Part shown: positions 1 to 64,000 of the stretch, in pieces
Position numbering within the stretch: position 1 is the first letter of the stretch
Layout: every line of letters starts with the position of its first letter
Assembly: GCF_021869535.1 (NCBI RefSeq)
Contig: NW_026262581.1
Coordinates: 33,356,001 to 33,420,000 of the forward strand
Reading direction: 5' to 3'
Source: Mytilus californianus
Taxonomy: Eukaryota
DNA length: 64,000 bases
Position numbers and translations under genes: made by a program
Notes under the pieces: generated by a model
The model's input: only the letters and a program-made list of their open reading frames with translations
The model's database searches: none
What the model was told of the DNA's origin: nothing

Positions 1-22
1 CGCTTTTTACTGTTCCATTAAC
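1..22 (-). CDS. USP gene B, start of exon 4 (cut by window edge)
   Basis: Acceptor tttgatctttcag|GTT AAT GGA ACA GTA AAA AGC = VNGTVKS, phase 0, aligning with ISGKVVR at the start of gene A exon 4. Confidence 0.75.
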
Positions 23-1296
23 CTGAAAGATCAAACCACACTAAAAATATAAGACAAAATAGTTATGGCTAGAGGAATTACATAGAAAAAATATACGACT
101 TCTACTGATTAATTTGAAAAGTGCTGTTAAAAAGTAAAAAGGGGATCTGTCAAGTTCAGAAACATTTAATTTACTTTCACCAACGTTGAAATATTCAAAA
201 CCATTGCTTTGACTGAAAACAAATTATAAAGAAATACCAAAAGTAATCAGTTATGCAACTCCTGGTGTAAAATCAAAACTACTGCAACTTCAAATGGAGC
301 AATCAAATATAATCATTTCACTGGTTTTGAGGTCTATAGCAGTGGCGGATTCAGGGGCGTAGAAGGTGTACGCCCCCCCCCCCCCCACACCTGTGATTGG
401 AAAACATAATTTTTTAACATAGAGTCGTCCGAAAAATTGTTCGCCTCGCTACGCTCAGCTGTATTTCTACAGTTTAATAGAATTACGCCCTCCCCCTTTT
501 AAAAAAAACTTGGATCTGCCCATGAGTATGATTGGAACCAAGACCTGCAGAGTTGACACGTTTCTTGGTTGGAGTATTTACTTTAATAAAGCATTAGCAG
601 TAATAAAGAAATATATTCCTCGTAAAAATGAGAATCTTCAGGGGTTTATAAGTTGAAAACATGCCTAAATTATCATAGCGTTCAATTAAGAGTTATCGGA
701 AAATTTGTGATTGTGGTTTGTATAATACATCGTTAGTCTGCATGGGAAGAAATGATTTGTTTATAAGCTGGAATTGGCTATGAACTAAATTTCATTAATT
801 TGGAGTACTCTTTTATGGTACGTTGTGTTTAATGTCTTTTTGTTAAGGTTTTTTTTTCAAATGTATAGTTCCGATCTAATGAATCTAGCCATTTCTAACG
901 GATTTTCATATTTTGTTACTATGTTGTGCTGTTTAACCATTGTTCAAGGTTAGGGAGAATGTTGATCGCTCACAGACAATTATGTTTAAACCGTCACATT
1001 CTTTAAGTTTCTATTCGTAACCAAGAGCCTGCAATTCAGTAATTGTCGTCGGTTGCTGTTTGCCATATTTGTTTTTCGTTTATTGTGTTATGCATATATC
1101 AGACCATTGGTTTCTCCTACTACACGGCTACACATTTTGTCATGCAGGGTCTTGTATAGCTTACTATACTTTATGGGATTTGCTCATGGTTGAAGGCCTA
1201 ACATTGTCCTTTAGTTGTTTACATCCTCGTCCTTAGGTTTCTGGAATAGAGCTGTCCTCATTAGAAATCATACCACAACTCCTTCTTCTTTTATTA

Positions 1297-1829
1297 TTCC
1301 CCTTTGTCCAATCTTTTTAACATGTAATTTCCCTTTGCCCAATCTTTTTAACATGTAATTTCCCTTTGCCAAACTCTAAAACATGTAATTTCCCTTTGTC
1401 CAATCTTTTTAACATGTAATTTCCCTTTGCCCAATCTTTATAACATGTAATTTCCCATTGCCCAATCTTTTTAACGTGTAATTTCCCTTTGTCCAATCTT
1501 TTTAACATGTAATTTCCCTTTGCCCAATCCTTTTAACATGTAATTTCCCTTTTTCCAATCTTTTTAACATGTAATTTCCCTTTGCCCAATCTTTATACAT
1601 TTGTAACATGTAATTTCCTTTTGTCTAATCTTTTTCACATGTAACTTCCCTTTATCCAATCTTTTTAACATGTAATTTCCCTTTGCCAAATCTTTTTAAT
1701 ATGTAATTTCCCTTTGCCCAATCTTTTTAACATGTAATTTCCCTTTGCCCTATCTTTTTAACATGTAATTTCCTTTGTCCAATCTTTTTAACATGTAGTT
1801 TCCCTTTGCCAATCTTTTTAATATGTAAT
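1297..1829. repeat. 31-32 bp minisatellite, about 17 copies
   Basis: Unit AACATGTAATTTCCCTTTGCCCAATCTTTTT repeated with small variants. Confidence 0.95.
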
Positions 1830-2660
1830 AACGGAATATTTAGAATATAAGAAATAAAGAACAGATGGATTGAGGACAAAACCAAACCATTTTCAAAAAT
1901 GTCTTCGAGTTTATTAAAAGTTCGGAAAGATTTCTAATCGTCTAGATAGCAAACCATGATCGCACACACATCATCATCTAAGTAAAAGTCTTCCTTTTTT
2001 TTGTGTTTTTGTTTGTTTAATTTGTATTTTATTTTTTGTTTTTGTTTTCTAAATATTCATTTATTTATTTTTATATATTTATTTTTTCTGTATTATTGTT
2101 TTCTTTCTGTCTTCACTTTTCTGTCTTTTCACATAAATCTAAATATATATATATATATATATTAAATAGATATACCATTCTATACATGCATGCTCATACA
2201 TATATTTTGTATTATATTGCTATAAATGTTAAATGGAGAAGACTTCATAAGTCTGTTTGACTTGTGTCTTATCCAATTTGTACTTGAACAAATAAAATAT
2301 GTTTAAACTAGACAAAGATGCAATTTAAAAAGGAGAAAAATTCGTTTACTAAACACGTTTGTACACATGGTGGCATGTGAAGGCAAAATTTATTCAAGTT
2401 AACTGTATACAGACATAGGTCTATAAAGTTGAGAGAAAAATGCGTTAACAGAACGATAAAAAATGACCTAATATGGAATAGTGTGCACAACATCTTTGCA
2501 TTATATCTGTTATTTCCTTTGAAAAAAATGTTACAGTTTCAGAGAGACAACTACCCCAGTTTGTAAACAAATGATAGAGTTTAAGAATATTCATTATTTT
2601 TTGTTTCACAATTTGCTTTCCTTAGAAACAAATAAATATCTTCAGAAAGATACATCAAAA

Positions 2661-2883
2661 TGTAACCCAGATTAAGAACAATACGTAAGCCAGACTCAGT
2701 AAGATACGTATCCTAGATTCAGAAACATACGTACCCTAGATTCAGAAACATACGTATCCTAGATTTAGAAACATACGTACCCCAGATTCAGAAACATACG
2801 TACCCCAGATTCAGAAACATACGTACCCCAGATTCAGAAACATACGTATCCTAGATTCAGAAACATACGTACCCCAGATTCAG
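2661..2883. repeat. 23-bp tandem array copied from the USP-B exon 3/intron 3 junction
   Basis: Eight good units ATACGTA(C/T)CC(C/T)AGATT(C/T)AGAAAC starting at 2704, 2727, 2750, 2773, 2796, 2819, 2842 and 2865, plus two degenerate units. Confidence 0.95.
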
Positions 2884-2979
2884 TAAGTAGCGCAGCGTAT
2901 TGTTGTAATTCTTGTGTTACGCGTTCTTTTTCTTTCTTCAAAATGGACGCTAGCACATCTGGATCAAATGAATATGGAG
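2873..2979 (-). CDS. USP gene B, exon 3
   Basis: Acceptor tttttctatcacag|CT. Encodes PYSFDPDVLASILKKEKERVTQELQQYAALLTESG. Donor GGG|GTACGT. 107 nt, phase 1-0, the same length and phases as exon 3 of gene A. Confidence 0.9.
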
Positions 2980-4009
2980 CTGTGATAGAAAAATAAACCC
3001 AATTTATATTAATTCAATATGAACAATATAAGTACAAGTTAAATATTAGTACCTTAATTGAAACAATAACGGTCACCCTTTCGTGCTTATAAGTACATTT
3101 TTGTACCTTTCTTTAGAGGAGTTGACTTTTTAAATATGATTGATTATTTGTTTTATTTTTCGCTTAAAGTCCAGTGTCAAATATTTCATGCATATTGATA
3201 AGAAGCAACAAACTTTATAGGAAAGTTCTATAAAGTGGATCGGAAGTGCAAGAGTTTGTTTTACGTACAAAAATAGTTGTATTCTCGTCCTACACGCGAC
3301 ATCGTACTTAACGCCCACATTCAGACAGGACATGGCTGCGTGTTCATACTTTTTTTTCAATTGGGCACTGTGTCTTGCCTAAATAAAGGTTAAGAAGTCC
3401 TGGTATGTCTTTACATGTAATCTTTACTATGTACCATACATGTACTTGGTCAGTATACAGGTTAACGATCGTTACAATTGAAAATACATACAAATATTGA
3501 CAACGAAAAAATAAACAACGAAAATATTTTCTGACAGATATAACAGATAGAAAAACCTACATTTGTCACCTTTTGAAATCCTAAGTCGGTTATCTAAGTG
3601 TAGATGACCTAAGATCAGTAATGTGCGTTTTTCAATACCTGTTTCCCTAACGAGAAAAATATCTGTCAAGAAAAGGATACTGTTTATATTTTAGGTTTTT
3701 ATGCAACATTTTAAAAGAAATACAAGACTGCTAAAATTAGCGTTTATCCATGACACAAAATCAGTACATGCACAGCAAAAACACACAAAAAGCAAAGGAA
3801 CAGAGCTTGTAACCTTGTCAACTAAGCTCTTTGTTATTAGGTAGCATGCTCAGAAGGTTTTTTTTTCGAATACCATTCGTGAGAATAAGCAGCTAATCTC
3901 AGGACACAAATTACTCTCAAAACAATTGTTTTAATAGCAATCGAGAACATCTATCCTGTTGTATCTGTGGTAATTATAGCCGGTAATATACATGTAAATA
4001 AATCAGTAT

Positions 4010-4180
4010 TAAAATTTTGTACGCCAGACGCGCGTTTCCTCTGCAAAAGACTCATCAGTGACGCTCCAATAAAAAAGGTTTAAAAGGCCAAATAAGTTAC
4101 GAAGTTGAAGAGCATTGAGGACCCAAAATTCCGAAAGGTTTTGCCAAATACAGCTAAGGTAATATATTTCTGGGATAGAA
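4010..4180 (+). mobile_element. Second abundant interspersed repeat family
   Basis: GTACGCCAGACGCGCGTTTC...AAAGACTCATCAGTGACGCTC...GAAGTTGAAGAGCATTGAGGACCCAAAATTCCG. Copies at about 4735-4885 and, inverted, about 59400-59535. Confidence 0.8.
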
Positions 4181-4359
4181 AATCCTTTTAAACAGTTAAT
4201 TTATAACTATGACAATGTAAATTCCAATTCATGTCAAAACAGAAGTGCTGACTACTGAGATGATGATACCCTTGGGGAGGCAACCTCCATCCACGAAATT
4301 AGATTTTAATTAGGTCCAGCAACGTTCCTCGTGACACATTTTTCCGTATCAATACCTAC

Positions 4360-4452
4360 ACGAGAACTGTTGTGACGAGATCATTTCGTTCATCTCCACT
4401 GCATGGACGATGTAAACATGATCATCTTCCTTTCTACAATTGTCAACAAACC
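4360..4452 (-). CDS. USP gene B, exon 2
   Basis: Acceptor ttttctctcgttacag|GG completes T|GG (Trp). Encodes FVDNCRKEDDHVYIVHAVEMNEMISSQQFS (USP beta2 VYIVHA). Donor T|GTAGGT; 93 nt, phase 1-1. Confidence 0.9.
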
Positions 4453-6183
4453 CTGTAACGAGAGAAAACATTTTTTTCATTTTCTTTATTCATATGAGAT
4501 CACGTTAGTGACCGAAAGTATACGCAGTTCTACATATTAGAATGACAATAATTTATATGCATTGTTGTCGTAATCAAACATACAGTTCTTTCAGAAGGAA
4601 CCTGCAGGATTCAAAATTACCTTTCCTCTAAATGATTTTGATAAACAATTTAGAAAGGATTTTATTTGTTTTGGTTGCATTTTCATTAAAAATTAAATCT
4701 AATTAATAAACTCATCATAGATACCAGGATCGAAATGGTGTACGACAGACACGCATTTCGTCTACAAAAGACTCATCAGTGACGCTCGACTCAAAAAAGT
4801 TAAAAAGGCAAAATAAGATACGAAGTTGAAGAGCATTGAGGACCCAAAATTCCGAAAGATCTCGTCAAATACAGTTAAGGTATCCTATTCCTGGGGGTAG
4901 AAAATATGTAAAATGTACCATTGACTCCTAAACAATTTAGTTATGTCTTTTGAGGGTTTACAACTTATCCTGATAAATGTCAGACAGTTTTTTATGTAAA
5001 TAATTAAATATCCTAGGAACACTGTTTTTAGATAGATATTGAAGGTTACATGATAAGATAATGGCAAACGTATATTATGTACCTTCAACATGATTATAAT
5101 ATTGATATGTTTCTTGTAATGCACTTAAAATTCAAATAAACAATTTAACATGATACAAAGGTGTTGTAAGGTCCCAAAACAAAATATAAATAACACTTTT
5201 AAATTTTTCTAAAAACATTCAATTCCATCCTTGAAATTAATACTTTTTATAGGTCGAATAAAACGTAAAAACTACTTGAGCTTGCATATTTCTTCTTGGT
5301 CAACAGGTACTTGAATACATCGCAGATAGTGGTTTTGCAACATGTTTTAAATACATTTTATCACGTACTATACAAAGTACTGTATTGCCACACTGTATTG
5401 TGTCATAGATCGAAATAACATTCGGGGTTTATCGGAAAAGGGGGGGGGGGTCCATCTTATTTAAAAGATCGTACCCATGTTTATGAAATAACAACAACAC
5501 CAATCGTGAACAAACAAAGGGTTCACTGACACTGACACTGACCTGTACAGCGACATTACAATCAAAATGAATTGAAGGAATTGTCAAATCATTCCTACTG
5601 GCACAGAATAACGGAGGAGTGGTAAACATGCATTTATCTACAACGGCCTGGGGAGTTATTTATCTATCAAAACTTTATATTTAGTGTATGACATGAGCAC
5701 CTCGATTATAAAAGTGACTTGAAAAATACGCCTAGATTTTCTTGAACAAGACGATCATGCCAGTATATATATAAATATATATATTCCTAACATCACTGAA
5801 GAGACATTAATTGTCGAAATCCGGATATGGTGTACAAAAAATATTTGCACCTTTGTTTGCGGTATACCATCTTCGCCGCAAGTTTATTGTTTTCTGTTTG
5901 GTATTAAATTTAAAGTTAAGATCCATTTATTACACCTTGTGATCCGTTTATTTGGCAATCGCCAATGGCAGTCAGCAGGATTTAAGAACATTTGTTGTTC
6001 GACCTGTTAGTCAAATGCGTTTTGTTAAAATATACTTTTTCACTTTTTTGGTCTTTTGGAAAATGTTGTTTGTGCTGTATTTAGACCCCTCTAACAAGAA
6101 ATTTGTTTTGCATGCACACGTATAAAAATTGCGGTTTTTATCCAACGCAATCATAGGTTTGAACGTTGTTTTCAATTTAGACT

Positions 6184-6221
<38 letters not shown>

Positions 6222-6680
6222 TGTAGCATTTGATTTTGACTTATGAAATATAGGGGCAACGTATTGCAACCTCTATGGAAATTGTCCATTTTAGAATATT
6301 TCTATTTCATCTTCCAGCATAAAATATGAAAATATAAATATGAAAATGGTCACTACTGGGCCTTTTCTTTCCCTTTTCTCTATCGTAACTTAGAGAAAAA
6401 TTTGTCACACTACACTACAGGCCTACTCACAACAAAAAGAGAGCTTAAACATAATTTATTATTGTGCTTATATTTCATCTTTTATAGCAAACAAATAGAG
6501 CGCCAGTGGTCGAGTGCATGCAATGAAACCATCATTTTATTTGCGTATGTCTATTTCATATATCTTCCTACGCTGTAAAAATATGAAGATGTGATATGAA
6601 TGCCAATAAGACAACTATCCACCAGAAATCAAAGGACGAAGATGTAAATATATATATAGGTCACCGTACGACGCATAATA

Positions 6681-6904
6681 GAGGGTCTGGATCAGGGTCC
6701 TTCATTTCTGTATTCTTTAATTTTTCATGCCCTTTTTCTCGATTCTTTTTACTTTTTGCCCATTATTCTCTATTCTTTATATTTTAGAACCTCATTACTC
6801 TCTACTCCTCATTATTCTCTACTCTTTATTTTTTGGTCCATTTTTCTCTATTCTTTATGTTTTGGCCATTATTCTCTATTCTGTAAATCCCAATCCACAC
6901 TCTC
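6681..6904. mobile_element. MITE with GAGGGT-type termini and 6-bp flanking direct repeat
   Basis: Imperfect TIR GAG(G/A)GT(C/G)TGGAT; ATAATA on both sides; internal TTATTCTCTA(T/C)TCT repeats. Confidence 0.7.
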
Positions 6905-8146
6905 ATAATAAGCTTTAAAAGGTAACGACATGACAATTGGATTTATGCTAAAAACAATAAACGAAAAACGTGCCTGTAATTAAGTGGTTGTCGTTTGTTG
7001 CAGTATATCATATTTATGTTTTTGAAGTTTTTCGTGTATTGTTTTCTACATAAATCAGGTCGATATTTTCTCCTTTGAATTGTTTTACATTTGTCATTTC
7101 AGGACCTTTTAAAGAGTACTATGTGGTATGGGATTTGGTCATTGTTGAAGGACGTACAGTAACCCGTCATTTGGTCTCTGGTAGAGAGTTGTCTCATTGG
7201 CAATCGTACCACATTTTCTTATTTCTATATGTCAGACAGCAACCAACCACAACGACAACAACTGAATCACACGCTTCTGTGGGACTTATGACAGGCACAT
7301 TTGTTCACATATAATTAACTTCGGGTCATCCCAGCAATAATGAGTCTAATGAGGATATCTGCTTCCTTGCATGGAATAGATGTTTCACCATTTAATTAAG
7401 GTGAATTATGCTGGAAAGAAGGATAACTTTCACAAACTTTTCTCCCTTTCCCCGTACTAAAAGTTTCAAGATATCACTAGACCGAATTCTTGTCTCTATA
7501 TAGCATATATTTCCTGAACTTCATTTGCTTTTTACTATATATTTTTGCTTTTTTCTAATTTTTTTTTTATATCTATATTGCAAAATAAAAATATAAAAAA
7601 GCAAAAATAGTAAAAAGCAAATGAAGATCAGGAAATATACGCTATTTAGAGACAGAAAAATTCGGGCACAAGATATCCAATACCGATGTTCGCAAGTGTA
7701 CTGTTTGGTCGTTGAGGTTATTAACCTTAAGCAAAATTGAATCCCCTTCGACATGTTCGAGTGATCATCATTTAATATTGTTACAGTAATTCATATTATT
7801 CCCAAGATAACTGAAGAAGAATGCATAATTCGATAATTTTATCAGTGTTTACGTGAATCTGATGCACGTATCTAATCAACTACTTATATATAATATATAT
7901 TTTATAGTGCAACCTGATATAACATTAGTTTTAAAAATATGCACATCAACTATCCTCCAAAGATGCATGATTCTCTGTTTTTAACACAATAATTTTAAAT
8001 ATGAAAGTAATGTTCGAGGTCATGTTTACATTATAAATAGTATATGTTCATTTCCTTCCATGTATGTACAATGTATGAGTAACATATGGTGACACTAATA
8101 TGATATAAAAAAACGTAAGCATAAAAATGTGTATATTTACACTTAC

Positions 8147-8228
8147 ATTTAAATGCATATTTGGAATGTTCGCTTCCATCCATAGCTATGACTACATTTT
8201 TCCCTCCCGTTTTTGCTTCTTCGGTCAT
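8147..8228 (-). CDS. Universal stress protein (UspA domain) gene B, coding exon 1
   Basis: MTEEAKTGGKNVVIAMDGSEHSKYAFK carries the USP beta1 motif VVIAMDGSEHS. Ends AAA T|GTAAGT (phase 1; 82 nt). Confidence 0.93.
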
Positions 8229-8749
8229 TTTTAAAACACAGAATATCTAAAAAGTTTATATATGTGCATCCACTGATAATTCACATGTAAATAAAAGATA
8301 TCGTCACCTCAGTATAAAGTTGTACCCGATGCGAAATCACGGTTCAGTTGATAGCAAGTGTCGGATTTAAATGACACTGACCGTGTACATTTAAAAATAG
8401 TTGAAATAAACAATCGTGATTTTATTACATCTGTGTATTGAAGTCCAACCTCACAGCGGCAAAATTGATTAATACTGTGTGCATAAAATCGATTGTGTTT
8501 ACATACAAACATTTCAAACTACACTTAGAAAAGTTCTTGAAGCTGATTGATGACTTCTGAGTAGACTAAACAGATATCCACTGCAGGCTATGAACAGGGC
8601 GTGTCGTGGAAAGGGGATAGTAATACCTTTCACTACTAAACTACCCCTTTGGTGTTTCCATTAAAACAGAAATGAGGATATTTTAAGTTTCTTAGATGTT
8701 AACTTTAAAAAATGGTCATTAGCTTTGACGGATTCATTAAAGGAACATA

Positions 8750-8910
8750 TACGATGAAACCTGCTTTAAGAGCTTTCATAAGACAGGTGGTCTTTTAATA
8801 CAGGTTCAATCTACATGTATATGAATTGCACAATAGAGGGATCTTAAATTAATGGTCTTATAGCAGGCTCTTGCTTAACACAGGTGGTCTCGTAAGCAGG
8901 CTCGACTGTA
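8750..8910. mobile_element. Degenerate TA-flanked MITE (Tc1/mariner-type termini)
   Basis: Left tacgatgaaacctgcttt versus reverse complement of right end tacagtcgagcctgctta; internal ACAGGTGGTC repeats. Confidence 0.45.
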
Positions 8911-11337
8911 GTTCTGTTTAAAGACTACACGGACAGAAACTGGGCTACAATCTCTGCTTCCTTCCACATTTATTTCGATTGAATTCCAACAGTTTTTATT
9001 GTTTCTGACTTTGAAGACCATTTAGTTTCTTACATTATTGTTTGCTGACCAATCTGTCCATTCCAGTCATGTTGGTGATAAAATCATTTCAGCCTAATAT
9101 ATATATATAGTCCAACGCATTGCAAACCATAAAACTCATTTTTTTGGGCAAAGCTAGGTTTATAAGTGAACACCCTTCTTACGTTTTGATCGCTGCTTTA
9201 TTGAAAAAAAAGTTCATTGTTTATTCAGGAAGCTTACAGCGGCCAAATATTACACGAATAAAATAAGACACAAATCAAGGATTTGACAAAAAAGGTTACG
9301 TTGTAATCACGATTTTATGGTTTACGTTTTATATAACTGTATACCTATTTTGTAATTCATACGATTCAGCTTAGTATAATATGAAGGTCGAATGTAAAGA
9401 CTGTTCTTAGTACATATGTACGTAGTACAACTTTTTACTTCCTTTGACAGTGAAGATTTATATATACTAATACTTTACATTCTTGAATACTTGTAGTGAC
9501 TGAATAGAAAAAGGTCGACTATTAAAACATAGTTGCAATTCTGTATTGTTCTCCTTTAAATCAATATTATAATAAATTAAATTAGATAGGGAAATATAAA
9601 ATCCGTGAACCTGAAAACATTTAACATATTAATAAAGTCAGTAGGGACAGCATGCAGTTCTCAACCGTGAATCATCTGTCATATCACAGGTCAAGATGTT
9701 ATTCGAGTTTTGAAAAGTTGTAATTTTGAATAAAAAAAAGGAAAATGCTACCCGATAAATGTGTCCACAGCACAAACTTCCTTCCATATCAAATATTTAC
9801 TCTTTTGTGCTTTTATCTTGGTGGGTCATTGTCTTTTATATTTGCCTTCAATGTGCATTTTTATCATTCCTTCGCCAGAAACGTTCAAAGTCATAAGTTG
9901 AGATGATCATTACAAACAATGCAAACAACATAGGGGCTGCATGTTTAACCAAAGGGAGCCTGCACAGGTAGCACAAACCACCTAAGGTCAACATTATCTG
10001 TTAGTTTTGTAGCTTTATACTTTTTATTAAAAAAAAGAAAAAATCAGATATAATTACGTTTTAAATTATGGCCAGTTCCGAAACATTGACTCCATTGGAG
10101 GTTGAAACAGCTCAAAAATCACTACCAACAGTAAGTAAAGTCAAACGAATCAAGTTGTATTGCTTTTACATTGCCTTTTCTGTTAATTTTTATCATCAGA
10201 CATGGTGGACAAGAAAAATCTAAGAGTTAAAAAATGAATACATCGCGTTTAAAAACACCTTTAAAATCAACAAGAACGATCGCAGCAAAGACATTCAAAT
10301 TCTAACATAAATACGTAAACCCCCAATGCATTCTTGCCTGAATACAATTGTTTCTAACTCCCCTAAATAGAATGCAATTCGTTTAAAAAAATAATGTTAG
10401 TCTTGAATAGAGATTCACAAACTACATGTATCTTATTTCTTCTTAAAATGACTCTATTTCACTGAGTTTAAAATAAAAATATATCGCTAAAATATCACAA
10501 TTCGTTTTTCATATCAATATAGTTTTAACCATTAATTAAAATGTAATTTAAAATGTATATAATCATGAAAAACAAGATAGTTTAAGACTATAACGGTTAC
10601 CATGGGAAATTTCTAAAACGAAATTAATCATCAGAAATCGTTAAACTTCTCAAATGCAATATATCTTTGTTCTCCATTCCCAGAAGTTTTCATCAAACTG
10701 GATTTATTCAAATCAAACTGATTTGTAATTAAAGGCTAATGGTTAAATTATGTAACCATTGTACATATTATGGCTTATATTCAAATTTATGGAAACTGTC
10801 TGGGAAATTGATCAGACATCTCTTAGGGATTTGTAGTACTGTGAATTGAATGAACTATTAAATTACCCATGATAGTCGACATTATAGATTCTGAAAAGAC
10901 GCGTTGTTGTGACCACACTGTAACATCGATAGTATAAAGTAAAATAAAAAAAATACCGAACTCGAAGGGAAATTCAAAACGGAAAGTCCTTTATAAAAAT
11001 CAAAAGCTCAAACACATCAAACAAATGGAAAACAACTGGCTTGGTACAAATCTCCACCAGAGACCAAATGACATAGAATTTAACAACTATAGGTCATAAT
11101 ACGGCCTTCAACAATGAGCAAATTCCATACCCATGATTAACCTGTTCTTATAATTGACATTTTGTTTGTGTGACTTTGACACCCCTCCATATTTTTCACC
11201 TTTTGCAGCACTTTTCGCTTCTATAAAGCAAAGATATACTCCGAACTTCTAATTCAATTCATTCTGCATTAATATTGAACTAGTTTTGGAACAAAGAACA
11301 GTTGTATGTGCTTCCACACTCACCAAAAGAAAATAAG

Positions 11338-11822
11338 ATATTTGCCCAGAAATTGACGTACATCTTTCAAAAGACGGGGATATTAACATTTTTTGGGAGG
11401 CAACTTTTAAATGTTGATATCTCAAAACAACATCTCAAGAGTTCACTTGTATCTAGTAATATAAAAATTCCAAATTTTGAAATTGTTATGGGTCAAGGTC
11501 ACTGTTTATTTATATATAACAGCTGAATGAAAATTGTAGATATGCACCCTATAAGTACAAATGTCAATCTCGGATTATATTTGCCCAGAAATTGACGTAC
11601 ATCTTTCAAAAGACGGGGATATTAACATTTTTTGGGAGGCAACTTTTAAATGTTGATATCTCAAAACAACATCTCAAGAGTTCACTTGTATCTAGTAATA
11701 TAAAAATTCCAAATTTTGAAATTGTTATGGGTCAAGGTCACTGTTTATTTATATATAACAGCTGAATGACAATTGTAGATATGCACCCTATAAGTACAAA
11801 TGTCAATCTCGGATTATATTTG
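11338..11822. repeat. Near-perfect 239-bp tandem duplication
   Basis: Copies start at 11338 and 11577. One substitution noticed (GAAAATTG/GACAATTG); ATATTTG at the junctions. Confidence 0.95.
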
Positions 11823-12498
11823 GCAACAGAAATTTCCTTAAACTAGACCTTAAAAGAAACTATATGTATAATCCTTTAACTCAATCGAATTCATTTCGCT
11901 CTTGACGCATGTATGTAGGGGCAAGCAGTCTAAATTTGACCCTGCATTTTCCTTGAAATTTTAGTTTTGACCTTTGACCAAATTTTAAGACAATCTGCGC
12001 TGAGACAGCGGCGATATATCTAAGGGGCTTGTTCTCCTCTTTCCAATTATATCAAATACAGCCGTGTGTTATTCCGTTAAGCTAAATCGATCGAATTCTT
12101 TTACTGGGCACCCCACTAATACTTCAAATGATGAAACGCAGAATTTTTGTGTTTTGCACATATTTTGTGTTATTAACAAGCCTGGATTATTCATAATAAA
12201 TATAACATCTACATTTATATTTTTTTTTTTCATTTAATTTATCCATAAAAAATAAAACTAATACAATATTTCTGATAAAACATTACAGCTGCACGTACAC
12301 TTTATAGGGAAGTTGTTTATTATGTGCAACTGTTTCAAGTAAGGAAAACCCTTTACCAAAAAAACAAAACATAATGAATGATAAAAAATTGGAAAATATA
12401 TAAATTTAAAGTTAAATGGTTATACATTGATTTAAAGGCTGCCAATAGAAACCAGTTTCAACGTCTATTTAATGTTATAGAAATAGATAATTACATGA

Positions 12499-12705
12499 TT
12501 AAATGTTACACAACTCCTTCTTCACAATCAGGACTGGCACTTTTGAATGATGTACTAAAAATGAACTAACACTTCCCATGATTCCTGAACACGTTTTATT
12601 TCGTCCTCGATTTCCGGTAACGATACAATCTACATTTTCCTCGTCGGCAACTTTAAGTATTTGTTCTTTTGGGTCTCCTTGTTTTCGCACAACTTTCCCT
12701 GAAAT
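12499..12705 (-). CDS. USP gene A, exon 4 (terminal)
   Basis: Acceptor ttttctcatttatag|ATT. Encodes ISGKVVRKQGDPKEQILKVADEENVDCIVTGNRGRNKTCSGIMGSVSSFLVHHSKVPVLIVKKELCNI*, with the USP G-2x-G-9x-GS ATP-binding signature and the HHSxVPVLIV terminus. Spliced product is 154 aa. Confidence 0.95.
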   Translation of the reverse strand: MSGKVVRKQGDPKEQILKVADEENVDCIVTGNRGRNKTCSGIMGSVSSFLVHHSKVPVLIVKKELCNI

Positions 12706-13893
12706 CTATAAATGAGAAAATGGTTACATGTATTTTAAGCAGCACAAACAAACAAAAAAACAACAACAATATATTGCTACATTCCAAAGATTTTCTTCAC
12801 AAATCGTGAAAAAAACCTGTTCACAGGCTTACCAAAAACATCCTAAAATTACCAAAATATTTTGAAAAAGAACTGAAATATATAGCCAAAATAATATGTT
12901 AACCCAAATTATGATGATATAATAAATCAAAGTACTGAAGTACTGAACATCGGATGACCGCAGGTTCTTGTGGATGGTCAAAAGCACATGTCACAGAAAT
13001 AGATCACATCTCTATACCTGAAACTGAGGTTAATTTACAGAGATATATTTTTTTCTGATACAAGTTCGTGCATGGATGATGAATAAATGACAGGAAATTC
13101 AACCGCACCGTAATAACTATTATATTGTAGTGATACAAATCAGTATACCTGGGACTATTATACTAATATGATAATAGTGTCAGAGTATACACGTCTGGTT
13201 TGTTGTTATATATTATATTAATATTACGGTTGCATGTATATATAATTTTCATCTATTTATATATCATTCTATTCTACTATTCTAATTATAGTGCAGTGCA
13301 AGTGCATGGTGGGCACTCTTCTGTAAAAAAATCGATTTTTCTAAAAGATTGGATATGAGAAGCCATTCATATTTTCCCGCAAAACAATAACAGAGTTATC
13401 GGTCCTTGCCGGGAGTGTCGCAAAACGTTCTTGAGATATTCTTCCGTAAGCTTTAACACAATTTTTCGGTACGTGTGCATTTATATCATCAATGATTTTT
13501 TACTTTTATATATATATAACTAACGACAACACATTTTCATATCATTAATTTGTGTTTTAATAAAAATATTTATAGGAGTATCCATTGAAAAAATGAATTT
13601 GAAACAAGCGGTAAGTAATGTTATTTTGCACTAGATAAGTGACCGCGGATCTATAATTTTTATAGATCGGTTGAAAACCCAAAACTAATTTGCATAATGG
13701 ATATTTAGGCGATAGCAATACATCGATATGACCTCACGGTCATCGCGATGTAAAAATGAATATTCAATTACAGACTACTGGCAACAAACACAAAATGTTG
13801 CGCATATAATAATTAGAGAAAAAAATCTAGATCCTAGAAAAGTCGTTATTATGAAAGCCGTCCTAAGGGCACATGATCAATCACATGACTTAC

Positions 13894-14000
13894 TTTTTCC
13901 CTTTTCAGATGTTCATGTAGTTGCGCCAAAAGTAGCCTCGTTTCCTTTTCGTGCTTTACCATCATTGTCTTAAGTTGATCTATACATTTGGAAAAGAAAT
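13894..14000 (-). CDS. USP gene A, exon 3
   Basis: Acceptor ttttacgttacag|AT. Encodes FFSKCIDQLKTMMVKHEKETRLLLAQLHEHLKREK. Donor AAA|GTAAGT; 107 nt, phase 1-0. Confidence 0.9.
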
Positions 14001-15229
14001 CTGTAACGTAAAATGACGTAAAATAACAAATGGTGTATATCTGCAGCAAGTTTGGTCAAAATTTTACATGGTTTTTGGACGACCTGCAGTTTAAGCTGTC
14101 AGCGAATATTTACTTCAATCCTTGTTTTGGATTTTTCATCTTTTTTTATTTCGTTTCTTTTTCTTAATTATTAACAAAAACGCCTAGTCATAAACTCTTA
14201 AAATTTCATATTAAATTGAGGTTATTTTACTTCTCAGGAATGAACAGAAAAGATTTAACTTAACACTATTTACATCTAAGATCGGTCCTTATTGTGCATA
14301 GCCTGGCATACTGACCCAATATAATACTTCGTCGATAGGCTGCGAGCAGTGAGCCAGAATCCCAGGCTATATTGAGCACAGTTGGCATCATTTCAATTCA
14401 TTTGTTTGATTATCACTTGGACTGCACTATAATCATTCACATGCTGGCGTGGCATTTTATTTAAAATACCACTGCTAACGACAATAGGAACTCGGTCAGT
14501 CTCGTCGTGAGAACGAGTTGCCAAGACTACGATCTATACTTTGAATTTATTGATTTTTAAATAAAGCATCTTTTTCCAATGACATTTTTAAACGTAGCGT
14601 AGACATAAACATATGAAGATAATGTCTCTCTACATATATAGATTGGTTTATTGTTATTTGTTTAACATCCAGTGAAAAATGTTTCGTGCATACAAGGGAA
14701 CAGAACAAATTAACAATTACTAGTACTCCATAAGTAAAGTTATGCAAAGTAGGTCGATCGGGATGAAGGGTCGGAATTTCGACTGTCACAGGAAATTGAA
14801 GGTATATTTAATAACGTCAGAAATTTTGCCCTGCAATAGCCAGACCCTTCAAAGTGTTGTTGTATGGGTTCTTAAACGTGCAAAGAGTGTTGCATTTGCC
14901 CCATACAAGGATTCAGAACTAATGGGCCTTTTCCGACCGGATGTGGCTGCAGATTTATCCATCCCGCTCACCCAAACACACGCCTCTCTTAAGTAACGGT
15001 TTTACTACCAGAAGGCAAAAGGCGTGTGAAGACCGTGTTTTATACCCTAGTCAACCCTTTTGGAGATTTGTCTCTAAGCAGAAATAAATGTAGGCCTTGG
15101 TGCGATTGTATTTACTATATATATGTACGTTGTATTAAGGAAATTATAAAAGAAAAGGAATGTGAACGACTGTACACTACAGCGCGATATATGATTTACA
15201 GTACAAAACAAATATTTACATCTACTCAC

Positions 15230-15310
15230 ATGAAAGCTGTGTTTGTGTCAATTCGGGACAGTGAACAAACACAACATAATCGGATGCTTGCCTAAAGTAC
15301 TTTAGGTACC
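15230..15310 (-). CDS. USP gene A, exon 2
   Basis: Acceptor ttgtattttcaacag|GG (Trp). Encodes YLKYFRQASDYVVFVHCPELTQTQLS. Donor T|GTGAGT; 81 nt, phase 1-1. Confidence 0.92.
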
Positions 15311-17160
15311 CTGTTGAAAATACAACAATATCAAAATGTCAACTTGTATGTCGTAAATTATAAACTGTTTAAAACCCTTTGAAGTATGAAAGTAGAAAAT
15401 ATCTTGAATCGAAGTTTTATATTGTTTTTCATTATTTCGTATGAGACATATGTTATACACATTCTTTATTTATTTGTTTGGTGGGTCCATGTTCATGTAC
15501 ATGACAATTTTACTTATATACCATTTAATTTTAATAGTATACGATTAGTAACACAATGTCCATATGGTAAATATAATTATAATGTTGCACTTATGTAGTC
15601 GAAGATTTGACTTCGACAGTCTATTCTGGTGACAGTTTGATCGTAGGACGTCTGAGCGCAATTCACATAAAGCGTTCGTTGAGGTTCAAGGGAAATTTGG
15701 TGATTAAAATGTACATTTTCGTGAAGAAAAAACTTGATTTTGTTTTTCAAATTGATCAATTAAAACATAAACCAACTATGTATTGATATACTATATTGAA
15801 TATTTATGATTCTACATCATGTCGATACTGTTTACTTAGATTTTGGCATTGTATTTTGAGCATGGTTATATGCTTTTCTAAGACGGTATATGACGTTTTT
15901 ACACTAAATACCATTGGATGTGTATTGACTGATACATAAGGTTTAGAAAACATGATTTATTTATAAGTTGTAATTAGATTTGTACTAGCTTAAAGTGACT
16001 GCTTAAAGTTTGCTCTTATTGTTTGTTGTTACACCGATATCACAAGTAATGGGAGGATTGGGCGCTCACAACCATGTTGACCCCACCACATTGTTTGTGT
16101 GCATGTCCCAAGTCAGGAGCCTGTTATTCAGGGGTTTGTCGTTGGATCATGTCTGTCTTATATGCTTTTCGTTAGAATAGTTTCACATTTTGTCATTTCG
16201 ATGCCTTTTATAGCTGACTATACGGTATGAGTTTTGTTCATTGTTAAACTGCGGCCGTACGGTGACCTTAAGCTGCTTAATACATCCCGTGACTTCATTT
16301 GGACTTCGGTGGATAGTTATCTCATTGACAATCATACATCTCCGTATTTTTTATAAAGGAAACGAATGATTTATCTCATTCTGCTTGACAACTGATCATG
16401 ACAGTTCTTTCGCGATATTCAGACAGAGACTTGCAGCCCCGTGCGTTCTCTGTGAACGACGATCTGATGTACCAAAGTCACAGGAAGTCCTGAAAGGCCG
16501 TCAAACCTGGACTAATACAAGCAATTTTTCATATGGTGCCCAGGTCCCTTAAATGCTGTTTTTTTTTTTTTTTAATTTGGCTGAAAGGCAGAAATTGTTT
16601 TCTTCGTAAAGATATATAGACCATCTTATGCGTTTATTTTATCTTGATTAGTGTTGTAAGGGAAATAATTCGTACATTTTATTAACATCGACCAAAAGTG
16701 TAATCAGTTTTATGTGAACCGTGTATGTGTATTCAGGCTGATTGGTAAAATACATCCATTCAAATGCATTTTATCAAACCTTTTTCGCCTTTTTGGAAAG
16801 CATATAATTATCAAAATGAATGTATTTAAATAATCACAATGTTATGCTGAAATTTTAAGTCCGCAAACAGTAGAGAAATATAAGAATTACATACATTGTA
16901 CATTTCTATACACTTTCAAGTTACATTAAACCAGAAGAATAAATTGACACGGATGGACTTCTGCTTGTAATACATCTGTTCTTCAATAAGACCAAACTGG
17001 TCAAACATGGACTCGAGAACAAATGCAAATGTGCAAGAAGATTCAGTCATGCAAGATGAGATTGCATAACTGATTTTAATTGAATGCATTTGCAAAATTA
17101 TATTTCATAAATTAAAATTTTAAGAACTCCATGCATACATTGTACTTGCAGTTAATTTAC

Positions 17161-17230
17161 ATTGATAAGCATGGTCCGAGTGGTCACTCCCGTCCATAGC
17201 CAGTAAAACCGTTCTGCAGTTTTCTTCCAT
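17161..17230 (-). CDS. Universal stress protein (UspA domain) gene A, coding exon 1
   Basis: MEENCRTVLLAMDGSDHSDHAYQ, then T|GTAAAT (phase 1; 70 nt). USP beta1 motif VLLAMDGSDHS. Confidence 0.92.
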
Positions 17231-18478
17231 TATGTTTTCTTTTGTTTACAATACTAATAAATAAGTATCCAAACATACATCTCGAGTCTGAAGTATATAG
17301 TGATGAACGTTTATAGGTTAATCATTATTGTTGTTACGACATTTGTAACCCTGATTGTATGCTAAAAATAAATTGTTCATGTAAGCTACAGCTTATTCAT
17401 TTAACTTATATACAAAGGTTGCCAGAAGACACAAATAACGAGTGCATTGATACGGTTTAATAATGAAACGTAAATCTAAGAAAAAATGAGTTAATCTCAA
17501 AAGTACATCCTGCTAGCATGGTTAGGTTTTATCTCGAAATAAATTTGATAAAAAAGTGATAAAAATATTGTTATTAAAAGGAACATGTAGATGTGGTTTT
17601 ACGCAGAATGTCTTACGTTAAACTCTTACTTTTGGAACTCCCTACGTGTTCCCTTTTTCAATTGCACAAAGCGTGAAGACCTGTGCATAGTACTTTTATT
17701 TATATTCCATTGATTAGGCGTTCAAAAGTCTTCAAGTAATGATTAAATCAATTTATTAAAAATTTTCTTTTTGCTAATTGCTTTTTCGTCTATAATCTGT
17801 AAAAAAAAACTGAGTGTTCCTTTCAAATTACAATGTCATCTCAAATATATCTCCATGAAGAACTGCAGCCACGGTACATTTCTAATACATTTTTGCAAGA
17901 AATAAGGGATCGATTCCGTCCTGCGACTTTTCACACACACACAAATCTCGCGCGTTCTGAAAATGTTCTTTACTAACAAGTATATTAATCTATGGATTTT
18001 TAGCGAAATCAGTCGCACATTTGGTTTTTGAAGTCTTTCTCAAATTGTAAGTTTGTGTATAAAAAACTTTTTTTAACTAATTTTCTTGTATTGCATTATC
18101 TATCAAATTTTTTTTAATTCTATTTATTTTAAATGTAATGTTCCAACTTTAATCTTATAGAGTATCAACGTTAAAGATTTTACCATTTTTGTATTTACGA
18201 TGAATATTTCGGTTGTATTTGAACTTGTTTCTAATGAGAAAACGAATATATCAATATATTGCCATGGAACCAATAAATAACTCTTTCTTTGAAAAAAAGA
18301 CAAATTTATAAGTTTTTGTCCTTTTTATCTTTTTATAAATTCTTTTTCTAAAAGTTCAGACTTGTCAATATAAGAAGTGGTCGGATAATTAATCTATTAA
18401 GGCATTCATTGAGCAATTAGAAAACAATTTAATTGATAACATCCGTGTGAGGAGATCGGAGGAGCAGCACAGCATGGG

Positions 18479-19504
18479 ATGGGTCGACGCTTTGGACAAT
18501 TTATGACTTTAGAAACAATGGGTGTTTGTCACTATATCTGTTTGACCGCTGTATCATTTCACAAGTTGCTATCTCTTTCTGAACTGACCATGGCCGAAAA
18601 TTCTGCTCTTAGTCCAAATCAAAATCTAGAGAATGATGATTTTGGACCGATAGATTTAACCAAAGATTCTAATGACAATAGCAGTGATACTGACAACGTG
18701 ATCGTAAGACGAAAACGAAAGCCAAAGAAATTTGAAAATTTATCTGAAATCGCCATCGAAGAAAGGAGGAATACTGCAAACGTTCAAGAAAGAAAGCGCA
18801 TGAAGAAGTTATCGAAAGCTCTTGAAGATCTCCGAAAGTGTATACCGGCCGAATATCATGTAACCAACCGCAAAATGTCAAAAATTCGGACACTTAAATT
18901 AGCTGTTAACTATATTGCTTCTTTAACAGATATCATTGACAGAGACAATTTGTTAAAACAACAAGCCTTCCATCTTGAAAGTCAGATGCTACATTCGACC
19001 TATTCTTATTTGATGCCTTCGCCCGTTGGAGTTCAACACGGTAACCTTTCCACTGTGCAACAGTCAGGATTTTCGCCGTATCACACGCCTTGTATTAGTT
19101 CCGAACACAGTAGACTGCCGAAACGACATTTAAATTTCTCGCCTTTTTTTGGAACACCAATTCCGTCGATGATTTCGCAGGGAAGACAATTGACATATCA
19201 GACTCCGGTGAAATCAGAACCAACTCCGTATAGGAATCCAGAAATGATCACAAGACGTCGTACAAGTACTTTTTCGTCTCCGTCCTTTATTGGTGATCTG
19301 AGAAATATGAATGAAGTAAATACAAGTTTTCTCAGCCCAATGGCAGATGACAGTGATGTGGGTTCTGGACCTTCACGTTCAACCGATGCAAATCAGTATA
19401 CATACACGTTAGACGGTATAAGTCCAATTCCAGAAGAGGAGAATTTCCGAGGAGGGACAGACTGTGTGTTTGATCCAAGACGAAGACTCAAGAAAACAGA
19501 ATAA
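18479..19504 (+). CDS. Class A bHLH transcription factor, Mesp/mesogenin-like, single coding exon
   Basis: 341-aa ORF; the better start context is accATGG at 18590 (304 aa). bHLH at about 18764-18937: RRNTANVQERKRMKKLSKALEDLRKCIPAEYHVTNRKMSKIRTLKLAVNYIASLTDII. Helix 1 LxxALxxLR and the PxxY-x5-(M/L)(S/T)KI loop resemble Mesp/Msgn1. Family call is by eye. Confidence 0.9.
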   Translation: MGRRFGQFMTLETMGVCHYICLTAVSFHKLLSLSELTMAENSALSPNQNLENDDFGPIDLTKDSNDNSSDTDNVIVRRKRKPKKFENLSEIAIEERRNTANVQERKRMKKLSKALEDLRKCIPAEYHVTNRKMSKIRTLKLAVNYIASLTDIIDRDNLLKQQAFHLESQMLHSTYSYLMPSPVGVQHGNLSTVQQSGFSPYHTPCISSEHSRLPKRHLNFSPFFGTPIPSMISQGRQLTYQTPVKSEPTPYRNPEMITRRRTSTFSSPSFIGDLRNMNEVNTSFLSPMADDSDVGSGPSRSTDANQYTYTLDGISPIPEEENFRGGTDCVFDPRRRLKKTE

Positions 19505-22500
19505 CGGGATCGGTAAGTGCTTTACTTTAATGTTTAAAATATATAAATGATTTAAAGCTCTAAATTATTCAGCGCTAATAAATTGAAATAATTTTTAACT
19601 AAAGCAAAGGCCGGGCACAGAAAAACGCATAGTACACATGCATGTGTTACTGTATGCTCAGAGAGTAAGTACAATAAGTAATTAAACATCAGCACAAAAT
19701 AAAACTATAACGATATTACAGGCGATAAAAAAGAATGCTACAAAATCAACAATAGCAATTCTACATGTACCTGGTAGCTCGAAGCTAATGAACGCTATCC
19801 GTTTTAAGCACTTAAATAATCTACTTTAGATCATTTCGGTTATTTATACATGATTTTGAGCGTTCCTGGTGAAGTTTATCAAGAAAAGCGCTACAGACTA
19901 ACGAAATTTACAGAGAATTATTTGTATTTGTAGGGAGGTACTAATCGCATTTACCTCAATTATTGTCTGATACAAAAAGGTCAGCATTTATTAGATATTT
20001 TACTATTGTTGTATATATATTATTGCAAAATTGCAAATACAAGTTAGTGAAAAACTTTGTTTTGCTTGGTGCTCCCAATTGAAAGGAGTTAAATAATATA
20101 TATGTAACCACAACTTCTCACACTCTAAGTAATATCTCTCTATATACTATTTCAAATCATAAGAGTATTATTATAAACATTGACAGGGTCAAGGAAGTAA
20201 TTCCAACATTACATCAACCATAAACAAAATCATGCATGGATAATAAAACATACAACAGAAATGGTTATGTATGCAGAATTGAAATTCCAAGATTTTAAAT
20301 TCAGTACAATTTCTAGAAAAAAAATTAGACGATGAAGCTCAAATGTAAAACTTTCAATGTTGATATGCTGCATATTTCAATTAAAGTATATAAACAAGAA
20401 ATTGAATGTTATCAGTGTTAGACAAATATGCCTACTTTTAACTAATAACTCTTGGGTACAAATATCAGTTAAAAATTCCTAAAATGTGTAAAAATGTCAA
20501 CAAATGTGTGGTAATAAATTGCAGTTATTGGACCATAACAAATATCGACAATATTTTAAAGAATATTATCATAAGGATTTTTATTCGTTAATCACTTTTT
20601 TATTCAAAAAAATAAAATAAACACCAAGTTCAGGAATTTTTTTTTTAAGATGGCATGATGTTAAATCCGAAATAAAAAACGACGAAGTTTTGCAAGACCC
20701 AAATCTATATACGGGGTTGATGACCTTTGACTAATACTATATCAGATATTTTGTAAAGTTATTTTCATCATTTATATAATCAACTGTATCCTTGCTATTC
20801 TTTCACAAATATTTCGTTCATCTGCAGAAAAAAATTCAAATCTGCTAGTTTTACGAGTTTTATTCATACAAGAAAGCAATTAAGTTTATAATGAAGTATA
20901 CAGACGGAGAAAATCCTTTCTTTTAAAAATATTGAAAAGAAATTTTGCCTTGACACGACAACAAAAGGATTCCGTTGAAGCTTCTCGGCTCCTTTTTTTT
21001 TAACTGATATCGTTCTAGTTGTATCCCCTTATTCAGATCAGACGTTTCCAAGGGTTTCGACATCACTGCTTAAATAGGTACTCAACCAGTCTTATTTTTT
21101 ATGTATCTATTACCTTTGAGGTAAAAACGAATATATATATTTTTTTTGTAAACGTATAAAATTTTTCTTTCACCAAAAATAACAGACATTCAAATGGAAA
21201 AAAATTATTTTCACAAAAGTGTCGTTGGGTTGTTGCCTCCATGACGAAATACCTCCTTATTTTATAAATAGATAGATAGCTAGATATTTTTATTTCAAAC
21301 TACAACTTGGTACATGTATATAAAATACAGTATATTACAATTTTAAACATAATTATGTATATAGTCAATAAACATGTATACTGATACCAACCTTATCCTG
21401 AGACTGAAATCTTCTGATATAGTTTCAATATACCAGTTTTGTTTTATATTTTATATATAATTTATATTTCAAACGATGTGCGCAAAGCCAATGATTTAAA
21501 GATATTGGAACATTAAAATTTGACTCAAATCCATCATATTCTGTTGAAAGAGACATTCTGAAAAAAAATGATATCTGTAAAAACCATAAAGAATTGTAAC
21601 TTTCAACTTCACCAATGATTTAGTTCCTGACTTACTTTGTTTTAATTCAGCAAAAAAAAAAAAAAGAGAACAAATCTAAATTTTTTCATTTGACCCTATT
21701 CTAATATTACTTTGTGGTTTAAGTATTGCTTAATGTACGATTATTTTTAATTCTGAAGAAAAAAATTGAAACAGAAATCGTATCATTTTCCACAGCATTC
21801 TTGTTTGTTGATTATCATCAATTATTCATGTATTTGAAATAAAACAAAACATAAATCAAGTACAATTTATTCAATGACATTTATGAATCATAAAAAAATC
21901 GTTTTCTTTTTTATTAGTCGAACAGTGGATATTGTTATATAACAGTGCAATAAAAAGAAACACCCAAATTCTATTAAAAAATCATATATTATAGAATTAA
22001 TTTTTTAACACAAATATATTTTGACATTTATTTTTCCTCTTTTAAAAAATATCCCAACATTAATTTTTATCAATTTTTAAAAAAAATTATAAATTAAAAT
22101 GCAGATTAAGTATTAAATCCAATTAAAGATATTTAAATTCTTAGCTCTATTTTCATTTCTTTTGAAAGAATAAACAATAGGTAACTTTATATAAAGCCGG
22201 AGACGGGGTAAAGTTGCTTGACCGTTTGATGTAATTAGCAACGTCCGTTGATTTAGCATTTTCACTGGGGAATGGTCAGCTTTTATCGTTTTACAACAGG
22301 CTATTATTTGGACATTAATTCTGTGTTACTTAACACCTTAGTGCAAAGAAACGGGAGTTTAAACGGATTCTTGAAACCAAAGGAAGATCAGATAATTCAA
22401 CAAGGTGGTGCTAATGACCGATATGCCAGCAGATTTTATGATAAACGATTACGTCCCTATCTAATCAGTGATGACGCCCTTTAATTGAGCAATAAAATAA

Positions 22501-25500
22501 TTAACAGGTTGAGGATAGTCCCTGTGTGTTCCGTTACTGATGCTGGTCGAGTTGGTAATTACATGCCACTTGATCTTTCTTTTGATTAATTTGTTTCAGT
22601 CATTTGTCGGTACTTTGTAAATTCTTTCGATTTCATTCTTTTGATTAATTTTTTTCTCTCATTTGTCGGTATTTTGTAAATTCTTTCGATTTGTAAAGAT
22701 TGGTATGTTTTGTCATTTCAAATCTTAATCTATGAAGGTCAAAATAATTCAAATGTATTACTGTTTTGAACAAAAGGATACTATATAATGATAAAGGACA
22801 GATTTTAATAAAAAAAAAAGTTTTTTAATTGAGACTTATATAAATTAATTCGTTTATCGTATATATTTTTATTTAGTTTCAACTGGTTTGAACTTATCTT
22901 ATTGTTTAAAATTACAAATGGACCAGAATGAGATATCTTCTCCATAACATGATGCACAACTATGTACATTAAAGAATACAGCACGATACACTCGACGCTA
23001 ACAAAGTATGTTTGCATGAATACATAAAAACATCAAGGGTACTAGGTTGAGATTAAAAAAAAATCAATGGATAAAAAAACGAGTGCGTCTTTTTTTAACT
23101 GAAATATCGTGAAAAAGACAGTCGTTATCCGGCCAATTGTTTTATCAGTTGATATTTTTATATCTTCTCTTTTCTGTTCATTAGTTTGCTTTGTCGCTAC
23201 AATATTTTGTTTTGAAGAGGAGGGAGAGGATTTTGTTGGATTGTTCGTATTTGCTGTCGTAGAGACTTTAAAATATTTTTTCACATAACCTTGATGTTTG
23301 CTATTAATTTTCCTTACATTCTTATTTAGCTCCAATATTTAGGATTCAGCAATTTCAATAGTATTTACTCATTTAACATAGAGTTCAATCAACGGAAATA
23401 ATATAAAAAGAAGACCATTGAAGGCAAACATATGAATTGGTTTACATATGTATTTTGTCTTCTTAGACTAATTAGAATACAACATGTACACCCTACATAT
23501 ATTTTGCAATGAAATTTGAACATTTTAGTATTGTTAAACCACGTTATTAAGTATACAATTTAATATCTGAAATATTGTTCTTGATTTTAGTACACACAAA
23601 AATGTTTGTCCCGAGAACAAAATCCATGACACCCTCAAACGAATGGTCGTTGCCTAATATAGCTTTAGTCCATATTGACGCATGTTGTATAAACGCCAAT
23701 AATTATTACAAATGCAGTTCAGTCCTTAAACAAATACTACATTATGATTTTAGAACCTCAAAAACACGAAGCTGTGATACTGTGAATTATCGAAAAGATT
23801 GAATTTTTTTTTTCAAAATGACCCCGAGTTGAAATGATTTTAAGGGAAATTGACATTACCTATTTCCCCAAAACGTCAACACATCAACATATCAAGGATT
23901 TACAGACTAACAAAAATTCTTGATAACAAAGGGAAAATGTTATATTTTCCAACATATTTATAATATTTGAAGCAAAACTCACACTTGCAAACAAAAGTAA
24001 TGATAAAACCTAAAAATCCATGCAACTAGAAAAAAGTCATGATTTGAAATCTTTGTTTTTCAGGTATACAGACCCGAGTGGGACCAATGTAGTGCTACAG
24101 AGCAGCTAGATGACTTCAGTGCAGAACTTTTGTATGCATGCAACTTTGTGAAACAGTTTTTATCTATGTGTCAAATTTATTAAATATGTATATGAAAATA
24201 TGGGTAATAGTTCAAATGAAGCCCTTGATTTTTGAGAGAAAAAAATGTATATATAGTTCAAAAGCAGACATGCATTTTGGAAAAGGTAAACATTTAACTA
24301 TTTTGCGTGATATATAAATAAGGAGATGTGGTATGATTGCAATTTGACAACTAACTACCAGTGACCAAATAACCCATTTGTTTTCAAAAATAACTTGACC
24401 GCGATTCTCGAATGTGGATTCTTGGACTTTGACATTTTGCTTTGTAAACGTGAACTTGTTGTAACAATTGACATTTTTTGTCTTGAAAACCTTACTTCTG
24501 AAATCACAAAATCAGAGGTTTTCTGCTATATTTTTTTTCTCCTGTTTTCCTCCGTCTTTTATTTTTGACTTTGTCAATGGAACGTATGTCCACATTTTTA
24601 AAAAAACTGCGATTGAAACAATTCTAATTCACAAGATACACGGGTACAATTTCTTCGATGATGTTCCTGGTAAAATGACTGTGTAATCTCTTACCTTAAT
24701 GGAGCATATTACAGTCCCCCCCCCACAAAAAAAAAAAAAAAAATTAAAAAAAAAGATATGTTTTGTTGAAATTCTCGATTGCACGCAGTCAAGGAATCAA
24801 AACATTACTTATCTGATTTGTCAAAAGCCATTTCCAACTTTTTTTTACAGATTGTTCTTGTGTTGTGTTGTTACACTACCGTCCCAGGTTAAGAGAGGAT
24901 CGAGCGCTTACAAACATGTTTAACCCCGCCACACTCTTTATATGCCTTCCCCAAATCAGGAGCCTGTGTTTCAGTGGTTGGTGTTTTTTGCTGTATATCA
25001 TATTTGTTTTGTGCTTGTTGTTTCATTTAGATATAAGGTCGTTAGTTTTCTCGATTGATTTTTTCAACATTTCTCATATCGGGTTTTTTTATAGCTTCCT
25101 CTGCAGTATTCGTTTTGCTCGTTGTTGAAGGCCGTACTGTGACCTGTAGTACCAAAGTTTTACGTCAATTGGTAACTGGTGGATAGTTTTCTCATTGGTA
25201 ATCATAACACACATTATTTTTATGTTCAAAATTGAATAATCTTTAATTTGCTCCTTATTTTGTCACAATGCACCTTTTGGTAAAAGGTCTTCAGAAAATA
25301 AAATAAAATCGCATATTGGACGAGTTGACATGACAATAAAATATATGACGACATTTATGAAAAAGGTGTACATTATGACGTACGTGTAATTGTGCTATCA
25401 CCCATCAAAACTATTGTGCAGTTATATTTCTTGATCGTATGATTTTAAGACATTATGCGCAAATTCGGAATAGTTTTTACACATTTTGAATGAGCCTTAA

Positions 25501-25715
25501 TGTCCGGAATTTGGTATTGGAAAATTATGTGCAGCCAAATGTTCGAGAAATGCATTCAACTGGACGACAATTAGGTATCTGCAAGGAATTTAATCGTACT
25601 TGTTTTTTTTTTATAAGTTTTATGATGTTTATAATAATATAATATATTTATGTTAGGCTACCACATTTGTACATTTTTCATCTCATCAAATGATTTTACA
25701 TTGTCAAATTCGAAA

Positions 25716-26090
25716 CTAACTATGCGTCGATTCTGTGTCGTATCTTGCACTCTTTGGTGTAGGAGGAGGAGTGTTAGCTTCCGGTACAAAATAGTCATTT
25801 CCATCTGAGTAATTACTGTCATTTTTATCAATTATACGCATCATTGGTCTTAAATCTGGAACTGATTCCGGTCGCAAAATATAGTCACTTCCCTCGTTTT
25901 CTGACAGTGTTGTGTATTGCCTTTCCATTTTATGTCGTTGAAAATTAGAAAGACCATCGTATCCGGGTTTTGGAGAATCCATTGCAATGGAAAACACAGA
26001 TGCATCATGTTCACCAGTCGGATCATTTTCTAAACCGTATGTCACGTTTTGATTTTCATGCTGCCCTAATTTGAGCTTAACATACCTTGC
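25716..26090 (-). CDS. Orphan single-pass receptor, terminal exon (Tyr-rich cytoplasmic tail)
   Basis: Acceptor aatttattttcag|GCA, phase 0. 124 aa, ARYVKLKLGQHENQNVTYGLEND...ARYDTESTHS*, extending the 109-aa track ORF. Confidence 0.85.
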   Translation of the reverse strand, partial: ARYVKLKLGQHENQNVTYGLENDPTGEHDASVFSIAMDSPKPGYDGLSNFQRHKMERQYTTLSENEGSDYILRPESVPDLRPMMRIIDKNDSNYSDGNDYFVPEANTPPPTPKSARYDTESTHS

Positions 26091-26196
26091 CTGAAAATAA
26101 ATTATATCATCTGGATTTGTACGTCGGTAAATACTAATGCCTTTAATTCAAACCAGTAAATTATATGTGTATGACAAGCTGTAAGCTAATTCTGTA

Positions 26197-26360
26197 CATA
26201 GGCGGATACAGGGGGTGGGGCTGAGGGGCCCGGCCCCCCCTTTTGTGTGAAAAATTTGGTTGATTATATAGGGAATCACTGAAGCATGACTGGGGCGCCC
26301 CCTCCCCCCTTTAGGTCAGTCAGTGGGCCCCCCTTACAAAAAGTTCTGGATCCGCCACTG
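26197..26360. mobile_element. GC-rich MITE with CA..TG termini and 5-bp TSD (CTGTA)
   Basis: TIR CATAGGCGGATACAG / CTGGATCCGCCACTG, CTGTA on both sides. A related inverted copy lies near 41660-41790. Confidence 0.8.
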
Positions 26361-27717
26361 CTGTAGATGTCATTTGGTTGTGTGTGCGTTAAATCGATGT
26401 TTCGCATTTCATTTTATTCAAACTGATTCTGTTTTATTTTAGAAAAATATGCGTAAGGAGAGGTTACTCTAAAACATCACTATTTGTTATCTGCCAACAA
26501 AATTATCATCAGATAATTCAAACTAAGGTTTTCAGATCAAATAAATAGTATCGTTAGCCTTAAAAGGGGAAACACCCCTTATAAAATAGTTTCCCTTATC
26601 ATGGACGTTTTTTTAATTGTGGAATGATTTGTCTTTTCGTCGATTTTCTTTTGATGCCACGGTTTTGTCAGTCTCTCTTCGATGTATGTACTTTGATTTT
26701 CTCTTTGTATCTTCCGCCTCTACTAGTATTCTGTGGATTATTTAATTTGCGTTATAATAATTGATTAGCGAATATAGGGCTATATTTTGTACCTTTTTTC
26801 AATTTAAAACCAATTCTTTGTTATTTAAATCATAAAGTATGGTTTACTTTTCAAGTTCCTCCCTGTAAACAAATACTAACTTTAATTTTCAATAAATTCA
26901 TCAAGAACTATAATTCTTTTATGATATTTATACATTGTCGGAAAATATGATTTTTTTTTATGTGTACGAGCTTCATAAACAGGACAAAAGCGTGAAAAAT
27001 TGTATATTTCCGACAATGTACATATATTGTTTTTGTCCTGCAATTTACATAAGGCAATTTAAGGTTTAGTTGTTTAATTCTAAATAGTTGTCTCTTATTT
27101 TTTTCAAAGAAATCGACATAGTTAAAAGGCGGACCGCGAAGAGGACCCCAAATTGATCTGTCACACACAAACAATATTCAGATACCGTCTGCTCAATATG
27201 GAAGCGGAATAACAGGAGAATTTATTTGTACAAATACAAATAAAGCAAACAATTATTTGTGTACCTGTTATTTGTGGCCGATAACATGGTAATGCCTTTT
27301 GTGGCATTAATAGCCAGGTACCTGTATGGTTACTTCAAAAAGATTTGGTGGTACATTTTTGTATCTAATTTCCTTCAACATGAAAATTTAACATATAACA
27401 ATAACATTGTGAATTTTTGAAATAGCCATAAAGATTTCATTCTGAGTCTATTTGCAGATAGTTAGGTATTCACAATTTGCCAAAAAAATGTACTTTTGAA
27501 CCATCTTGGTAACAAGTGTGAAGAAATACACCATAATGTTTAAAAAAATCATAAACGCATGCATGCAAGCCTAAAATTGTGATACCTTGAATTTTAGTAA
27601 AGATGGAGAGACCTTTTGAAAGCGACCCTAGATATAGAAAATAGTTATGTTGATCATTAATCAGATAACGAAAATGCAATGGTATTTCAAAACGCAGTGT
27701 AAAATTTATACACATAC

Positions 27718-27808
27718 TTGGTCTGGATCCATAACCTCACGAATTTCAGCATAGTCAACCGAGCCTCTGTGTTCCAAATTATAGGCTGCGTTATCATTTT
27801 CAGCAGTC
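27718..27808 (-). CDS. Orphan receptor, cytoplasmic exon
   Basis: Acceptor tttatatttttag|G, donor CAA|GTATGT; 91 nt, phase 2-0. Encodes TAENDNAAYNLEHRGSVDYAEIREVMDPDQ and exactly reconciles the phases of the flanking exons. Confidence 0.88.
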
Positions 27809-28824
27809 CTAAAAATATAAACAAAATTCTAAAAAGGGGAGATAAACCAAGGGAAAAAACAATGCACAAGTCGAAGAAAAAAACAGTAATCTAAAACACC
27901 ATTGTAAAAAGGAAAAAAAAGCATAGGCAAGCAACAGTTCAAACACTACATATACTACTCAGATTGAGTCACATGAATCCAACCAAAACCTTGGGTCGAA
28001 CGTGAGTGCTCCGGAAGGGTAATCAAACCCACTAGTTACAATCCTCGTATTAATCATATCAAAATCCGTTAATGAAATATATTCCGTGATAAACTCTAGC
28101 TATTTATTGCCTTTTTGTTGAACTTGATGCTTTGAGGGCAGCTATTTGATAGCTATCAATAGTTCGTCTAGTCTAGCAGAGAATATGTTGATGTGATGCT
28201 GTCTCAGTTTATAAACACATGTATATCTCACATACCCCTTTAATTTACTGATTACTTATAGTTTAGAAAATTGTTACCTGTCTCCCGTACGATATACCTA
28301 TAGGTCGATGATGAAAATTATGAAAAGTGGGGACTTAGAGGGATTGGATGTCCTGCTTATAGACTCTTTCATTTTAGATGCTCCAAAACATTTCACGTTA
28401 TTGGCTCATCAATCAGTTGCTGCCAGGTATATTCCAGATAGACGTGTAGAAAAAGAAAAGGTTTGTGCGCACATAGAATTGGATAAACCCCGCATCATTT
28501 TGTGCATGTTCCAAGTCAGGATATATGGACAGTGAGTTAATTGCTCGATTTTGTTTGTCTCTGGGGTTTTTTTTCGGAGCAGTTGGTTTATGTGGTCTGA
28601 TGTACCGTCCAGTATTTTTTGTGATTTCTGCATGTGCTATCTTTTTATAAATTGTCATGTGTATACATAGGCAAATCAGAAAAATATCTGACAGCGTCAG
28701 CGCATACATTTATTACACAACTAAAAAAGGATAAAGTCGAGGTGTCGAGGTTGGATTCTTTTTTTTTTGCTATAGTAGTCTCTTTCTATAATAAAGTATA
28801 TTATTTCGTTTTACCTATAATTTC

Positions 28825-28955
28825 GACCAAATACTTCAAATTTTGAATATTGATATATAATTAACCTTTGACCAAATACTTCAAATGCTGAATATTGAAA
28901 ACCTTTGACCAAATACTTCAAATTTTCAATATTGAAAACCTTTGACCAAATACTT
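28825..28955. repeat. About 37-bp tandem repeat, 3-4 copies
   Basis: GACCAAATACTTCAAATTTTCAATATTGAAAACCTTT units in an intron of the receptor gene. Confidence 0.85.
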
Positions 28956-29072
28956 GAAAACATCATTTGATTATTAGCATCAGTTTTTTTTTGTATAGTT
29001 TGAGATTGGTTTTCGATTGTTACAACATTATAGAACTGAAACCAATATTAACCATTGTGGTTGAATAGTTAC

Positions 29073-29241
29073 CCCTTTCCAATCAGTTTCCTCTTGGACC
29101 TCCAGTAAACGAACAGTAAAGAAAGAATTAATACAACGACGAGTACAGCTCCCACACATCCGCCAATAATGTCACCATTATCATTTCTGGTGTTCTGTTG
29201 AAGAGCTGGAGTTGTACTTTCCCATGTAAAGTCATCTGTAA
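29073..29241 (-). CDS. Orphan receptor, stalk + transmembrane exon
   Basis: TDDFTWESTTPALQQNTRNDNGD-IIGGCVGAVLVVVLILSLLFVYW-RSKRKLIGK: a 23-aa hydrophobic helix followed by a basic stop-transfer. Donor GG|GTAACT, phase 1-2. An alternative acceptor lies 6 nt downstream (start 29235). Confidence 0.9.
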
Positions 29242-30302
29242 CTAAATAACATTGCTGGTCTTTTCAATAATAACACACAGAACAAATTAAAATGTACGGT
29301 CATAGTTCAATTGGTAAGAGCGGGGAACCTCCCCTCCCCACTTTACAAGTCCTTGATCCAACAGCAAAATTAAAGAATCAATTTAAACTTCAAACATACA
29401 TGTACCGATGGGGTTATTTTAGAAATGCGTTTCAAATTTCAGATAGTTTGTGATCACATAAATAGGAAATCCGTGATAACAAATTGGAGAAACCGCTATA
29501 AGAAATGGTAGAATTACGAATGTAAAATCAATAACAATCATGATGAAGATCAATCAACATTTTACATGAAAATTAACAATATATGCATCCATTGGTTTTC
29601 CCGTTTGAATGGTTTTACACTAGTAATTTTTGGGGCCCTTTATAACTTGCTGTTCGGGTGAGCCAAGGCCCCGTGTTGAAGACCGTACTTTGACCTATAA
29701 TGGTTTACTTTTATAAATTTTGACTTGGATGGAGAGTTGTCTCATTGGCACTCATACCACATCTTCTTATATCTATATCCAGAATACAATTAACACAAAC
29801 ACACTAGAAAAACAACGATTAATTCCACCAGCACAAGACTTCTACGTGATCTGGTCTCTGGTGGAGATTTTTCTCATTGGCAATCTTATTTTTATATTGA
29901 TTTATTACATTTGGTACATTTATAAGCGTTCTTAACTCGAAACCTTTTATGGGTTTAAGTCTTATTTTGTTTATGTTGGCACGTTGTGTTGTTTTTCAAA
30001 CACTCTGTTGGTTCTCAGTCATATAAATAATAGTCTCAGAAATATGTTAATTAGAATCTTATATATGACGGAAAGAACACTAATTTCCAAAATATTCCAA
30101 TAATAATCAAAAGTTTATACACAGACAGACGGACAACAAACTACGCTCACACTATTTAATTGGTGAATTGTTTTATTTAAGATTAAGGGTCTGACTCATC
30201 TCTTTTCTAGTTTATGCCCCTTTTCAATATCAATACAGAAAAAGAAATACTAGTAAGTCATGCTTATAAAACAGGAATGTTATATATAACTAAGGAACCT
30301 AC

Positions 30303-30460
30303 CGTAATCATCGTAATCCTCGTAACACGATCCATTGTATGAGTACTTATCTATTATTACTTGTATATGATGTCCGAACGTCTGTTCGAACATTGACTGG
30401 TATTGGTCACAGAATGTGTTTAAATTTTCCGAAATGCATCCCAGTAGATACTTCGTACTC
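30303..30460 (-). CDS. Orphan receptor, Cys-module exon B
   Basis: Acceptor ttcctgtctcttgttag|G, donor G|GTAGGT; 158 nt, phase 2-1. Encodes STKYLLGCISENLNTFCDQYQSMFEQTFGHHIQVIIDKYSYNGSCYEDYDDY. Confidence 0.87.
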
Positions 30461-31497
30461 CTAACAAGAGACAGGAATAACTAAAGCTACATATATAGTT
30501 ACATTTGTAAGCAATTATTCAGGATAAAATAAAGTGAGATATGAGACGCGAAGACATATAATAACAAACCAAAAAAGAAGGTATGGTAAGGCCATTTTAG
30601 TCCATTGAAGTCGGAAATGAAAACATCTTCTAGATCTTTCAAATAATTATTGATTAAGTGCTGCTTGCTTAATGTCCATTGGCAAATATTTCAAACATAT
30701 TCATAACGAGAACTTATAGATTATTAATATATACAGGTACTGTAGGTTCTGCAAGACATGTCGACCAGGATGAAGGCCGGGGAATTTTGATAGATACCGA
30801 TAACGAGGGTAAACTATGTTAGAAAAGGGCACACATTTTGCCTTTCCAACGGATTATGCCTCAGAGAGTTGTTGCAAATGAACCTCTTTAACGTGCACAA
30901 TACGTTGCACTCTAAATTAACGTGGCAGATACTACGTCATATTCCAAGCAGACATGCATCCCACACAGCCAATTGCAAACGGATTCCCGTCCTTAGCAAG
31001 AGTTCTACTTTCGGACGAGATAAGTCCATCAGATGACCATATTCATATATTCAAGTCAGCGCTTGCCTCCTTTATGTATTAGCAAAACACAGGTCTGTAA
31101 GATACTAGTACTGAATAAAATACTAGTATTTTAAAAATTTTATCAGATACTTTACTTGCTATATCGGCATTAAAATTTCTTGAAATATTGGGAAAATAGA
31201 TTTTTAAGCATTAGCCTTACAGGCAGCAATATTTTGGCAGAAAATATCATAAGCTAATTATCGCTATCAAATCTTCCTTCAAAAACTATATTGGTCACAG
31301 ATGTCCCTATCACAGATTTTCATTAAAAATTTGGTCAAAGAAAAGGCGAGAGTTTTTACAAGGAAAAAGGGTTCTTATAAACTTCTTACATAATGACTAC
31401 ATTGCTAAGCACTAACATGTTGACATGAGTAAAATATCGCTAAAAGGTAAGAAGAATTTTACTATTTCATCAAATCACGGGGTCTAATCATGTATAT

Positions 31498-33703
31498 TAC
31501 GGAAGCGTATTAGCGCCACACAATTTTTATTTTATAATTTTCTTCCTATCAGTTTGTGATATAACGCAAACCTTTGCGAAATAACGCAAACCTTTGCGTT
31601 ATAACGCAAACCTTTTGATTTCAATTATTCATTAAGTTTTGTATATACATCTGTATGTCCGTCTGTCATTAAATTTCTGTTGTGATTTAGTTAGGAAAAA
31701 GAACCATAAATACAAGGCAAAGTCATTATAATAAATATGAATTGGAATCAGAAAAGTATATAATTTAACAAGAAAATAAATATGCTATAGGCATATTTTA
31801 TTTGAAAGGCCAACATTTTTAAAATTTTGATTAAGTAGATAAGAGCAAAAGTAATGTTATACAATTGTAAAACTGTCAAGTCAAATAGACAAAATAATCT
31901 TTCTGCTGTAAAATGAATTATCAAGAAAGAATTTTTTTTTTTAATTTTGATGTAAGAAATCGTTTTTTAAAATCTCAGAATATGATAAAGATTCTTTGAT
32001 AAAAAGTCATGAAATTTTCAATTTAGTGTGGTAACTTGGAAGCAATTTAAATGGAGAGAACATAATTTTATTAATAAAACATCTTCATTTTATTCATTAA
32101 TGCAAAAGGGTAGTTAACCAACCTTACACAATCCTCAAACGAGAACTTACTTTGGAAGTGTATTTATATTCGGCTATAGCTATATTAGCAGGGTTGTTTT
32201 TTTTTCTTCGGTGTAACTTTAATTTACTCAATTTTCATTATATTAATATATGTACATGTATTATCATGTATACCATTTTGGGGGCACTTTATAGCTTGAT
32301 GTTCGGTGTGAGCCAATGTTCCGTGTTGAAGACCGTACTTTGACCTATAATGGTTTACTTTTACCAATTATGACTTAGATGGAGAGATTTCTCATCGGCA
32401 CTCATACCGCATCTTCTTATATCTATTATCCTGCTCATTATTAGTTAAATAGTAAAGCATTTTACTTTGCAATGAGTACAAAGAAGATACATTTATATAT
32501 GCAGCCTCCTCCATTAATAACTGCTGCTTCCTTTGAATCTTAAATAAGAAATAAGATAAAACAAATGTTTGCGTTATATCGCAAAGGTTTGCGTTGTAAT
32601 AATAATAATAATAATAATATCTTTATTTAGAGAGAGTAACTTATTTGGATTACACCAATTTTCAATACGGCTCTCTTAATACAATAATAATTACATTAAA
32701 TATAAACAATACATATTCAATAATAATGATAAATAAAGATGTAATACAATTTAAATACAATAAACAATTATTATATATGGCATTACAGTACAAATATCAT
32801 GGTAATGTTAAAAGTGCATAGATTCGTAGTTATGTTTAAATTTTAATACTGTGTTTGATTTTTTAATTGAATTAGGAAGAGCATTCCATACTTTTGGTCC
32901 ATTGTACGAGAAACTTGACTTATACAACTCTGTATTTGGTTTTGGAATTATAAAATTATATGAGGACGAAAATCTCGTATTGTATTTTTAGTTTGCAGAA
33001 GCTGATAAAATAAGACTGGGCATACATTCTGGAGCTAAGCCATGTTTTGCCTTATACATTGGTAATGATTTATGATAATGTATTCTTTGTGTAATCGGCA
33101 CTATGTTACATTCGTTAAATAATTCGCTTGAAGGTTTGGTGTAATCATGTTCGTCTAAAATTATTCTTGCTGCCCTTTTTTGCAGTTTTAGTAAACTATC
33201 TGATAGAAAGTTATTACAGTTTCCCCATATTGAACAACAATAATCTAAGTGAGGTAAAACGTAAGCGTTGTAGAACATTTGTCTAGTTTTGTGATTTAAA
33301 TATTTCTTTATCCTTTTTAGTAAAGCTAAAGAAGAGTTAACTCTTTTTATGATATAATCAATATGAGAAGACTAAGATAGAGATGCATCAACAAAAATAC
33401 CTAGAACCTTTTCACATGTACTTTCTTTAATTTGTTGTCCATTCATAGCAATATTAATGTTTTCATTTGATGGAGCTGAAAGCTTCTGTTTAGAGCCAAA
33501 ACATATAGCCTTCGTTTTAGATACATTTACAGCCATTTTATTATTTTAAAATGTTTGCGTTATTTCGCAAACGTTTGCGTTGTAACGCAAAGGTTTGCGT
33601 TATTTTTGCAAATATTTGCGTTATAACGCAAAAGGTTTGCGTCATAACGCAAACGTAGGAAGAAATATAAAAAAAAGTTGTGTGGCGCTAATACGCTTCC
33701 GTA
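31498..33703. mobile_element. Non-autonomous TIR transposon, TAC..GTA termini, 6-bp TSD (IS3EU-like)
   Basis: TIR TACGGAAGCGTATTAGCGCCACACAA at both ends; GTATAT at 31492-31497 and 33704-33709; subterminal ATAACGCAAACCTTTGCG arrays. Confidence 0.85.
32598..33540 (-). mobile_element. 5'-truncated CR1/L2-type LINE (RT C-terminal part, pseudogenised) with (TTA)n tail
   Basis: KMAVNVSKTKAICFGSKQK...EKVLGIFVDASLS*SSHIDYI...YNAYVLPHLDYCCSIWG...LQKRAARIIL, then after a frameshift KSSFSYNGPKVWNALP. One in-frame stop; (AAT)n on the plus strand at 32598-32618. Confidence 0.92.
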
Positions 33704-33772
33704 GTATATCGTGGCACAATTGAGTCTTTTGTTGTTATACAATTCAGATCCTCATATATAGCTATGACCTAC

Positions 33773-33887
33773 CAACAAATATCATCATCTCTGGTGAGTG
33801 CATTTACATCATGATATATTTCTGGATAAAAAGTCATATCCATACATGTTAACGCCTCCAAACAACACCATGTAGCTGTATATGAGT
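33773..33887 (-). CDS. Orphan receptor, Cys-module exon A
   Basis: Acceptor atttctttattctag|AC, donor TG|GTAGGT; 115 nt, phase 1-2. Encodes SYTATWCCLEALTCMDMTFYPEIYHDVNALTRDDDIC(W). Confidence 0.85.
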
Positions 33888-34371
33888 CTAGAATAAAGAA
33901 ATATAATAATAAAATCCCCCTAATCTTAAAATCACATATGATTTTCACTAGCCAAGACTGCCGAAGAAGATACCCGATTTGTGGATCGTCCATTGATTGT
34001 TGCATTTTGGTCAGAACTTTTTTTTAAATTTGAATAACATATATTAACATAATCCATTCAAAGAGTGTTATTTTCTATTCATTTGTAGAAGTAGTTTAAC
34101 ACATTTTTCTTATCTCTTTATCCATTTAAGTGTGCTTTAATTTGTAAATAGTTTGTCAGTTTATAGATAATAATGTTACAATATGAAGTCAACCAAATTC
34201 AAGTTCAAGATCAACATCAACATTTCAATTAGTTTCTAACTTATTGACTAAGGATGTGATTTGTTCCTTAGAACATTTGATAAAATGTATTAGTCCTATC
34301 GTGCGTTATAAGTTTTGAATAAAAGTAGGAATTTCAAAATATTCAATCTGTTGTCAGTATAAAAATAAGAA

Positions 34372-34720
34372 AACGTGATATGATTGCCAATGAGACAACT
34401 CTCCACAAGAGACCAAATGACTTAGAAATTAACAACTATAGGTCACCATACGGCCTTCAACAATGATTAAAACCTATCCCGCCTAAGTCAACTATAAAAG
34501 GCCCCGAAATTTGCTCATAATAACTCTACTTATCATGCTTATGAAATTCATATTTCAATTTCCTTTAATTTCGGGACCTTTTATAGCTTGCTATGCAGTA
34601 TTGGTTTGCTAATTGTTGAAGGCCGTACGGTAACCTAAAGTTATCAACTTCTACGTTATTTGGTCCCTGATGGAGATGGCTTATTGGCTCTCAAACCACA
34701 CCTTCTTAATTCTATATAGG
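34372..34720. mobile_element. Tail-to-tail pair of the most abundant interspersed element in the window
   Basis: ATGATTGCCAATGAGACAACTCTCCACAAGAGACCAAATGAC...GGTCACCATACGGCCTTCAACAATG...TATAAAAGGCCCCGA followed by its inverted copy. Further copies near 1130-1290, 6590-6670, 7000-7225, 11045-11135, 16040-16350, 24900-25220, 29600-29770, 32270-32430, 50630-50720 and 55890-56030. Confidence 0.85.
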
Positions 34721-35093
34721 AACGAATTTTATAAAAAATCTAATTTGAATTTAGTACAATTTGTAGATTTCATGCAAGTCATAACTCTATCACATTTTAA
34801 AAAGTCAAAAAGAACTTCATCTTCTCACCTCCTGATGAAACATGTACATGCAACCCGACTACAAGACTTTTATATGGTTACGGATGCGTACTGAATTATA
34901 TTATTTTGAAAAATGAACCCTTTGAAGAAGTGATCGACCGGAGAACGAAGACTTTTGGCCACACAAATAATGTTGAACTAAGTCCTTTCTTAAACTTAAA
35001 TATAAGTTAAACGATAAAATTAAGTAAAAAACTTAATGTTGTTGCAAATAATAAAAAAAGTAATTGAAAAAAGATATCTCTTTAAAGTCTTAC

Positions 35094-35187
35094 CGTTATA
35101 AAACCATGCACATGCAACCTCCGAATTAGAAAGAAATTCCAAAGCTTTAATCACGGTTTCGTTACCATACATCTTTTTAAGAATACT
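35094..35187 (-). CDS. Candidate upstream exon of the orphan receptor
   Basis: Strong donor G|GTAAGA in the needed phase 1. Open frame ILKKMYGNETVIKALEFLSNSEVACAWFYN after ctaac...aaaatag, or from an ATG at 35172. No signal peptide, so the 5' end stays unresolved. Confidence 0.45.
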
Positions 35188-36550
35188 ATTTTATAAAATG
35201 TTAGCTTTAATTTCAATTAAAACCATAGCCCAAAACCGACAATAAAAAGATAAAATGATTTAATAAGATTGTATCAAAATTTTTCACTTATCAACGTCAT
35301 AAATCAATTGTTGTTCTGTGCGGTCAAGCGTTACCGTGCTGGTCTGTTGTTTAAAGTGAAATCAAGAAGGCTGTACTTGAATAATATGTATCCTGGTTAA
35401 AATGGACTATTGAGTTTGAATTATATTGATAACGTTTCACGGGATATTTGACTTTTCTTATTTTTGAAAGCTTCGGGCATTTTAAATACTTTTACATGTT
35501 TATTCATACCTTCCGAATTGGTCCATCGCCAAATCCTATACGCGCAGTATAAAAACACCGTTGAAAATTCGTCATTTGATTTGAATTAAAGATAAATAAC
35601 ATTGCAAGGCTCGCAAATCGTACCCATTATTGAGTATGAACAAGTGTATTAAAATGTGCGTTATTGATAGGCTTATTCCTTATTTGTTGTTAAACTTTTA
35701 AAGTTTCCAACAGTCATGTTTAGGTTTGAAGAACCATATCGTTTGATGGTGTCAGCATTGACGTTACAGATTATTTTTTGTTCATATTGGAACTATTTCA
35801 TTATGGAATCAGTGGACAGAGTTTAAAATGGCTTTCCAATTTAACATTAATTTGAGAGGTATTATGCTCAGACAATTTTACGTTTTCTGGAGAAGAAACA
35901 TGAGCAAGATTATATCATTATTACTTGAAAAGATTTTAGTTTCAAAGGTAAAACCAAAAAAAAAAACAAAGGAAAACCGTATTTCAAGTTTGGGTTGAAA
36001 AATGTTCCAGAAGGAAATAATCTATGAGTTTGATTAAGTGATTCAAAATTATGGCTCATACATAGACAATATGAAAGGCAGCTTTTTTAAATTTGCATCT
36101 CATTTATTTTTATTGACAAATTTGATTTAGTAAATGAGGAAACACGTCGCTTTGAAACCGTGACCATTTCTTTTATGATGCAGCTTTGGCACTTGATTAT
36201 GAAACAGTTTGTGTAACTGAATATAGTGGCAACAATAGGACTTGTTCTGACATGTAAATTTGTACAGGTTTTGAGATATTGTCTAAAATCGTAAAAAAAA
36301 GATCGGAAATGTCGGAGAAAACGTAAACAAAAGAAGTATTTCAAATGTAGTCAGATGAGTCATGTACGAGTAAAATGTCATCAAAAGGTGGTAAAAGTCA
36401 ATATTGATGCTCAAAAGTCTGCTGCTTCCGGTAGTATTTATAAGTTTTCAGAAGCGGAAGTTTTGATTTTTTTACGATTAAGAAGGACTGGCATACTGAA
36501 AAATACAATCACTGACCTTACTGCATTTTCTAAAGGTTTTATTTCATTGT

Positions 36551-36552
<2 letters not shown>

Positions 36553-36597
<45 letters not shown>
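36553..36597. repeat. (TG)n microsatellite
   Basis: About 22 TG units. Confidence 0.98.
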
Positions 36598-36603
<6 letters not shown>

Positions 36604-37374
36604 TTGTTATTTGATAACAAATTGTGTTCTCTTCTTTTACGACAACTGAAATGTGCTTCATGTATGAGTATAAACTGTCCCACAAATTATGCTCTTATTT
36701 GGGTTATTTTTATGAATAATACTGCTTTAACGCTTTATCTGTAGGAAGATGTATAGAATATCGAATAGTTATTATAGTTTGAATTGTTTTTTTTTTTTTT
36801 TTTTGGTTCTGACTCATTGGTCTAAAGTTGTAATCTCCAACTTGATATGTTGAGTTTAGTGAGATTATGGAGGTCTGACTGTTAGTGACTTTTGTTAGTG
36901 ATGGTAGAAAGCAATTGTTTGTAATATATTGAAGTTTGGAATGTGTCGTGCTCCTTCAGAACGTAGCACATAGATTGACCCGATCCATCTCAAGTTGAAC
37001 AATGCTTCGTTTCTTTTATAACAACGTTGAAGTCCTAAACCCGATGGTATATGTCAAACGTATCTATACCATCATGAAAACTACACTCAGTCTGGATTAT
37101 ACTCTCGGTATGCACTTAATCTATAACGCTTTGGATGCACCAAATTGACAAAGTGTTATTTTTAGTTTTAAGAAGTTCCCTTCTAAGATTTAAAAAAATA
37201 TTTAACTCTTATGCATTTTAGATGTGAGTTTATGAATTATAGATGATAACAAATATAGATATCGTTAAATTGGACAACAAATTTAAATACATAGTTATCC
37301 TAAAAAACAGAAGAGTTACAAAGTATTATGGAAAAGTTTAAAACCTGGAAAACGTGAGAAACAAACATTTATAA

Positions 37375-37682
37375 GAGGGTCGTAATGGGGATACCTTCAT
37401 GACGAATAACGGTAAAAATTCTTGCCAAATGACGTTAACGGTAATTTTTGGTGCATGACGATAAAATGTACAATTTCTTTTAGACGATAAAAAAATCAAC
37501 TGATTTTGACGAATCACGCTAATTTTTTTCCAAAAATAACGGTAACGATAATAATTTGAGACCTCTGATGAATCACGATAAGTATATTTTGACGAATCAC
37601 GGTAAAAATTTAACCAATTTGACGCTAACGGTAGCCGAAAATGACCGTTTGACGCCTGACGGTAAAGGGCATTACTACCCTC
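37375..37682. mobile_element. MITE with GAGGGT..ACCCTC termini and internal TGACGAATCACG repeats
   Basis: TIR GAGGGT(C/A)GTAATG, TTATAA on both sides; many internal TGACG..ACGGTAA motifs. Confidence 0.8.
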
Positions 37683-38592
37683 TTATAATATTGGCAATAT
37701 AAACTATCTGGGTCGATTCGGGAAGGGCGCACTTCACTCCCTCGCTTCACCGCCTAAAATTGGAAAAAATATCACGCCCCCACTCACCCCAAATTTGGAT
37801 CCCGGCTGCTGAACTCTCCGCCTCTTTTGATTTCTTTGTATAACATTTTAGATACAATTCTATTTAAAAAAAGTAAGATTTATCAACAAATTTATTAACG
37901 AAGACGTTATATATTTTGTTGTTCATTCAAGCTTAACCGTACTGGTCAGTTGTTAAGAATCATACATAGACCACTGCGCTTTAATTACAAAATTTCACGG
38001 ATGTTGCATTTTAACATGTTTTCCTTATAAAAGCTTCGGGCATTAAAGTTGTCCTCCATGTGTAAACATTTCAACTCATTTCTTTTTATCTAAGTTTCAT
38101 GGCGATCAAAGTCCAAGTCTAGTACATGCAGTATAAATACACCATTGAAAATTCATTGTCTGATTTTAAATCACAGCGAGTAACATTCAATTTTACACTT
38201 TTCGCAACTGATCCTTACATTAAGAATGATCTTGCAAATGATTATAATCCCCGTCATAGATTTTTGTTTGTCGCTGCAAAACTTTTATTCTATTTATGCG
38301 CGGATAGAAGGTTTGTTTACGGAATACAAACTCCCTTGCATCATGTTTCACTTTTGCAATATTAAATCAAATGATGAAATTCTAGCGGTGCACATAACAC
38401 GTTCTTGTGAAGGTGACCATGTGCAGCGTTAATAGTGATAGAAATTTGGGCGTTGGACAGCAGGTGACTATTTCAACTAGAGACTCTCAGGAGCCTGAAT
38501 CGCTCACCTGAAATTTTTTAGACAATTGAAATAATACATTAAGAATATTTTCGATAGTTATTGGCAAAAAAGTTTCAAATGAGTAACAATTG

Positions 38593-38722
38593 TCATTCAA
38601 GAGCAATGAATCCGATACTATTAGTCGACTGATAACATCGACCTCGTATATTTAATGGTAGATATTGTCCCGCTGATAATTGTTGTTGCCTGTCAAGTTT
38701 CTCTTTATCTTCTATAGTTTCC
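38593..38722 (-). CDS. Possible orphan exon
   Basis: Strong acceptor (ctaat...tttatgttttttttccag|GAA). Only phase 0 is open: ETIEDKEKLDRQQQLSAGQYLPLNIRGRCYQSTNSIGFIALE*. No partner exon confirmed. Confidence 0.3.
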
Positions 38723-40310
38723 TGGAAAAAAAACATAAAAATTAGTAAAAAACGTCTTTCAAGGACAATCATTCCTATCAGGTCTCGACGGATGGTTTTT
38801 GCCATGTTGTCTTATTTGTAAATCTTGTTCTGATTGTATTTTTTGCTATAAACAGGTTCTCTCTCTGTCTACTTTATAGTTTATGAGTGGGTTTTTTTTT
38901 AGACCTGGTACTGCTCATCATTTTTATTATTCATTGTTTCACTTTATTTATATTTATAATGGCTAAAATTTCAAAATTGCACAAATTGGTAAAAATCGTC
39001 ATTCAAGGACAATAACTATAAGTTTTGTCAAAATGGACGGTAGGTAGATCTTGATATTTGGAATATTTCTGCCCTGTAAGATTTTTTCTATCTAGAACGG
39101 TTTTAAAGATAGATTATGCTTTCGATTTACCCCCTTGTTATATTTTAGCCTTTGAGGCCATGGCAAACATTTCAAGCATATACACTCTCTGACACATGTC
39201 AATGAAGTGATTCATATAGAATTTGCTTGCCTTATCGTTTGTTCTCTGTTAACATGTTACCAAACATTTGTTCCGGATAGGATAATTTTGTCTATGAAAA
39301 CGGTGTGGAAGCACATACTTGTCTGCCTCTGTGTAGCTACAGACACTGATCGTGGGTTTTCGCTTCTAACTGTATAATCTTACTAAACGATATAAAGCCT
39401 TTTCATACAAGTACATTGTATATCATAGGATTTGTAACCAAAGTAATGGGACAACAATTTTATTGTCTTGGGGATGGGTGCAGGATAAATTGAAAATGAA
39501 TTCTTGGCCTGGAAAGAGCTAAAAATCAAATAACCTTGCATAAGGTAGGATGAAAATAAATCTTCTGCAACACAAAATGCATGCAGTGGTGGACAAAAGT
39601 GAAAATAAAGTTTCGCATGGTAATGCCACAGGAAAAAAAAACAAGGATCCTTGAGTAGCAACAGATGAAAACAAATAGGCAATCCACAAAAAATCCTCCT
39701 GCCCCTCCCCCTAGAATATCAAATGGTCGTTCCATAAATGAACTTCACGAATCGCCGAACAGTTTTAACAAGACGACAGACACCGTTTACTTAACTAGTC
39801 AAAGGGAGGCAAATCAAATGAAAATCCTCACTAACATTCAAGATTCAAGATAAAAAATCACCACAACCATCCGAGACATTTATTTTTTCGATTCTACGAC
39901 GAAACCGTGAGAGAAATATCAATATAATTATATTTTTCATAAAAAAAAAATGAACGACCGCCAAATATTGGAAAATGAACAAAGGTGCTGCATCATGTAG
40001 AATTAGAAGTTCAATGAAAATTACAATTTATTTTTGGAACGGTTTTGGAAATAAACTAAGAACCTACAGAAAATTTACAATAAAGTATGAACTTGAAAAG
40101 TATCTTTTATTGAAACTTTACAATGAATGATGAAAGAACTCTTGACTATATGGTTCTTTTGCAAACTGATGAATATTGCAAACTAAGTAGAATCAAATTC
40201 ATAACAGTGTGGACGAGACCATTAGTTGGTGCGCTCAATTCTCCAATTGACTGGATTAGATTAGGTAACCGTTTGTCTGTTACGCCTACTTACATTTGTA
40301 ATACGTATTA

Positions 40311-40460
40311 GATACAATACAAAGGTAACAAAGAAAGAGGCCGGTTACAACTGTTGCCGGATAGTTTTTCTGCACGAGTAGTCAGGTGAAGGTCCGAGGC
40401 CTGACTACAAGTGCAGAAGTTTGTTTCCGGTCTGTTTTTTTGTTACCTTTGTTTTGTATC
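40311..40460. mobile_element. 150-bp foldback (hairpin) element
   Basis: GATACAATACAAAGGTAACA / TGTTACCTTTGTTTTGTATC and TGCACGAGTAGTCAGG / CCTGACTACAAGTGCA arms. Confidence 0.75.
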
Positions 40461-42254
40461 TGACTTGTACGACGTTTCAAGAAAGAAGTAGTACATATTG
40501 CATTTAGAAGCGGTATCAAAATTAAACAGATTAGAAACTTAAATGGCCATATACCAGTAAATGTAAGTTACAGTTTAAACAAACTTTATTTTTCACTTCC
40601 CTTCAGCCGAGGGTTTTAATCTCAAGAAATTCAAGAATCTAATAATTTTATAAAAAAGAAACATGTCAAGTAAAAGATGAATGTTGTACACATTTGAGAC
40701 TTTTTAAAATGCAACTTCGGAAGTAAGTAATTTATGAAAAAAATTTCAGAGGTAAGCAACTTAACATTTGATTTTTATTTGGGGGAAAATGGAAAAGGTA
40801 ATAAATAAATTTAAAATAAACAGGCTTGATCCTTCTTTTTTGTTGAAAAAATGCAGGGTGTGCCATTCCATCCCCCCATTCCCCCTTAAAAAATAATAAA
40901 AATCGTACGTTTGCTCCCAGATATATGAATTCAATATGTATGAATTTAATAACAATACAAATGTATCAAATGAATGAATTTCCTGTTTCATTAGCGAATG
41001 AAATGTTATGAAAAATGGATTTTGTCTTGTTATTATATATATAGGCATATATTTTGGATTTTTAAATTTTTTTCATGCTTATAGGTTTTTATATGTCTCT
41101 GATATTGTTGATCAGGGTTAAACACGTGTCACAATGTGATCCAATCGCAGCTTATCGTCCAAAATTGGTGACATAAGTTGAATGATTTTCTTCAAGATTT
41201 GCTGCCTATTTGAACATGTATTACACGGACACTTTTTATTTATAGGATCAATCGTGCGTTGGTAAGTATATTGGGATTTTACCTTTTGATTAGATTTGAT
41301 TTTTTTATATATATTTCCTGTCTTTTTTATTGAAATATAAACGTCGGTACCAGCATTTCTTTACTTTCAGCATTGTCCAGAATACGTTTCATGTCCATGA
41401 AGAAAAAAAAAACATTTACGGACCGACTATTTAGCTTCAAAAGGGGGCATGTTTTTTTCTGAGTAAGAAAATTATTTAGTTTTTCAACGCTATCACCAAA
41501 ATATTTTTTTTCGAAATTAGCACTATTATACAATGTATACGGTATTCGGAAAATCAGGAATCAGAACAGTATTTTGCCATCTGTTTGACCACAATATATT
41601 TTTTCTCATAAAATTAGGGATCAGAATATTTTTTTGGAAAAAACCATAACCACCCTTTTCAGTGGCGGTTCAAGACATTTTCATAAAGGGGGGGGGGGGG
41701 GAGGGCACTGACTGCCCTAAGAGGGGGCCCGCTCCAGTAATGCTTCAGTGGTTCCCTATATAATCAACCAAATTTTTCCCACAAAAGGGTTTTGAAGTTA
41801 AATGGAATATCCCTTGGTGTACTGATATGAATGGTAATATACTGGAATTGTTTGATAATAGATGTCAACGTAAATATTTCAATAAAAAAAGACAGGAAAT
41901 ATGTCGGTAAAACAAACAGTTCAAATCTAATTGAAATTTAAAGTGCCCATGAACTCACTGATCAAGCACGAGTGATTCTATTCATAAACAGTGTCCGTGT
42001 AACAACTAAAAAGTGTCCGTGTATCATCTAAAAAGTATCCGTGTAGCACCCGTTACATCCCAACTCCTTTGTTCTAACAGGGATGGTCTGAGTCGGATCA
42101 CCCCTACCAGGAGTTTCTTTGTTCTGCATTCTTTCTTTTCATGCTTCTGTAACATTTTGGCGGGAATGCTGAACACACAATAAAACTTATAAATATATAA
42201 TTGACATTAAGACTAACATTCAAAATTATGTAGAAAAAATCCACTTAATTTCCA

Positions 42255-42320
42255 GTGTCTAAGCGGGGAAACGAACTCAAGACCTTTAGCATATGAAGCC
42301 ACGATTCATACCCCTACATC
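42255..42320 (-). mobile_element. tRNA-derived SINE head remnant
   Basis: Minus strand GAGTTCGTTTCCCCGC, a B-box-like motif; no complete cloverleaf. Similar remnant at about 58826-58885 (GGGTTCGACCC). Confidence 0.4.
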
Positions 42321-43184
42321 AGGACGACTGGATACAAACTCACTGTACATTTAACATATTTAATCGTTGTATCCGGGGCACATAAAAGGGTATATACTAT
42401 AACCAGACTCAAGCTAGCGACCAATTCTGGCGACCAATCAAGCTAGCGACCAATTCTAGAGACCACTAAAGAACACAATGAGAATCAACTTGTCTAAGAA
42501 TCATTATGTGGTATATGAGAAAACCACATTATGAAACAACGTTCTGTTAAAAAGAAAATCTATCTACTAGTACGGTATATATTGTTTTTAACGTTAAAAT
42601 GACCAGAGATGTCCATCATATTAAGGGAGAAGGAACACTACAATACGAATGACGTCTGTAGCTGAATGCACTAACTAGTTAAGTTGCTATATGTCTGCAT
42701 CAATATCAATGAGTAAAATATAATGTGCCCGAAAATCGTAAAAGTCAAAACAATTTAATACAATAGAAAAACAAAGGATATGGGGTATCCCTTCATGACA
42801 CAAAATCAGTAAATGCACAGCGAAAAACACACAAAAAGCTAAGGGACATTTCTTTGTTAACGAACTATTTTTATTCCCCTACATTCGAACACATACTATA
42901 TGTTATCATATATGTATTTATATAAATAAAGGTGCGCCCCTCTCCGGAGTTTATTCTATCGGGAGAGGGGCTATAGTTGGGAAATAAAGTAATCCATATT
43001 TTGATGTCTTCTTTACGTTTTCTCTGTTTTCCAAACTCTAAACCGAGATCGCAAAGATAGGTAATAAATCAGAGCAGAGCCCTCTGTAATGATTTTTTGG
43101 GGGCTAGAATTTCTCAATCGATTTATGAATTTCGAATAGTGGTATACTACTGTTGCCTTTATTTACATTTAATATATTTTACAC

Positions 43185-43585
43185 ACGTGTATTAAGGGTG
43201 GAAATCAGTATCGTACGTGTGTTTCAAGTGTACCTGATGAAGGTAATTCTAGAAACACTTGTAGTAAGGGCGGAAATCCGTATCATACTTTTGTCTCGAG
43301 CATACCAGATGAAGGTAATTCTAGAAACACGTGTAGTAAGGGCGAAAATCCGTATCATACTTTTGTCTCGAGCATACCTGGTGAAGGTAATTCTAGAAAC
43401 ACGTGTAGTAAGGGCGGAAATCCGTATCATACTTTTGTCTCGAGCATACCTGATGAAGATAATTCTAGAAACACGTGTAGTAAGGGCGGAAATCCGTATC
43501 ATACTTTTGTCTCGAGCGTACCTGATGAAAGGAATTCTAGAAACACGTGTAGTACGGGCGGAAATCAGTATCATGCTTTTGTCTC
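43185..43585. repeat. 72-bp minisatellite, about 5.5 copies
   Basis: Unit GATGAAGGTAATTCTAGAAACACGTGTAGTAAGGGCGGAAATCCGTATCATACTTTTGTCTCGAGCATACCT. Followed by a 17-bp AGGATCATGAAAGAGGA array at about 43646-43710. Confidence 0.95.
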
Positions 43586-46568
43586 TGTACTTAATTGTTA
43601 TTTCATGGATCGAATTGAAAGAAAAATGGAGGTTCATTAAAGATGAAGGATCATGAAAGAGGAGGGATCATGAAAGAGGAAGGATCATGAAAGAGGAGGG
43701 GTCATGAACATTCACAAAAATAGTTTAAACCTGTAATATACAAATACTTGTGTTAAAATAGGGAGATGTGGTATGATTGCTAATTGGCAACTATATCCCA
43801 CCAGAGACCAAAATAATGTGAATGTAAAAGTCCATGATAGAGTTGTGTGTCTGTTCCAAAGCAGGAACCTCGACAGCTGCTGTTTTTATCAATTTTTTAT
43901 TTAGAATTTTCATGGTCGGTCTTTGATCGTCTCTATTGTTAGAGTTCACAAGGTGTTTAGCCGAAGGGCGATTATGAGGTTAATATCAGATAGACATAAT
44001 CGGCTATTGATGAATACTTATTTTCAATCTATAGATGGTTTTCTTGTTGTTGAATCGTATGTCCTTGTTGATACACACCCTTCATCTCCCTTTGATGATA
44101 CACAAATTCATGTTTAATTTATCTTAGATACTGACTGAATTGTTTGTTTTATACCCCCACCATCGTCAACCACCCTGCTCGCTCTCTGTATAGCATTGAA
44201 AGTGTTCGTCATTCCGTTCTCCCTTCCTATAATCTTTTGTACCCTATACTACTTCTAAACCGCATTTTGCATAGCATTATCCAAATAACTTTAAGGGTTT
44301 ATTTTTGCATGACATGTACTTTGTCATATCCACACACTACAGTAATTAATTGAATCCGCGTCTCCTCTTTTAACTCCCAATAACAATTAACTGAAACTTT
44401 CTAACAAGCCTTATCATATAATGCCATCGTGCTCCTCTTTTTTTGTTTTTTGATCCGAATTATTTTTGAGGATTTCCAATCACGAGTTTAGGTCTTTAAA
44501 GTGATTAGGTGCTATTTTGTGAGCATTCTCTTTAGTTATGTATGCGATTGATTCTAACAAATTGATACAGCTTACACTTCCGGAGCACCTGAGATCAACC
44601 CCGTTTTTTTGGTGGGGTTCGTGTTGCTCAGTCTTTAAGATTTCTATGTTGTATTTGTGTTTTATATATTGTTTTTTTGTCTTTTCGTCGTTTTTCGTTT
44701 TTTGCCATGGCATTGTCAGTTTGTTTTCGACTTATGAGTTTGAACGTCTCTTTGGTATCTTTCGCCTCTCTTTTGACCTGCAGTGTAATATCCGATAGAA
44801 CATGTTTCATTGAGTAATTTTAAAAAGCATGGAAAAATCCATACATATTAGTTTTTTCAAATTTTGTTTTCGAAAAGATCAATTCAATGATTTCTTAAAA
44901 AAGCTGTCCGTGTTGAATTGTTCAGAAAGCATTTTTTTTTTAGAAAAGTAATGTCAATAATATAACACTTTGTTAGTTTGCTAATTTTTGTGCTAGCAAA
45001 TCCTAATTCATGTCTTTGGTTTTTTTTTTTTTTTTGGTTTTTTATTAAAGTTTGTATAAAACCAATTTCAATAGGTAGGAAACCAATATATAGGAACAAA
45101 TTATATTGAAGTGACCTGGTGATAGCTGCGGGATCTACAAATGTACATCTATAGTGTGCATAAAAGGGTTTTGCTTGATAGAAAAGTTGATAAAATATAC
45201 AAGCCCTGGGAAATCCTTTTTAGGAAAATAATTATAGTGAATATATATAGTCCAGATAAAACTTTAAAGTCGCATGAACAAACTATGTGAAACAGACTTG
45301 TGGACAGAGCCAGCTTCTGTTGAAATAGACATGCATTATCCGTCACGTGATTTTATTCATATTCAGAAGACAGAGACGATCACAGGTATTTGCTTTCCAA
45401 AAAGCTTGTCTAAATATAGCATCTTTAGATTTTAAACACAAGTTCGTTTGTAAGTGTTAGTTTAGCATATATTTGTAACTTCAGTTAAGGTGGGCTTACA
45501 TTGATCTTTCTAATTTGGTTGTTATTGTCATGTTACGTTACGAAAATTAAAAATATGAAATATGGAATCTAGGTAAATATATGATTTACAACAGATACCT
45601 GTGAAATAATGGAATTTACTGAAATATGATATTGGAGATGTCCTTTCGGTTCATTAGTTGTTTTTGTCATGCTTATCTCTGTTGGTTATTTTTTCATTTA
45701 TCGTATAACATTAGATGATATTTCTTTGTAAACTTTTAGAAGATTATGTTAGACAAACTCTGTTCCTATTTTGACATTAACCACAAAAAGTTTACTTCGT
45801 TGAACAATCGGTATTTCCGTGTTTTATTTGAAGGGGATAAAGTAATTAAATGGTCACATTGTACTATTTCTATTATTTCATTTGGTAATATCAAGTCAAT
45901 ATAGTGCTACTACAAGTGGTTTTATTTTTGTTCATCAGTCACTTAAAACGAAAACAAACCAAAAACAAATACAAATTCTCGAAGGAGCATTTTTTTTCAA
46001 TTTTAAGGATATTTGTAACAGACTGAGTGTTAAAAGTAGTTTAAATTATAAATAGATTCTTTAATGATCAAAGTCCAATATGTTTACCAATTTTTGATTA
46101 CAGAAACATATACAGGTAAATTGGCCAACTGTATTTATTTGGAACAAAACATCTAGCTGATTTAGGATATAGAGTTTATTAACACTTTTACTAAAAGACA
46201 TTGAATTCTTACAATTCTTTCAAACAACATAAACAAAAAACCTAGGTGCATTGTGCATGTAAACATAATAAAATCGATAGTTAGAACTAATATCATAGTT
46301 GTATATAATAGTCAATATGTTTCATACGTATTCTTTAACTCTTGTAAATCTATTTTTACGTATAAAACTTTTATATAAAATAAGGGAAGTAATTGTAAAT
46401 TCGAAAGGTATGATGCTTCATTTTTCATCTCGAAAGTGATGATTTCATGAAATAAATAATGAATTTGTTATTTAATTTCCTTTGATACATTTGCAATCGG
46501 TTGATTCACAAATAGCATGAAATACATAGAATTACCTGCAAACTTCAAAATACTTTCAATACCCAAAA

Positions 46569-46835
46569 ATGTATTTGTGGAAAAATGTTTGGTATGTAAG
46601 CCGAACAGGTAGTACGTTAAGTGTTAGCAAACTGGAAATTGAACTGGTTCACTGCCCAATTTGTATACAACAACTCAGTCAATATAGTGAAATGGTTTGT
46701 ATAAATATGAACACAAAGTGTGTTCATATATATCATGAACACTGTATAAAACAGTGGATAGCTGCCTGCAGAGGTAGACAACAAACACCTACATGTCCTC
46801 AATGTAGACGACCATGGGAAAGTATAGCATGCTAG
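46569..46835 (+). CDS. RING-H2 (C3H2C3) zinc-finger ORF, possibly a pseudogene or element-borne fragment
   Basis: C-x2-C-x18-C-x-H-x2-H-x2-C-x16-C-x2-C, with the conserved Trp (CIKQW) and terminal CPQCR. Isolated, with stop-containing frames upstream. Confidence 0.7.
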   Translation: MYLWKNVWYVSRTGSTLSVSKLEIELVHCPICIQQLSQYSEMVCINMNTKCVHIYHEHCIKQWIAACRGRQQTPTCPQCRRPWESIAC

Positions 46836-49800
46836 TAAAGGGTGGTAAAACACCGAAACAATACAGCATGATTAGAGGGGACATGTAAAAGAACTATATT
46901 AACTGAGCTCTACCCTATTCCAAATTAAATAGACTAATTGTCTATTTTTTCTGATACTAGCTTACCATATTTATTATATTTATTGATTTCTTTCATATTG
47001 ATTGATATAAATTATGATTGGCACCCATAAATATGACTAATGTGTGAAATAACTACTAGATACCTGCAACATTCAACATAGATAAAGAAATAAAATGCAA
47101 GAAATAGTTTAGTATACCTCATTTTTTCAAAGCTTCAACGAAATTTAGCCTACAGAGGAAGCCTGTAATTTCATACGTTTTACTTCCACTGTCGCGGTAC
47201 CACTGCTTGTAGTCAATCATAACAGGATGGAAACATCAGTCTGGTAGTCATGCAAATTCAATGCTTCGTACTTGCAGTTTTATAATGATACATTCTTTTC
47301 TATAATCTTATTTTAGAATTATTAGTTTGAAAGGATGCAACTTCACCAGACAATGCTGACATTATACGATTTTACTAACTCGAATAATTCAAGCCCTTTC
47401 TGTGTCCGATTTTCTCCCACACGAGGGCTTGAACTCCTTATGATCATTGGCCACGTCGCCTGCTCTCTGTGAGAGAGAGCCAATCGGCGGCGATCAGGAT
47501 AATGAGTCTGCGCAACTGTCTTGTAATTGTCTTACCAAACACGTGTGTTGAATTAACACAAATCCGATAATAATTAATTAACATCAATTAACATCAGTTT
47601 ACATCATTTAACATCAATTAACATCCGGAACTCCTCCTTCTTTAGCTGCCAACTTAAATAAAAATTCCCATATTGCATAGCGGTGTGAATTTTCCGGTTG
47701 ACGGTCTTTATCGAGGAAGACGTTCAGGCGTTAATGTAGCCTTCGTAGATCAGCGGAATATAACGACTGAATTATTCGGGTTACGATTTTACCTGTTTTT
47801 TTAAAGACCAATTTGGAGACTTCTGTTTTAAAGGTCACAAGGTGTTCAGTCTATGGGCTATTTTGAGATAAATATCTGGTCGGCACAATCGTCTTTTCTG
47901 CATAAGAAAATGCCTGTACCAAGTCAGGAATATGACAGTTGTTATCCATTCGTTTGATGTGTTTGTTGGGACTTTCCTTTTTGAATTTTCCTCGGAGTTC
48001 AGTATTTTTGTGATTTTACTTTTTACTGGATCCTTATTTTTAACATTTAGCTGGTTTTTTTTGTTGTTGAGGCATTTGTCTTATTGGCGTATACCTATCA
48101 GCTCCCTCTGTTCATATACATGTACAATTAATCTGAGATACTTAATTGGATTGTTTTTTTTATACCTCCCTCTACCAACCCGCACGCTTGATATATAGTG
48201 TTGGAGGTGTTCGTCCGTTCGGTTTTCCTTCCATCAATCTTGTGTACATGTACCTGCTTATTTCTTAAATCGAATGACATAATTTTGTGAAAACTTCATA
48301 TAATGTTTTAAAAAATGTCTTGCATAATATACTTTTAAACCTCCATTATGCATATCTTTATCCAAATAATTGTTTGGGTTCCTTTTGGCACGGCATGGAC
48401 ATTGTCATATCCGCACACCTCAGTTCTAATTTGAATTCGCTTCTTTAACTCCAAAAAACAATTAACTGAACATGTCTAACAATCTTTATGATATAATGCC
48501 ATTGTGCTGCTCTTATTTTCTTTTTTTACCCGAATTATTTTGAGGATTTTCGTTAACGAATTAAGGCCTGTAAAGTGATGGGAGTATCATGTTTTGAGTT
48601 TTGCCTCTAGTTACAAATATGTGTAAAGGATTGATTTAAAACACTTTGACATGCAGTTTAATATCCGGTAAAACATGTTTTATTGAGTAATGTTAAAAAG
48701 AATAGAAAAATACATACTAGTACATATATGTTTTCCCCGTTTTTTTTAAGAAAGAGCAATTCAATTCTAACCAATTTCATGTCAGATAAGGGAATTAAAG
48801 AATCGCATGATTGCAAATTCTCCATCCCTTTATGTCATTTAATGCATGTATTATTCATGACACAACTTAGGTTAGATCGATAATGAAATATCTATTAAAA
48901 CAGAATACAAGCATTGTTTGCATGTTAAATTACCATGAGTTAAGAGGAGAATGAATTCTTGCAATTTGCTCTAACATTTCTAAATAATGTAAAATCGAAG
49001 TTTATCTTGGCCCCTCAATACATCTTGATCATAATGGCTATGAATATTTCAAAAGCACGAGGTATAGATGTACAAAACAATATCTTTTAGTTACAGTACA
49101 AAACTAATTGAAATCTCTAAGGGATATGCAATACAATCAAATTTTATTTTAAAGGGGTATTTTAAGTGATCTAGAGGTCTCTATTAACTTTCGAACTCCA
49201 GCTTAATTATATAAATATAAAAATAAGACGATGTGGTATAATTTGCATTGATAATTTTAGGAAATTGTTCTATAAACAAATTTAACTTTCTTAAATTTGT
49301 TTTATTTACGTTTATTCCTTGGTCATTTTATTTTATGATTCATTGATAAATATTCTCTTCTGTGCATTTTTCCATTATTCAACAAAACTTTACTTGTAAT
49401 TTATTAGTAAATATTATCTTTTAATATTACGCATTTTTGCATTATTATAAATTCACTGATATAATGGAATTCTATGCGACTGTCATACAAGTGAGAGGTT
49501 TAGCTAGCTTTAAAACCAGGTTTAAGCCAAATGTCTGTACCAAGTCAGGAATATGACAGTTGTTTTCCTTTAGTTTGATGTGTTTGAGCTTTAATTTGAT
49601 TTTGCCATTTGATAACGGACTTTCCGTTTTGAATTTTCCTTGGAGTTCGGTATTTTTGTTATTTTACATTTTCCAAATGGTTACATCGAAATTATTTCAC
49701 AAAGTTGTTCTACATCGTCACATCGTTAACGTCAAAACAGAAAAAAATTAGCGTTAACGTTATCCAGTCAGTTGAACGGCAAACGCCTGGATTTGACAGA

Positions 49801-49898
49801 TCGACACAAAAAGTACCCGTATGTAAAACGGGTCGTTTTATAATTCAAGCACAGCAGATCAACATGTGGTCGTTCATTGATGTTTGTTTACTTGAAAT

Positions 49899-50019
49899 CA
49901 GGGGCGGATTCAGGCGGGGACGTGGCGGGCGTGCCTCCCCCTAAAATTTGCAAAGCATGGGTTGTCCTCAGCTTAATAAAGAATATTTCGATAATTTTAA
50001 AATCCTGGTTCCGCCCCTG
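49899..50019. mobile_element. MITE with CAG..CTG termini and 5-bp TSD (GAAAT)
   Basis: CAGGGGCGGATTCAGG / CCTGGTTCCGCCCCTG; GAAAT at 49894-49898 and 50020-50024. Confidence 0.8.
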
Positions 50020-51176
50020 GAAATGCACGTTGTTGTCCCTGCTTACTTAGCAATAACCACTCTTTTGTTATTTTTGTTTAAAAGTAAATATAAATAATAT
50101 TTACATGTGGTATTTTTTTGCTTTCAAGAGTTATATAGTACACTTTGCTCCAAAAAAGGTCTAGCTAGGTCCCTGTAAAAATGAGGCTATAATGATGTTT
50201 ATTTACCATGATCACATTCATTAAAGCTGCATTTTTTGCATATAATATAGTATATACATGTATAAAGAGAACAATGGAGAAGGGTAAATGGGTTTAATTT
50301 CCACCCTAGACATTACTTTTAATAGGCAGATGTAATGCGTCTATTCTGTTGTTCCTATGTCCCAAAATTCTACTCGCCCTGGCTAGGTCCCCTACATCTT
50401 TCTTTTCTATGTATAGATCAACTCTATGGAAAGGTAAGGGGGTATTTTATATATAGTCAAGCGGCTAAGTTCTGTCTTTCCTTGTCTCTTTTTTTCCCTT
50501 ATTTTTCTGAGTCTAGAGCACCTCTTGAAAGACACCCCCTATAAAAGCCACCCCTGGAAAGCTACCAATCAACAACTCTTTTTCCTATGCTGCATGAAAA
50601 GAATGTTCCGGTTTTGTTCATTGTTGATATTTGTACAGTGACTTATAATTACTTACAGCCACATTATTTTAACTCTGGTGGATAGTTGTCTCATTGGCAA
50701 TCATACCGCATCTCCTTATTTAACTATGGGTTATTTTAGATAGATGACTAACAAAAGTTCAATCATATGAAAAAAAAAATAATTCTGCAATGGTTAACAT
50801 GTTGTCATTTTGAGATTTCAATTAATATATATATATCAACAAAAACATTTGGTTGTATAAATGGTTCCACTATGATTGTAATTTTCCTCTGTTTTGTGTA
50901 AACAATACATTTAAGGTCCCTAATATAAAGAATTTATGTACTGATTTCAGATTATTATTTTAGGTTAATAACAATGCACTGTAAATCCAAATATGTTTAA
51001 TGGTTTTAATTTATGTGAATCATAACTTAATATTATTTATATTCTAAAATTTTAATTATAGTCTATTTTTCTTGTGGACCTAAAATAGAGATTTTTGGTG
51101 AAATTTAGCAACATTGTCAGTATTTCAACCACATTTAGGCCTAGGAAAGGTAGAGCGCAGAGTTTGGCAAACTAAA

Positions 51177-51378
51177 TACTGTAAATTCAGAAATAATTGC
51201 GAGATTTTTATTAATGCGAATAACGTGACTTGTTCATTATCGCAATAATAAGAACTCACTTTCTGATATCTGATTCTAGGCCGATTTTCCTAAAAACGCA
51301 ATAATTAATCTCGCTTTTTTAACCATTCTTCAAAAATCGCAATATTATATGCACGCAATAGTTTCAGAATTTACAGTA
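51177..51378. mobile_element. TA-flanked MITE
   Basis: TACTGTAAATTCAGAAATAATTGCG / CGCAATAGTTTCAGAATTTACAGTA inverted termini. Confidence 0.8.
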
Positions 51379-51973
51379 TCAAGTCAACTTTTTGTTTGTT
51401 TGTTTTGTTTTTCAATTGCCTTTTCCTCTTAGAGCAGTAACATATGAATTTTGATTAAAATCAAAGTTGATTCAGTAAGTTTTATGACACAATAACACTT
51501 TATTATTTCTAAAAAGCATATTCATACTCTATTTACCGATCACTTTAACTTCGTTCATTATTTAATCAATAATTTATCTAAGGACTCTTTCCATTCGTTT
51601 AAACTTAATGTTTATGTGTAGTACTTTTGAATTCAAATATAAAAAGAAAATGTCATAAACTACTATTGAGAGAAATAATGTGAAATGTATGACATCATAT
51701 TGCATTTCAGCTTTTTGTTCAGTTTTCTTTGCATTGTTTATAATGTTTAATTCCATTTCTGACTTTTTTCCCAGTTTTTTTATGTTTGGATGTTTCCAGC
51801 TTAATTTAGAACCAGCAGCAGAACTTGTACATCTTTGAAGTTTTTAATCTTGAAGCAGGTATAATAAAAAATATTAAAATTTTGTCCACTGAAAATAATT
51901 TTTTATCCATTCAATATCAATATTCACAATTTTGAAGCATGTATTGTCTACATTTTCAGTTTTTCAATATTTA

Positions 51974-52113
51974 TAGATTATAACTTGTCCTTTTTCATAT
52001 CGGCCCTGGTATCATCCCGAGACTCCCATATTAGCCCAAGGCCCCAGCAGAGGGTTCAAATCGGTCGAGGGATGATACCAGGGCCCATATGAAAAAGGAC
52101 GTCTTATAATCTA
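51974..52113. mobile_element. 140-bp hairpin element with about 45-bp arms
   Basis: TAGATTATAA...TCCTTTTTCATAT(C/G)GGCCCTGGTATCATCCC and its reverse complement. Confidence 0.8.
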
Positions 52114-52460
52114 TTTATCACATATTTTACAATTTTAGTAGTATCAATCCCTGTATGATGACAAAGTTCAGGTGTGATTATGACCCGTGTATATGCAAAT
52201 CCCAAATACACCGGTAGGTGGTGCGGCTGACAGAATCAGGTAACAGGTAACAGGTACTATTGGTATAAGTATCGGATTCGACCCGGAACTTGTTAATTTT
52301 TTGTAATATTAATTATATGGAAAACAAATGAGCCTGGGATGGTGTAATTTTAACACCATTGTCCTATATTAGTTATATATAAAGTTGAATTCTTTGATTC
52401 GTCGTTTTAACGTCATGCCGGCTAACAAATTTGACCTTGTTATTTTAGAAGTATAGTTAA

Positions 52461-54129
52461 GACGTTGCGCACGTTATTGCGTCAATACCGTGAAATCAAC
52501 CAGTCCACACTGATAAACAGCTTTTCTATGAAATCAGAACAGTTAAGCTATATACAATTTATATTCATAGAATAGGCAGGTATTACTGTTCCCAAAAAAA
52601 TCAGCAAATTGTTTTATAATATTTTACAATAGTCTAAAATAAGGACAAAAATTTTGGCAAAACGTCAAAAATATGCATGTCAGACGTAACAGACTATACG
52701 CATAATAACTTTTATAGGGATGTTTGTACTCTTCGAAACAGTGTAAAATCCGCGAAAATTCGCATGAATGATATGCCTCTTATATAAAGTATTGCGTCAT
52801 TACTGAATTTTCGTTGATGCAACGGCAAAAGCTGATTTTTTGCAAACATAAATAGTCTTCCTAACGGTCAGATTTCAGAAAATGGTAAGTTATCAAAATT
52901 TATAGGTTTTTGAAATATAAGATTGTATGGAATTTCGTTTTCATAAAACATGCTCACAAAAGTATATAGATAGAGCATTTCAAAACCGAATTTTTACAGC
53001 ACTCACACCACAAATAAAAATGCAACTGCTTCTGGCAAATGTCTTGCACGAATGTCCAATGTCGAATTACGCCGCTTTTTAAGAATAAACTGTCAGTTGC
53101 GATGTCATTTAAATAAAATTTCGATTGGTAGCATACAACATAGTGCTTTTCCGTAATTGTACTTTAACCCTACAAAACAGTTACATACTTTTTGATAATT
53201 GCGTTGTCAAAACGACTTCGTTTTTAAAGAAATCCAATGTCTTGCAAGTTTGTCCACTGAACGGTTTTCTTATGTTTTCAACGTTGTCAATTCGGGACGC
53301 TATTTATGTCTTTTAAAATCTAGTCGAAATGTTTGTTAAACTTTGTTTTGTGTTTTGGTGTTTAACGCAACTTTTAGCGTTATTGGTTGTATCATATCGG
53401 AAAGTTTTCTATGGTAGAGGAAGTCGGAAAACCTTGGTTGTAATATAAATTGTAAACCCGTGGAACAGACTCACAAAATACACCAAATAATATCCAAACA
53501 TGTTATTAAAAATCTTCTTATCCGATACTTCTTGTGTTATAATTGTGATAACTGATTTAATGGAGAAATATACGATTGCGACAAAACGTAATTTATAGGA
53601 AATTATAAGGTAAAAATGATTCAAAATGTCAGGAACTCGAATTCCGAAAGAAAAATGATGACCATTTTGATACAAATTATAATAGAGTACTTTATAAGAA
53701 AGACCCGTTTAACTTGTAACCCCCCTCCCCCCCCCCCCCCCCCCCCCCCCACACACACACACTTTTTATTAAAGCAAAATGGATATCTTCCTCCCCTTCT
53801 TCTCGGATTTAAATGGGGAAACATCGCATGCTAAATACGTTCTACGTCATTTGGTCTTCGGTATAGAGTTGTTTCATTGGCACTCATACAACATCTTCTT
53901 TTTTTATATATAGACCCTATTATCTTACCCAAATACATGTATTGTGTTGTTTGTTACTTGCGTAACTTCCAGTGGGAAATATTTTATGCATATTCAGTAC
54001 AACCAAACATTTAGAAGTATCCATATTGATTTGCAGAAAAAAACTGCCAACAAAAAATGTCCTCGATTATCGGCGTAAAACCTCAAATTAAGACGTTACC
54101 AATTGAGACGCAATATCGTGCGTAACGTC
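52461..54129. mobile_element. Candidate non-autonomous Kolobok-like element (TTAA-flanked, GA..TC termini)
   Basis: TTAA|GACGTTGCGCACGTTATTGCGTC ... GACGCAATATCGTGCGTAACGTC|TTAA. Confidence 0.6.
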
Positions 54130-55785
54130 TTAACGCTTCCCATTTTACCATAACAAGGTTTTGGAAAATTAATTCTTAGTATTAAGTAATAAATTATGAC
54201 CATAGTTTCCGGTACAGGATACGACTTAATCATGATATTACTTCTATCATTTCTTATGTTGTGCTCTTATTCGTTTCAGCGACTATAGAAAAATTCTGAT
54301 TAACTATCCAAATAGGATTTTTCTGTGCAAAGGGAGTTAAATGGGATTCACTTTATATCAAATTCCTCTAGCGTACGAGTCCCGGGATTACTCTGTAAAT
54401 GAAAATTTATTTTAATACCATTTTTTTTTACAGTCACTGTGTGATATTTATTCATGATGAAAGAACTTCAATGATTTAAACTGTAAAAGGTTTCAATAGG
54501 TTTCCGTTAAACTTCATGTACAGTTCACATTGGCCAGAAGATAAACTTTCTGAGTAAATAAGTCCCAAAATGTAATAATTTACCTGATCGATTTACACTA
54601 CATGCAAACCCTAGGAATATTTAACGGAATTAAGTCTATGCAATTCCATTTAATAAGTAATGGGGAGGGGAATCATGTCATACTATGAAAATCTACAATC
54701 ATTCCTAATTTCATAGTTATGAATATAAAATAATCTTCGTACGAAAGTTCGTCTTTCACATTTTTCACAGCCACCCTAAAATTACACTAAAGAAGTATTA
54801 AACTTTAAGTATTAAATGCATAAAATGAACTTTCAGCTAGCAGTCTGGATTTTCTTCTCTTTTAAACTTTGAAATTCTTTCTCTTTTGAGAGGGTGTTGG
54901 AGGTTCAGTTTTCACATTTTGTTAATTTCTTACATAGTTTTTATTCATTAAAATGCATTTGGTCAATTTGGACACCGCCAGTATTTATTTCGTTCACTGC
55001 ATAAATGTTTAATTCAAAGCAGAACGGGTTTTTTATTTCTAAAAACCATATGAAAAGAGATGCGAAAGATATCAAAGGTACATTAAAACTCATAAATCGA
55101 AAATAAACTGACAACGACATAACACAAAATAGAAAACCAAAGACTGTTTCTTAATAATCATGTAAGCTCAACATTGAGATTTCAAGAACGTGCACGCGAC
55201 AGTATGGCAACTAAAATAGTATACTTTAGTACATTCAATTAATCTAAGTAATCAAACAAGCCCTTCTATGCAGATTTAAATGATCATATTTCTTCACGGC
55301 AGAAATTCGATGCATTGTGGAAGTTTGGCGCCTGTTTTGTAATTATAATCTATGTTGACACCATTTCTTAAGGGAGCGTAGCTATAATCCGAAGGGCTCA
55401 TTTGATTACTTCGATTGAATTTTCGGTGCGGAAGTGTGACACGTGTGCTATTTATCGTTTTTTATGAGGTTGCTCAGTTGACGTATATAACATGAATCAA
55501 AAAAAAAAAAGGAAAATGACCTCTTTTTAAAATGATAAAAATCCATTTATGTTCAAAGAGAATATCTATCTCTAAAATGATATGAAACTGTTTCTGTAAT
55601 GTTAAATATATCCAGTAATTTCCCTTAAATAAAAGATCAAACTAACAACCTTCATTTATTCACGAATAAGTTCTTCAGATAAGAACATTGTATAAGAAAT
55701 TTTGGTACAAGTATTACTCACTTATGATAAACCACGAATTTCTGATTGTCATCTCACAGAGGACACACTTTGTTTAACACCAGAA

Positions 55786-55842
55786 ATGAAACCGGACTAT
55801 CTAACGATTATTTGTGTATTAGTCTACCTTAATTATGTTACG
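55786..55842 (+). CDS. Secreted/membrane Cys-module protein, exon 1 (signal peptide)
   Basis: MKPDYLTIICVLVYLNYVT, then ACG|GTAAGG (phase 0). Hydrophobic h-region. Confidence 0.7.
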
Positions 55843-58800
55843 GTAAGGCATCTTGCTTATTTATCTAGTCTTGTAATAGAATGAAAAGATGTCGTATGAT
55901 TGCAAATGTGACAACTGTCCAATAGAGTCCAAATGGTGCGGATTTATTCAACTGCATGTACTAGTATAAGTCACAGTGCAGCCTTAAACAATGAACAAAC
56001 CCAACACCGTAAAGTCAGATATAAAGGGCGTCGACATTAATTTGTTTTGTACTTTAAGTAAAAAAAAGTGCTGTAGAAGATCTTAAATTTTCAAAACTAA
56101 CTTTTGTGTCTGATAGTAGTCTGCATTTTTCAATCGGCAATCGATTCAATAACCATAATGTCTAGCTTGCAATGGTTATTCTCTGTATTTCTAATTCGAT
56201 TTGGTCTGTCAACTGGCGTCATCAATACCATTGGTCAATTAAACAGATGCAAATACAGGCGGAAACCTAGTTGAAATAGAACAAAAGAATCGAAGCTCTT
56301 TGTCAGAGAAGGCGATAAATGATTACTGTAATGTTTACTGTAGTAACACACATTTTAAAAGTTAATAGAAACAAATAAAATGACAGTTTTTTTGCTAAAT
56401 TACGAAATATTTTATCATAAAAACACAATTTGCATAAGTTTTCAATTTATCTATTACATAATTAAGCAGAACAATTAGATATCAAGTCGACGACATGGGT
56501 GTCTATTAAGTTGGATCTAAAAAATGCATAACCTCCGATTTTTCAAAAAAATTTACCACGGACGGAGAACATATCAATCTATTTGTTCCTTAATTTTCGT
56601 TTCTGCCCTTCCATTATGTGACTCAAGAAAAAATTCCCAAAAATGGGTAACAATTGCATCGAAAAGACAAAATCGAGTGCACCTTTTTATGTTAGGGCGT
56701 GTTTGCGTTGAATATTTTGTCTTGAAAACGTAAAAAGCAAAAGTATTTGATACATCATCTCGCTTCAGATTCTATCATTTTTATATATCAAGGCAACAGG
56801 TTGACTTTATAACATCGAAAATTCACAGTAGTAAAAAAATGAAATATATAGGTCAAGTGAAATACCTTTCTAATGAATCACAAAAACAGAGTAGGTGTGT
56901 TCGAATAGCAAATATTTACTAAAAGTACTTGACGACAGACTTTTAAGTTGAATCTTAAAAATGCATATCTTCGAAAAAACTTCATTTTTTGTGTGTGATA
57001 TCTAGGGTTTATAGTCTTCAACGACTGAACATTTTTAGTCTGCCCTTCCACGAAATATTGAATTAGATTTTTTTTAAATGTTTATGAATTTTCGAAAATT
57101 CCACCTGACAACCGATCAGACAATAGTTTTAAGTTGACTGAATGCTCATTAGCTAGTAGATACATTTGTCTTTTAAAATACAACTGGCATATAAGGATCG
57201 TAATGGTGCTATGCGGATAAATTTATCGGTTTTCAAGAGCTAAATTGGCAGCGCGTCATCCCTACAATGGCTTCCATTTTTACGATTGTAAAAATGAACT
57301 GGCGTAATGGGGAGATAATTTTGACGAAGTAGAATCCTGACTGAATAGATATACAAGAAAGTAAGCAAATAAAGATTAACTGTTTGGTACTAAATTATTC
57401 TTTAGATCGCTGCAATCTCAAATAAAAAAAAGATGTGGGGTACAAACCAATGAGACAGCTACCCGACTACACAGAAACAAAAACAAAGTTAACAAACGAT
57501 TTAAAAAATTATTATAGACGTCTTATATTGCTTGATAGCTGATTAAAGTAACAGGCATAAGTAGGAGAAAAATATAAATAATAGGACAATGTGGTGGTAG
57601 GTATACAAACCCAAAGACATACAGCGCTTATCATTCAGTTTTAACCATATAAAAGTGTAATGGAAGGACACCACTAAGTCATCGCCCCTTTGCTTTCTAT
57701 GTTAAATTCTTTAATTTCAAACAGTCACAAACTGTTGTTGTCTTAAGTTAAAATAAATTGAAAGTCATGATTGCATGTCAAAGCAACACCTTATGATGAC
57801 TTGTACTGAAAAAAGCAACATACCTTTAATTGCATATAAGAGAGAACTGGTTCTCGGAAATTCGTAATTTACCGAAACAGGTACTTCAGATCCAAGAAAC
57901 AGGCAAAATGTACCCTCCTTTTAAAATTTCATACATTTTTTTTATTACTCAAAATTATAATTCAAAAAAGTGTTCTACAATTATCACCAATCATTCAGCT
58001 TTCATTTGATACCAAAATTACCAAAACACCTCCGGGTGTGGGATTTTCTCGCTGCGTTGGAGACCCATTGGTGGCCTTCGGCTGTTGTCTGCTCTTTGGT
58101 CGGGTTGTTGTCTCTTTGACATATTCCCCATTTCCATTCTCAATTTTACATATTTTGAAAGTGACACCCGTGCGTAGGATGTTTTAGATACGTTCTTCTT
58201 TCTGGTATGTTCTTTCAGACCCGGTCCGAATTAGTGGTGTTAACCAAGCACTAAAAAGTCAAAATCCAAAGCGTCTGTGAATAAAATTTAAGAGAGACAA
58301 CCAAAGATTTACGATCAACAGTACTTAATTCTTGAAAGCATGATACAAAATTTAGAACATAATAATATACATGATTGTTAAACTGACGCCAAGTCCGATT
58401 GACGAGATTCAAGACAAAGAAAAGGCACATTGATAAGTTGCGGAATCATTATTTGGTTTTTAAATCCTGATCAGGGGAAATAACAGAGGGAGCATAAAAG
58501 AATATAAACCCTGACTTGAGGTAGATTCTAATATAACGCTCTTCTCGAAAGAATCTAGTCGTATTCTAATTCCAACAAAAAACACACAATAAGTCATGCT
58601 AGACGTCACATTTGAATATGTATCACGTAATTGGTATTTGACCGACGCTAGAGATCAAAATACATTTCTGTGCGAGTCGCACACTGTATACTTTGAACAG
58701 AACCCTAAACGAGTTGGTCTATATATGAACAACTAAAGAGGCGAAACACTTGGATTTTAGAAAAATTTTGGCTTCATTAAATCAAAATGGTGGCATATCG

Positions 58801-58997
58801 TAAATAGTTGGTTTACAGTTATTGGTTTGTCCCAGCAAGGGTCGAACCCACGACCTTCTAAATCTTACACTCGAGGCGAGAATGCAAATACATGTAGCAA
58901 CAACATCGTGGCAGCTCTTTATCATAAATATAAAGTTTTGATCGTATACATGTACTGCTATATGTAAGACTGAATTTTACTTTTTGCATTTTTCCAG

Positions 58998-59013
58998 AGA
59001 GAAGTAACTGCTA
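58998..59013 (+). CDS. Cys-module protein, 16-nt microexon 2 (end of signal peptide)
   Basis: tttttgcatttttccag|AGAGAAGTAACTGCTA|gtaagt, phase 0-1. Adds REVTA, giving V(-3)-x-A(-1) before IDAC. Confidence 0.72.
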
Positions 59014-59944
59014 GTAAGTATCTTTGCATTTTGGTCTTTCTTCTCTTGTTTATCTTTGCATCCTTGTCTGCATAGTAAAATTTGAAACGGTCATTGATCA
59101 AGGCACGATGATATTACTTTTTTTAATTTCTTCTGAGCCAAAAGTTATATCATCTATGTGAGGTAATTAGTTGAAATCGCCGTATGCACACTATTTTGTA
59201 TGAAGAGTTCAACTTGCAAGTCATACAAAATGTGTTTCTGTCAATTTTACTACAAAAAAATGCCAGCATTATTATAAGTTACATTAAATTGGACATTGCA
59301 AATGCTTCCATACGTCTTTGTATACATTTTCAACTGTTCACTGTCTCACTTTTACCATTTTGAATTATTTGAAACATGGAGATTTTACCCCATTAGCATT
59401 AATTCCTTAGCCGTGTTTGGCACAACTTTTTTGAATTTTCTGTTTTAATGCGTTTCAACTTCGTATCTTGCCTTCCAGCTAGTTTGATTCACGATCAACT
59501 AATGAGTCTTATTTAGGCGAAACGCGCGTCTGGCTTGACATTCAGTAAAGACATATTTGGTTTAAATCGGTAACACTGAGCTTATTGTGGGCTTTCGTTA
59601 AATATGAAAAAAATATCACATATAAGAGATATTTCATGATTGAAAATTATTCACGGACTCATTTGTTTGAAAAAAAAAATTAAAGAATGTTAAATATCTT
59701 TTATAGTCACATTTATTTCAGTTCTTTCGAATCTCAGCACGAAAACTGAAATTATATTTTGTCTACATTTTCAAAAGTTCAGATACACATATGAATATGG
59801 CAAACGATGTTCGAGCTCGAATTTTACATTTGTAATGTTAACCATGTTTTCAAATCTTACATGAAATAGTATAGTCTCTACATTATATTCGGCAATTAGG
59901 CAAGAAAACATACCCTGATAACCTGTTGTCATTATATTTTACAG

Positions 59945-60050
59945 TCGATGCGTGCTCGCACATAAGTATCGTTTCCAAATATTCAACCAACTGTATTGGT
60001 ATTCTTGCTGTATTGAATAATACTGTACACACACATACAGATGTTTGCCA
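59945..60050 (+). CDS. Cys-module protein, exon 3 (module 1, A half)
   Basis: tatattttacag|TC ... CA|gtaagt; 106 nt, phase 1-2. Encodes DACSHISIVSKYSTNCIGILAVLNNTVHTHTDVC(Q). Confidence 0.85.
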
Positions 60051-60981
60051 GTAAGTGCAATTAGTATATTAAAAAAAAATAGAAATATGAGTGTTTTACT
60101 TGCGTGACAACTGGAATACATGTGTAAAAAGTGCGGATTTGTTAGCACGTAAAATTTGGTTCACTCACCACTGTAACATTTTGTGAATGTACAGAGGCAT
60201 GCAGGCTTTCTTGATCATATGCTGTTCGTTGTTCATATTGTCACTAGTGTTCATTTTGTATGTTATTTAGGTTGGAGTTGTCTTTTGTAGTAGCTGTCTG
60301 TAATGTTATTTGTAAATACTATCAGTTTTTTTACTTATGTCTGTGACCTTGAATGTAACCTCACTTTTACTAGCATTTGAAAGAGAAAATCATATTGGTA
60401 TAGTAAGGGGCTCTTGTATAGCAAATTTTCAGTTCAAATAGGTATTTTGACCTAAATTAATATTATAACTTTCTCAAGCGGAGTTGATAAAGGTTTGGCT
60501 GTTATATTAGAAGACGTTTTTGTCTTGAACTCCAAAATTGATAATGAACTCCACTCTCCAAACTATTGTATTTTATGAGTGTTCATCGATTTTAATTGAT
60601 TCAAAAATAATTTTTTTTAGAGAGTTTCTGTAATTTCCTGCTGTAAATTATATCCCCTAACACATGTAGCATGAAAGTACAAATTTCTAAGAAACTCAAT
60701 GTTGGATTGAAGATTACGTACACGGCATATTAACCACATAGACGAAAACCATTTCATAAGTAAAGTTGCAATATTGGCATAATTTTTATTAAAATAGCGT
60801 ATACGGTAGGATAAACTGATGAATAAATAGACGAGCACAACAGCAGCTGAAAATCAGATCATGATAAAACACATTTATGAAATAAGGCTGACCTACACGA
60901 ACTTTTAAAAATTAAAGGCGAATAAATGTAACCTGATAAGAAGGATATAAGACTCGTGACAATGTATTTTTATTTATTAAG

Positions 60982-61133
60982 GATATACAATGAAGTTGGT
61001 AGATGTATTCAATTACTTGCTGTTAAAAATGGCGAAACATGTGACATGCAGAGTCTTCATGCCACGTTTACCAAGATGGCGACATATTATAACGATGATT
61101 GGTTGACTGCAATGGACACACAATCTTGTCAAT
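60982..61133 (+). CDS. Cys-module protein, exon 4 (module 1, B half)
   Basis: tttttatttattaag|G ... T|gtaaga; 152 nt, phase 2-1. Encodes IYNEVGRCIQLLAVKNGETCDMQSLHATFTKMATYYNDDWLTAMDTQSCQ. Confidence 0.85.
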
Positions 61134-62035
61134 GTAAGAATATTATTACATAATTAATCTCAAATATATGACCCAAGGAGCATGTGCCAGTCTACAAGCA
61201 TCGCCTTGCATTTTTGCATAAAATTGAGTTATTGCAATGCAATAAGAAAAGAAACTGTATGGACCAAATTCTTATCTTGCTGATTATTTTTGCAGGTTGA
61301 TTTTTAGTCTACTTACAGACATTATTTTAGAGTTTTCAAAAAAATAGGATACAGCCGAAAGTGGTTAAATTTGCGACCAACATCTGTTACTATTCGGTTG
61401 ACCATTTGGCTTCTGAGTAGATCTTGTATTGCTGTTCACTTTTGCCATCTAACTTCTATAGCTTTATGCTATAAGGCACAAAACTATGAACTTGCCAAAT
61501 ATTACTTAGATATTTTTTTATTTTTTCAACCGCAATAAAACCAGAAAACAAAATAAAACAAGCCCCCTTCCCCCAAAAAGCAACGTTAAGGAATTCATAT
61601 TACTAAGTGGCATTTATACAACTTAATAAGAAAATAACTCTAAAGCAGTCACGATAATTATAAAAACCTCCTTAATCAGTCCGCACGGAAACATAATACT
61701 CAAAAAGTATAACCGACCCGTGACCCTGAAGGTAACTCCCGACGGACACGGTCAAATTCTGCTGAGTTTTGTCTGACTATATGCTTAAAATATTCTAACA
61801 GTAGCAATTTGGATCCATTCAACTGTTAGTCTTAAAAAATGTTTACGATATAAATTAAGTTATTTTGTGAAGGTTTTTTTTAGCAATGAAACAAGTACAT
61901 TACATCTGTATTCACGTTATCTCTGTTATCTATTATTTGTAAATCATGAGCTTTCAACATTTGCATCTGGTATTGATTCGAATTATATCGGTTGTTTGTG
62001 CGGTGTGATACTAATAATATGAACTTGTTTTACAG

Positions 62036-62156
62036 TAGAAGAACTTACTGAATCCTTGTGTACATCTCCTGATCGTCTTGGACTGGTATCTGCTATTGGT
62101 TGCTTTCCTCCTATCATTGGAGGATCCATGCAACATTCCAACTATTATATTTGTTC
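62036..62156 (+). CDS. Cys-module protein, exon 5 (module 2, A half)
   Basis: cttgttttacag|TA ... TC|gtaagt; 121 nt, phase 1-2. Encodes EELTESLCTSPDRLGLVSAIGCFPPIIGGSMQHSNYYIC(S). Confidence 0.87.
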
Positions 62157-62334
62157 GTAAGTTTTTCTTTCTTTTCTAGTATTTTTTATTACCAAATGGT
62201 GGTAACCTATTGTGATCAATCAGTCGATGGAATGCATTTTAGACTCTACATAATTGATTAGACCTGTATTATTCCTTGGTTTGTAGCAATGAAAAACCAA
62301 GTATACATAAGTTTACTGTGCGTATTGCTGTGTG

Positions 62335-62630
62335 TTTGTTTATTCTACATTGGCTAGATGTATTGGCGGAGGGTTGAGATCTCACAAAACATGTTTAACC
62401 CCGCCGCATTTTTGCGCCTGTCCCTAGTCAGGAGCCTCTGGCCTTTGTGAGTCTTGTATGTTTTTTATAAGTTTGGTTCATTTATATGTTTCGGAGTTTA
62501 GTGTGACGTCCATTTTCGCCGAACTAGCACACGCTGTGTTGAAGACCCATTGGTGGCCTTCGGCTGTTTTCTGCTCTTTGGTCGTGTTGTTGTCTCTTTG
62601 ACACATTCCCCGTTTCCATTCTCAATTTTA
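62335..62630 (+). mobile_element. Interspersed non-autonomous element in an intron of the Cys-module gene
   Basis: ...CATGTTTAACCCCGCC...AGTCAGGAGCCT...GAAGACCCATTGGTGGCCTTCGGCTG...CATTCTCAATTTTA. The 3' part recurs at about 58030-58150. Confidence 0.75.
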
Positions 62631-63761
62631 TCAAATCTACTTATTTTTATATGTTCCGTTTTTTTTTATTATTCCACTTTTAGAGTTATGAAATAAGGAT
62701 GAGGATTGAGTACTTTGAGAAGTATCTTCTGATTTATGTGAATAAAATATAATTAAGGAACAATATAACTTTGTCCTTTACTTTTAATGTTCGTCAATTA
62801 GAATAAAAAGAAAGAATCTATTATAAAGAGAAAAAAATATTTGAATACATAAAATCAAAAAGAGATTTCTGTAAGAGAAAACTAACTTATAGGAAAAGCA
62901 AATATATGCTAGCTGTTTTGCGGCATATAATCATGATAATTAGATAGACAAAGAAGAAGGTTTGTCTCGGTGCACATACAACTGGTTTTACCCTACCAAG
63001 TTATCAAGTTCGAATATCTGGACCGTGTGTTTTTCGCTGTTGTTTGTCTTCATTTGAATGTTTATTTTTTCGGATTAGTCAGCTGTTGGTGGTTGAGGTA
63101 GTCTGTTGTATTGTCCATACTTTTTGGTGATTCTTATTTTTCTTTTCATACATTGTATTATATATTTTTCGGTATAATTCAGATATGGCAAATGTAAATG
63201 TACCCCCGATTTACTGTATCCAAAATACGGGGTAAAGAGTACATTTCTGTTTGTAAATTATATCGGTAAATAAATAAATAAAAACTCGTTAAAACTCACC
63301 ATAAGAACGAGTGGCAAAAGAAAAACCTTTAAGGATGTTCGCTCTTCTTGTTTTTGAATTTTACCAGATATTCGTAATCCTTTGGTTTTATACATGTAGT
63401 GCCATTAAAAAAATTTGCCCGCAAACCCCTTCTTTTCTTTTCATAATTTTATTATGTATAGTTTAAAAAGCAAGTTTGGAAAATCTTATAAAATCCTTGT
63501 TATTTTTTCATAGTTTTTGGGAGAAAAAAGGTGCCAATGTTAAATGTATGAAAATTCTGGAGAGAATCACTTCCCGCCAAATTTTCAATGACTTATATCT
63601 CGAAAACAAGCACACGGACCCTTCATTTTTTTCTGCTTTTTTAGTTCCTTTATTCATATACTTTCTATTTATAACAATCTTTTAAAAAGCTTGTTATTTT
63701 GAAACAGAGTAGCGAACATCCTTAAATAGAGCTGTAGTGTATATTTGTTGGGAAATTTCAG

Positions 63762-63958
63762 ATTAGTTTCCAGTTTGGAAGTATGCACAGATCAATTCAC
63801 AAACATGTTGGGTGAAAGCCACTGTCCAGATGCCATAATTAAAGCTGGCCTCCAGTCTTCGACAGCAAAACAGTGGATTCAAGATAATTACCCAACAGTC
63901 AACCTAGATGAATGTTTCAAAGTGTATCAACCAGGTCAATCTGGTGGTGATTCAGAAT
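63762..63958 (+). CDS. Cys-module protein, exon 6 (module 2, B half); gene continues beyond window
   Basis: atttcag|A TTA GTT..., phase 2. Encodes LVSSLEVCTDQFTNMLGESHCPDAIIKAGLQSSTAKQWIQDNYPTVNLDECFKVYQPGQSGGDSE. Phase-1 donors are possible after 63958 (gtaaag) or 63934 (gtcaat); the frame is open to the window end. Confidence 0.82.
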
Positions 63959-64000
63959 GTAAAGATTTTATATACATCTCTAAACATACACAAGATGCAA

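What the first reader, a model, noticed from the sequence alone, without database searches (positions are those of the whole stretch)
25716..35187. Unrecognised single-pass receptor: Cys-rich ectodomain, TM helix and Tyr-rich tail
Seen: five exons join with consistent phases (1-2, 2-1, 1-2, 2-0, 0-stop) and canonical splice sites into ...DSYTATWCCLEALTC...DDDICWSTKYLLGCISENLNTFCDQY...NGSCYEDYDDY, then a stalk, a TM helix and a 164-aa tail. Most of it is invisible in the ORF track. I cannot match the ectodomain to Ig, EGF, SRCR, CUB, lectin or LRR patterns; it looks helical and disulfide-bonded, loosely like DUF19/T20D4.11-type domains (inference). It is a candidate for an undescribed bivalve signalling or immune receptor.
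Basis: partly seen in the sequence, partly recalled or inferred. Interest (0 to 1): 0.8.

Follow-up and report, generated by a model that had tools for sequence, protein, structure and literature searches.

The report
Mussel orphan membrane protein, ITIM/ITAM tail
This is a real, conserved but uncharacterised mussel gene for a single-pass membrane protein whose outer domain has eight invariant cysteines and matches no known family, and whose inner tail carries conserved tyrosine motifs like those of immune receptors; its function has not been tested.

Summary
On the minus strand, five exons (33887-33773, 30460-30303, 29241-29073, 27808-27718, 26090-25716) join with GT..AG sites and the stated phases. 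Their product is identical to RefSeq XP_052081142.1 (Mytilus californianus LOC127719157, "uncharacterized"). One RNA contig confirms the 33773|30460 junction.

I add a first coding exon (ATG 35172 to 35094). It begins the 333-aa models of M. edulis, M. trossulus and M. galloprovincialis, and is 79/79 nt identical to M. edulis. A syntenic ortholog about 48% identical, on unnamed metagenome contigs, has the same six exons and phases.

The protein is 328 aa:
- no signal peptide;
- an acidic 141-aa N-domain with eight invariant Cys and three invariant N-glycosylation sequons;
- one TM helix followed by basic residues;
- a 164-aa tail with invariant VDYxxI (ITIM) and YDGL-x11-YTTL (long-spaced ITAM).

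dN/dS against M. edulis is 0.24.

Pfam, PDB sequences, ESM Atlas and two AlphaFold runs (pLDDT about 40) give no family or fold, and DUF19 is not matched. No paralog was found in the genome, and no relative outside these mussel loci.

Best reading is a type III (N-out) membrane glycoprotein that signals through phosphotyrosine, as a receptor or adaptor. An immune role is inferred only. The scan's earlier notes concern this same stretch, not other DNA.

The parts
35094..35172 (-). Exon 1, coding part. ATG at 35172-35170 encodes MYGNETVIKALEFLSNSEVACAWFYN plus one base of the next codon. It carries the conserved NET sequon and Cys21.
   Evidence: The donor is ACG|gtaaga, with an in-frame TAA at 35193-35191. 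It is the start of the M. edulis, M. trossulus and M. galloprovincialis 333-aa models. It is 79/79 nt identical to M. edulis. Homologous Met-started exons exist in L019 and L020. No RNA reads were seen on it in M. californianus.
35186..35464 (-). Conserved 5' flank, a putative 5'UTR or promoter (inferred).
   Evidence: It aligns to M. edulis at about 75-83% and the homology then ends. Part of it (35189-35353) also resembles a dispersed repeat. The AG at 35187-35186 follows an A-rich tract and is absent from the M. edulis duplicate L007.
33773..33887 (-). Exon 2 (phase 1 to 2), encoding DSYTATWCCLEALTC...TRDDDIC(W). It holds Cys34, 35, 41 and 64 and the N26-D-S sequon.
   Evidence: Splice sites are. 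The RNA contig joint 33773|30460 is. It is 110/115 nt identical to M. edulis.
30303..30460 (-). Exon 3 (phase 2 to 1), encoding STKYLLGCISENLNTFCDQY...DKYSYNGSCYEDYDDY. It holds Cys73, 82 and 110 and the N107-G-S sequon.
   Evidence: An X1 contig covers 30319-30459 and joins it to exon 2. It is unique in the genome.
29073..29241 (-). Exon 4 (phase 1 to 2), encoding the stalk, the TM helix and the basic stop-transfer RSKRK.
   Evidence: The acceptor at 29241 is fixed by RefSeq isoform X2, which joins exon 2 to exon 4.
29102..29170 (-). Transmembrane helix, residues 142-164 (IIGGCVGAVLVVVLILSLLFVYW).
   Evidence: Kyte-Doolittle 19-residue maximum is 2.94 at residue 142, and it is the only such segment. 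The 15-aa flank charge is -1 on the N side and +4 on the C side.
27718..27808 (-). Exon 5 (phase 2 to 0), encoding TAENDNAAYNLEHRGSVDYAEIREVMDPDQ.
   Evidence: The homologous exon with the same phases occurs in L003, L019 and L020.
27742..27759 (-). ITIM match VDYAEI (residues 191-196).
   Evidence: Regex found it in all six orthologs, as VDYAEI or VDYDVI. The block HRGSVDY is invariant.
25716..26090 (-). Exon 6 (phase 0 to stop), 124 codons plus TAG.
   Evidence: It is unique in the genome.
25905..25961 (-). Long-spaced ITAM-like pair YDGL-x11-YTTL (residues 248-266). It lies inside the invariant block SPKP.YDGLSNF.R..MERQYTTLS.
   Evidence: See the alignments and the regex. In shuffles of the tail, 3% have such a pair and 1.5% have both an ITIM and an ITAM.

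Best explanation
This is a functional six-exon gene, LOC127719157 of Mytilus californianus. On present evidence its orthologs are confined to mytilid-type mussels. It encodes a 328-aa single-pass membrane glycoprotein with no cleavable signal peptide. The TM helix (142-164) probably acts as a reverse signal-anchor. That would place the acidic 141-aa N-terminal domain outside the cell or in the lumen (type III topology). This domain has eight invariant Cys, three invariant N-x-S/T sequons and probably a helical structure. The 164-aa tail would stay in the cytosol. The tail most likely works as a phosphotyrosine docking scaffold. After the N-domain is engaged, or a partner receptor clusters, Src-type kinases would phosphorylate the invariant tyrosines. 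The ITIM VDYxxI would recruit SH2 phosphatases of the SHP/SHIP type, and the YDGL-x11-YTTL pair would recruit a tandem-SH2 Syk/Shark-type kinase. One chain could therefore both activate and restrain signalling. Shown here: gene structure, conservation, purifying selection, one TM segment, charge asymmetry, motif conservation, and the absence of a signal peptide in all models. Inferred: topology, glycosylation, disulfides, phosphorylation, SH2 partners, and any immune role.
For: Gene reality: the product is identical to the RefSeq models and one junction is spliced in an RNA contig. dN/dS is 0.24 overall (dS 0.26), with the TM at 0.12, the tail at 0.19 and the ecto core at 0.26. Exons are far better conserved than their flanks. 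A distant ortholog about 48% identical has the same six exons and phases and lies beside the same bHLH neighbour; ω is about 0.18 at saturated dS. Topology: there is one hydrophobic segment, and the flanks carry -1 (N side) and +4 (C side). The N-domain has net charge -19, eight Cys invariant across all six sequences, and sequons N4, N26 and N107 invariant. Start codon: four annotations begin at the same Met. An in-frame stop lies upstream. No conserved upstream exon was found between this gene and the divergent neighbour. Tail: ITIM and YxxL-x11-YxxL are invariant in blocks that are otherwise among the best conserved parts of the protein. The x6-12 ITAM consensus is the one used for Draper, whose ITAM binds the Syk-like kinase Shark (PMC6219719). 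ITIM-bearing receptors are reported in a bivalve, the oyster NCAM1 homolog (PMC11841013 abstract).
Against: No signal peptide means that a 141-aa Cys-rich domain must be translocated by the TM segment alone, which is unusual for such a long domain. Exon 1 has no RNA support in M. californianus, and the RefSeq model of this species starts at Met42. Expression is very low in the runs examined. Neither AlphaFold run gave a confident fold (pLDDT 40 and 37), so the helical, disulfide-bonded description is weak. The x11 spacing is outside the strict x6-8 ITAM. All four YxxΦ motifs could equally be AP-adaptor sorting signals. ITIM-like strings occur in 26% of shuffled tails. RefSeq also predicts isoforms that lack exon 3 (M. 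californianus X2) or exons 3-4 including the TM (M. galloprovincialis X2). Nothing ties the gene to haemocytes or infection.
Confidence: 0.5

Rival explanations
1. It is a classical type I receptor whose signal-peptide exon has been missed by all annotations, or whose N-terminus acts as a weak cleavable signal peptide. Function would be as in the best explanation.
For: Eight invariant Cys and three invariant sequons argue for passage into the ER. In the distant ortholog, residues 6-15 (TVLAALYFLL) are fairly hydrophobic, with KD 2.38. RNA coverage of the 5' end is nil in M. californianus.
Against: The Mytilus N-terminus is not hydrophobic (KD 1.2, interrupted by K and E). An in-frame TAA lies 21 nt upstream of the ATG. 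The AG at 35187 has an A-rich tract and is lost in the L007 duplicate. L019 and L020 have no AG within about 35 nt upstream of the conserved ATG. No conserved upstream block lies between the gene and its divergent neighbour. The conserved NET sequon at residues 4-6 would be lost if the N-terminus were cleaved.
Confidence: 0.15
2. It is a trafficking or cargo membrane protein of the secretory or endocytic pathway. Its conserved YxxΦ motifs (YAEI, YVKL, YDGL, YTTL) would be AP-complex sorting signals, not SH2 docking sites, and the protein would have no immunoreceptor-type signalling.
For: All the conserved Tyr motifs fit the YxxΦ pattern. The tail is acidic (net -8), as in many sorting tails. 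There is no evidence of phosphorylation and no SH2-related neighbour.
Against: Conservation extends well beyond the four-residue YxxΦ cores. The blocks HRGSVDY and SPKP.YDGLSNF.R..MERQYTTLS are invariant over about 48% overall identity. The residue at -2 of the ITIM and the exact 11-residue spacing are both kept. Neither feature is required by AP binding.
Confidence: 0.2
3. It is a transmembrane adaptor in the manner of vertebrate LAT, SIT or PAG. It would have no ligand of its own and would be a type III membrane scaffold phosphorylated downstream of other receptors. The N-domain would mediate association with partners.
For: Type III topology without a signal peptide and a long tail with many Tyr motifs are the hallmarks of those adaptors (established knowledge). 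There is a weak, sub-threshold Pfam similarity of the TM/juxtamembrane region to SIT (E 0.12, 13.4 bits against a cut-off of 27.6). Predicted isoforms retain the tail while dropping ectodomain exons.
Against: The N-domain is 141 aa and under purifying selection with eight invariant Cys, unlike the very short ectodomains of the known adaptors. There is no juxtamembrane CxxC palmitoylation motif in Mytilus. The SIT hit is not significant.
Confidence: 0.12
4. It is not a functional gene, but a chance ORF chain, a pseudogene or an annotation artefact.
For: Expression is very low, no family is known, and M. edulis has a frameshifted partial duplicate (P0013/L007).
Against: dN/dS is 0.24. The reading frame is intact across six exons in six sequences from at least five species-level sources, including one at about 48% identity. 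Synteny is conserved. A spliced RNA contig exists. Exons are much better conserved than introns.
Confidence: 0.03

Closest known systems
RefSeq LOC127719157 (XP_052081142.1 and XP_052081149.1, M. californianus) and its 333-aa orthologs XP_071126539.1 and CAG2237016.1 (M. edulis), XP_063424868.1 (M. trossulus), XP_076112275.1 and VDI53454.1 (M. galloprovincialis)
   Same: This is the same gene. The window product is identical to XP_052081142.1 from Met42 onward, and 83-88% identical to the other Mytilus proteins.
   Different: All are labelled uncharacterized or hypothetical. One carries an automatic name 'SDK', which nothing here supports. The M. californianus model lacks exon 1, the first 41 residues.
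ITIM/ITAM immunoreceptors, e.g. Drosophila Draper (ITAM YxxI/L-x6-12-YxxI/L binding Shark; PMC6219719) and the oyster NCAM1 homolog with two ITIMs (PMC11841013)
   Same: It is a single-pass membrane protein with a cytosolic tail carrying an ITIM consensus and a long-spaced YxxL pair, both conserved among orthologs.
   Different: The ectodomain is not Ig, EGF, FN3 or lectin, and there is no signal peptide. ITIM and ITAM-like motifs sit on the same chain. No phosphorylation or SH2 binding has been shown. There is no sequence homology to any of these receptors.
Vertebrate transmembrane adaptor proteins (LAT, SIT, PAG/Cbp, LAX, TRIM)
   Same: It shares the type III topology without a signal peptide and the long Tyr-motif tail. 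SIT also carries an ITIM (established knowledge).
   Different: It has a 141-aa conserved Cys-rich N-domain instead of a very short one, and no palmitoylation CxxC. The Pfam SIT match is below threshold.
Pro-neuregulin-1-type membrane proteins that export a sizeable N-terminal domain without an N-terminal signal peptide (established knowledge, recalled, not tested)
   Same: They are a precedent for translocating a folded, disulfide-containing N-domain using only an internal TM segment.
   Different: There is no sequence or domain similarity. This is an analogy of biogenesis only.
DUF19 / T20D4.11-like nematode Cys-rich domains
   Same: Both are Cys-containing, putatively helical extracellular modules.
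   Different: No Pfam hit appears even at E<=10 for any piece or for the whole N-domain. The Cys spacing C-x12-CC-x5-C-x22-C-x8-C-x8-C-x27-C was not matched to any model.

Membership tests
ITIM-bearing inhibitory receptors | [S/I/V/L]-x-Y-x-x-[I/V/L] in the cytoplasmic tail | tested here: met
   VDYAEI is at residues 191-196, and VDYDVI occurs in the distant ortholog. It is conserved in 6/6 sequences. The consensus alone occurs in 26% of shuffled tails.
ITIM-bearing inhibitory receptors | Tyr phosphorylation and recruitment of SHP-1/2 or SHIP | not testable with these tools
   This needs biochemistry.
ITIM-bearing inhibitory receptors | Ig-superfamily or C-type-lectin ectodomain behind a signal peptide | tested here: not met
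   No Pfam domain was found. The N-terminus is not signal-peptide-like.
ITAM-bearing activating receptors or adaptors | Strict consensus YxxL/I-x6-8-YxxL/I | tested here: not met
   The spacing is 11 residues (YDGL-x11-YTTL). The Mytilus-only YAEI...YVKL pair has x10-11 spacing.
ITAM-bearing activating receptors or adaptors | Broad consensus YxxL/I-x6-12-YxxL/I, as applied to Draper (PMC6219719) | tested here: met
   YDGL-x11-YTTL is invariant in 6/6 full sequences and in P0002-P0006. It occurs in 3% of shuffled tails.
ITAM-bearing activating receptors or adaptors | Binding of a tandem-SH2 Syk/ZAP-70/Shark kinase | not testable with these tools
   No assay is available. Complex prediction was not used because no partner sequence was in hand.
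DUF19 / T20D4.11-like domain | Match to the Pfam profile | tested here: not met
   hmmscan at E<=10 lists no such family for the exons, P0011, or P0012:1-146.
Type I membrane receptors | Cleavable N-terminal signal peptide | tested here: not met
   The conserved start is MYGNETVIKALEF.., with a best 10-aa KD of 1.2 and an upstream in-frame stop. No upstream conserved exon was found. No dedicated signal-peptide predictor was available, and 5' RNA evidence in this species is missing.
Transmembrane adaptor proteins (LAT/SIT/PAG type) | Type III topology, very short ectodomain, juxtamembrane palmitoylation CxxC, multiple Tyr motifs | tested here: not met
   The type III prediction and the Tyr motifs are met. 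However, the ectodomain is 141 aa and conserved, Mytilus has no CxxC after the TM, and the Pfam SIT hit is E 0.12, below the cut-off.
Mytilus LOC127719157 orthogroup | Full-length collinear similarity, same exon structure, same neighbours | tested here: met
   Synteny with M. edulis is shown. The distant locus shares the bHLH neighbour.

The most novel reading that the evidence does not exclude
The 141-aa N-domain (C-x12-CC-x5-C-x22-C-x8-C-x8-C-x27-C, with the invariant TRDDDICW and DKYxYNGxCYxDY blocks) would be a previously undescribed extracellular fold confined to mytilid mussels. It would be exported without a signal peptide and would serve as the ligand-binding head of a new class of invertebrate immunoreceptor, one that carries both an inhibitory ITIM and an activating long-spaced ITAM on one chain.
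Probability: 0.25. Interest if true: 0.65.

Novelty: new variant of a known kind. Interest (0 to 1): 0.42.

Why it matters
Bivalves lack adaptive immunity and are known for lineage-specific expansions of immune genes. Receptors that signal through ITIM or ITAM are barely characterised in them. This gene offers a compact, single-copy, conserved candidate with three useful features:
- an N-domain of unknown family;
- an unusual biogenesis without a signal peptide;
- a tail whose most conserved blocks are exactly the Tyr motifs.

It would be a tractable entry point for asking whether Syk/SHP-type phosphotyrosine signalling in molluscs uses receptors unrelated to the Ig and lectin families. It also corrects the N-terminus of the M. 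californianus RefSeq model. If the Tyr motifs turn out to be sorting signals, the gene is simply an ordinary orphan membrane protein.

Tried and rejected
**Family and fold searches**
- Pfam on every exon, on P0011, on P0012 and on its halves gave only sub-threshold TM-region noise (Syndecan, EphA2_TM, SIT, DUF5113).
- PDB sequence search with the N-domain and with profile A3 found nothing below E 0.5.
- ESM Atlas feature search gave no usable hit.
- AlphaFold2 on P0011 alone gave pLDDT 40, and on the shallow alignment A2 gave pLDDT 37. I ran no fold search because matches to such models are meaningless.

**Homolog searches**
- The word-index search with the N-domain found only M. edulis proteins.
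- The same search with a 104-aa piece found nothing.
- The exhaustive representative search with the tail profile found 6 hits. Five are pieces of this gene family. The sixth is a 31-residue match at E 5e-6 in a 2694-aa katydid protein, which I take as chance.

**Paralogs and neighbours**
- Own-genome searches with exon 3, exon 6 and P0012:1-120 found only this locus.
- I tested similarity of the N-domain to the Cys modules of the divergent neighbour gene and found none.

**Signal-peptide exon hunt**
- blastn of the 20-kb M. californianus intergenic region against the 6.4-kb M. edulis one showed only dispersed repeats.
- The block at 44570-44766 is a repeat, not an exon.

**RNA**
- Read laying on 30290-36289 showed almost no reads on the gene in raw run X18, so exon 1 usage in this species and the other four junctions are not confirmed by reads.
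- Rfam on the two highly transcribed intronic repeats found nothing at gathering score.

**Other**
- P0013 was first considered a paralog with a different tail. I now read it as a chimeric model of a frameshifted partial duplicate plus the next gene's tail exons.
- Complex prediction was not used because no partner was in hand.

Full report
**What is there**

The window is AT-rich animal DNA (about 32% GC). It is G000:C1:33356001-33420000 of a 1.65-Gb genome, identified as Mytilus californianus through exact protein matches.

Reading the DNA and splicing it by script gives five exons: 33887-33773, 30460-30303, 29241-29073, 27808-27718 and 26090-25716.
- Every acceptor is AG and every donor is GT.
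- The phases are 1-2, 2-1, 1-2, 2-0 and 0-stop, exactly as claimed.
- The tail from RSKRK to the stop is 164 aa.

The exon at 27808 was not obvious from the finding's text.

**Independent support for the model**

- A tail-profile search of 1.84 billion representative proteins returned XP_052081149.1. Its cluster mate is XP_052081142.1, 'uncharacterized protein LOC127719157' isoforms X2 and X1.
- The 287-aa X1 is contained letter for letter in my spliced product.
- X2 joins exon 2 directly to exon 4, which fixes the acceptor at 29241.
- Reads and contigs laid on 30290-36289 gave one 172-nt contig in run X1. It covers exon 3 and skips 3312 bases with CT..AC ends, which is the 33773|30460 junction.
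- Otherwise the gene is almost silent in those runs. The raw RNA run X18 had no reads on exons 1-3.

**The missing 5' end**

The M. californianus RefSeq protein starts at an internal Met in exon 2. The M. edulis ortholog XP_071126539.1 (P0012, 333 aa) starts 41 residues earlier with MYGNETVIKALEFLSNSEVACAWFYN. That peptide is encoded in the window at 35172-35094 with a GTAAGA donor.

The same start is used in the 333-aa models of M. trossulus and M. galloprovincialis and in a second M. edulis annotation. The exon is 79/79 nt identical between M. californianus and M. edulis, whereas its flanks are 63-80% identical.

Several observations indicate that this ATG is the true start:
- An in-frame TAA lies at 35193-35191.
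- The AG at 35187 follows an A-rich tract and is absent from an M. edulis duplicate.
- Between this exon and the divergently transcribed neighbour gene there is no conserved unique block. The neighbour starts at about 55.7 kb in the window. It lies 6.4 kb away in M. edulis and 20 kb away here. Only dispersed repeats align in between.

I conclude that the ATG at 35172 is the start codon and that the protein has 328 residues and no signal peptide. This rests on comparative evidence. In M. californianus itself no run covered exon 1.

**A distant ortholog**

The tail exon has relatives about 45% identical among ORF fragments from ENA, JGI and Logan contigs. Two of them sit on long contigs (L019 from a 662-kb contig, L020 from a 73-kb one).

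Both contigs contain all six exons in order, with the same phases and a Met-started first exon (MEGNETVLAALYFLL..). Both give intact ORFs of 378 and 366 aa. A convergent bHLH gene lies downstream in both. Its ortholog, 65% identical, lies at 18647-19498 on the plus strand of the window, so these loci are orthologous.

Overall identity to the window protein is 48%. It is AT-rich and intron-bearing, and I presume it is another mytilid.

**Selection**

| Comparison | dS | dN | ω |
|---|---|---|---|
| M. californianus vs M. edulis, whole gene | 0.26 | 0.062 | 0.24 |
| same pair, N-domain core | 0.13 | 0.034 | 0.26 |
| same pair, stalk | 0.21 | 0.157 | 0.76 |
| same pair, TM | 0.31 | 0.039 | 0.12 |
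| same pair, tail | 0.36 | 0.069 | 0.19 |
| M. californianus vs distant ortholog (dS saturated) | 2.5 | 0.45 | about 0.18 |

The gene is under purifying selection and is not a pseudogene.

**Anatomy of the protein**

- The N-domain (1-141) has net charge -19 and eight Cys at positions 21, 34, 35, 41, 64, 73, 82 and 110. All eight are invariant in the six aligned sequences.
- Three N-x-S/T sequons (N4, N26, N107) are invariant.
- The blocks TRDDDICW and DKYxYNGxCYxDY are invariant.
- There is one hydrophobic segment (142-164, KD 2.94), with flank charges of -1 on the N side and +4 on the C side. By the positive-inside rule the tail is cytosolic and the N-domain is exoplasmic.
- Without a signal peptide this is a type III (reverse signal-anchor) topology. 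The conserved sequons and cysteines fit an ER-translocated domain, but none of this is shown experimentally.
- In the distant ortholog residues 6-15 are more hydrophobic (KD 2.38), so a weak signal peptide there cannot be excluded.

**The tail**

Its best conserved stretches are AYNL, HRGSVDYxxI (an ITIM consensus), RYV, SVF, SPKP.YDGLSNF.R..MERQYTTLS, YI..PES.P and YF.P.
- YDGL-x11-YTTL fits the broad ITAM consensus YxxI/L-x6-12-YxxI/L used for Drosophila Draper, whose ITAM binds the Syk-like kinase Shark (PMC6219719).
- It does not fit the strict x6-8 form.
- In 20,000 shuffles of the tail, 26% contain an ITIM string, 3% contain an ITAM(6-12) and 1.5% contain both.
- The argument therefore rests on conservation, not on mere occurrence.

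**What the N-domain is**

It remains unknown.
- Pfam finds nothing for any piece or for the whole, and DUF19 is not hit even at E<=10.
- PDB sequences give nothing, either singly or with a profile.
- ESM Atlas features give nothing.
- The word-index searches find only Mytilus proteins.
- Two AlphaFold runs predict helices, but at pLDDT 40 and 37. I made no fold comparison.
- The genome holds no paralog detectable with exon 3, exon 6 or the first 120 residues.
- The N-domain shows no similarity to the neighbour's Cys modules.

**Interpretation**

The gene is real, conserved and already annotated, but uncharacterised. I think it most likely encodes a type III membrane glycoprotein whose tail is a phosphotyrosine scaffold with an inhibitory ITIM and an activating-type long-spaced ITAM (confidence 0.5).

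The main rivals are:
- a missed or weak signal peptide, with the same function (0.15);
- YxxΦ motifs acting as sorting signals in a trafficking protein (0.2);
- a LAT/SIT-like adaptor without its own ligand (0.12).

An immune role is plausible by analogy. ITIM receptors exist in oysters (PMC11841013). No role of this kind has been tested here.

**Novelty**

This is not a new gene, because RefSeq has it in four Mytilus species. It is not a new kind of system either, because single-pass Tyr-motif receptors are common. Three things are new: the unclassified, invariant 8-Cys N-domain; the absence of a signal peptide; and the restriction to mussels. I rate it a new variant of a known kind, of moderate interest.

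Noticed in passing
window 32811-33545 (minus), inside intron 2: A fragment of a non-LTR retrotransposon ORF (C-terminal reverse-transcriptase region, e.g. ...YNAYVLPHLDYCCSIWGNC...), broken into three frames. It is transcribed at low depth on one strand in X18.
   Followed up: no
window 32290-32489 and 34290-34489: Two copies of a short dispersed repeat in opposite orientation (arms 32324-32363 and 34423-34462). They show very high summed RNA/contig depth, in the thousands, with many loose ends, meaning the repeat is embedded in many transcripts elsewhere. No Rfam family reaches gathering score.
   Followed up: partly
window 18647-19498 (+): A bHLH-domain gene convergent with this gene. It is 65% identical to a 303-aa HLH (PF00010) ORF that lies in the same position beside the distant orthologs L019 and L020, so synteny is conserved.
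   Followed up: partly
L007 (M. edulis GCA_905397895.1) 13816-18131; protein P0013: M. edulis carries a partial duplicate of exons 1-4 plus about 4 kb of upstream sequence, on the far side of the neighbour gene. It has frameshifts in exon 2 and in the TM exon. The annotated 343-aa 'unnamed protein product' fuses it to the tail exons of a different gene. M. californianus has no such duplicate.
   Followed up: partly
G000:C1:33424156-33427037 (minus; 68156-71037 in window numbering, just outside the window) and about 33436019-33437182: Two tandem genes whose tail exons carry other Tyr motifs (SSVYEEI, QSYAKL, GEYITP, HMYFVLEKE). They may be a second family of Tyr-motif membrane proteins in the same cluster. 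Their 5' exons were not sought.
   Followed up: partly
window 55674-64000 (+): A divergently transcribed neighbour gene with Cys-containing exons (the scan's finding s1-322426). Its 5' end is syntenic in M. edulis (L004 3364-3706). The intergenic spacer is 20 kb here against 6.4 kb in M. edulis, and is filled with repeats.
   Followed up: partly
RefSeq isoforms P0007 (M. californianus X2) and P0021 (M. galloprovincialis X2): Predicted alternative forms. Skipping of exon 3 shifts the frame, so the model restarts at an out-of-frame ATG in exon 2. Skipping of exons 3+4 stays in frame and removes the TM helix. Neither was tested with reads.
   Followed up: no
window 36539-36600: A (CA)n microsatellite, which appears as THTHTH/CVCVCV ORFs.
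   Followed up: no

Follow-up and report, generated by a model that had tools for sequence, protein, structure and literature searches.

The LU domains of uPAR are cysteine-rich extracellular modules encoded by two-exon cassettes with phase-1 outer borders, and they have been tandemly multiplied. Three disulfides hold the extracellular domain of the RAMP proteins, and the DUF19 domain, according to its Pfam description, has 12 conserved cysteines and is found singly or as a pair. DUF19 proteins form a large secreted family in C. elegans, with lengths of 140–220 aa (PMC3534327). The locus considered here lies in a stretch of 64,000 nucleotides of the Mytilus californianus genome (contig NW_026262581.1, forward-strand positions 33,356,001 to 33,420,000), referred to below as the window, which carries one gene of interest on each strand (the + gene and the − gene). 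An earlier note had proposed an extracellular Cys module, encoded by a two-exon cassette with phases 1-2-1 and used in variable copy number; such a module, with six Cys, is indeed found in the + gene, in four copies. The explanation that we favor, with a probability of about one half, is that the + gene encodes a secreted four-module protein derived from a two-exon cassette, and that the exon pair of the − gene is not demonstrably the same module. The genomic logic is like that of the LU domains of uPAR (two exons, phase-1 borders, tandem copies), but the LU domains have a beta-rich three-finger fold and another cysteine pattern, whereas the module of the + gene is predicted to be all-helical.

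The + gene extends from position 55786 to about 66704 on the + strand, and an eight-exon model, with exon lengths equal to those of its M. edulis ortholog, yields a product of 384 aa; its exon junctions are based on protein models, not on reads. Exon 1 (55786..55842) carries the start codon and the signal peptide (19 codons), ends in phase 0 at a GTAAGG donor and is 93% identical in nucleotides to M. edulis exon 1. It is followed by a micro-exon of 16 nt (58998..59013, phase 0 to 1) that encodes REVTA plus 1 nt, a peptide corresponding to KEVTAI or REVTAI of the orthologs. Module 1 is encoded by exons A1 (59945..60050, 106 nt, phase 1 to 2), which contains Cys1–Cys3 and ends 2 nt after the Cys3 codon, and B1 (60982..61133, 152 nt, phase 2 to 1), which contains Cys4–Cys6 and ends with Cys6-Gln plus 1 nt. 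Cys1–Cys3 of module 2 are encoded by exon A2 (62036..62156, 121 nt, phase 1 to 2), and the module continues in exon B2, which runs without a break into the A half of module 3 (63762..64055, 294 nt, of which 63762..64000 lie in the window; phase 2 to 2). The same fused exon is present in M. edulis and in the metagenome fragment P0005. The splice from B1 to A2 is in frame, and A1, B1, A2 and the first part of B2 align colinearly with the orthologous protein models. The six exons proposed for the two genes have stood up to this analysis, as have their canonical AG/GT sites, their phases of 1-2 or 2-1 and the C-x8-C across each junction, but the 3' end of B2 has not: there is no intron at either 63934 or 63958, and the exon runs on to 64055, beyond the window. 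A1, B1 and A2, together with A3 and B3 of the − gene, each have a polypyrimidine/AG acceptor, a GTAAG or GTAGG donor and the phases proposed for them. The three junction peptides quoted previously are also exact, with each A exon ending 2 nt after the Cys3 codon and eight residues separating Cys3 from Cys4.

The product of the + gene thus consists of a signal peptide, the residues of the 16-nt micro-exon and four six-Cys modules, which form a duplicated two-module (12-Cys) unit. This organization is visible in profile comparisons by hhalign, in which module 1 matches module 3 (E 1e-8) and module 2 matches module 4 (E 7e-7), the match between modules 1 and 2 being in register at E 0.08. The two halves of the protein, when aligned, agree in 12 invariant Cys columns, in an NxT motif and in a Gly that precedes Cys5, and the two-module unit measures about 175 aa from first to last Cys. 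The family framework, C-x10-15-C-x12-17-C-x8-9-C-x11-12-C-x23-29-C, fits all four modules of a divergent relative (P0006), whereas the Mytilus proteins conform to it in three modules out of four; the Cys spacings of module 1 (12-17-8-11-28) and module 2 (13-16-8-12-29) of the + gene fall within it. Cys2 and Cys4 are both missing from module 3 in Mytilus, and P0006 retains both. The exons of the + gene match the family profile at E values of 1e-18 to 1e-29 (hmmsearch). Pairwise alignments of module 1, module 2 and the − gene module are at shuffle level (z about 0), and the homology of modules 1 and 2, as judged from sequence comparison, is demonstrated only at family level.

Intron positions add to this picture. 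An intron 2 nt after Cys3 (phase 2) is found in modules 1, 2 and 3 of the + gene (three of four), and the phase-1 border consisting of Cys6, Gln and 1 nt follows modules 1 and 3. The symmetric phase-1 borders that had been attributed to the unit are present around module 1 but not around module 2, for which a phase-1 3' border is ruled out by exon B2 running into module 3; phase-1 borders on both outer sides are confined to module 1 and the − gene pair, with none between modules 2 and 3. In the history that we propose, the original coding unit would have been a cassette of two exons with phase-1 outer borders, split by an intron lying 2 nt past the Cys3 codon, and it would have been multiplied by tandem duplication of the exon pair. 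The resulting two-module, 12-Cys unit would then have been duplicated once (modules 1-2 and 3-4); later, module 4 would have lost its internal intron, and the intron separating modules 2 and 3 would have disappeared. The secreted protein of 384 aa would carry four tandem modules of about 85–90 aa each after its signal peptide, each module being a small bundle of helices held together by three disulfides. One of these disulfides may link Cys2 to Cys4, because Mytilus module 3 has lost both of them. The protein most likely serves as a binding scaffold that is extracellular and N-glycosylated. The + gene provides a clean, checkable case of a cysteine-rich extracellular repeat protein built from a two-exon cassette, with duplications that are still marked by intron positions although sequence similarity between modules is almost gone.

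A search of 1.84 billion proteins with exon B2 retrieved P0001 (XP_071168029.1, 384 aa, 91% identity), P0006 (369 aa, 32% identity, 24 Cys, or four times six) and two fragments. The + gene of the California mussel has uncharacterized orthologs in other Mytilus species, namely XP_071168029.1 (M. edulis), XP_063442720.1 (M. trossulus), XP_076112204.1 and A0A8B6DLK9 (M. galloprovincialis) and A0A6J8E7Q9 (M. coruscus). The orthologs are 88–99% identical to each other and 92% identical to the product of the + gene, with which they share the four-module layout of 384 aa; the M. edulis gene has the same eight exons, and nothing essential differs among them. The earlier description of the module as ancient is not supported; the relatives found in databases come from Mytilus species, with three additional divergent sequences, probably of bivalve origin, and a word-index protein search with exon B2, P0001 and the family alignment as queries returned nothing outside the family. 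The module had also been described as fast-evolving and as the best candidate for a new system. The first description is at odds with a comparison of the + gene and its M. edulis ortholog (dN 0.044, dS 0.305, dN/dS 0.14), and an omega of 0.14 rules out fast evolution between orthologs; the + protein is conserved under purifying selection in Mytilus. The second does not apply to a protein that is already present in public databases, albeit as uncharacterized. A literature search by accession numbers and the P0006 run id identified no paper on the + protein, and Pfam searches gave no match, whether the query was a single exon, a whole family protein or a two-module unit. An unnamed domain is thus defined, for which no Pfam family, solved relative or literature was found and which is conserved under purifying selection in mussels; at present, the finding is sound as annotation, and its wider interest is modest.

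The 12 invariant Cys columns per two-module unit, the presence of two such units and the signal peptide are reminiscent of the description of DUF19. The two-module unit could be a diverged member of the DUF19 (T20D4.11-like, PF01579) family, which would make the module ancient; this alternative is independent of the others considered below, and we regard it as unlikely. A member of the family cluster, P0012 (A0A8B6FRH7), bears the UniRef label “DUF19 domain-containing protein”, and the DUF19 layout of the Pfam description (12 Cys, one or two copies) would fit the 12 Cys per unit and two units of the + protein. Nematode DUF19 proteins and the + protein are both secreted and cysteine-rich, and going by that description they may have 12 Cys per unit and one or two units in common. 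PF01579 nevertheless gave no match in scans of whole proteins, for which E was allowed up to 10 with P0012 and seven others and up to 1 with P0001 and P0006, or of single two-module units (E up to 10).

AlphaFold predicts an all-helical two-module unit (pLDDT 78, pTM 0.74). A sequence-profile search of the PDB yielded no relative, Foldseek searches of the PDB with both models gave nothing at E below 0.25, and a wide structure search (VIA) returned only helical bundles at noise level, which is stated as a Z value of 8 in general and 13 for helical models. The top rows of the VIA search with single modules include RAMP1 and RAMP2 (Z 6.5 over 73 residues at 3.1–3.3 Å; Z 5.2 over 67 residues at 2.9 Å). 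The extracellular domain of RAMP1/RAMP2 (PDB 6umg_r, 3n7p_D, 2xvt_A) is a small helical bundle similar in size to the module of the + gene; however, RAMP domains are single and unrepeated, their identity to the module is 8–10%, and the Z scores lie in the range of helical noise. The likeness to RAMP seen in these models is a resemblance only, the match not being clearly above background.

The − gene is a separate, predicted gene on the − strand. Its putative first exon (35094..35172) comprises 26 codons plus 1 nt and encodes a weak signal peptide. It is followed by A3 (33773..33887, 115 nt, phase 1 to 2), with a CC pair and two further cysteines and an end 2 nt after a Cys codon, and B3 (30303..30460, 158 nt, phase 2 to 1), with three cysteines; both are exons by prediction only. 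The next exon (29073..29235, phase 1 to 2) encodes a short stalk, a transmembrane helix and an RSKRK stop-transfer sequence, a cytoplasmic exon (27718..27808) carries VDYAEI, and the last exon (25716..26090) encodes a tyrosine-rich tail with its stop codon at 25716-25718. The public annotation has a 287-aa product on the − strand that ends at this stop; many exon combinations fit that length, and the model with the best splice sites has 326 aa. In the 326-aa model, VDYAEI and YAEI-x10-YVKL lie after the transmembrane helix. Tyrosine motifs were scored in the tail after the helix as S/I/V/LxYxxI/V/L (ITIM) and YxxL/I-x6-12-YxxL/I (ITAM), and by motif match the tail conforms to these patterns of immune-type receptors. 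The − gene would thus encode a single-pass membrane protein with a cysteine-rich outer part of roughly 90 aa and an ITIM-/ITAM-like tail.

It is very unlikely, in our view, that the − gene pair does not belong to a working gene at all, being a mis-prediction or part of a decaying locus, with a resemblance devoid of biological meaning. RNA depth was zero on the − gene exons in 29200-35199 (one raw run, 6% read, and three contig sets), where only repeats were covered; reads of runs X1-X3 accumulate on repeats, so that the small word shares of these runs do not count as expression. The signal peptide of the predicted first exon is poor, with none better within 8 kb, a retrotransposon fragment lies in the intron between A3 and B3, and no ortholog of the − gene was found in 10 kb of upstream flank of the M. 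edulis + gene or through the neighboring bHLH gene, whose 90% cluster has one member. However, silence cannot be shown from one RNA sample, and the public 287-aa product ends at the same stop. Moreover, the frame stays open across six consecutive exons whose splice sites are canonical and whose phases fit, and the order is the logical one of ectodomain, transmembrane helix, basic stop-transfer and tail.

The − gene ectodomain might be a true but very diverged copy of the module, moved between neighbors by duplication or shuffling of the phase-1 cassette, so that a single module would be in use in the secreted four-module protein as well as in a membrane receptor; we give this possibility somewhat less than even odds. 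Like the cassette, the − gene pair has phase-1 outer borders and a phase-2 intron exactly 2 nt after the codon of the third Cys (identical phases, 1-2-1), and intron positions usually outlive sequence similarity. The exon layout and the [D/E]-I/V-C | x8-C signature are common to the pair and the family (DDIC|x8-C in the − gene; TDVC|x8-C and EDIC|x8-C in the family), the Cys1–Cys3 span is 28–29 residues (28–30 in the family) and the Cys5–Cys6 span is 26 (23–29 in the family). The − gene module scores 6.8 bits against an HMM of all modules (z 2.3 over shuffles with fixed Cys, p about 0.02), in register at Cys3–Cys4, and the two genes are head-to-head neighbors, 20.6 kb apart.

Against this stand the profile comparisons, which do not bear out the proposal that the same cassette occurs in two genes: the profile-profile scores of the − gene module, a test that the note itself had named as able to refute its proposal, are non-significant. 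The hhalign E values are 0.17–0.9, out of register, against single module types and 0.2 against all modules, the latter being matched by a reversed-sequence control, and neither A3 nor B3 had an HMM match at E up to 10 (hmmsearch). This negative test has little power, because the kinship of odd with even modules within one protein is equally hard to detect. The Cys spacings of the − gene (5/6-22-8-8-26) are within the family range at two of five positions: Cys2 is shifted by about six residues, which would argue for another pairing if Cys2–Cys4 is a disulfide in the family, and Cys4–Cys5 is 8 instead of the invariant 11–12. The family motifs NxT, Gly before Cys5 and W..NYP..NL are also missing. 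The − gene pair imitates the layout of the cassette, yet its identity with the module cannot be demonstrated. We lean slightly toward the view that the module is unrelated or has diverged too far to be called the same cassette, and true homology seems to fall just short of an even chance. The proposed clustered receptor/secreted family comes down to one secreted gene and one unproven look-alike. The fuller scenario of a lineage-specific head-to-head pair, in which exon-cassette shuffling gave a secreted four-module protein and a single-module ITIM/ITAM-like membrane receptor a common helical six-Cys module, is very unlikely; if true, it would suggest a ligand/decoy-and-receptor system of mussels on an undescribed fold. 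Were the module truly common to both genes, the locus would become a candidate for a pair of receptor and soluble partner in an invertebrate.

The favored model of the + gene also bears on its annotation. From exon B1 onward, the exons agree with the public model of this assembly, P0014 (303 aa), which is contained in the 384-aa product. P0014 starts at a Met inside B1 and is 5'-truncated, lacking the signal peptide, the micro-exon and exon A1; the eight-exon model corrects it.

The window is part of contig JAKFGE010000001.1 (assembly GCA_021869535.1) and consists of AT-rich animal DNA (G+C 32%). An earlier note proposed that two genes within it share a two-exon, fast-evolving cysteine cassette. 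All six of the exons on which this proposal was based are present, with pyrimidine-rich AG acceptors, GTAAG/GTAGG donors and the lengths and phases claimed, except at the 3' end of exon B2. In every exon pair, a Cys codon stands two bases before the end of the A exon, and the following Cys lies eight residues into the B exon. The observation was, thus, largely right, but one exon end was misplaced and the modules were undercounted. A (GT)n microsatellite (36560-36593) translates into a string of Val-Cys repeats and yields false 'VC + GT donor' candidates in an exon scan.

A search of 1.84 billion proteins with exon B2 of the plus-strand gene as the query retrieved the M. edulis ortholog (XP_071168029.1, 384 aa; 91% identity over all 65 residues), a distant 369-aa relative from a Logan contig (P0006; 32% identity) and two fragments. 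The 90% cluster of the ortholog contains only Mytilus proteins, unnamed except for one UniRef label, 'DUF19 domain-containing protein'. It includes P0014, the public model of the window's own gene (303 aa; 61046-64000 and beyond), which lacks the signal-peptide exon, a micro-exon and exon A1, and is truncated at its 5' end, as its first Met is internal to exon B1. When the ortholog and P0014 were mapped onto the window extended by the sequence downstream of it (L002), the result was a plus-strand gene of eight exons encoding 384 aa: a signal-peptide exon (55786-55842), a 16-nt micro-exon (58998-59013), A1 (59945-60050), B1 (60982-61133), A2 (62036-62156), B2 fused with the first half of module 3 (63762-64055), the second half of module 3 (65716-65858), and module 4 with the stop codon (66439-66704). 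The splice sites are all canonical, the exon lengths are those of the M. edulis ortholog, and the junctions are based on concordant protein models from five Mytilus species and on P0014. Given this fusion, the end proposed for B2 (63934 or 63958) is wrong, and the exon reads directly into the third module. A literature search by family accession numbers found no paper mentioning them; public databases already contain the family, which has been neither named nor studied. P0006 is encoded by a single uninterrupted ORF following 1.85 kb without an ORF (contig L001, SRR27896764), and this contig represents one of two things: an mRNA that retains an intron or carries a long leader, or a copy lacking introns.

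The plus-strand protein contains four six-Cys modules, and the pattern C-x12-15-C-x12-17-C-x8-9-C-x11-C-x23-29-C is kept by all four of those in P0006. Module 3 of the Mytilus protein lacks both Cys2 and Cys4, and this joint loss points to a Cys2-Cys4 disulfide in the family module. In profile-profile comparisons, module 1 matched module 3 (E 1e-8) and module 2 matched module 4 (E 7e-7), with a weak, in-register match between modules 1 and 2 (E 0.08); the protein, therefore, consists of a two-module, 12-Cys unit in duplicate. Alignment of its two halves showed 12 invariant Cys columns, a Gly preceding Cys5, and an NxT motif between Cys2 and Cys3 in the odd modules. A phase-2 intron lies two bases past Cys3 in modules 1, 2 and 3, and modules 1 and 3 end in a phase-1 border, one base past Cys6-Gln; the gene model has no intron at the border between modules 2 and 3 or within module 4. 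This pattern agrees with a 1-2-1 two-exon cassette having been duplicated repeatedly, with two introns lost afterwards. About 11.6 kb past the window end, a short open fragment (L002 24510-24641, plus strand; NCKNFFY..., C-x20-C) resembles the Cys3-to-Cys5 part of module 3 (15 bits, E 0.002 among all fragments) and may be a relic of another copy.

AlphaFold2 predicted an all-helical structure, with a pLDDT of 72 for the whole protein, and a pLDDT of 78 and a pTM of 0.74 for the two-module unit of P0006. Foldseek found no match in the PDB for either model, and the best Z scores from an exhaustive structural aligner (6.6 and 5.2) were within the tool's stated noise range for helical models; RAMP ectodomains were among the top structural rows for family modules, at noise-level Z. 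The sequence profile of the family matched no PDB chain. Pfam searches with whole proteins and single two-module units returned nothing, DUF19 included. The DUF19 domain has 12 Cys and occurs in one or two copies. The plus-strand protein, with 12 Cys per unit, would fit this layout. In C. elegans, DUF19 proteins form a large secreted family with lengths of 140-220 aa (PMC3534327). Comparison with the M. edulis ortholog gave a dN of 0.044, a dS of 0.305 and an omega of 0.14 (0.09 to 0.16 in every module), and the plus-strand gene is, therefore, under purifying selection. The description 'fast-evolving' is wrong between orthologs and holds only for the deep divergence among modules and from P0006.

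The cassette proposal stands for the duplicated module of the plus-strand gene and is unproven for the minus-strand gene, in which the pair consists of A3 (33887-33773) and B3 (30460-30303). Balancing a specific intron coincidence against mismatches in spacing, we put the probability that this pair is truly homologous to the plus-strand module at about 45%. The pair shares with the family cassette identical exon phases, an intron placed identically with respect to the third Cys, an acidic-I/V-Cys ending plus C-x8-C, and similar Cys1-Cys3 and Cys5-Cys6 spans, and the two genes are near each other in the genome, whereas Cys2 is shifted, the Cys4-Cys5 spacing is 8 rather than the invariable 11-12 of the family, and the conserved non-Cys positions are lacking. 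The minus-strand module scored 6.8 bits against an HMM of all modules (2.3 SD above Cys-fixed shuffles, in register at Cys3-Cys4), but pairwise module alignments scored at shuffle level and the family HMMs did not match A3 or B3 at E values up to 10. With hhalign, E values were 0.17-0.9, out of register, against each module type, and 0.2 against all modules, for which a reversed-sequence control was equal or better. In a control, the odd and even modules of one protein, which are surely homologous, did not score higher when matched to one another's profiles, and the sequence test is, therefore, of low power for the minus-strand gene.

The minus-strand gene model has six in-frame exons with canonical sites, of which A3 and B3 are the second and third, and encodes 326 aa; a public annotation on this strand gives a 287-aa product with the same stop. 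Exon 1 (35172-35094) encodes the predicted N-terminus, which scores poorly as a signal peptide, and there is no better first exon within 8 kb. Exon 4 (29235-29073) encodes a stalk, a TM helix and RSKRK. The tail, encoded by exons 5 (27808-27718; canonical splice sites) and 6 (26090-25716; ending at the stop), contains an ITIM-like VDYAEI, YAEI-x10-YVKL with ITAM-like spacing across an exon junction, YDGL and YTTL. Reads and contigs of four runs gave zero depth at every exon of this gene within 29200-35199, which is not proof of silence. Coverage in this region was confined to repeats, including a non-LTR retrotransposon reverse-transcriptase fragment (32811-33375, minus strand) in the 3.3-kb A3-B3 intron, with low-level RNA read cover and contigs with many mismatches. 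Short repeats at 29600-29799, 32200-32399 and 34200-34599, with very high read and contig depth and many chimeric joints among them, look like abundant transcribed mobile-element pieces rather than exons of this gene.

Elsewhere in the window, a single-exon ORF of 341 aa (18479-19504, plus strand), annotated publicly as a gene, matches Pfam HLH (bHLH) and is the sole member of its 90%-identity cluster. Between the two genes, an open fragment (46530-46832, plus strand) carries a RING-H2-like Cys/His pattern, C-x2-C ... C-x-H-x2-H-x2-C ... C-x2-C.
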